A stretch of 48,815 nucleotides of DNA, taken from NCBI GenBank assembly GCA_001275005.1, contig JWZX01003135.1, positions 1 to 48,815 of the forward strand, in the 5' to 3' direction. How positions within the stretch are numbered: the stretch's first letter is position 1; each line of letters opens with the position of its first letter. This document shows, piece after piece, positions 1 through 48,815 of this stretch. The notes under the pieces are model-generated. The model made no database searches and was not told the origin of the DNA. It saw only the letters and a program-made list of their open reading frames with translations. The DNA comes from Chrysochromulina tobinii (Eukaryota). Made by a program: the position numbers and the translations under genes.

Positions 1-570
1 AGCTTCTTCGGCCAAGCGGTCCTTCACATGCAATTCACACACGCGGACACGCGGCGTGCGATTCTGGAGTCGCTGCATTGGTGGAAGGCCCCTCCGGCCG
101 CCGCCTCGGCCGCCGCCGCCACGACCGCCGCCTCGGCCGCCGCCTCCTCCTCCGCCTCCCCCTCCGCCTCCGCCGCCGCCGCGCCGTTGCCCAGCACGGC
201 GCCGTTGCTTCGCACGACGAGCTGCGCGGCGCTTGCGAGCGGGAGCGCCGTCGTGAGCGGTGCCGGCATGCTCGCGGGCGTCGTGCTGAGCTCCGCCCTC
301 GCTCCCTCTGCCCTCATCTGCCTCCTCCCCGGCCACCAACCCAACCAGCCAGTCGCACTGCCGCTGCCCTCCCCGGCCGAGCCCAGCCACTGCCCGTGCT
401 GCTGGCGAGTCGATGCACTGCAGCAGGCGGCGGCGCGGGGCGCGGACGGCGGCGGCGCGGCGCTCAGCGCGGCGCTCGCGTCCAGTCCGCAGGCAGCGGC
501 CGCGGAATCCAAGGCGCTACGCAAGGCGGCGCGCTACTCGGGCTGCCGCATCTGGCGAAGGTACGCGTGA
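1..570 (+). CDS. 3' end of a hypothetical protein (5'-truncated by window edge)
   Basis: Frame is open from base 1 (SFFGQAVLHMQFTHAD...) to TGA at 568-570, with an Ala/Ser-rich linker. No family recognised. Confidence 0.45.
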   Translation, partial: SFFGQAVLHMQFTHADTRRAILESLHWWKAPPAAASAAAATTAASAAASSSASPSASAAAAPLPSTAPLLRTTSCAALASGSAVVSGAGMLAGVVLSSALAPSALICLLPGHQPNQPVALPLPSPAEPSHCPCCWRVDALQQAAARGADGGGAALSAALASSPQAAAAESKALRKAARYSGCRIWRRYA

Positions 571-770
571 GCGCCACGAGTACAGTGGGTTATGTTAGAG
601 TGAGGTCTGAGGTGCAACTTGATGGACGTGAAGAAAACCGACTCTTGCTTGCCGATGGAGGGGACACAACGCATGATCGTCCTTTTCCCCACAACAAGTC
701 TTCATGGCTAGGGGGGCTTTCCCACGCAGTTCCACACTGAACTGGCATCGAGGGCAGCAGTTTCTTTGCG

Positions 771-3700
771 ATGGGCGCGGGCGCCTCAGCTTTGCGACGG
801 ACACGAGGAGAGAGCCCGGACGCGGATATCAAGGCCGCCTACGAAGGTGCATCGGCAGATGAGCGATCGGCCTTCCTCGTCAAAGTGGGCGATCAAGAAA
901 AGATGAAGCTGGCGAGCCTCGGCCTTGACGTCTCGAAGGCAGCTCAGTCTGGAAACGAATCGTTCCCGTCGCACCCGTCGAGCAGCCAGACCGCTCGGGG
1001 GCCAGACGAAGTCACCGCCAGCTTGGCCGCCCTCGGATTGGATCGGTACGCTCCTGCGTTCAGAGAGCTTGGGTACGACGATCTGGACTACCTCAAGAGT
1101 TCGTCCCAGGAGGAGCTTCTGCAGGTCGCAAAGAGGGTTCATATGCTCGAGGGTCACGCCGTCAGGTGGGTCAGATCGCTGAGCGGGACTGCGGCGTCGC
1201 TCGAAACGGTGGCGCTGGCGCTTTCGGCCCCTGGTTCCGCGGAGCAGGTCAGAGATCTGCCGGTGCAAGCGCCCCCCAATGACGACGAGGAGGGGGAGCG
1301 CAGCATCGTTCTCTGGTTCATCAAGGCCGACAAGCTTCGGGGCTGCGATGATCGGGTGCTGCCCAGGTTCCAGGACCTGCAGCGCCAGAGGCCCGACTGG
1401 TTTGTCGAGAAAGAGATCACTCTCGAGGGCGCGTGCAAGCACGAGTACGCGGACGAAGTGCTTGCCGTCTCGCACCGCTGGGAGCAGGAAGCTGAGCCGG
1501 ACACGGAGGGCAAACAGTTCATGGCCATGTGTGTATACGTGCGCGGCAAGCCGGCCATCAAACTCGTCTGGGTCGACTTTTCGTGCGCGCCACAGAAGGA
1601 GCGTACCCCGGCCGAGGAGCTCGTCTTCGGGCGTACCCTGCGCTTCGTCAACCTGCTCTTTCTCGGCTCGAGGGTCCTCATTCTTTGCGACCGGACCTAC
1701 GTCACCCGCTTCTGGACGCTGTTGGAAGCATGGATCTCGATGCAGATGGCGACCATCGACGGCCTCGTGCCCGCTCCGCGCGAGAAGCGGCGCTGTGACA
1801 TCGTACCCATCCACCACGCGAGCGAAGTCACCGTCTTGGAGCTCGAAGCCCTGGTGGCGGGCAAGAGCTTGGATGAGCTCTACGCGATGCTCGACAGCCC
1901 GGACGTTAGCGTGACCAATCAGAATGACAAGGGCCAGCAGCTCGCCAAGCTCTTGGGGCTCGACGATCAGGTCAAGCGCAAGATGACGCTCGCCGTCGGA
2001 GCCCCGAGGCCATCACATGGTGGTGCGGGCGTGGGCACGGGCGCAGATTCGCCGGCGCCCCCGAAGGACAAGCGGCTGAAGCGGCTGGTCGAGCAGGTGA
2101 GCAGCGGCAGCTTGGATGCGGCCGGCGCGCTGGCTGACATGCGCGAAAACGAGTCGCTGGTGGCGATTGCGAGGGTGGGCGGAATCGTGCCGCTAGTGGC
2201 GCTGCTCACGGCCCAAGACCCAGCGGCCAGGGCGGAGGCGGCGCGCGCGCTGCGGAGCCTTGCGATAAACGCCGAGAACAAGGTCTCGATCGTGCAGGCG
2301 GGCGCCATCGCGCCGCTCGTGACGCTGCTGAAGAGCGGCACGGATGACCAAAAGGAGCAGGCGGCGGGGGCGCTGCGGAACCTCGCGTTGAGAAACGCCG
2401 AGAACCAGGTCTTGATCGCGCAGGCTGGGGCCTTCGCGCCGCTCGTGACGCTGGTGCAGAGCGGTACGGATGGCCAAAAGGAGAACGCGGCGGATGCGCT
2501 GCGTTGTCTCGCGTTCAAAAACGCCGAGAACCAGGTCTTGTTCGCGCAGGCTGGCGCCATCGTGCCGCTCGTGACGCTGGTGAAGAGCGGCACGGATAGC
2601 CAAAAGGAGTACGCGGCGGATGCGCTGCGTTGTCTCGCGTACAACAACGAAGAGAACCAGTTCTTGATCGCGCAGGCTGGCGCCATCGCACCGCTCGTGA
2701 CGCTGGTGCAGAGCGGCACGGATCGCCAAAAGGATATCGCGGCGGGTGCGCTGTTTTTCCTCGCGGACATCGCCGAGAACAAGGTCTTGATCGCTCAGGC
2801 TGGGGCCATCACCGCGCCGCTCGTGACGCTGCTGAGTGGCACGGGTGGCCAAAAGGAGAAGGCGGCGGGTGCGCTGAAGAACCTCGCGTACAACAACGCC
2901 AAGAACCAGGTCTTGATCGCGCAGGCTGGCGCCATCGCACCGCTCGTGACGCTGGTGCAGAGCGGCACGGATGGCCAAAAGGAGAACGCGGCGGGTGCGC
3001 TGCGGAACCTCGCGGACATCGCCGAGAACCAGGTCTTGATCGCGCAGGCTGGGGCCATCACCGCGCCGCTTGTGACGCTGGAGCAGAGCGGCACGGCTCG
3101 CGAAAAGGAGATCGCGGCGGGTGCGCTGCGGAACCTCGCGGACATCGCCGAGAACCAGGTCTTGATCGCGCAGGCTGGGGCCATCTCTGAGGCGCTGGCG
3201 CTTTTGGACCCTGGCGACGTTGGGGTGCCGCGCGTGTGCCAGCAGATCTCTGACCTGCGCCCCCCCCCCAACGACGACGAGGGGGAGGAGCGCATCGTTC
3301 TTTGGTTCATCAAGGCCGACAAGATTCGGGACTGCGATGATCAGAAGCTGCCCAGGTTCCAGGACCTGCAGCGCGAAAGGCCCGACTGGTTTGAAGAAAA
3401 GGAGATCACTTCTGAGGGCGCGTGCGCGCACGAGTACGCGGACGAAGTGCTCGCCGTCTCGCACCGCTGGGAGCAGCCAGATGAGCCGGACACGCAGGGC
3501 AAACAGTTCGCCGCCATGCGTGCGTACGTGGGCGGCAAACCTGCCATCAAACACGTCTGGGTCGACTTTTCGTGCGCGCCACAGAAGGAGCGTACCCCGG
3601 CCGAGGAGCGCGTCTTCGAGCGTACCCTGCGCTTCTTCTCCCTGCTCTTTCTCGGCTCGAGGGTCCTCATTCTTTGCGACCGGACCTACACCACCCGCTT

Positions 3701-5195
3701 CTGGACGCTGTTGGAAGCATGGATCTCGATGCAGATGGCGACCATCGACGGCCTCGTGCCCGCTCCGCGCGAGAAGCGGCGCTGTGACATCGTGCCCATC
3801 CACCTCGCGAGCGAAGTCACCGTCTCAGAGCTCGAGACCCTGGTGGCGGGCAAGAGCTTGGATCAGCTCTACGCGATGCTCGAGAGCCCGGACATTCAGG
3901 TGACCAATCAGAAGGACAAGGGCCAGCAGCTCGCCAAGCTCTTGACGCTCGACGATCAGGTCAGACCGGTTGTGCGCAAGATGGCGCCGCTGACGCTCAC
4001 GCTCGCCGGCGGAGCCCCGAGGCCATCACATGGTGGTGCGGGCGTGGGCATGGGCGCAGATTCGCCGGCGCCCTCGAAGGACGAGCGGCTGCAGCGGCTG
4101 GTCGAGCAGGTGCGCAACGGCAGCGCGGATGCGGCCGGCGCGCTGGCTGACATGCGCGAAAACGAGTCGCGGGTGGCGATTGCGAGGGCGCGCGGAATCG
4201 TGCCACTCGTGGCGCTGCTCACGGCCCAAGACCCAGCGGCCAGGGCGGAGGCGGCGCGCGCGCTGCGGAGCCTTGCGATAAACGCCGAGAACAAGGTCTC
4301 GATCGAGCAGGCTGGCGCCATCGCGCCGCTCGTGACGCTGCTGAAGAGCGGCACGGATGACCAAAAGGAGCAGGCGGCGGGGGCGCTGCGGAACCTCGCG
4401 GTGAAAAACGCCGAGAACCAGGAAAAGATCGCGCAGGCTGGGGCCATCGCGCCGCTCGTCACACTGGTGCAGAGCGGTACGGATGGCCAAAAGGAGAACG
4501 CGGCGGGGGCGCTGCGGAACCTCGCGTTCATCCCCAAGAACCAGGTCTTGATCGAGCAGGCTGGCGCCATCGTGCCGCTCGTGACGCTGGTGAAGAGCGG
4601 CACGGATAGCCAAAAGGAGTACGCGGCGGGTACGCTGCGGAGCCTCGCGGCGAAAAACGCCGAGAACCAGGAAAAGATCGCGCAGGCTGGCGCCATCGCA
4701 CCGCTCGTCACACTGGTGCAGAGCGGCACGGATCGCCAAAAGGAGAACGCGGCGGGTGCGCTGCGGAACCTCGCGGAAATCGCCGAGAACAAGGTCTTGA
4801 TCGCTCAGGCTGGGGCCATCACCGCGCCGCTCGTGACGCTGCTGAAGAGCGGCACGGGTGGCCAAAAGGAGAAGGCGGCGGCTGCGCTGAAGAACCTCGC
4901 GTACAACAACGCCAAGAACCAGGTCTTGATCGCGCAGGCTGGCGCCATCGCACCGCTCGTGACGCTGGTGCAGAGCGGCACGGATGGCCAAAAGGATTAC
5001 GCGGCGGGTGCACTGCAGAACCTCGCGCTCCACGCCGAGAACCAGGTCTTGTTCGCGCAGGCTGGCGCCATCGCGCCGCTCGTGAAGATGGAGCAGAGCG
5101 GCACGGATCGCCAAAAGGATTACGCGGCGGGTGCACTGCAGAACCTCGCGCTCCACGCCGAGAACCAGGTCTTGATCGAGCAGGCTGGTGGCTAA
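771..5195 (+). CDS. N-myristoylated SAM domain + tandem [HET(TIR-like) domain + armadillo repeats] x2 protein, 1474 aa
   Basis: Intronless ORF starting MGAGAS (myristoylation consensus). SAM-like segment LAALGLDRYAPAFRELGYDDLDYL (~1010-1180). HET-type motifs VLAVSHRW / VWVDFSCAPQ / Y.TRFWTLLEAW occur twice (~1300-1970, ~3290-3960). ~41-42-aa ARM repeats (AGAIAPLVTLVQSGTDGQKENAAGALRNLA) at ~2150-3185 and ~4170-5190. Confidence 0.9.
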   Translation: MGAGASALRRTRGESPDADIKAAYEGASADERSAFLVKVGDQEKMKLASLGLDVSKAAQSGNESFPSHPSSSQTARGPDEVTASLAALGLDRYAPAFRELGYDDLDYLKSSSQEELLQVAKRVHMLEGHAVRWVRSLSGTAASLETVALALSAPGSAEQVRDLPVQAPPNDDEEGERSIVLWFIKADKLRGCDDRVLPRFQDLQRQRPDWFVEKEITLEGACKHEYADEVLAVSHRWEQEAEPDTEGKQFMAMCVYVRGKPAIKLVWVDFSCAPQKERTPAEELVFGRTLRFVNLLFLGSRVLILCDRTYVTRFWTLLEAWISMQMATIDGLVPAPREKRRCDIVPIHHASEVTVLELEALVAGKSLDELYAMLDSPDVSVTNQNDKGQQLAKLLGLDDQVKRKMTLAVGAPRPSHGGAGVGTGADSPAPPKDKRLKRLVEQVSSGSLDAAGALADMRENESLVAIARVGGIVPLVALLTAQDPAARAEAARALRSLAINAENKVSIVQAGAIAPLVTLLKSGTDDQKEQAAGALRNLALRNAENQVLIAQAGAFAPLVTLVQSGTDGQKENAADALRCLAFKNAENQVLFAQAGAIVPLVTLVKSGTDSQKEYAADALRCLAYNNEENQFLIAQAGAIAPLVTLVQSGTDRQKDIAAGALFFLADIAENKVLIAQAGAITAPLVTLLSGTGGQKEKAAGALKNLAYNNAKNQVLIAQAGAIAPLVTLVQSGTDGQKENAAGALRNLADIAENQVLIAQAGAITAPLVTLEQSGTAREKEIAAGALRNLADIAENQVLIAQAGAISEALALLDPGDVGVPRVCQQISDLRPPPNDDEGEERIVLWFIKADKIRDCDDQKLPRFQDLQRERPDWFEEKEITSEGACAHEYADEVLAVSHRWEQPDEPDTQGKQFAAMRAYVGGKPAIKHVWVDFSCAPQKERTPAEERVFERTLRFFSLLFLGSRVLILCDRTYTTRFWTLLEAWISMQMATIDGLVPAPREKRRCDIVPIHLASEVTVSELETLVAGKSLDQLYAMLESPDIQVTNQKDKGQQLAKLLTLDDQVRPVVRKMAPLTLTLAGGAPRPSHGGAGVGMGADSPAPSKDERLQRLVEQVRNGSADAAGALADMRENESRVAIARARGIVPLVALLTAQDPAARAEAARALRSLAINAENKVSIEQAGAIAPLVTLLKSGTDDQKEQAAGALRNLAVKNAENQEKIAQAGAIAPLVTLVQSGTDGQKENAAGALRNLAFIPKNQVLIEQAGAIVPLVTLVKSGTDSQKEYAAGTLRSLAAKNAENQEKIAQAGAIAPLVTLVQSGTDRQKENAAGALRNLAEIAENKVLIAQAGAITAPLVTLLKSGTGGQKEKAAAALKNLAYNNAKNQVLIAQAGAIAPLVTLVQSGTDGQKDYAAGALQNLALHAENQVLFAQAGAIAPLVKMEQSGTDRQKDYAAGALQNLALHAENQVLIEQAGG
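1210..5190 (+). repeat. Intragenic ~2-kb tandem duplication (about 1210-3185 vs 3190-5190) containing ~123-126-bp ARM-coding repeats
   Basis: Long near-identical nucleotide stretches between the halves. Both start ggcgctggcgcttt..g.ccctgg, and the HET coding segments are nearly identical. Confidence 0.9.
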
Positions 5196-5736
5196 CCCCC
5201 AAGCCACCTTGCCATGGTCGTGCCTCCGCTGCCGCGCACGTCGGCATGTGGGCGCATCGGCATGTGGACGCGGCGGCTCCTCGCGCCGCTCGAGCAGCAC
5301 GCGCCTGGCCGGCTGTTGTACGTGCTGTCGAGGTCGCTGCGTATGGCGTTACTTACACTGATGGTCGCTGCTGTGGTGACGCTGGCGATGATGCTGGTGG
5401 GTAGAGAGAGGGGTCTGTGCGTTGAGAGAGAGGGTCGCCGGTCGGCACTGTGTGCAGATAGACAACCGTACAGGAGTGGTTATTCTTATTGCTGTGTCAG
5501 CTGTGGCCTGTGCGCGGACCTGCAGCAAATTGTTTCAAGGTTGAAGTTTCGCAGCGCACCTTAGAAACAAGAATGAAGAAAGCTAGAATTATTTTTGAGA
5601 CCGATGTGTCTGTTCCTGTCTCCAATTTTGCTGTCTCCACGGCTTTCGAGTTTCGTGAAATCGTGACCAAGTGAGGGCCCCCTATTCACACGAATCACAC
5701 CGAGCCTATTACCGAGCCATTCCCTTTCCCATTGAT

Positions 5737-5794
5737 GACTTGACTAGACTTGACTAGACTTGACTAGACTTGCCTTGACTTGACTTGACTTGAC
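5737..5794 (+). repeat. (GACTT/GACTA)n pentamer microsatellite upstream of the 5866 gene
   Basis: gacttgactagacttgactagactt...gacttgacttgac read directly. Confidence 0.85.
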
Positions 5795-5865
5795 ATGCCT
5801 TGGCTTGCGTTGTGACTGTTCGACGTTCTTGAGGAATTTGCAACTCTCGCGAAGTGGACGTCCAC

Positions 5866-8201
5866 ATGGCGGCTGTCACATGGCGTGTCGCTTCTGGGGC
5901 CCCGCCATCGCCGCAGGCCTCGCCCCCTATGCGACGGGCCTCGCGCGACTCGCCGCAGGCCTCGCCCGAAGAAGCCTCCGTCGCGCCATGGCGCGAGGAT
6001 GAGGACTTCCGCCTCGCCGCCGCCGCTAGCCGTGCCACGGAGGCGGACGAGGACGCCCGCCCGTCGCTCGCCGAGCTCGAGGCGCGGCTCAAGGCCGAGA
6101 GGCGGAAGTCGAAGCTTGCGCTCCGCGCATCGATCGGCAGGCCACGAGGCTCGAAGCAATTCGAGACCGAGGAGGCGCTCGCGATCAGGCGCGAGCTGCT
6201 CACGCATCCCGACATCCTCTCCGTGCTCGAACTGCTCTGGTTCTGCGCGAATACGGACGACTCCGACGCGATCATCGACAAGGCCGAGTACACGGTGATG
6301 CATCGCAAGATCACGCTCACGCTCGAGGCCTCGAACGTGACCCCGCGTGAGGAACACATGATGGTCGAGATCGACTGGGAGCGGGATTCCGAGGGCAAGC
6401 CAGGGCTCGACCGCGACCGCTTCTACTGGACGTGGTTCGAGCTCGCGGACATGTACACGCCCTCGCTCGAGGCGGAGGCGTACGTCAACTTCCTCGGCAA
6501 CATGCTGCAGTACGTGGTGCGCATGGACGCCGAGGGTACGCCTTCGTGGAAGTTGGACCGCGAGATCATCGAAATGTACTTTGAGCGCAAGCGTGCCAAG
6601 GGGAAGGACTTTGGGATGGACACGACGCTTCCGATGGTGATGACGCGCTGGTACACGCTGCTGCAGGCCGAGCGGGACCGCGAGCGCGAGCAGGAGCGTT
6701 TGCGGCGCGAGGACCTCGAGATGCAATCTCAGATGCAATCTCAGATGCAATCTCGAGCCTCCGAGGAGCCTTCCCCGCGCACAGGCGTCGCCCGAGGCAG
6801 CGTGCTACGCCCTCGCTCCGCGCCGCAATCCGGAGTCATGCGCTCGTCCTTGTTGGCGCCGACGGGGGCGGGGGGCGGCGGCGGCGGCGGCGGTGGCTTG
6901 ATGGGGTTTGGTAACCACTCGTTGCGCGCATCGCTCTGCGGCGGTTGCCGAACCTCGCTGCGCTCGTCGGTGGCGTCCAGCACGGCGCAGTCCTCCGCAG
7001 TGTCCATTGAAAGGGCCAGGCGTGCCTCGGTGCTCGGGGCTCTGCTGAGCGGGCGTGACGCCGACTTGCCGACTGCGGAGCGTATGGCGAGGGCACGAGA
7101 AGAGTTTGAGGCGTACTTGCGGGGCGACGTGGCAGAGGCGCCCGCGCCCGCGCCCGCGCCCGCGCCTGCGCCCGTGTCTGCGCCCGCGCCGGACGCGACG
7201 AGGGCGGCGCTGCGTCGGCAGAAGGTGAGCGCGGAGGAGCGCGTCTTCGCCGAGTTTCGAGGCAAGGCGGAGGATGCTGCTGCCGAGCTGCGAGCGGAAT
7301 TGGCGGCGGCGCGGATGGCTCGGGGCATGCCCGCGACGGTGCCGGCGCCTGTCCCGCAGCGGGAGGCGGAGGCGGAGGCGGAGGCGGACGAGGACATGGT
7401 GGAGGTGAGGCCTCCGACGCCTTCGCGGCCGCCCTCACCTTCCTCATTCAAAGAGTCCGCGATCGCGCCGAGATGGGCACAGATCGATGAGGAACCCTTA
7501 CCGGACGAGGTCGAGACGTTGACGAATCCGGACGTGGACGAACCCGGTGTCGTCCACGTACCGGCCAGTACCCCCGCCGCCACCCCCGCCGCCATCCCCG
7601 CCGACTCCGTATCCGCGGCCGACGCGCCATCGGACGCGCGATTGGCTGCGCCCGTTGCTGCCGCTGCCTCGCCCAACGCCGCCGATGCCCCCCGGCGGGA
7701 GGCACGCGCTTGTATTGAGGCGCGCGTGCCATACGCGCCCACGATGGCGCCGACGATCACGGGCGCGGTGACTCCCTCCCTAGCCCAGATGGCGCATTCG
7801 AATCACTTGCACGAGCTGAAGGAGCGCATCAACGAGCTCAGGGCGAGATCGGGTGAGCTCAAGGTACGCAAGGAAGCCACCGCCAGAGCCACCGGTCGGC
7901 CGACGACGACGGCGCCCCGGGCACCAGGCACCGGTAGGGCGCCGGGCGCGCCGTCGCCGCGCTCTGGCCTTGCCTCGCGTGACCCCCGCTTCGCGGCGCA
8001 TAAGGTCGACCCCGACTCGTTGTTCATTGAGGTTGCCCCGGCGACGTCGTCGATCAACCCTCGCGCCTCGTTCAGCTGGAGCACCGGCCCGCGCACCGCT
8101 CTCCCGTGGGAGGTCGCCCCTCCGCCCATGGAGCCCTGGGGCAGTGCGCAGCTCGCGCCATCTCGCCATCAGTCGCCGCCTCGTTCTCCAGATGCGTCGT
8201 C

Positions 8202-8236
<35 letters not shown>

Positions 8237-10221
8237 GCCTGCACGTCAGCTCGTCGCAGCTGCAGCCACAACGACGCGACCCCTTCGTGCAGCGCCCCCT
8301 GTGGCAGACCGTCTCCCCCGATCGGTCAGCCGAGAGCACGCCCGCACCATACGGAGCTCCGACGGACCGCACGGTACGTCCTCTCTGGCAGGTCCTCGCG
8401 CCCGACGGCGGCGCCGAGCGTAAGCAGTACGAGCACTACAAGCCACCAACGGACGCCCGCGCTGGCCCGCCGATCCCGACGTCGTTTGATGGAGGGAGCA
8501 AGACCAGCGGCCCGCGCTTCAGTGCCTCCACCATGCCGCGCTTCGCGCCGCCGCCGGCGGCTGCGACGCAGACGCCCGGGCCCGGCGCGTACCTGTCGCA
8601 GGGGACGCTTGTGATTCGTCCAGGCTCGCCCGTCGAGAGCCATACCGCCGCGTACGCGGCCGTGAGCATGCAGTTCAGCGAGCCTCGGTGTGCGGACCCG
8701 CCCGCGGCCGCCACGCCCGGCCCGGGGGCGTACAATGTGACTGGCGGCCCGTCGCGTCCCAACCGTCCAGCGCCAGCGCCCCACCCGATCCGAACGACCA
8801 TCACTGTGCGACCTCCTACTACGACGTCCAACGAGGGAGGTACCGGTACGGCGGCGGAGGACCTCGCCGTCGATGGTGCGCCATTTTCGCCGACCACGCC
8901 GCATGTGCTGAACCGGCTGGCGGCGGATATTGCGGCGGCGGCGGCCTCGGCCATCGCCGAAGCACCGGCGCTCGCTCAGGACGGCGCTCAGGACGGCGCC
9001 GCCGCACAGCCATCGCATCGCGCCGCGCCGTCGCTGCACGCGGAGATCGAGCGAGCTCTCGACAACAAAGGATCGCTACGCTCACGCATCGTACAGGCTC
9101 TCTCCCGCGCCGTCGACGATCTGCAGCGGCTCCCCGTGCTCCGATTGATCCTGCAGGGTGGGCCGCGCGACTGGTGGGCGCTACCCTTGGTTCTCGACTC
9201 GCGCTGCTCAGCGCGCGAATGGGAAGATGCCACACTGGTGAGGTACGCGGCCGAGCTGCACCGCGCCGCCGTGGGCGCCTCCACAGAAGAGGGGCGGCAG
9301 TCCCTCGGCCATGCGCTGCAGTCGCACCCCCTGCTCACCGGCTTGATCGCGATGATCGCGGCCGACTCGGCCGGCATGCTCGGCGCCGCACGCCGCTGCA
9401 GCGCCCTCGAGCGCCGGCAGCTGAGCCGGATTGCGCTCTCATCAGTCGCGCGTGATCAGGGATCCCCCGCCGCCTTCCTCGCACTCAATCTCGCACTCTG
9501 GCTCGCCGTGCTGCGCGACGTGGAGCTCGAGGCGCAGGTCAAGTCCGCAGGAGATGCTGCGTTCGCGGTACAGCCGTCGAGCGGATTGCGTCTGCGAGGC
9601 GACTTGTACGCGGAGGCGAAGCAGTCCCTCAAGCAGCGGCCGCACAGTGCGCGCGCGCCGAGCAGCGGTGCCCACTACGGCGCGCACGCCCACGGCACGC
9701 GCCCGGGCACGGAGTTTCGTCAGAACCTCAATCTCGCTCAATCCCCGGGCACGGAGTTTCGTCAGAACCGTCTCAACGGGCATGTCGCCCATGACGACGT
9801 TCGGCTCGACGGCCATGAGGACGTCGCCGCCGCGGTTGCCGCCGAGAAGGCCGCCGCCGTTCCACGCACCAGCCAGTGCATCAGCGGCGGCGGATCGAGC
9901 CCGTTTGCGCTCTCGTCCTTGCAGAGCCACAGCGCCGCGGCACCACGGCGCATCCGTATGGCTCAGATGAGTCTCAGCCAGGTGACGCACAGCCCGCGCC
10001 CTCTGGTCGCGCCGGTGCCCCTCTCGGTGCACGACGCGAAGACGGCGCGCCGGCCTGCGCCGCCCGCGCCCACCAAGCCGGTGCCCCCCACGTTTACCAA
10101 GCCCATCGTCCCGAAGGTGGTCGTCGCCAGCGGCGGCCAGTTGGCGGTCGTCGGCAGTGCTGGCGGCGTCTTCGTGGGCGCCCATCCAGAGTTTCGCCAT
10201 CCGCTGCACGATGTGTGGTGA
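5866..10221 (+). CDS. Large low-complexity protein with N-terminal EF-hand-like region, polyQ and two TPGPGAY (SHIPPO/ODF3-type) motifs; possibly flagellar
   Basis: 1455-aa ORF (first ATG 5866). EF-hand-like loop NTDDSDAIIDKAEY. polyQ at ~8203-8234. TPGPGAY at ~8572 and ~8713. Confidence 0.7.
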
Positions 10222-10687
10222 GACGCAGACGGCTCATGCGACTCATGGCAACTGGACTCTGGAGCGGTCGTTAGCGCGACTACCAGCGCGACCAGCACGA
10301 CACCCAACAAATCCTGTTAAGGTAGAAGTACAGCTTACTCAGGGACATCTGTATTCTGTTGTAGAAGAACAGAAGTGCGGAAAGTCAAGGTGCGTAGTAT
10401 TAACAATTAAGTAAATCTATACGGGCCGGGACGGGGGCCGAGTTAGCCGAAGCGCGTTCCGGTACCGTCCGGTAGGTTCTCGGCGCGGGAGCGGGGAGGC
10501 CGAGCCGAGGCGCTTCGAGGCGCGGCTCGCCTGGGATACATTCCACTTTCCGGTTTCCACGGGCGACCTTTCTAACCACAGCGCAGCAACACATCATGCA
10601 CATGTAATCTGATTGCCTCCTAGCTCCCAGCTACTGGGATTACCAAGGCGCACCACGGGGAGGTGAGCAATCGACGCGCCTCATACT

Positions 10688-10850
10688 GGGGTAGTGTATC
10701 CGTCCGGTCAGCACTCTGCTGCTTTGCGCCTCACTGTGCTGGGGTAGTGTGTCCGTCCGGTCAGCACTCTGCTGCTTTGCGCCTCACTGCGCTGGCACGT
10801 CACATGGTCTCAGCGCTGGCACATCACATGGTCTCATCACTCATGGTCTC
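10688..10850 (+). repeat. Two ~52-bp direct repeats followed by short cacatggtctca repeats
   Basis: ggggtagtgt.tccgtccggtcagcactctgctgctttgcgcctcactg occurs twice, followed by catggtctca three times. Confidence 0.75.
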
Positions 10851-10878
10851 ACTTTCTCACACACAATGCTGAAGCGCC

Positions 10879-12870
10879 TCACATCGCCAGGTCGCCCTCT
10901 GCTGCAGGCACGCGGGTGGGCTTCGCCACGCTGGTTCTGCCGCTGGTCCCGCCGCTGGTGCGCCGGCCGGTGTAGTTGGATGCGAGGGCACCCTGGACTC
11001 CTCGCAGTCCCGACACTGCCGGTGCGCTCGCCGCGGTGGGCGCGGCAGCGAGATCGAAGAACACCAAGCCTGAAGCGGGCGCGCCGAGGTCCTCCGTCGC
11101 CTCCTGGAGCCACTCGGGCGTGTCGCCCGCTGTGTCGCCCTTGGGCTGCGCGTGACCCTGGGGCGTCTCAGGCACGGCCAGCTCATCGGGCAACAAAGGC
11201 GCAGGCGGGGGGTTCAGGTTGATCTGCTCCTGCAGGCAGACGACATCTGCTCTCACGAGGTCGAAGGAGACCATTGCATCAAGGCGCAGCTGCTCGATCT
11301 TTCCATCGGCGTGATTGAGGCCGTTGACGAGCTCTGCAGCAGGCGAGAGATGGACGACAGACCGTCACGGTACGATAGGGTCGTCAAAGGGGCAAGCGGG
11401 CAAGATTGGGATCGGTTAGGGGCGAAGGTGCCAGGGATTTGCGATACCGATGAAGTGCTCGCCGCGCTGCATCGATGCGGCCAGCTGCTCGCCATGCGCC
11501 ACCGCCGCCAAGTGCGTCGCTTCCGCGAGCGCCGCGGCGCTCGCAGCAGCTTCCTTAGCAGCTTGGATATCCATTGCGAAGCGACGGTCTACCAGCTTGC
11601 GGTCCGCCGCCACAGCCTTCGCCTCCGCGAACTGCCGTTCCAGATCTTTGAGGCCGCCGATGGCCCCGCCAACTGCAGACTGCAGCCCGGCGATCTGCGG
11701 CTGCACGCTCGCCAGCACAGCTTTGCTGTACTTGTGCGCCGCCGCCTCGGCCGCAGCGGCTGCGTGCGCCGCCTCCTGCCGTGCCTCACGCTGGCGAGCG
11801 AGCAGGCTGTCAATCCCAACACGCTGGAGAGCAGCGTCCGCCGTAGCCTTGCGAGAGGCATCCAACGCCTCGCGTGCAATGCGCGTGCAATCAGCGAGTC
11901 CCGATTGCGCCGCGGCAGCGGCAGCGAGCGCCCGCGCCGCGTCAGCGAGTGCCCGGTCCGCAGTCGTTTGCGCACCGAGCGCCACGTTGGCCACGGCCTC
12001 AGAGGCAACGAGCGCCCGGTCCGCAGTCGTTTGCGCACCGAGCGCCACGTTGGCCACGGCCTCGGAGGCAGCGAGCGCCCGGTCCGCAGTCGCTTGCGCA
12101 CCGAGCGCCACGTTGGCCACGGCGTCGATCTTCGCGAGCGCCACGTTGGCCACGGCGTCGAACTTCGCCTTGTTCGCGATGACCATGTTGCGAAGTTCGT
12201 GGTGGTCGTTGCGAAGTTCGTCGTGGTCGTCGCGAAGTCCGTCGTGGTCGTCACGCAACGCCTCGACCGCAATGCGCAGCTCCTCATGCTCGAGGCGCTG
12301 AGCTTCAAAGCGCGCGCGGGTGACCGGGACCATGCTCGCGAGGATGCCCAGCTCGCCCCCGGCGGTCTTCTTGAGCCACTCCTCATGCGCGCGCGTCGAG
12401 GAGGGCGTGGTCGTCTTGATGTGGAGCTCGCCCATGTCCTCAATGAGCCACGCGAGGATGGGGAGGTCCAGGCGCGAGAGAGTCATAGTCTGGTCGCGCA
12501 CGTCCTCCAGCAGCCGCCGATGCGCCGGCGACCCGTAGCTCACTCGGCGGACACTATGGGTCTCGACGCTGCCTTTGGGGTCCGTGACCGAGATCGTGCC
12601 GTCGGGGAGGTCGCCGGGCGCCTCCAGGATCTGCATCAGGCGACCCCAGGAGGACCGCGTCGCCTTCCCCGACGACGACGTGAAGGGCACCGTTGTGAAG
12701 TCGCGCAGCACCTTGGTCGGGTCGTTCGGATCCACGATGTGCAAGTGGCCCGCATTGTCGATGTCGCGCCAGAACCTTGGCTTTTTCGGGTCCAGTGCCG
12801 CTAGCTTACCGCTTTGCAGTCGGTGCGGACGCAGGGAAATGTTCGCCCCTTCCTTCGTCTCGATGCTCAT
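10879..12870 (-). CDS. Hypothetical coiled-coil protein (~620 aa), two exons (12870-11463, 11333-10879), with 21-aa Ala-rich repeats
   Basis: ORFs 11416-13029 and 10879-11274 join in frame via G|gcgagc...ctgcag|AG, giving MQRE-LVNGLNHADGKIEQLRLDAMVSF. Contains ANVALGAQ(A/T)TADRAL x3 and LRDDHDE heptads. Confidence 0.65.
11334..11462 (-). other. GC-AG spliceosomal intron (129 nt)
   Basis: Donor G|GCGAG and pyrimidine-rich acceptor ctcgcctgctgcag. Removal skips a stop and restores the frame. Confidence 0.65.
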
Positions 12871-13282
12871 GGCAGCAGCTCGCGGCAGGCTCACGTGGAT
12901 CGGCCGGCACGTCTGGGGCTCTGGGCTCCGCACAGGTCGAGGTGACGCGAGGGTGTGCACTGCCTCTCCGCTCGCAGCGTAGAGCGTATGAATGCATGCA
13001 GTGAATGAATGGACGGAACTTGGACACACTCAGTTGGCAGTGAAACTGTGAAAAAACTGGACGTCAGCTATGGCGTGTCGGCGGCACGTCGACGCACGAT
13101 AGGGGGTGGCGCCAGCGGTGGAGCAGCACCAGGTGGTCCAGCCAATGGGGAGGGTTTGGCGTGAGTGTGTCTGGTTTCGTACACCATGTGTGGGTTTGTA
13201 TGCTGAACCCCTGATTGGCACTAATCGGTGTTACAATAACTATCTATACGTATACCCACGTCGAGCATGGTTGCTCTAGCGT

Positions 13283-13620
13283 CTAGGCTAATCTAGGCTG
13301 GGACGGGACATGCCGGTCTGTCGACCAATCGGGGCGAAGCCGGTGGCCCCCCGACTGCGCATCCTTGGCATGTGAGAGGAGGTAGCACAGCGCCTCCAGA
13401 TCCGCGGCGCACGCGTCCAGCGCGAGCGGCGCGCGCATCGCATTCCTGAGTGCGAGCTCCTTTGCCAGCCGTGAGCGTGTAGCTGAGACGGCGTCGAGCG
13501 CAGCCGCGACGTGCGCGTACGGCACTGGCGTACCCGGTTGCCAGCCCGCCCGAAGCGGTTGGTACTGCGCGAGCGGCAGGCTCAGGTCGGGCGGCGGCCC
13601 GTCGTCCATGGCAAGCTGGA
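13283..13620 (-). pseudogene. Truncated fragment of an ATP-dependent DNA ligase (LIG1/LIG6-type DNA-binding domain start)
   Basis: DLSLPLAQYQPLRAGWQPGTPVPYAHVAAALDAVSATRSRLAKELALRNAMRA matches the W..G.P.PY...T.SRL start of DNA_ligase_A_N. The frame ends shortly after, and no adenylation or OB exons are visible downstream. Confidence 0.65.
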
Positions 13621-14081
13621 CGGACAGCTGCTGCGACGGCCTGGCGGGCGGGCGTCGGCGCGGCATGAGGGACTGATGGCACTGAGGCGGCCGTGGATGG
13701 CGCTGCGGAGACCGCCGATGGCGCTGCGGCGGGCGCTCCTCTCCCGGCGCCGTTGCCGCCGCCGCCGAAGAAGGCAGCAATGCCGCGCTGCTTGCCTGCT
13801 GGTGGCTGCTTGCGCTTGCCTGTGACCTAGGGCTGAGCGGAAGCTGGCGGTCCGAGTCGAGGAAGAGCCGCACCGCACAGCTCGCACGTCGTAGCGTCCT
13901 GGTTCCTCGTGAGCAATGTGCAGCGAGGGCATGAGCGCTCAGCCATCGTGCTCGGCTGGTGATCAGACAGCGAGGCCACGACGCGGCATTTTTGGTGGGT
14001 GGCCAAATCCCAAAAGAAGTTAGAATTCCTATGAATGAGAGAGGCTCACATTCATAACTTGCCAGATATAGGTGGACTTGC

Positions 14082-14129
14082 CAACACGGCGTTTTGTACC
14101 CGTGCGCACGGGTACAAAACGCCGTGTTG
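14082..14129. repeat. Perfect 48-bp palindrome
   Basis: caacacggcgttttgtacccgtgc is followed immediately by its exact reverse complement gcacgggtacaaaacgccgtgttg. Confidence 0.95.
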
Positions 14130-14336
14130 AGCACAAACATCGAGTGAGCACGACTCGAGGGGAGATTCCCTGGGGGCAATCTTCTCCTCGTCCACGTACG
14201 TCGATCTCAGCCCCACATGTACATGTCAAATTGAATTTTGGCAATATTGAGTGAAAATCACTGGAACATCTCAGCTCGTTACGTACGGGGCTAATTGAAT
14301 GGGTATACGAGTTAGGTCTGGTGGGGGGTTGCTTGG

Positions 14337-14860
14337 CAACCAAGTAAACCCCAAGACTCCAAACTTGCCTTCGCGTTGTACGAGATTGTACGAGACTCAC
14401 CCCCGTGCACCGCCGCGATTTACATGTACTTTGATGTCCCCAATACCCAAACCAGGGGCCGTCCCCAACCAAGTAAACCCCAAGACTCCAAACTCGCCTT
14501 CGCGTTGTACACCCCCGTGCACCGCGATTTACAAGTTTGTAGTAGGCGTTCCGTTCCGCAACCATTCCAATGCCTACCTTTTATCTTGCTCCACCAACCC
14601 TCGTGGTCTCCAATAAACTGGGCGAGAAACTGGGCGAGATTGCCTTACTGGGCGACCGCCGACCGGTACTTTGCGACGGTACACTTTGCGACCGGTACTG
14701 TGCGACGTTGTGTCTCCAAACCAGGGCTGCCGTCCCCAACCAAGTAACCCCCAAGACTCCAAACTCGCCTTCGCGTTATACGATTTACATGTGCGTAGTA
14801 GGCGTTTCGTTCCGCAACCATTCCAATGCCTATCATTAATCTTGCTCCACCAACTCTCGC
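14337..14860 (+). repeat. Three degenerate direct repeats (~90-155 bp), possibly the body of a non-autonomous element
   Basis: Core caaccaagtaa.ccccaagactccaaact.gccttcgcgtt at ~14337, ~14466 and ~14737. Copies 2 and 3 also share gtagtaggcgtt.cgttccgcaaccattccaatgccta...atcttgctccaccaac. Confidence 0.85.
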
Positions 14861-15039
14861 CGTGGTCGTAGTCGAGATCGAGCTGATGACGCAGCTCATC
14901 ATCTTGATGGCCTCGTGTCCTCATAGGCGAGATCGGGCTGATGACGTGTCCTCCTAGGCTGATGACGTGCTCATCATGAGAGCACGAGGCCGTCAAGCTG
15001 ATGAGGCGCCATCAAGCTGGTGAGGTCATCAGGCGGAGT

Positions 15040-15648
15040 TCACAGGGCTCCGACGAGATGAGGCGGAGGCGGGGGGACCCCGCACGGCAGGCAGACCCGA
15101 GGCTTGCCGAACACGCATTTCTTATCAAGAGCGCCGAAGGAGCTGAAGAGGGTACGGAAGAGCACGAAGGTATTCTCAATGTCGGCCACGCCCACCTGAT
15201 GAGCGAGGCCATCGGGGAGACACACTCAGCGCCGTCATCATGGGGGCTCCGGCCATGTAATCTCCGGAATCTCGGGGACGATCTCGGGGAGGAAATCTCG
15301 GGGATGCAATCTCGTGGACGCGATCTCGGGGATGCGATCTCGGGGATGCAATCTCGGGGGCGCAATCTCGGGGATGCAATCTCGGGGATGCAATCTCGGG
15401 GATGCGATCTCGAGGTCCCATCCAGCCCCCTACCGTCTCCCGGATCGAATGCATCGACCAGCACGCGGCGCCGAGGTCGACAGTTCGAATGCCCGTGCGG
15501 CTCGAGATGATCGGACCAATCGTCGATCCGCATGGGCAGTCGTTCTTCACCATGAACTCCTGCGGGTCCTCGTGGGCCATCAGTGGTCATCAGAGTGCAT
15601 CAATGGTCATCAGAGCAGCAGCAGCACCACCACCACCAGCAGTGGCAG

Positions 15649-15689
<41 letters not shown>

Positions 15690-16659
15690 CCACCACCACC
15701 ACCACCAGCAGCAGCAGCAGCAGCAGCACCAGCAGCACCAGCAGTGGCAGCAGCAGCAGCAGCCGCAGCAGCAGCAGCAGCAGCAGTGGCAGCAGCAGCA
15801 GCAGCAGCGTCACCTGCACGCTGATACCAGCACGGCGCGCGAGCTCGCGCACGACGAAACCACTCTCGCCGTTGGTCGCGTAGCGCTGGTTGTCGTTCGT
15901 CTTGATGACAGTCCCCTTGTTCAGTTTGGGCGCGTGTGCCGACTGGCAGAGGTCGAGGAGCGGCTCAATCAGTCGAAATCAGTCGAAATCAGTCGCGATC
16001 AGTCGCGATTGGTCGCAATCGGTCGCAATCGGTCGTAATCGGACGCAATCAGTCGCAATCAGTCGCGATCAGTCGCGATCAGTCGCAGTCGGTCGCAATC
16101 GGTCGCAAGCAGTCGCGATCAGTCGCAATCGGTCGGAATCAGTCGCAGTCGGTCGCAATCGGTCGCAATCGGTCGCAATCAGTCCACCTGGTGCTTCTCC
16201 GCGTAGTTGGGATGGACGGCGTGCGCAGCGTCCGCCGAGATGAGAAAGCTGCGACGGTTGGACATCAAAAGAGACTCGGCGGCGGCGTGCGGCTCGTCCG
16301 GGGCGAAGCATGACGAGACGCGCTGCATGGACTCACTCATGATCGGTCCACCGGCGCCCGTGGTCGAGTCCGAGCCCACCTCTTCATGATCGAACAGTGC
16401 GACCATACACACATCGTCTGCGCTCGGCGGGGCCTCGTCCGCATGCACCATCAGCGCACGCAGCGACGTGTAGCAGTGTAGCAGGTTGTCGAGGCGAGGG
16501 GCCGAGAGGAGCTCCGAGCGCAGACCCCAGATCTGCGACGGCTGCGTGTCGCACAGCGTCATCTCGAAGTCGAAGATCGCCCCGATCTCGCAGTCGAGCT
16601 CGGCCGCGAGGACCTGCAGCAGCTCCGGGCAATGGCGTTCGTCCATGCCCGGCTCGGCC

Positions 16660-16691
<32 letters not shown>

Positions 16692-17306
16692 CTCGGCCGC
16701 CGCGGCCGCGGGCTTGTTCACTGCCTCGGAGATCAACCCGAGGATCGGTTGCAGGTGCGTCTCGGGGTTCGGCGCAAACTTGCCGCGCTCGTCGGCGGAC
16801 GTCAGGTGGATACACAGGTTGGGGATGCGAAGCAGCGGCCGGCGCACGTGGACGAGCTTCTTGGCAAAGGAGCCGTCCGCCTCCTTGACGATCACGGATC
16901 CCGCGAGGCTCAGCTCGCGGTCGAACCACGTGTGCCACAGCCCGCCACCGTATGCCTCCACGTTGATCTGGATGCACCCGTGGGCGCTCTTCTTGGAGCA
17001 CGGCTTGAGCTTGAGCACGGGCGAGTCCGTGTGCGCGCCCACGATGTTGAAGCCATTACCCGCCGCAAACGCCGCGCCGATGAAGAAGGCCACGAGCGTG
17101 CCGCCCCGGACGAAGAAGTACTTGCCGCCCGGCTTGAGCAGCGGACGCCACGCGTCAGTCTCCACAAGCTCGACAAAGCCCGCCGCGAGCAGCATCGCGC
17201 CCCCCTTGGCGCACATGTGGAAGGGCGTGGGCGAAGCGTCGATGAACGTGATCAGTTCCTCCGCGAGCAAATGCGCCGTGGCCATCGGAGGAAGCCCTGT
17301 CGCCAT
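15040..17306 (-). CDS. DNPEP: Aspartyl aminopeptidase (peptidase M18), 4 exons: 17306-16188, 15942-15814, 15559-15434, 15195-15040 (~509 aa)
   Basis: M18 motifs [80 protein letters not shown]. Three phase-0 GT-AG introns join them in frame. Confidence 0.95.
15196..15433 (-). other. DNPEP intron 3 with 14-mer tandem repeats (gagattgcatcccc)
   Basis: ACG|gtaggg ... gatggcctcgctcatcag|GTG. Confidence 0.85.
15560..15813 (-). other. DNPEP intron 2 composed largely of a (CTG/GTG)n triplet tract
   Basis: CAG|gtgacg(ctg)n ... ctctgatgaccactgatggcccacgaggacccgcag|GAG. Confidence 0.85.
15943..16187 (-). other. DNPEP intron 1 with 10-mer tandem repeats (gattgcgacY)
   Basis: CAG|gtggactgattgcgacc ... 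cctctgccag|TCG. Confidence 0.85.
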
Positions 17307-18047
17307 GTTTCCGAGCAGGCGCAATAATTACATCCCTCATCAAGGGGGCGTCGCGGCCTTTTCGTTTCCCCTTAGAGCGGGGGGCCTGTCGCGAGCTGCT
17401 GCCGGCGAAAATTCCACGTCTGTCACGTCGAGTGCACTATTCGGGACTACTACAGACTGAGATAGATTCGTACTACGAAGTCAGTAACTATGCTGTATTT
17501 CTCAGAGAAGCCCCAGGATTATAACCACACATGAGATTCAGTTCAGTTCAGTTTCTTCGCGGTCCCCCCACGCTCACTCCACCACCGTCTCAACGGACGG
17601 CTCCGCTCCCCTCGGTCAACACAAGTACCTGAGTACTCGCTCGCTCGGGCTACTCAATTTCGCATTTTTCGCTAGTGAGGTCGGTCTCTCCCAGCACACA
17701 GTGTGATCTCTGGTGCTCGCTGCCCTATACTACCAGGCGGGATTGTGACAGGCAATCAGGTGGGGGGTGGGGGGAGGGGTGGGGGGTGGGGTTTTGTCAA
17801 CCGTCATCATATCTCTGCCGTCGTTGTAACAAGCCTCGAACTTCCAAAAACCCAGTCGCTCCACTCCCACGCGTTTTCATACACCCACGCCGCTCGCAAG
17901 TTCCGCGCGTGCCGGTTTACGCGCTCGCAGCTTCACGCGGAGATGCACTCACACGTGGCCAGCCGGCAAGCGCCAATGCAGTCTGGGGCTCCGCCTCTAG
18001 ATGCGATCTCGAGGGCTTGAGGAGCGATCTCGATGGCCGAGGCCAAT

Positions 18048-19268
18048 TCAGTCAGGGGCTCGGCCGGCTCGGGTGAGCAGGCGGCGCGTCTCGTAGTGCA
18101 GCGCTGCCTCGGCGGCTTTGTCGCCCATCAGGCCGAAGCTATGCGAGCCGTGGATCCGCAGCGCCGTCAGAGGGACGCCGTCACGCCGCAGCAGCCGCAC
18201 CAACTCATACCCCTCGTCACGGAATGGGTCGGCGAGCGCGACAGCGACGACCGCCGACGGAAGACCCTTGAACGAGCCCGCGAGCAGGTTAAAGCGGGGA
18301 TCCGCCGAGTCTGCAGCACGTCGTGGCGAGTAACACTCCCACCAGAGCTGCATGATAGTCGTCGGCAGAGCCGCAAGGGTGCCATAGTCGCGAAAGCTCT
18401 GTGATGTCATCGACGGTGCCACCATCGGGACCGCCGCGACGACGCCGCGCACGTCGACGCCGTGCTCCACTGCTGTCCGGGCGCCCACGAGCGCCAAATT
18501 GGCGCCAGCGCTGAGGCCCCCCAGCACGATTCGAGTCGGGTCGATACGGAGCCGGGTCGCGTGCTGCGCCAGGTGCTGCACCGCGTACCACGCATCGTCC
18601 GGGGCGGCCGGGAAAGGGTGCTCCGGCGCGAGCCGGTACTCGACGCTCGCCAGCACCGCGCCGCTCCATGTCGCGGTGCGGCGCAGGCCGGGACCCCACA
18701 TGGCCACGTCGGCCCCGGCTGCCTCCCCGACCACCATCCCGCCGCCGTGAAACATTATGAAGAGCGGTAGCACTTCGTCGTCACCTGCCTCGCGTGGGCG
18801 ATACATTCGCACCTCAAGGTCACGCCCACCTTCCTGGTCGTGTGGCGGCCGGTGCACGAGCTCCATCTCGCACTCGCGCCACTTGCCGGCTTTCAGCTCA
18901 CCCTGCACAGCAACAGAACTCATCGCGTTCATGGAGTTGGCAGCGGCGCGGATTTTCGAAGCGTCGCGGTGGGAGTGAAGCCGCGCCATGCGAGGCATGA
19001 AGCCGAGCATGTGGAACGCGCAGCACAGGGCGTTGTCAACCACGCTCAGGTCCCTGCACCACGACCACCCATGCAGCAACCAAGCGACGAACAAGCAACT
19101 AACACCGCCGACAGCGGGGAGCCACGCGACGTTTGCGCCGTCGGCGACGCTCGCAGCAAGGCGAGCGAGGACAACGGAACCGGCGGCGGCGAGAAAGGGC
19201 GTGAACGCGACACAGGGCCGCGGTGGCAGCGGCGGTGCGTCGACGTCGAGGTTGCGCTTGGCGCTCAT
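18048..19268 (-). CDS. Alpha/beta hydrolase, HSL/Abhydrolase_3 family esterase-lipase with N-terminal hydrophobic segments
   Basis: Motifs FHGGGMV, VEYRLAPEHPFPAAPDD, GLSAGANLA (nucleophile elbow), ADPFRDEG and GSHSF. Confidence 0.9.
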   Translation of the reverse strand: MSAKRNLDVDAPPLPPRPCVAFTPFLAAAGSVVLARLAASVADGANVAWLPAVGGVSCLFVAWLLHGWSWCRDLSVVDNALCCAFHMLGFMPRMARLHSHRDASKIRAAANSMNAMSSVAVQGELKAGKWRECEMELVHRPPHDQEGGRDLEVRMYRPREAGDDEVLPLFIMFHGGGMVVGEAAGADVAMWGPGLRRTATWSGAVLASVEYRLAPEHPFPAAPDDAWYAVQHLAQHATRLRIDPTRIVLGGLSAGANLALVGARTAVEHGVDVRGVVAAVPMVAPSMTSQSFRDYGTLAALPTTIMQLWWECYSPRRAADSADPRFNLLAGSFKGLPSAVVAVALADPFRDEGYELVRLLRRDGVPLTALRIHGSHSFGLMGDKAAEAALHYETRRLLTRAGRAPD

Positions 19269-19348
19269 CAACTCGAGAAGCGAGCAGCTGGCCGCCCTGT
19301 TCGACGAAACACAATTCCATAACAGGCAAGTACAGGAGAGAGTTTGGG

Positions 19349-29500: not shown

Positions 29501-30504
29501 AAGAGAAGCTCGCGGAGTCGCAGCAGAAGGTGAAGGAACAGCGCTTTCAGATGGCGAAGGCGATGCACGACACCGAGGAGACGAGATTGCAGCTCGAGGC
29601 GCAGATGAACGCTGCCGTGGAAGCCCGCAAGCGCGCGTCCGAACAGTTGAGGAAGCAGCAAGAGAAGTTGGAGGAATCGAAGCGCGAGCTCAACTCAGCG
29701 CTCGAAGCCAAGGCTGCGCTCGGCAAAGGTAAAGCGAGCACCCTGTGGAATCTACTTCGAAAGGATATACGCGACAAGGCCAAGATGAACCGACGCAACT
29801 CAGAGATGTTCCACGGCCTGAAGCGCCAGTTGACAATGATGGCCCTTCCAGCAGAAGCATTGGAAGAGGTGCAAGAGGTTGTGGAGGAACCGGTCGAGGA
29901 GGTGGTGGTGAGGGCGAAGACCCCCTCTCCGGGCACGCGCTCGCCCAAAGATGTAGATCAGTTCCGGTACATCTTGAACCTGAATGCGGCCACGCTGCTG
30001 CCCAAGATGAAGGAGTGGGTCGGGCCGCGAGAGTCGTGGGGCCTCAGGGTACAATCCGACGTGACGTCCACGTTGAAGGCCTGCGAGCGGCTCGTCCAGT
30101 TCTCTGACCCTCGGCTGAAGGAGGATCGCAAGATGGCGCTCGAGCTCGGTGGGATCGATGTTCTTGCTGATGCCATGCGCAAGGCCGCGGTGAGCGGGGC
30201 CGAGGAGCCGCTTGTGATCGCGTATGCCTTTGAGGCCGTGAGGGCGATCATCTCGGGCACTAAGCAAAAGGAACTCGACAAGGTGATGCAGGGGCCCGCA
30301 GCAGACGCCATCCCGGGCGTGATTCAGGGGGCGAACGCCGTCCTCGATCTCATGCTCCTCAGTGTCGTGCGCTTGATCACCAAGGACAATTACGACAGGA
30401 CGGCGTACGCGCTTCGCACAAACTGTCCGGTTGCGTGGCTCGACCCCGAGTCCAAGATCCCCATCGGAGAAGATGGAAAACTGGCGCCCATGAAGAAGAA
30501 ATGA
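26557..30504 (+). CDS. Large coiled-coil protein with a central R-S-E type mono-ADP-ribosyltransferase domain
   Basis: LRLYTGPMFVKYNSTLR, KVYR, GFMSTT and SQYPAEEEILLPPFTALEV (~28740-29250), flanked by coiled coils and a helical C-terminus. Start codon uncertain. Confidence 0.85.
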   Translation: MHATPEIGQFPLQQLLQQVMVRWAASPNQLPPFLSTEPFAWREIEPLDGEWREIEHEPLGGWGRGASAPVTPRKNSPRTPGGGVGRGSLSNPIRPRGAVSPLVSTATLRTSLSPMRRGRSPASPSPLEPSPPPGHRPPMLLPPSPRPWTTTASPTELSGAYADVGAGERQSRGLPKPDFDGGVIYVPPHTPLNKIPSRKNGLLARNSSSGNGLAALNTEGRGLARMPSPARGLARAVSPPRLPAGINVHAAPAVRGENVQQKVRERFERLELECELLQSDVSEVEGRLVELGEETRCLREGEVVPIALLEQLITHVEEDVIQKESDYARYRDQIEDVLREEGECHVAILWREIGVAEQTAADLRARLEALEARDAATSSGVAIAEEQATLMASVIDDVLGDLDADEVEEEEEVSGGSSSRPSSATSGADDPESIPAPPPGWNLEKWLSGYSFDKIVSDAILARIRAKLPAGQNTARFEQAFMLKLNRAGSRDLLVALLQETPVLYQIADMIVKGASGLQSEIDAAEEDKRAAAAEALVNAPVIDAVTAARLKNEDFQKAGAFTLTYATEPEFFFQGVGRVTGPPTSQLEMGTFEAMEAEHCDFADSPLPFDPGNYGYSTTAPVEWNFVVDPLMKTEQASNVLARVAAKLQALVNSTNSAAPTQVLHGWSNARQVFSTRGSRGFRDAWPGTEGRAVNRVARPLSFFAKKRAEIDAKLIKIGEQATSDEELFALRLYTGPMFVKYNSTLRGARAKGTAIEFMYTRWWDLCRGNTYSTTLHVISAAIVKLSKITQASKVYRAPGGALPPSFWHRNATSGVQGGLECGFMSTTLNKEEAMKYARRAPGAVLFEIDQGFVARGASVSWLSQYPAEEEILLPPFTALEVANIQIEGAVVVCQLRPSLSSAVAASGLRTGADDIVAMQKMRENLREKAALDKLDTQMKIAREQQRLNEERGRWRAESAYQAKVASLRMNALRRREAQLEEKLAESQQKVKEQRFQMAKAMHDTEETRLQLEAQMNAAVEARKRASEQLRKQQEKLEESKRELNSALEAKAALGKGKASTLWNLLRKDIRDKAKMNRRNSEMFHGLKRQLTMMALPAEALEEVQEVVEEPVEEVVVRAKTPSPGTRSPKDVDQFRYILNLNAATLLPKMKEWVGPRESWGLRVQSDVTSTLKACERLVQFSDPRLKEDRKMALELGGIDVLADAMRKAAVSGAEEPLVIAYAFEAVRAIISGTKQKELDKVMQGPAADAIPGVIQGANAVLDLMLLSVVRLITKDNYDRTAYALRTNCPVAWLDPESKIPIGEDGKLAPMKKK

Positions 30505-30848
30505 GGCGGCTGCCGCGCGTGGTGCGAGGAGGCGTGTGTGCGAGGGCTGGTGCGTGTGCGGCAGAGTGGAAAGTGGAATCATCACGTGGCGGCGTGTGGT
30601 GTGTGTGCTCAATAGCAAGTGTGTGGGTGGGCGAGCAGCAAGATAATTACATGATGTTCTGCGTATACTAACGTAATACACTTACGTAATACACTTACGT
30701 TAGGCGTTCGCTCCTAGAGTGTCCTGACTTTTCATCTTCTATCTCCTGTCCCACTCCTTAAAGTAGTAATACCTTCTGCTAATCATTCGCGTTTGATTTT
30801 CACGACATTTGTCATCATTGCGCAGTTTTCTCCGCTCGGTATCTTTAC

Positions 30849-33119
30849 TCAAAGCGTCCGGCATTTATCTGACATCGATCCTCGCAAGCTCCGCCATATC
30901 GCGCCGAAGCACAGCCCCACCTCTTTGAGCGCGCGGCCCACGAGCAGCAGGCCGAGGACCACCGCGGCAATCAGACACACAACATCCATGGCGAGCTCAT
31001 CAGCCAGCTCATCCGCCGCTCGCAGCTCACTTCCGTTCGGCTCCTGGGCAGGCGCCGTGACGGGCGCTGGCTCGATGCTTCCATAGGTCGGAGCCTCGCC
31101 GTACAGGGGAGCCGCGTCAATGACGTTGGCATCGCCGCCGTTGTGCGCCTCACCGACCCCTTCATGGCCGCCCGGCTCCCTCGCTTGAATCTCTTCTTGC
31201 GCTACCTCGGGCGCCACTGCCACCTCGGGCTTGTCAACATTCGCCTCTGATTCGTCAACATCAATGGGCTCTGACCGTTGCACCATCATCTGAGCAGACC
31301 TCGATACCACCGAACCTCGAGGCTTTCCTTCTTTGGCGACCCCGATCCCGAGCATTCCTTCTTTGGCGACCCCGATCCCGAGCAAGTCAGAGTCCGCATC
31401 CGCCGTGATCTCCTCAATCGGCTCTCGTTGCTCGGACAGTCGCAGCGACTCGTCCATGGCCGCGCGCATGCTCCGTGCCGAGCCAACCGCCATGCCCTGC
31501 GCTCTGAACGCGTCGTCTTGGGCATCTTTCGGCGTCGTCGTGAGCTCCTGTGGCTGCATGGCCGGTACAGCCCTGGCTTCCCCACTGGCCGCTGCCCCTC
31601 CGTGCTGACGCTCTTGCCGCCGCGGCTGATCCTGATGCTGCGGCGCGGTGCGCTTGCGCTCGACGCACCGTCGCTCCGCACAGCTCATCGGACAGAGAGG
31701 GCGGACAACGAGCGCATTGGCGACGCACTCGCCCGCATACGCCCACCCGGCACAGCGCACGTCGGCGTCGTCGCAGCCCTCCGGCGTGCCGATCGCGTCC
31801 GAGTCGCGAACCGCGTCGAGAAGCTCCTCGAGAGACGGGCGCGGGCACAGCGCATCCTCTGGCGACGTCAGGCCCGCGGCAATGCACGGTGGAACGGGCT
31901 GACGCCGCCGCTGGCTGCTCACTCGACGACGGCTGCGTCTCTGGGACTCCTCATGCTTCGTCAAGTGTTTTGGGGGCTCCTCATGCTTCGTCCCCACCGC
32001 CGCGGCGCCTCCCGCGCCGTCCTCCTCCTCCTCAAGGGTTGGCAACGCGATGTGATGGTACTCGCACAGCGCGGCGTTGAGTCGCACGCCCACCTCGGCG
32101 CATAGAAGGGCCGCGCCCAGTTCGGCGCGTTCGAGCTGCGCCATCACGAGCTCGCTTGGGAGTGGTGGTGGTGGCAGGTACTCGCCGCATGTATGGGGGT
32201 CAAAACCACCCTTGTGGCCGCCTGCAAACGAGAGCTTGTTGAAGCGCCATGGCGTAGGCAGTCGCGGCGAGACGATTCGACACCACATACCATAGTGCAG
32301 GAGCTTGGGCGGTGGAAGCGCGAGAGGCGGCGCCTGCCCCGCGTATGCCATCACCTCGGGTCGCTCCAAGTGGATCAGTCCGGCCTCAGCGGCAGCGAAC
32401 GCATAGCCGAGCATGTCGGCGACAAACGGCGGCTGCCCACGCTTCGCGTACGCATCACCGGTCGGTAAGTCGACTGACACCGATCGTGGGTCGCCTGGCA
32501 GATGCCAGTACTTGCCCGGGTTGAGCCGAACGGCCTTGGTGAGCTGCAACCAGAGCGGCGCTAGCCGGCTCAGGTCGTCGCGGTGCAGGCACGCCCACCC
32601 TCCTATGGGCTGCACCAAGTGCGCATTCTTGATGAACGTGCGTGCGAGAGCACTAGTCGCGCCGGCGAGGTACTCGTAACGCGCCGACACTGCGACACCC
32701 GGGCGCACACCCAGGGCTTGGCAGTCGATGGGGCCGCGCAGGAGCATGTCCGCCTCGAGAAGCAGCACAAACTCCGAGGAGGAGGAGGAGGCAGATGAAG
32801 ACGAGGCGTCCGACGCGATCCTTGCCCGGTGCTGCTCCTGGAGCCAATGCACGATGCCCGCCGGCTTATTGTACGGGGCATAGTCGTCGTTCACACCACT
32901 CACGCGCGAGTCGGCATAGTCGGGGTGCTCAAATGTACGCATGAAGGGCAGTGAGCCACTGCGCGAGCGAGCCTCCTCGTCGGCGCAAGTTGACATCAAT
33001 CTCGTCAAGTGCATCTGTGCAGAGCGAGCAGAGTATGCCAGCCCGATGCTCTGCCAGTCAAAGTAGGGTGTGCAGCCGGTTGAGAATAAGGCGTGCGTGC
33101 CTCCTGATGCGGTCGGCAT
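30849..33119 (-). CDS. Peptidyl-serine galactosyltransferase / HPAT-like glycosyltransferase (GT96/GT95-like) with ShKT domain and C-terminal TM helix
   Basis: HALFSTGCTPYFDWQSIGL, DDYAPYNKPAGIVHWL, LLEADMLLR and ADMLGYAFAAA. ShKT-like CDDADVRCAGWAYAGEC...CPMSC. TM segment VVCLIAAVVLGLLLVG. Confidence 0.8.
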   Translation of the reverse strand: MPTASGGTHALFSTGCTPYFDWQSIGLAYSARSAQMHLTRLMSTCADEEARSRSGSLPFMRTFEHPDYADSRVSGVNDDYAPYNKPAGIVHWLQEQHRARIASDASSSSASSSSSEFVLLLEADMLLRGPIDCQALGVRPGVAVSARYEYLAGATSALARTFIKNAHLVQPIGGWACLHRDDLSRLAPLWLQLTKAVRLNPGKYWHLPGDPRSVSVDLPTGDAYAKRGQPPFVADMLGYAFAAAEAGLIHLERPEVMAYAGQAPPLALPPPKLLHYGMWCRIVSPRLPTPWRFNKLSFAGGHKGGFDPHTCGEYLPPPPLPSELVMAQLERAELGAALLCAEVGVRLNAALCEYHHIALPTLEEEEDGAGGAAAVGTKHEEPPKHLTKHEESQRRSRRRVSSQRRRQPVPPCIAAGLTSPEDALCPRPSLEELLDAVRDSDAIGTPEGCDDADVRCAGWAYAGECVANALVVRPLCPMSCAERRCVERKRTAPQHQDQPRRQERQHGGAAASGEARAVPAMQPQELTTTPKDAQDDAFRAQGMAVGSARSMRAAMDESLRLSEQREPIEEITADADSDLLGIGVAKEGMLGIGVAKEGKPRGSVVSRSAQMMVQRSEPIDVDESEANVDKPEVAVAPEVAQEEIQAREPGGHEGVGEAHNGGDANVIDAAPLYGEAPTYGSIEPAPVTAPAQEPNGSELRAADELADELAMDVVCLIAAVVLGLLLVGRALKEVGLCFGAIWRSLRGSMSDKCRTL

Positions 33120-33654
33120 TCACGCTCGTTTGCAGCCTGTGCTCCGTGCGCTGAGGGACCGGCTGCCCAAGAGTTTCCTTCAGGGGAGACTCGAGACTGC
33201 AAAATGCTGCATGCATAGAAAAAGTACTTGTGCACAAGTCGCAACTATACAATCTCACAACCGCTTCATTGATTGTGCTGATACTCGAACGCCGCGCGAC
33301 GATTCCTATACTGATTTCCACTCCGCCAGTCCGCCGACTCGCGACTGCGTCTGTCGCACTGTGTGAAGATGCTCAGGTTCGCGGTTCGCAGCCGGGTGTG
33401 CGCTCGTATCTGTGTGTGCGCGAGAACTGACTCCGTCAGACCGTGCGCTTCTCCGCCCCATAGTACCATATTACTGGCCGACGTGAAACCGACGGTAGGC
33501 CTCTGTCGCCAGCTCGATGACAGATGCTGCCAAAGGCAGATGTGCTTCACGCTGGGAGCGAGCTACGGCAACGGCGAATGGCCCATTATAAGTCAGAATC
33601 TCATAAAGGTATGTGGCCATAGACGGCATTAGGCCGCGCTTCGTGCGCATGCAA

Positions 33655-34560
33655 TCAAAGACTTGCCCGACGCCGCCGGCCACGTGATTTTGCCGATCCG
33701 CTCGAGAGCTCGACTTTGCTGATCCCTTTCCCGCCTTCTTGTTGGACCCGATGAGACGAAGATTTGGTGGTTTGGTTCTTGAGTCGGCCATTTGACGAAT
33801 GTTTCTGGCTCTTGTTGTGATGCACGAAGGCGGTTGAGGCCGGGCTAGCGCGCAGCTGAGTGAGGCTGTCCTCGTCGCCGCCAGCACCGAGGCCAGTCCG
33901 GCCAGAGAACCCCTGCCGACTTACCTGCCGACACTGCTCGCGCAATTGCCCGAGCTCTAACTCAAGGGCTTCCCGTTGGCTGATTAATCGCTTGTGCAGC
34001 TGCATCACCTCCTTCTGCGCCGCGCATAAGCGCAACCACGGTACTAGGGTGCCATAGAGGAGGCCGCCGCAGACTGTGAACAATAGAATTCCGAGGAGCA
34101 CGAGGGCGAGCAACCGCCTCGGCGCGGCCGCAGCAGTACGCTCCTTGAGCACCACGGAGGCCACTTCCTGGGGCAGCACTTGAATTCTGAGTGTGGTCGC
34201 CGAGCGGATGAAGGTCGAGGCCGCATCGGCGGTCATGCTCGACTCGCCGCCAATCCCGTTGATGGAGTAGATGACGTCCCCTGGTTGGAGCAGGCCGGCG
34301 GCGGGCGATTCGGGAGAGATCTGTACCACCACAAGCTGCGGCGGGGGGACGTCTACAAAGTACGAGAGGAACCGGTCGAGGCACGAGCCGCTGTCGCTGG
34401 TCAGTCCGATGCCAAGCGGCGCACCAGCCTGCTTGGGAGGGATCTCGACGGTAACGGGTTCATGGTCGTCATCGTCCACAGCGGAAGCAGCAGTTCCTCC
34501 GTCCGTTTGTTCGTCAGACCCTTGAACTTTGTTGTACTCGTATTTCGTTCCAGCCACCAT
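33655..34560 (-). CDS. PDZ domain + single TM + coiled-coil protein
   Basis: PLGIGL...VVQISPESPAAGLLQPGDVIYSING, then hydrophobic LLALVLLGILLFTVCGGLLYG, then a heptad-rich tail. Confidence 0.8.
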   Translation of the reverse strand: MVAGTKYEYNKVQGSDEQTDGGTAASAVDDDDHEPVTVEIPPKQAGAPLGIGLTSDSGSCLDRFLSYFVDVPPPQLVVVQISPESPAAGLLQPGDVIYSINGIGGESSMTADAASTFIRSATTLRIQVLPQEVASVVLKERTAAAAPRRLLALVLLGILLFTVCGGLLYGTLVPWLRLCAAQKEVMQLHKRLISQREALELELGQLREQCRQVSRQGFSGRTGLGAGGDEDSLTQLRASPASTAFVHHNKSQKHSSNGRLKNQTTKSSSHRVQQEGGKGISKVELSSGSAKSRGRRRRASL

Positions 34561-34958
34561 TCAGATCCACACGAGCTGCCTCGCCTTCGACGACTCGCGC
34601 GCGCGCGCCTCAAGCAAAACGTGGATGCGAATCGTCGCCCGGAACTGCAGCCCGGAACGCAGTTCAGGATGACGAAACTGATGCGTTGTGATGACACGGG
34701 AGCATGCATGTTCGATGTGTCAACTGGATCTGGATCATCATCATCTGGAGTCCAGACGATCCAATTCCAGAAGATTTGGATCGAAAACTGTTTCAAAGTG
34801 CTGAGTGGCCGCGAAATTTTAATGATTTGAAATCATCTCGGGTCGTGATCTGGGAGGTGCGGTGGTCGGCGTGCCGTCGACTTCAATGCAGCGCAGCATG
34901 GCAGCATCAAACATTCAAACTTCCCGGCCTGTCTCTCTCAATGTAAGTAGGTAAAATT

Positions 34959-37192
34959 TCACACATGTATACGTGGACCCACTTGTGCTCTGCTGTCGTG
35001 CATGCCGCAAAGCTCCAGATATTCGTTCGCCAGGCTCTCGATCCTCTGTAGCTTGGACTCGAGGGCGTCGAAACGGGCGGCACTGAGAGCGGCAATGTCG
35101 GTGGCTCCTCGTGTGAAGGCTGCCTCCTTCATCTCCTCGACGCGCAGCTCCATCCCCCGAGTCGCGCTCGCGGCCTCAACCTCCTTGATTCGCTTCTCTT
35201 CGGCATGCAGCTGCTTTCGGCGACGGGCTGATTTGGTCTTCGGCTCTGGGGAGCCGGGCGACACCTGATGAAGGAGGCCATCAGTGATCATCAGAGGCAA
35301 TCAGAGGCAATCACGTGCACTGGGGAGCCGGGCCACACCAGATGAAGGAGGCCATCAGTGATCATCAGAGGCAATCAGGCCGCACCGGCGTATTCGCCTC
35401 CAAAGCCTCCATTTGCCGCCGAGCCTGGGCGTCAATCATGTCGGCAAGCTCCTTGGCGTAGACGGGACGGAAGCGGCCGCGGAACTGATTCCCTTGGGCG
35501 AACGCTCTGGTCTCCGCCTCACGCAAGAACGCGCGCCGAATCATCCACTTGATCTTTGAGACTCGGAAGTGCGCCTTGAACTCCGGGTGCTTGTCGATCT
35601 CGTGGAGCAATGCGGTGGACTCGATCGTCAAGACGGAAAGGTAGGTCACACAGAGCGCGGGCAGCTGGAGCTGCAAATGACGCGGCAACACGACGTCGTC
35701 CCCCCACACGTCGGAGAGGCCCTTCATCTTGCCTCCCCAAAAGGCCTTACCGCTTTGAATGATGTATAAGAATTCCGGCGGGCACAGCTCGCGAGGGGGG
35801 AAGATGAGCGCGTTCAGGCACATCCCCAGGTCGATGATGAGCCTGCCAGGCACGGCGTTCATGTCGCTGAGGTACCAGACCATGTGCACCCAGCGGGCGT
35901 GGATCGCCCAAACCACCTCGAGCTTCATCGAGGGCGAGAGTCTCGAGAGCAGCCTCTTGCGGACCTCGCTGTCGTTCACGGAGCGTTTCTCGAAGAGGTA
36001 CTCGCGCAGCCGGAACTGCAACTCGGGTCGAATGTGATTCTTCGACATGAACGAGTTGAGGCTCGTGAGCTCCCCCTTGAAGATCTTCTCCTGCGGCGAA
36101 GCCTCCGCCGCCAAGTTGCAAAAGGTACCGATGAGGTAGCCCCATAACGCGCCCGATGTGAGCATGATGAAGCAGGCGACCAGCTGCTCAGTCACGTTAA
36201 ACGGCTCCGCAAGAATGTCACCGTAGCCGACCGAGGTGATCGTCATCGCCGAAAAGTACAGGCAGTTCGAGTACATCGTAAAGGGCGCGACGCATTCGTA
36301 GCCGCCTTCGCATAGGCCCCCGATGCACTCTCCCTTGTCGCACACACGCCCGCTCGCGATCACACCTTGAGTATCAGGTGTGCTACTGCAGGCGTCGACC
36401 GCCGCTTCAACGGCGCTCCGGTTGTTATCCTCCCATGCCACGCAGTAGCCGTTTTGCCTCGGCCACGAGTGAAGTGGGTCAAAGGACGCCTCCAATCCCC
36501 AGATGCACGCAAACCAGTGCACGCCGACGATCTGTGCCAGGACAATCTTGACGAGGGCGAGCAGGGCATAGTTAATGGACCAGCTCATTTCCCACTTTCT
36601 GAAGATGCGCGAGCCGCGCGCGAGACGGACGAGCTTTGCCAGGCGCAGCACGCGGATTATACGCAGGGCGATCAAGCCATCGAGCCCCTCGCCCCCAACG
36701 ATGTCGAAGAGGCTCGTGAGGATCGAGAAGAGGTCGATGTAGAACCATGAGCTGCGCACGTAGTGGAAAGCGATGGCCCCTGGATCGGTGATCCATGAGG
36801 CCCCTTTTATGAGATCGATGCGCAGGAACGCGGTTCGGAATTGCATCAACATATCCATGATGAAGATGATGTCAACGCAGCGATTGAGGAGGAATACAGT
36901 GTCGCTCCATCGCTCACTCGGGCTGAGTTGCGCAAGGAAAGCCACCTCAAAGGGTGTGACGGCTGCAGTGTATATCAGCGCAACCGAGGTGACGAGATCC
37001 CAGTACTGCGAACAAGTGGCCTTGCGCGGGTCCTGCGGCCAAAAAATCACGGTCGAAGGTGAGGCAGAGGCAGGCAGCCGAAGGCAGCATAGGGAGAGCG
37101 CTTACGATGACCCAAACATATCGCAGGGTCTGGCTCCATGACTTCGGCTTGGCCTTCGGTAAGAGCACAAGGCCGCTAGCCTGGATCGACAT
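34959..37192 (-). CDS. 6TM voltage-gated K+ channel (EAG/CNBD-type) with degenerate cyclic-nucleotide-binding domain; exons 37192-37106, 37032-35386, 35264-34959 (~679 aa)
   Basis: S4 segment LRIIRVLRLAKLVRLAR, pore TITSVGYGD, C-linker LQFRLREY. Introns 37033-37105 (ATC|gtaag...ccgcag|GAC) and 35265-35385 restore one frame. Confidence 0.9.
35265..35385 (-). other. Intron (121 nt) containing a duplicated acceptor + exon start
   Basis: 35320-35378 duplicates 35246-35304 with 2 mismatches, one changing AG to TG. Confidence 0.85.
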
Positions 37193-37261
37193 CGTCAGGG
37201 TGCTCTCCGCCCTAAACGCTAAGGATACGGCGTTGCGGATGGCCACCAAAAATCATGTCTA

Positions 37262-37300
37262 GACAAGTCAAGTCAAGTCAAGTCGAGTCGAGTCAAGTTG
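37262..37300 (-). repeat. (GACTT/GACTC)n pentamer microsatellite upstream of the K+ channel gene
   Basis: Plus strand reads caagtcaagtcaagtcaagtcgagtcgagtcaagt. Confidence 0.8.
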
Positions 37301-37471
37301 AGACAACGGGGTGTTTGACTCGTTGTTTGTTTTCCCCCTTTGTAATAATCAATTCTCAAAAGGGGGCGCGCCGATTCATACTTTTCGTGCACCTTTCTGC
37401 CTTCACACCGCGCTCCCAACGGCCTTGTTGACGTCGATCTTCGCGCTGCGAACGCTGGCGAAAGCGGCAAG

Positions 37472-38164
37472 ATGGTGAAGAGCAACTTCGTCCGCGCCTC
37501 TGCAAGGTCTCTGCATGTAGCCAGCGACATCGCCGATCTCGAAGCCTCAATAGCAGTTCAGCGGCAGCATGGGATCAGCAAAGCGATGCCCAAATCCGTA
37601 ATGCCATGCCACATCGGGCGAGCGGGCCAGACTCTGAGCCAGCGCAATGACGCCCGCCTTGTTGGTCGCCGTGCAAGCTTGAAGCTCGATGAAAGCGATG
37701 AAGAGCGAGTCGAGTGCTTTATCAAGGCATTTGCAGGCGGCCGGTGCCTCGTCGTTGAGCCGGGAACTGGCCGGCAGGTCTGGTTCCCATCACCTGCAGT
37801 GCGAAGGGCAATGCTTCCCGAGGTCGACAGCCTGTGCGACTTGCTCGCTGGCATCCCACTTAGCAGCGCCGCCGCTTTATCAGCACAGCGCATGGACTTC
37901 ACGGCGGCTAGCGGCGGCACTGGTTGCAGCCACTGGCCCTGCGGGGCAGGTCCTTCGTCGTCGACTGCAGCAGTACCGTTCTCAGTCACAGCCAGCGCTT
38001 CTGATCCGAGTACCGCTGATCTGCTTGCGCGGCCAACGACCATGGAGCTCGCCCTCGCTACCGGCAGCTATCCGCCACCGCCACGAGTGTCGCAGCCGGC
38101 ATTGCAACCGAGGATGACTGACAACGCAGAGGACACAGAAGATCAAGGTCATAATGATCGATGA
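37472..38164 (+). CDS. Hypothetical protein (230 aa)
   Basis: ATG-initiated ORF divergent from the channel gene. No recognisable motif. Confidence 0.3.
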   Translation: MVKSNFVRASARSLHVASDIADLEASIAVQRQHGISKAMPKSVMPCHIGRAGQTLSQRNDARLVGRRASLKLDESDEERVECFIKAFAGGRCLVVEPGTGRQVWFPSPAVRRAMLPEVDSLCDLLAGIPLSSAAALSAQRMDFTAASGGTGCSHWPCGAGPSSSTAAVPFSVTASASDPSTADLLARPTTMELALATGSYPPPPRVSQPALQPRMTDNAEDTEDQGHNDR

Positions 38165-38869
38165 TGCCATTCTTTTAGCAACAGGGCCACATGAACGCGG
38201 CCCGCGCGTGAGTTCTGAGTGATGGGTACTCCTGACCTACCGTACATTTGTGTCGCATGGCCATAGGCTTGAAGACATCGTGGTCGGTTGTAATCCCGGC
38301 GCGTTAAACGCGGGTAACTGTGGGCGCGGGCGGTTGCTCCATGCTCGCGACACGCGAGCCCGGAGCGCGACGCGACGGAACGTTTTCGGGTTTACGGCGA
38401 TTCATCATCTGGATCGTTTGACTCGATCGCAATCCGGCAAAGCCTGAGAACAAGGCAGAAGCCGGAACGGCGAACGCGTCACCCTACGACACAGAACATG
38501 CGAACGACAGCGGAACAGGAGCGGCCGCCGCGGGGGCCGATGCGCGGCCGCAGGGCTACGCGGGCGGGACTGCACCGATGCACCGTACGGTACATGAATC
38601 AATCATGAATCAGAATTGCGGTGCGGTGGGGGAACGATTTGAAGGGGATGTCAGCGTGAGAGTATGGCACATGCGACATGGGAACCGTGGGGTCAGTACA
38701 ATCATCACCTCATCCGAGCGATCAGGCATCACGATTAGGCATTAGCCCCGTCCCTCCCCCTCCGCTCATCTTATGACCGTTTGATTACTGAGATCAAGAC
38801 TTAATCAAGACTCGCGAGGACCCGCTCTTTCGGTTATGGTCCGTCTTTGCCCTTGGGGGCTTTCGGCTT

Positions 38870-41800
38870 TCACAGCTCTTCTGGATCGATGGCCGGCAGC
38901 TCTTCCTCGAGTGCGGACGCGATCTTTTTCATCGTCCTGTCCAGCTTCGCTTGCTCTGCCGCGGAGAGCTCCTTGTCCGCGGCGAGCTTCGGCGTCACCG
39001 TGAAGGACACCTGGCGCTTGATGATGAACTCTGCGCGCTGGCGTGCGCGCTGGCGGCGGCGCTTGTCGAGCTCTTTCTTGTCGATCTTGCCGTCGTGGTT
39101 TGAGTCAAGCCGATCGAGGATGAGGCTTAGAAGCATTTCGAGCCATGGCGCAAGAGGCTGATCTGAGGTCTCCTCACGGTCAAAGGACATTTCGGTGCCG
39201 CGCTTCTCAATCAGCACGCCGCCCTCGTGCTTGCCAGCCGCGATCTCGTCGAAGAACTGCTTGGCGGTGCGCGAGCCATACTTGGCGAGGATCTCGGTCG
39301 TCGGCAGCGGGTGGCGAGTGCACACCCGGCCGAGCGCCTCACAAAAATCGATGTACGTGAGCCTCGTGAGCTTATGGCGCCGCTTCAGCTCGTCGGACAC
39401 AAAGGTCTGCGACCAGACGAAGCAGAGGCGCTCGTCGAGCCGAGAGAGGTAGCCCATCCACATGCTCGCTCCTTCGTCGGGGCTGTCGCGCGTGTCGAGC
39501 AGCCCCGCGTCGAGGCAGAAGCCATGCCACTCGTCGAGCGACATCGTGGGCTCGGGGGTCTTCAAGTCTAATTGCAGCGGATCGCCTTCGATGGTCGCGT
39601 AGTACTCAAAAAAAGTACGGAGCACAGGCTCGAAGCGCTTGAGGACGTCCGCCACCGGCTTGGTGTAGAGCCGCTTGCGACGGAAGACCTCGGGGTCGTG
39701 TGTGGCGCCCTTGGGCAGGTTGGGCAGCAGGTCACGCTGCAGGAAAGTCTCGAGCGCATCGGACACATCGGGGATCGTGCCGTCACGCACGTACTTGGAG
39801 ATCGAGATGCGCACGAGGCACTGCATGAACTCGAAGCGCAGCAACGCAGCGTCCGGGTTGAGGCGCTCGATTTCGCGGTCCTCGAGAGTCTTGGAGGCCG
39901 CCTCATAATTGGCCGAGGCAAAGATGCGTGTGAGCTCCTGAACGTTCAAGTAGGCGGAGTCGATGTCGACGACGCGCACGTCGCGCAGCAACTCGAAGAA
40001 GGTGGACAACCCCATCGCGTACCCATCGTGCGCGTCGCCCGTGGCGCAGTAGTACGTGTGGCACGCGTAGATGGCAGTCGCGTGCTGCGCGAGCACCTCG
40101 CGGATCTTGCCGATCTCGGCGTCCACGCCCGCGAGCCCGAGCCCCTCGTGGTCCTCCCGCGCGATCAATCTGCGGAAGCGATCGGTGTTGCAGCGGCTCC
40201 AATCGATCTGGAAGGCGCGGCTCCTGACTTGGCTCGTATTGTAAAACGAGTGCGCGTCGGAATGACTCCTGCGCGGCGCGAAGACGGAGCGGTCGAGTTC
40301 GAGAGAACCATCCTTGGCAGACTTGCTCGGCTCCTCGCCCGACTCGTCCTTTGGCACACAGTGGAAGAGGATGGGCTCGGATACAATCTCGCCAAACATG
40401 GGTGGGAACGTGCAGTCCTCGAGCAGCGACTTACGGGGCTGCGGGGGTGAGAGGACCGGCGATTGGGTGAGCTTGGGCACGTCTCGCTCCGTCAGCATCG
40501 GCGGCATCGGCGGCGCCGGCAGGGTCGTCGAGCTCTCACCACACTTGAGCTGCCCGAGCGACGTCGGCAGTTGACCGACCGGTTCTCGCTCGGGCACGCG
40601 GCAGTTGCGCGGGTGGCTCGTATGGTACAGCCGCAGCACCTTGCCCTCGGTACCCTCGAGAGGGTACGACGAGAAGTTGTCGTTGCCGATCCTCGAGCCT
40701 GCCACACCAATCCAGCTGAAGAGCTTCGCCTGCGGGCCCGAGCGCTCGGCGCGGCCCTCGGGGTTCCCGGAAAAGGAGAAGCGCGGTGTGTACTGCTCAG
40801 CCTCGGGCAGGATGACCTTGTAATCAGGGCGCGCCTCGTTCCCTTTTTGGAGGTACGCCTTCTCCCATGGCTCTAGCGTTGCAGCGAGCTCCGGCTTGAT
40901 GGAAGGCACCCCCTTTTGAGTGATCTTGATCTCAACCACGGGCGGCCTCCACTGGTTGCCCACCCGGGCCGTCTCCTCCGCCTCCGCCTGCTTGGCCAGC
41001 GCAGCCGCCTTCGCTATTCCGAAAAGACCGCCCTGCACAGCCCCAAGCCCGGCCTGCACCGCCGCAGACGCCGCCAGCTCCGCCTTCTGGCGCACCGGCG
41101 CGGGACCCTCATATCGCTTGGGCTTCGTCTTCGCGCCGCCCACCGCACCCGCTGCCGTCGCGGGGCGCGCCGCCTCCGCCGCCGCCTTCTCGTCGGCATC
41201 CTTTGCAAATGACTGCCTCCGCTTCAGATCATCGAGGCGCGCGGCGCTCCCTGCTGCCTCTTTCTCGGCGTCCGAGAGCTCATCGCTGCCACCGCCCTTC
41301 CCCTTCTTCTTCCCCTTCTTCTCCTTCTTCTCCTTCTCGATCACAATCTCGCTCTCGAGCTCCTTCATCCTCGCTTCCAAGCGCTTCAGCTCCTCCTCCT
41401 CCCCGGCCGTGAGATGCCCTTCTGCGGCTGCGCCGAGGCCGAGGCGAAGAAGGCTGCCCATCGCGGGCTTTCGCAGGATCGGCATCGACGCGGAGAGGCC
41501 AAGGCCAGGCGCCGCCACGGGCGCCGCCACGAGCGCCGCCTCGGTCGCCGCGACGGATTGGCTGAGAGGCGCCGTGTCGGGCGCCGTGTCGGTCCCGGCA
41601 CCGCCCTTGGCTGCTAAGATGTGCCCAAACCTTTTGGTCGTCGCCGGCGGCGGTGTCGCCGACGGCTTGAGTGGCAGTGCCGGCCCACTGCCCCCCTTGG
41701 AGACACCGCCAGGCGTGCCCCCGGCCTTGGCCCCCCGCACCACCCGGCGTCTTAGGACGAGCGTCGTGATGGGCGCCACCCGGCGTCTTCAGGCGAGCGT

Positions 41801-44800
41801 CACCCGCCTGGCTAGCGCCGTGTTGGGCGCCAGGCGCGGGCGTGCCCGGCTTGCTGATCGGCGTGAGCGGGACCACGGGCCGCTTGGGCGCGCCAGGAGG
41901 CACTCCCATCGGAGGCTCGAGAGGCTTGCGCCAGACGTCGAGAAAGTTTCGGCGCATCAGCTCCTGCAGTCCGGCACTACTGGTGCTCGGGCGCAGCGCC
42001 TTGCCCGCCGCGCCCGCCGGCAGTGCGCCCTGCTCCTCCGGGGGCGGCGCCAGGAGCGAATAGTCGACCTTGGGCTTCAGGAGGCGACGGCGCGAGGCGG
42101 CACCGCCGCGCAGCTTGTCGGGTCCCTTGGCCTTCTCGAGCAGCTCGAAGAAGGTCTCGAACTCCTGACGCGAGACGGCGTCGGAGCCGTCCGAGTCCAT
42201 GACCTTGAACAACTCATCGAAGGCGTTGATCTGCTCCTGCAGGTCGACGCCCGTGACCGAGTTCTTCGCCGTGCCGCTCAGCGGGAGGAGTGGGAGGAGC
42301 AGCTCACGCACCCGCTCGTCCTGACGAAACGCCCGAATCATCTCGAGGCGGGTGAGATCGCCGTCGTCGTTCGCATCCATCAGCGCGAACGCCGCACGTG
42401 CCAGCAGCACCTGCTGCGGCTCCTCCCCTGCATTGAGCTCGGCGAGGCCCTCGATGTCCTCGCCCTCGGCCGCCTGCTGCTCGGCCTTCTCAGTCTCCTC
42501 CATAGAAGCGATCCAGTCGAGGTAGCGCTGGCGAGCGTCGGGCGGCGCCGCCTTCTCAGCCGGCGCGACGGAGGCAGTGCTCGGCTTGCGTCCCAGGCCA
42601 CCGCCCGGCGAACCGGGTGCTGACGGAGTCGCACCCTCTGGCACGGCGGCGGCGGGCGCAGGCGCGGCGGCGGAGAGCAGCGGCGGCTTGAGGAGCGGCT
42701 TGCTCGGCGCGTTCGCGAGACCGTCTATCCTAAGCGGCCCCCCAGACCACACCGCCGTCTTGAGCGAGAGCTCAGCCACGTACATAGGGTTACGGTTGGC
42801 CGGGTGGGTGGCGAGGTTGTAGAGCGTCTCTCCCGCCATCTCGCCCAGCGGCCGCAGCGCCCCTTCCCAGCCGAACTTTTCGCTCGTGTGCCGGATCTCG
42901 AGCAGCGAGCTCAGCCCATGCACTTGCACCGCCACCTGGGCGCAGCGGGCGCCCGAAAGATTGAGCACCGCATTGAGCGCATCGCGTAGCAGCTCGGGAG
43001 CGTGCCCCTCATAATGCGCTTGCGCTGCGCGCGCGTGCGCCGGCCGCTGATCGTGCTCCTCGAGCACGTCTTCACCAACGGCCGTCGTCATCGTAGGAGG
43101 AGGGGGCGCACCGCTCGGCACCAGTGAAGCGCCGGCTTCGGACGGCACGTCATACGGCGGCACGCTGAGCACGGTGAGGAGCGCGGCTGCCTCGGTCCGC
43201 AGCACGGCGCATACCTTCTCGGCCGTCTTTATCGACATGAGCTGCTGCTGGTTGCCGTACTGCGCCGAGCGCGCTATCCCTCGGCAACCGACCGCGCGCA
43301 GCTTGGGCGACGCGTCTGAGAGCAGATGGACCATCAGCACATCCAGCCCGCTGGCCGGCGCATGGCGGGGGCTGCTCTCAGCTGCCGGCTGCTTGGGCGA
43401 CGCGTGTGCCTTGTACGCTGGGTGGGACGAGTCGAGATCCTCAGGATGATGAACGATGGTCTCTACCTGGTGGAGGGTGCACGCCGCCGTGATCCGGGTC
43501 GGCGGTGGCGCCCATGTCGACTTCACCGCGAGCGAGCGTGTGCAGCGCTTGCGTCACACCAAACTGCGCGAGCTGCCCGATGAGGGCGGAGCCGCTGGTG
43601 AGCATGATCGAGATGGTGCCGAGTGAGGCCTTGCGCAGCTGCTCGTGAGCCGTCTGCTGCACCGCGCTGATCAGCGCGGCGGACGCGAGGCCCAGGGCCA
43701 CCGTGGCGCTCGCCGGGCGCACGCATAGCTGCCAGAGTGCGATCGCGCACCACGTGGCCAGAGGCGCGTGCGCGCCCTCGAGCTTCGCCTCGCTCACCTG
43801 TGGGAACAAGAGGGGTGGGGGCGCCGTGGTGAGCACTTGCATGCGAGCCAATCGGAAGGGAAGCGCCCTCGAGCTTCGCCACGCTCACCGCGAGCGCGAA
43901 CGCCCGGCTCAGCGCGTCGGTCACCCCGATCTCGAAGAGGAGATCGCAGAGCGCGTGGCTCAGCTGCCCCTTGGAGGGCCCTTGGTTCGCATGCAGCCAG
44001 AAGAGCGCCGCGAGGCTCATGCCTCCTGTGGGCGAGAGAGGCAACTCGGTGACCAGCCGCGACAGAAGCACGCGGCTCAGGGGTGTGAAGGTTGCCGTGC
44101 TGGAGGGGCCGACGCCGGACGTTGACGGTCGCTTCGTGGCGAGATGGGAGACGGGCCGAGAGACTGGTTGAGGAGGGGGCTGCGAGGCGGCGGCGGCGGC
44201 CGCTCGCGTGGCGTCGTCTGCGAGCGCCTCGTGCCCGTGCGCGACGAGAGTGAGGAGGGCGGCGGCCAGGTGGCCATGTAGCGCGCGCACGCTCCCGGTC
44301 AACTCGACGGTGCAAGGGAAGGGCTCCTCGGTGGAAGGAGTGCCTTCCTTTGCGCTGCTACCCTTGGCGCCACTGCCGCCCGTGACGGCGCTGCCGCCCG
44401 TGACGGCGCTGCCAGGCCTGGCCGCACTACCGGCAAGGGCTGAGGGCACCGCTTCCCGGCTCGCAGGCCGGCTATCGGGCTTCGGATGATAGTGCGCCTG
44501 CCGGTCAGCCTCCATGCGCACCACGCCCATCAACTCGATGATGCGCGCGATACCGTTGGCGCGGCGCAGGGCGAGGACCGCCACCTTGCTCAGCGCCACG
44601 AGCGACGCGCCATACACCTCGCACGCGCGCCAGCCTGCCGCGGGGTCCGTTGGCTTGACCCGCTCGACGGTGTTTCGTTTGAATTGGGCCAATTCGTCAA
44701 TCGGCTTCGGAGGCGCGGGCTTGATCGCCGCCTCGAGGGAGCTGAGCAGGTCGATCGCCACCGTCTTGGCCGCATACAGCGACACGCCACGCAGCGCGCC

Positions 44801-47011
44801 GTGGATTTCGAGCTTCGTCGGCTCGTCGCCCGTTGGGTTGGCTTCGGCCGCCTTGACCTGCGAGCGCCGCTTTTGCGCGCCGGCGCCCGGTAAGGGGATC
44901 CCGGGTGACGACGGCGCGGGGATCTGCACGGGGGCGTCGTCCGGCTCGCCCGGCGGCATCAGGTGTGCCTCCGCACATGCCTCCACAAAGGCGCGGTATT
45001 CGAGCACACTCGGTGGCTCCACCACGCCCGGCGACGCCTCCACCGGCGCCTCGGCCGGCGCGGCCGCCGCTGCGGCCACGTCGCCGGCCTCGGCCTCGCC
45101 CTCTGGCGACGGCGCGGTCTCAGCAGCCGTAGGCGGCGGCGGAGGAGGTGGTGGAGGATAGATCGCCTCGAGCAACGCGAGGCCGTCGTGGCCCTGCTCA
45201 CCAGTGGGGGCTTGCAGCGACGCGAGCATTCCAAGCGCCGTCGTGCGCAGCTTGGCGCCGTGCTTGGTCACCAGTTTCGTCAAGCATGCATTCATCTCGA
45301 GCACGGTCGAGGGCACGTCCGCAGGCGTCGGTGCGGCCCGTGAGGCGCCGGGCGCGGCGACCCCTACAGAGGACGCGCCGTCGGGCTTGTACCCTACCGG
45401 CAGCAGCACGTTCGTAGAGAGGAGACCCGCCCTCTTGGGCTTCTGTGTGTCGGCATCCCACTCGTCCGTGGCGTGGGCGTGGCAGCCTCGCTCCGGGGAG
45501 AGCTCCAGGAGCGCGCGCGTGAGCCACAGCCAGCCCGAGCTCAGGAGCAGCGGCGTGTGTCGGTGCAGATGGCCGAGCATGGACCAGATACAGCCGATGA
45601 GACTGCGCAGCAGCCGACAGCTAGCGTCCGCGCCACCGAAGCCCTCGGCCGGCGCACCCGTGCGCACGTAGCGCTGCACCGTGAGCAGCAGAGGGATCGA
45701 AGCGGCGCGCAGCGCGCCCACCAGCTTTGGCAGCCCCTCGAGAATGCGAAGGTCGCTCGCGCGCGCGGGATGCAGCCTTACGCGTGCGAGCGCAAAACAC
45801 ACCAGGTCAGCAGCTTGCTGGCGCGTGCTCGCGTCAGTGAGGCCACTCGTGCATGCCAGTCGCACGAGCTGCTCGAGGCCGCCCTCAAGCAGCGACTTGC
45901 ACACGGGCGGCGACACCTCGGCCGCGCGCGTGAGCAGCGCCGCGCACGCGGCCTTGAGCGGCGCCGGGCTGTGCTCGGCATGTGCCTCGAGCACAGGCAG
46001 GAGGCGCAACGCGACGCTCGTGCGCTGGAAGGCGCGCTTGCCAGTCTCGCACGCGAGGAGGGCCAGGAGACCGCCCGCATGCCACACGCGTTGCTCGAGG
46101 ATCGCGTACCCAGTGCATGCCACCGCGCGCGCCGCCTGCAGGTCGTTTGGGCTCGGCTCGCTCGGCTCAGCCGCCTCGTCCTCGTCGTCGAGCACCGCCT
46201 GGGGCGGCAGCAGCACCTTGTACGGCGCCGAGTGGGTGTTCGACCGGCGCAGCCGCCGCGAATTCCCGCCGGCACCCTCGGCGGCCGCCGCCGCGTCACG
46301 CGCCGCTTCGACGCAAAGCTCCGCCGAGCGCGGCTCAGGAAGGCTGTCGGGCAGCAGCGCCTGCAGGAGCGCTGGCACCAGGTCGCCCACGTTCATGCGC
46401 GCGAGCGTCGGCTCGTGCTCGGCGAGTCGCCAGATGGCCGCGGCCGCGATACTCTGCACGCGCAGCTCTGGCGAGCGCAACGCCGCCGCCGCCGCCTCGA
46501 AGAGCGAGTACGTCATGTACCGGTGGTTGAACGGTTGGCACGCGAGCTCCCACAGGCCATGAATCGCCTGGTACTTGAGCTCGACGTCGGAGGAGGCCAG
46601 CCCGCAGCGAATGCTCTCGATGGCCGCCTCCAGCACGTCCACACGCCGAGCCGTATCGGCCACTTTGTGCGCCTCGAAGGCCGCGAGCACCTCATCCGAG
46701 GTTCGCAGCGGCACGTTCTCGAGCAGGATCGTCATCTCCGTGCCAAAGAGTCGTGAGACCACGTCGCGCAACTGCGGGAGCGTCGGCGGATTCGTGCCCG
46801 CCATCGTGTGCTCGATCAAGCCTGCTTCCTTCGACTCGAAGCGGAGCGCGAGCGACATGGTCCTTGCCTTTGGCCGGGAAGAGCGGAGGGCACCCGCCTG
46901 CGAAGCCTCGCGACGCCCGAAACTGCAGCCCGAAACGGCAATTTCTTCGTAAAGGACCTTTCTGTCGCGGTACGATTGTACCATGAAAAACATGCTCCCC
47001 CCGTCAAGCAT
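38870..47011 (-). CDS. Giant (~2,680 aa) ARM/HEAT-like + EF-hand protein, possibly flagellar; one intron and two apparent frameshifts
   Basis: Four overlapping ORFs join via intron 43798-43888, a 4-nt duplication at 43529-43536 and a homopolymer slip at 41731-41736. EF loops DANDDGDLTRLE, DSDGSDAVSRQE and DSNHDGKIDKKE. Helical-repeat segments such as AIHGLWELA and AAAAIWRLA. Confidence 0.7.
43798..43888 (-). other. Intron (91 nt) beginning with a 26-nt copy of the next exon start, 'family B' core
   Basis: GCG|gtgagcgtggcgaagctcgagggcgc ... gcatgcaagtgctcaccacggcgc...ttcccacag|GTGAGCGAGGCGAAGCTCGAGGGCGC. Confidence 0.85.
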
Positions 47012-47558
47012 GCCTTGGTGCTTGGAAATACAACGTGCCGTCGTGAGCACGGTGACAAAGAATCATGATCCATCCCGTCAAGATCGTATCGTACGCGGTC
47101 AGCCGGCACGGCCGGTTATAATAATATCTCGTATGATTTGTATTCAGATCCATTCTTCTCGCGCGACAGCCGACATACAGCCGCGAGCCGGCACACTAAC
47201 ACCCTTCTACTGTGCTCGTGCACACGAGAGATCGAGAGATCGCGACGCGACACGAGAGTCAGAGAGCGCACACACACGCAACGGCACACGCACACGACGG
47301 CACGACGGCCCACGGTTTGGCACGGCACAGCGACACAGCCCCCAAGGTCCCCATCCCGCAGCAGCTCATCCACAGGCTCCAGACGCCCATCATGGCGCTG
47401 CAGAGGGGACCTAGGGAGCGGGAGAGGGGAATTCCCCACAGAGCTTACCGCCGGCCTACCCCTCGCCCCCCACCTCAGTCCGGTACGACATCACTGCATG
47501 GTTTCCTCGGCACTAAAGCCCTTGTGCTCGTGCTGCGACGCTTTCGCCAAAAGACGTT

Positions 47559-48815
47559 TCACATCTTCCAGCCCTGGCCGCCCATATTCATCCCGCCCAT
47601 CTGGTTGGCGAGGTTGCCCATGCCGCCGCCCATGCCGCCACCCATGCCGCCGGGCATGCCGCCACCCATCTGGCCCGGCATGCCGCCCATGCCACCCATC
47701 TGGCCGGGCATGCCGCCGCCCATCTGGCCAGGCATGCCGCCGCCCATGCCGCCGCCCATCTGGCCTGGCATGCCTCCGCCCATGCCGCCTCCCATGCCAC
47801 CCATCTGGCCGGGCATTCCGCCACCCATCTGGCCGGGCATTCCGCCGCCCATCTGGCCGGGCATTCCGCCACCCATCTGGCCTGGCATACCGCCGCCCAT
47901 GCCGCCGCCCATGCCGCCGCCCATCTGGCCAGGCATGCCCGGGCGGGGCGGCATCCCACCCATCTGGCCGGGCATGCCGCCGCCCATGCCGCCGCCCATG
48001 CCGCCGCCCATGCCGCCGCCCATGCCGCCCATGCCGCCCATCTGGCCGGGCATGCCGCCGCCCATGCCGCCGCCCATGCCGCCGCCCATGCCGCCACCCA
48101 TCTGGCCGGGCATGCCGCCACCCATCTGGCCGGGCATGCCGCCGCCCATGCCGCCGCCCATGCCGCCGCCCATGCCGCCACCCATCTGGCCGGGCATGCC
48201 GCCACCCATCTGGCCGGGCATGCCGCCACCCATCTGGCCTGGCATCCCGCCGCCCATGCCACCGGGCATGCCGCCGCCCATCTGGCCTGGCATACCGCCG
48301 CCCATGCCGCCGCCCATCTGGCCAGGCATGCCCGGGCGAGGCGGCATCCCACCCATCTGGCCGGGCATGCCGCCGCCCATGCCGCCGCCCATGCCGCCGC
48401 CCATGCCGCCACCCATCTGGCCGGGCATTCCGCCGCCCATCTGGCCGGGCATTCCGCCGCCCATCTGGCCGGGCATCTGGCCGCCCATCTGGCCGGGCAT
48501 CTGGCCGCCCATCTGGCCGGGCATGCCGCCACCCATCTGGCCGGGCATGCCGCCACCCATCATACCGCCTTGCATCGGCATGCCGCCCATTTGGCCTCCC
48601 ATGCCACCCATGCCACCCATGCCACCGGCAGGGGCATTGCCGAACATCGACATGATGTCGTTCTTCTTGTCCACGGGCGGTGCCGGGGCCGGCGCCGGCG
48701 CGGCGCCGAAGTCGACACCTCCAAAGCCTGCCCCGAAGCCGGCGTTTGCCGCCGGGGCCGGGGCCGGCGCCGGCGCGGGCGCATCGAACGAGCCGAACAT
48801 GTCGACACCCGCCGG
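47559..48815 (-). CDS. C-terminal part of a protein with a long Gly/Met/Pro/Gln repeat tail, possibly ArfGAP(SMAP)/epsin-like adaptor (5'-truncated)
   Basis: Frame is open to the window edge. DMFGSFD, DFG and KNDIMSMFG motifs precede (GGMPGQM)n repeats. Confidence 0.65.
   Translation of the reverse strand, partial: PAGVDMFGSFDAPAPAPAPAPAANAGFGAGFGGVDFGAAPAPAPAPPVDKKNDIMSMFGNAPAGGMGGMGGMGGQMGGMPMQGGMMGGGMPGQMGGGMPGQMGGQMPGQMGGQMPGQMGGGMPGQMGGGMPGQMGGGMGGGMGGGMGGGMPGQMGGMPPRPGMPGQMGGGMGGGMPGQMGGGMPGGMGGGMPGQMGGGMPGQMGGGMPGQMGGGMGGGMGGGMGGGMPGQMGGGMPGQMGGGMGGGMGGGMGGGMPGQMGGMGGMGGGMGGGMGGGMGGGMPGQMGGMPPRPGMPGQMGGGMGGGMGGGMPGQMGGGMPGQMGGGMPGQMGGGMPGQMGGMGGGMGGGMPGQMGGGMGGGMPGQMGGGMPGQMGGMGGMPGQMGGGMPGGMGGGMGGGMGNLANQMGGMNMGGQGWKM

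What the first reader, a model, noticed from the sequence alone, without database searches (positions are those of the whole stretch)
15196..43888. Candidate intron-generating system: exon-edge duplication + branch-point-like repeat array + shared 3' splice cassette
Seen: introns in four unrelated genes share a design. Several contain a near-exact 12-30-nt copy of the adjoining exon edge (20769-20844, 20086-20180, 21996-22196, 43798-43888), and that copy usually supplies the GT or the AG. Most are filled with 10-mer arrays built on CTGAT (ctctgatgRc, ctctgattgc). Four introns in three genes end in nearly the same cassette. cactgatggcctccttcatcag is identical at 20086 and 35265, with variants gattgcctccctcatcag (20769) and gatggcctcgctcatcag (15196). 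Established: CTRAY is the branch-point consensus, and described Introners typically have short fixed-length TSDs, often with TIRs. Inference: variable, long duplications with no TIRs fit staggered-break repair or target-primed insertion of a templated repeat cassette that is spliceable at once. Exact duplications imply recent events. I cannot confirm whether this is already described for this lineage.
Basis: partly seen in the sequence, partly recalled or inferred. Interest (0 to 1): 0.9.

Follow-up and report, generated by a model that had tools for sequence, protein, structure and literature searches.

The report
Self-copying introns with long target duplications
In a haptophyte alga, many short introns are bracketed by a 13-55-base copy of the gene's own sequence and filled with pieces shared with other introns, and they likely arise when a staggered DNA break is repaired by copying part of an existing intron, which would be a genome-wide route to new introns.

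Summary
Observation confirmed and extended. The window is from the haptophyte Chrysochromulina tobinii. RNA contigs join across three family introns directly; the rest are supported by reading frame, homologs or partial RNA contigs. Removing one copy plus insert restores the frame (19 of 20). One site is empty, with a single copy, in a 98.7%-identical relative. Junctions show microhomology, fillers are heterogeneous and sometimes match a neighbouring intron, and the duplication can supply GT, AG or both. Not a classical introner: no fixed TSD, no TIRs; a published screen lists 0 families for this species. Best reading: microhomology-primed copying of existing intron pieces into staggered breaks in genes (0.5); rival: target-primed retroposition (0.3). 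No enzyme found. The scan noted this family before at another locus (e1-2577349).

The parts
15040..17306 (-). Aspartyl aminopeptidase (M18) gene, 4 exons, 509 aa
   Evidence: the spliced product aligns without gaps to homologs across all three junctions
15196..15433 (-). Intron with 14-mer array, ending in a cassette A variant (15196-15213); no exon-edge copy
15560..15813 (-). Intron with long CTG triplet run and a few decamers; no exon-edge copy
   Evidence: RNA contig tails of 257 letters = 129 + 126 + 2
15943..16187 (-). Intron filled with a locus-specific decamer array; no exon-edge copy
19349..23076 (-). Gene with an N-terminal TPT-family transporter domain, 7 exons, about 945 aa; retaining any one of its six introns gives an early stop
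19724..19806 (-).
   Evidence: RNA contig X13 record 4 joins 19723 to 19807
20056..20085 (-). Exon copy of the 30-nt duplication of intron 20086
20086..20180 (-). Intron: donor at 20180 or 20162, exact 30-nt copy (20142-20171), decamers, cassette A (20086-20107, identical to 35265)
   Evidence: an RNA contig starts at 20086, another covers 20111-20261 unspliced; present in L093
20740..20768 (-). Exon copy of the 29-nt duplication of intron 20769
20769..20844 (-). Type I intron: exact 29-nt copy (20816-20844) gives the GT, then decamers and cassette A (20769-20788)
   Evidence: partial RNA contig X13 record 5 fits the spliced form; present in L092; 186 DNA contigs have loose ends before 20766-20768
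21124..21370 (-). Intron filled with decamers; no exon-edge copy
   Evidence: partial RNA contig X14 record 12
21612..21799 (-). Intron filled with decamers, with an internal degenerate copy of the 3' junction region (10 nt exact)
21996..22196 (-). Type II intron: decamer filler gives the GT, a 12-nt copy (21996-22007; exon copy 22197-22208) gives the AG
   Evidence: RNA contigs stop or turn at 22196
35265..35385 (-). Intron of an ion-channel gene: two cassette A units (the upstream one with a dead AG, 35339-35356) separated by a 19-nt exon-edge copy (35320-35338; exon copy 35246-35264)
   Evidence: 121-nt CT..AC joint in 3 of 4 RNA runs
37033..37105 (-). Ordinary intron of the same gene, with no cassette and no duplication (internal control)
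   Evidence: 73-nt joint in 3 of 4 RNA runs
43772..43797 (-). Exon copy of the 26-nt duplication of intron 43798
43798..43888 (-). Type I intron: 26-nt copy (43863-43888, 1 mismatch) gives the GT, an 18-nt unrelated spacer, then cassette B (43798-43844)
   Evidence: 91-nt CT..AC joint in 1 of 4 RNA runs

Best explanation
These are spliced introns bounded by a long, variable duplication of the host exon, and they likely form when a staggered break in a gene is repaired by microhomology-primed copying of part of an existing family intron, after which selection would keep only the copies that splice out cleanly. Steps: (1, inferred) two offset nicks 13-55 nt apart give the duplication; (2, junction signature shown, process inferred) the broken end pairs by a few bases with a decamer or cassette of a donor intron, sometimes one in the same gene, and is extended on it; (3, inferred) the new strand rejoins the other end; (4, shown for geometry) the product is an intron if the duplication supplies the GT and the insert the branch point and AG (type I), or the insert the GT and the duplication the AG (type II), or the duplication both (type III); (5, shown as strain differences) arrays then change length and whole units multiply between the two copies. 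Every new intron would become a new donor, so no master element is needed. Whether the template is DNA or RNA (nascent transcript, excised intron) is not determined; the strong bias to coding, sense-strand positions suggests a link to transcription.
For: Anchored duplication in 56 of 119 terminal cassette A sites and 13 of 26 cassette B sites; controls 3 of 119 and 0 of 26 (exon +80 nt), 0.3-0.4% (swapped loci). Lengths 13-55 nt, median 25 (43 solo A) and 14-37 (12 solo B). Frame continuous after removing one copy plus insert in 15 of 16 A and 4 of 4 B sites that could be tested (of 43 and 12), and in 29 of 29 type I, 6 of 7 type II, 4 of 5 type III. Empty site: L035 has a 79-nt unit (28-nt exact copy plus 51-nt insert) that L063 lacks, 98.7% identity. 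Microhomology at the copy/array junction: mean 2.6 nt in the 20 of 43 sites whose filler start is in the repeat repertoire, simulated null 1.0, p=5e-5. Three geometries: 72 of 317 clusters pass, 48 I, 9 II, 15 III, chimeric null 3 of 951. Heterogeneous donors: cassette B pyrimidine tracts differ even where the duplication is exact; 4 of 49 same-contig pairs share a 3' end of 30 nt or more against 31 of 6972 cross pairs, permutation p=0.018. Duplication length and insert length are anticorrelated (rho -0.38 and -0.61) with units rarely under 60 nt, as expected from a minimum intron size. Direct repeats from staggered-break repair at new introns are established in Daphnia (PMC4202315, passages).
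Against: The short junction spacers are not copied from the local flanks (mean 3.6 vs null 3.8, p=0.85; 31 of 55 sites), so a common signature of polymerase-theta repair is missing. Random breaks do not predict the location bias: 100 of 119 A sites score as coding in sense (true coding 153 of 175, intergenic 2 of 114 at the same threshold), no array in 5730 nt of window intergenic DNA, no clear antisense copy. Type I inserts end at the cassette AG and are followed by G in 115 of 119, which fits a template with a defined end as well as selection. The local-donor effect covers about a tenth of sites, the rank test is not significant (p=0.20) and cassette B shows none. About half of the terminal sites show no duplication above threshold (63 of 119, 13 of 26). 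Only one presence/absence site was seen and it is not polarised: loss by recombination between the two copies gives the same allele. Two of the 9 type II and several type III calls are mis-typed or tandem units on inspection.
Confidence: 0.5

Rival explanations
1. Target-primed retroposition: a LINE-like or Penelope-like endonuclease and reverse transcriptase copy excised intron RNA (or a tiny SINE-like RNA read antisense: fixed head, decamer tail) into new sites, giving variable long duplications, one precise end and one truncated end with microhomology.
For: Variable 13-55-nt duplications, fixed 3' end at the AG and variable 5' extent; microhomology at the variable end; type II inserts often start at a real donor followed by decamers, and a fuller form with donor, decamers and cassette B recurs at several loci, so insert ends often coincide with intron ends; strong genic sense bias. 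Non-LTR introners are reported (about 5% of classified families, PMC12130899, passages). The TPRT hallmarks are recalled, not from a call.
Against: No reverse transcriptase or endonuclease domain in 12 window ORFs or 71 of 169 long ORFs beside cassette sites (low power). No antisense or intergenic copies, which retroposition should leave. Type III inserts carry neither intron end. No Rfam family at gathering score in 14500-45000. No single master sequence.
Confidence: 0.3
2. Old introns remodelled in place: the intron was already there, and a later local tandem duplication or template switch across a splice site put a copy of the exon edge inside it.
For: Tandem units are common: 12 of 56 duplicated A sites have the cassette directly before the first copy, 65 of 184 A sites are followed by more family sequence, and L022 has two units where L074 has one. 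In the window, 35265 and 21612 hold internal copies.
Against: In 43 A and 12 B solo sites the copy is the very start of the intron and is preceded by in-frame exon; the empty allele in L063 has no intron at all; a 71%-identical homolog that appears to be called on unspliced DNA reads through two of the window's intron positions and is interrupted at two others (P0008; indirect).
Confidence: 0.1
3. A classical introner (MITE-like DNA transposon) family, now decayed.
For: High copy number, genic bias, one splice site carried and one co-opted; introners with 4-bp TSDs are reported in other Chrysochromulina genomes (10.1101/2022.06.06.494994, passages).
Against: No fixed TSD length, no terminal inverted repeats, no end-to-end similarity even among copies with exact duplications; three geometries with different inserts; 0 families listed for this species (PMC12130899 supplement file 7); no transposase found.
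Confidence: 0.07

Closest known systems
Daphnia pulex neointrons from staggered double-strand-break repair (PMC4202315, passages read)
   Same: A direct repeat of the adjacent exon edge at the opposite end of a new intron; presence/absence between strains; later internal repeats.
   Different: Daphnia repeats are 4-12 bp (33 cases among 90 introns) and a source was found for only four inserts; here they are 13-55 nt and the inserts are pieces of a shared intron family with a ready branch-point-like motif and acceptor.
Introners that carry one splice site and co-opt the other from the TSD: Symbiodinium, Polarella classes 4/5/6/8/10/14, Chrysochromulina sp. MAG family 5 (10.1101/2020.10.14.339549, parts 1-2 of 4 read; 10.1101/2022.06.06.494994, passages)
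   Same: Same splice-site logic (types I, II and III all have counterparts), genic bias, phase-0 excess (31:6:11 of 48 sites).
   Different: Those have class-specific TSDs of 3-8 nt, often TIRs, and end-to-end similarity; here the duplication is long and variable and only parts of the intron are shared.
Emiliania huxleyi introner fam24 (PMC12130899 supplement file 8, row seen)
   Same: Haptophyte, class 'Unknown', noted as '10bp terminal direct repeats', co-opts the 5' site and carries the 3' site.
   Different: Five copies, sequence not seen; whether it is the same process is untested. The same dataset lists 0 families for C. tobinii.
Tandem genomic duplication of an AGGT-containing exon segment (PMC3443670, passages)
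   Same: Type III units take both splice sites from the duplicated segment.
   Different: Here foreign, family-derived filler lies between the copies, and most units (types I and II) take only one site from the duplication.
10-11-bp tandem repeats concentrated in E. huxleyi introns (Read et al. 2013; recalled, paper not held)
   Same: Decamer-scale intronic repeats with strand bias in a haptophyte, as recalled.
   Different: As recalled, no link to duplications or intron gain was made; sequence identity to these decamers was not tested.

Membership tests
Introner (MITE-like DNA transposon) | Copies similar from end to end | tested here: not met
   Only 3' or 5' parts are shared; median exact shared 3' end 14 nt (A), 7 nt (B) across loci
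Introner (MITE-like DNA transposon) | Short TSD of family-specific length | tested here: not met
   13-55 nt (43 A), 14-37 nt (12 B)
Introner (MITE-like DNA transposon) | Terminal inverted repeats | tested here: not met
   None at insert ends on inspection; cassette A alone folds into a small hairpin, -1.3 to -6.1 kcal/mol
Introner (MITE-like DNA transposon) | Splice sites carried or co-opted from the duplication, precise splicing | tested here: met
Introner (MITE-like DNA transposon) | Autonomous transposase partner | tested here: inconclusive
   None in 12 window ORFs and 71 of 169 locus ORFs; no genome available
Non-LTR / SINE-like retroposition (TPRT) | Variable-length target duplication | tested here: met
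Non-LTR / SINE-like retroposition (TPRT) | One fixed end, one variable end with microhomology | tested here: met
   Type I sites, (20 of 43 testable)
Non-LTR / SINE-like retroposition (TPRT) | Copies in both orientations and outside coding regions | tested here: not met
   Sense in 105 of 119 and 23 of 26, the rest ambiguous; 0 hits in 5730 intergenic nt
Non-LTR / SINE-like retroposition (TPRT) | Partner RT element with matching 3' end | tested here: inconclusive
   whole genome not held
Non-LTR / SINE-like retroposition (TPRT) | RNA intermediate | not testable with these tools
   Only assembled contigs of RNA runs were available
Staggered-break-repair neointrons (Daphnia type) | Direct repeat of the adjacent exon edge at the opposite intron end | tested here: met
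   longer than the 4-12 bp reported
Staggered-break-repair neointrons (Daphnia type) | Empty allele with a single copy | tested here: met
   1 of 12 sites seen in two samples; direction not polarised
Staggered-break-repair neointrons (Daphnia type) | Unique filler without a common genomic source | tested here: not met
   Fillers are shared decamers and cassettes
Polymerase-theta-type end joining | Junction inserts templated from the local flanks | tested here: not met
   p=0.85, 31 of 55 sites
Tandem genomic duplication | Intron made only of duplicated exon, both sites from AG|GT | tested here: not met
   Foreign filler in all units examined; both sites from the duplication only in type III
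Fungal introner-like elements / reverse splicing | Seamless insertion without duplication | tested here: not met
   absence of duplications in the fungal case from PMC8469720 abstract passage

The most novel reading that the evidence does not exclude
A transposon-free, self-amplifying intron factory: the gene's own nascent or excised intron RNA serves as repair template at transcription-linked staggered breaks, so existing introns seed new ones, often in the same gene, by an RNA-templated route. It is active between strains today, has made thousands of introns, is invisible to introner screens, and may explain the decamer-filled introns of haptophytes generally.
Probability: 0.3. Interest if true: 0.9.

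Novelty: new variant of a known kind. Interest (0 to 1): 0.72.

Why it matters
The source of most new introns is unknown; genome-scale gain has so far been tied to introner transposons, while break-repair gain is known from scattered cases with short repeats and no shared source. Here a cultured alga shows genome-scale gain with the footprint of break repair or retroposition but inserts copied from existing introns, at least one site differing between strains, and a published screen that lists 0 families for the species because it requires end-to-end similarity and drops low-complexity families. If right, intron gain is under-counted in such genomes, and the question 'can repair copy one intron into a new site, and from DNA or RNA' becomes testable by strain comparison and induced paired nicks. 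It also explains faulty gene models: the deposited protein for the aminopeptidase stops at the first of these introns (P0003).

Tried and rejected
Whole-genome count: no genome is held for this window, so all outside numbers come from 143 pattern-selected stretches (about 300 kb with the window). Summed contig depth over arrays (up to 79,787 against about 38) is not used as a copy number. Viral collections: the 4 cassette A hits have no array or duplication and look like chance; the single cassette B hit, L148, looks like an algal gene fragment. Rfam: 5 weak matches, all far below gathering score, including two C/D-box snoRNA matches caused by the decamers: rejected. First de novo duplication scan was dominated by coding repeats and replaced. 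Local templating of junction spacers: negative. Foreign exon sequence between the AG and the second copy: offsets above 2 nt in 6 of 59 significant A sites, mostly explainable as diverged copy starts: inconclusive. Excess mismatches at donor positions 3-6: A 14 of 172 vs 35 of 874 (p=0.028), B not significant: suggestive only. Telomerase-like synthesis: considered from memory, not supported (arrays are locus-specific and many inserts have none). Literature: nine searches found no description of this architecture in haptophytes; subscription papers, bioRxiv supplements, the cut part of the PMC9860276 supplement and files 13-14 of PMC12130899 were not seen and may bear on novelty.
Full report
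Source. The first exon of the gene ending at 17306 encodes an aspartyl aminopeptidase. Its closest named relative is a Chrysochromulina tobinii protein on a contig of 48,815 bases, the window's length (P0003), so the host is this haptophyte. No whole genome was available; outside evidence comes from pattern-selected contigs and coded sequencing runs.

Observation. The duplications are there: exact 29 nt at 20769-20844 (supplies the GT), exact 30 nt at 20086 (starts GA; donor 9 nt upstream or 9 nt inside, both in frame), 12 nt with one mismatch at 21996-22196 (supplies the AG), 26 nt with one mismatch at 43798-43888 (supplies the GT), and an unlisted 19-nt copy inside 35265-35385. Cassette A matches five times against 0 in 100 shuffles. 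The 43798 intron has no decamers; it ends in a second cassette, B, shared with an unlisted intron at 19724-19806. Several introns of these genes have arrays but no exon-edge copy.

Splicing. RNA contigs join across 35265-35385 in 3 of 4 runs and 43798-43888 in 1 of 4, both with CT..AC ends, and across 19724-19806 in one run. Two RNA contigs run on 257 letters past 16188, equal to the two next exons plus two shared bases. The aminopeptidase spliced at 15943-16187, 15560-15813 and 15196-15433 aligns without gaps to homologs; the transporter-domain gene gives about 945 codons with six introns removed and an early stop if any is kept. For 20769, 21124, 21612 and 21996 only partly laid contigs were shown; one contig covers 20111-20261 unspliced.

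Beyond the window. In one DNA run, 86, 65 and 35 contigs have loose ends just before 20766, 20767 and 20768, so the cassette sits beside many different flanks. After removing duplicates and sites with short flanks, 184 A sites remained; 65 followed by more family sequence were set aside, leaving 119. Of these, 56 carry a copy of the downstream exon start anchored at the AG (controls: 3 of 119 with exon +80 nt, 0.3% with swapped loci). For B: 31 sites, 26 terminal, 13 duplicated. In 43 A and 12 B solo sites the copy is 13-55 and 14-37 nt long, 16 of 43 and 3 of 12 are exact, and overall divergence is 54 of 1132 and 22 of 326 nt. A codon model trained on window genes puts the cassette in sense in 105 of 119 and 23 of 26 sites; removing one copy plus insert restores the frame in 15 of 16 and 4 of 4 testable sites. 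None of the antisense calls is clear. 100 of 119 A sites score as coding, close to the rate for true coding windows (153 of 175) and far from intergenic (2 of 114); the genome paper gives 40% coding (PMC4580454, passages).

Geometries. A search not anchored on the cassette found 72 of 317 array or cassette clusters with a duplication (chimeric null 3 of 951): 48 type I (copy gives GT), 9 type II (copy gives AG), 15 type III (copy spans AG|GT); two type II calls are mis-typed and several type III are tandem units on inspection. A separate type II scan gave 38 of 313 arrays against 0.2% (includes some type I and tandem cases). Decamers and cassette B are also joined in a fuller form with its own donor at several loci.

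Strains. Nine overlaps between samples (95.5-99.6% identity) were aligned. Eleven family sites are shared, often with different array length, including the window's 20769 and 20086 (L092, L093). One is not: L035 has a 79-nt unit, a 28-nt exact copy plus a 51-nt insert, where L063 has one copy and no intron; L063 keeps the neighbouring intron and intergenic DNA, so it is not a spliced transcript. The insert shares an unusual filler with the next intron of the same gene. L022 has two cassette B units where L074 has one. Direction (gain or loss) is not shown. A 71%-identical homolog that seems to be called on unspliced DNA reads through two of the aminopeptidase's intron positions and is interrupted at two others (P0008); this is indirect.

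Junctions and donors. Where the filler starts in the known repeat repertoire (20 of 43 solo A sites), the end of the first copy overlaps the repeat by 2.6 nt on average, against 1.0 in a simulation with the same ascertainment (p=5e-5). The remaining sites have short spacers that are not copied from the local flanks (p=0.85). Same-contig pairs share long 3' ends more often than cross pairs (4 of 49 vs 31 of 6972 at 30 nt or more; permutation p=0.018; rank test p=0.20; none for B). The base after the AG is G in 115 of 119 A sites.

Mechanism. Shown: spliced introns, long variable duplications anchored at splice sites, shared but heterogeneous inserts, microhomology, three geometries, sense and coding bias, one empty allele. 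Inferred: a staggered break, microhomology-primed copying from an existing intron, rejoining, and selection for spliceable products (0.5). The main rival is target-primed retroposition of intron RNA or a tiny SINE-like RNA (0.3); it fits the defined ends but should leave antisense and intergenic copies and needs an enzyme, and no RT, endonuclease or transposase domain was found in 12 window ORFs or 71 of 169 long ORFs beside cassette sites (low power). Remodelling of old introns (0.1) explains the tandem units but not the solo sites or the empty allele. A classical introner (0.07) fails on TSD length, TIRs and end-to-end similarity.

Comparison. Introners have class-specific TSDs of a few bases (10.1101/2020.10.14.339549, parts 1-2 of 4; PMC11282704, passages); a Chrysochromulina MAG family has 4-bp TSDs and carries the 5' site (10.1101/2022.06.06.494994, passages). 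The 2025 screen lists 0 families for C. tobinii and, for E. huxleyi, a five-copy unknown family noted with 10-bp terminal direct repeats (PMC12130899, passages and supplement rows). The 2022 pipeline requires whole-intron similarity and removes low-complexity families (PMC9860276, passages and supplement rows), which would hide this system. Daphnia neointrons have 4-12-bp repeats and mostly no known source (PMC4202315, passages). Tandem duplication of AGGT matches type III only (PMC3443670, passages). Small tandem duplications at breaks with complementary overhangs are reported (PMC8355091, search listing only). Intronic 10-11-bp repeats in E. huxleyi are recalled from Read et al. 2013 (not held); PMC2784329 (passages) added nothing on this. 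Nine searches found no description of this architecture; unseen supplements and subscription papers may.

Earlier scan note. e1-2577349 reports the same footprint at another locus of this genome and reads it as a short mobile sequence. I saw it after my own counts; it is not independent support. This report adds splicing evidence, the empty allele, the second cassette, the three geometries, microhomology and local donors, and leans away from a single element.

Verdict. A real, genome-scale intron-forming process that works like an introner in splice-site logic and like break repair in footprint, and is a member of neither family as defined. New variant of a known kind; interest 0.72.

Noticed in passing
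window 9702-9769 (+ strand ORF 5833-10221): Exact 26-nt duplication with a 16-nt spacer whose reverse complement resembles the family repeats; the 42-nt unit is in frame. Possibly an antisense product of the same process kept as coding sequence.
   Followed up: partly
window 6719-6754: Three copies of a 12-mer in the same ORF, in frame, whose reverse complement matches the repeat core of intron 15196.
   Followed up: no
window 14880-15030: Degenerate cassette-like repeats in sense orientation just downstream of the aminopeptidase stop codon.
   Followed up: no
window 41731 and 43496: RNA contigs lack one base at each place in 2 and 3 of 4 runs: probable single-base errors in the window that split one long gene (about 46860 to 38870, minus strand) into several ORFs.
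   Followed up: partly
window 26227-30504 (+): 1425-codon ORF with an ADP-ribosyltransferase domain (Pfam ADPrib_exo_Tox, ART) and coiled-coil-like stretches.
   Followed up: no
window 741-5195 (+): 1484-codon ORF with two blocks of 126-nt armadillo repeats.
   Followed up: no
window 14337-14855: Intergenic mosaic of direct repeats at 129, 256 and 271 nt spacing.
   Followed up: no
window about 17590-17630 and 17750-17800: Short intergenic stretches with very high summed DNA-contig depth, unrelated to the intron family: another dispersed repeat.
   Followed up: no
window 5736-5807 and 37253-37298: Pentamer arrays (TGACT and its complement) near gene 5' regions; the same array appears in L002/L004.
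   Followed up: no
L028, minus strand near position 2488 of the reversed locus: A duplication-flanked intron whose filler contains TTAGGG-like words, a different filler type.
   Followed up: no
L148 (viral contigs): A contig filed as viral carries cassette B with an internal duplication and looks like haptophyte nuclear DNA.
   Followed up: partly
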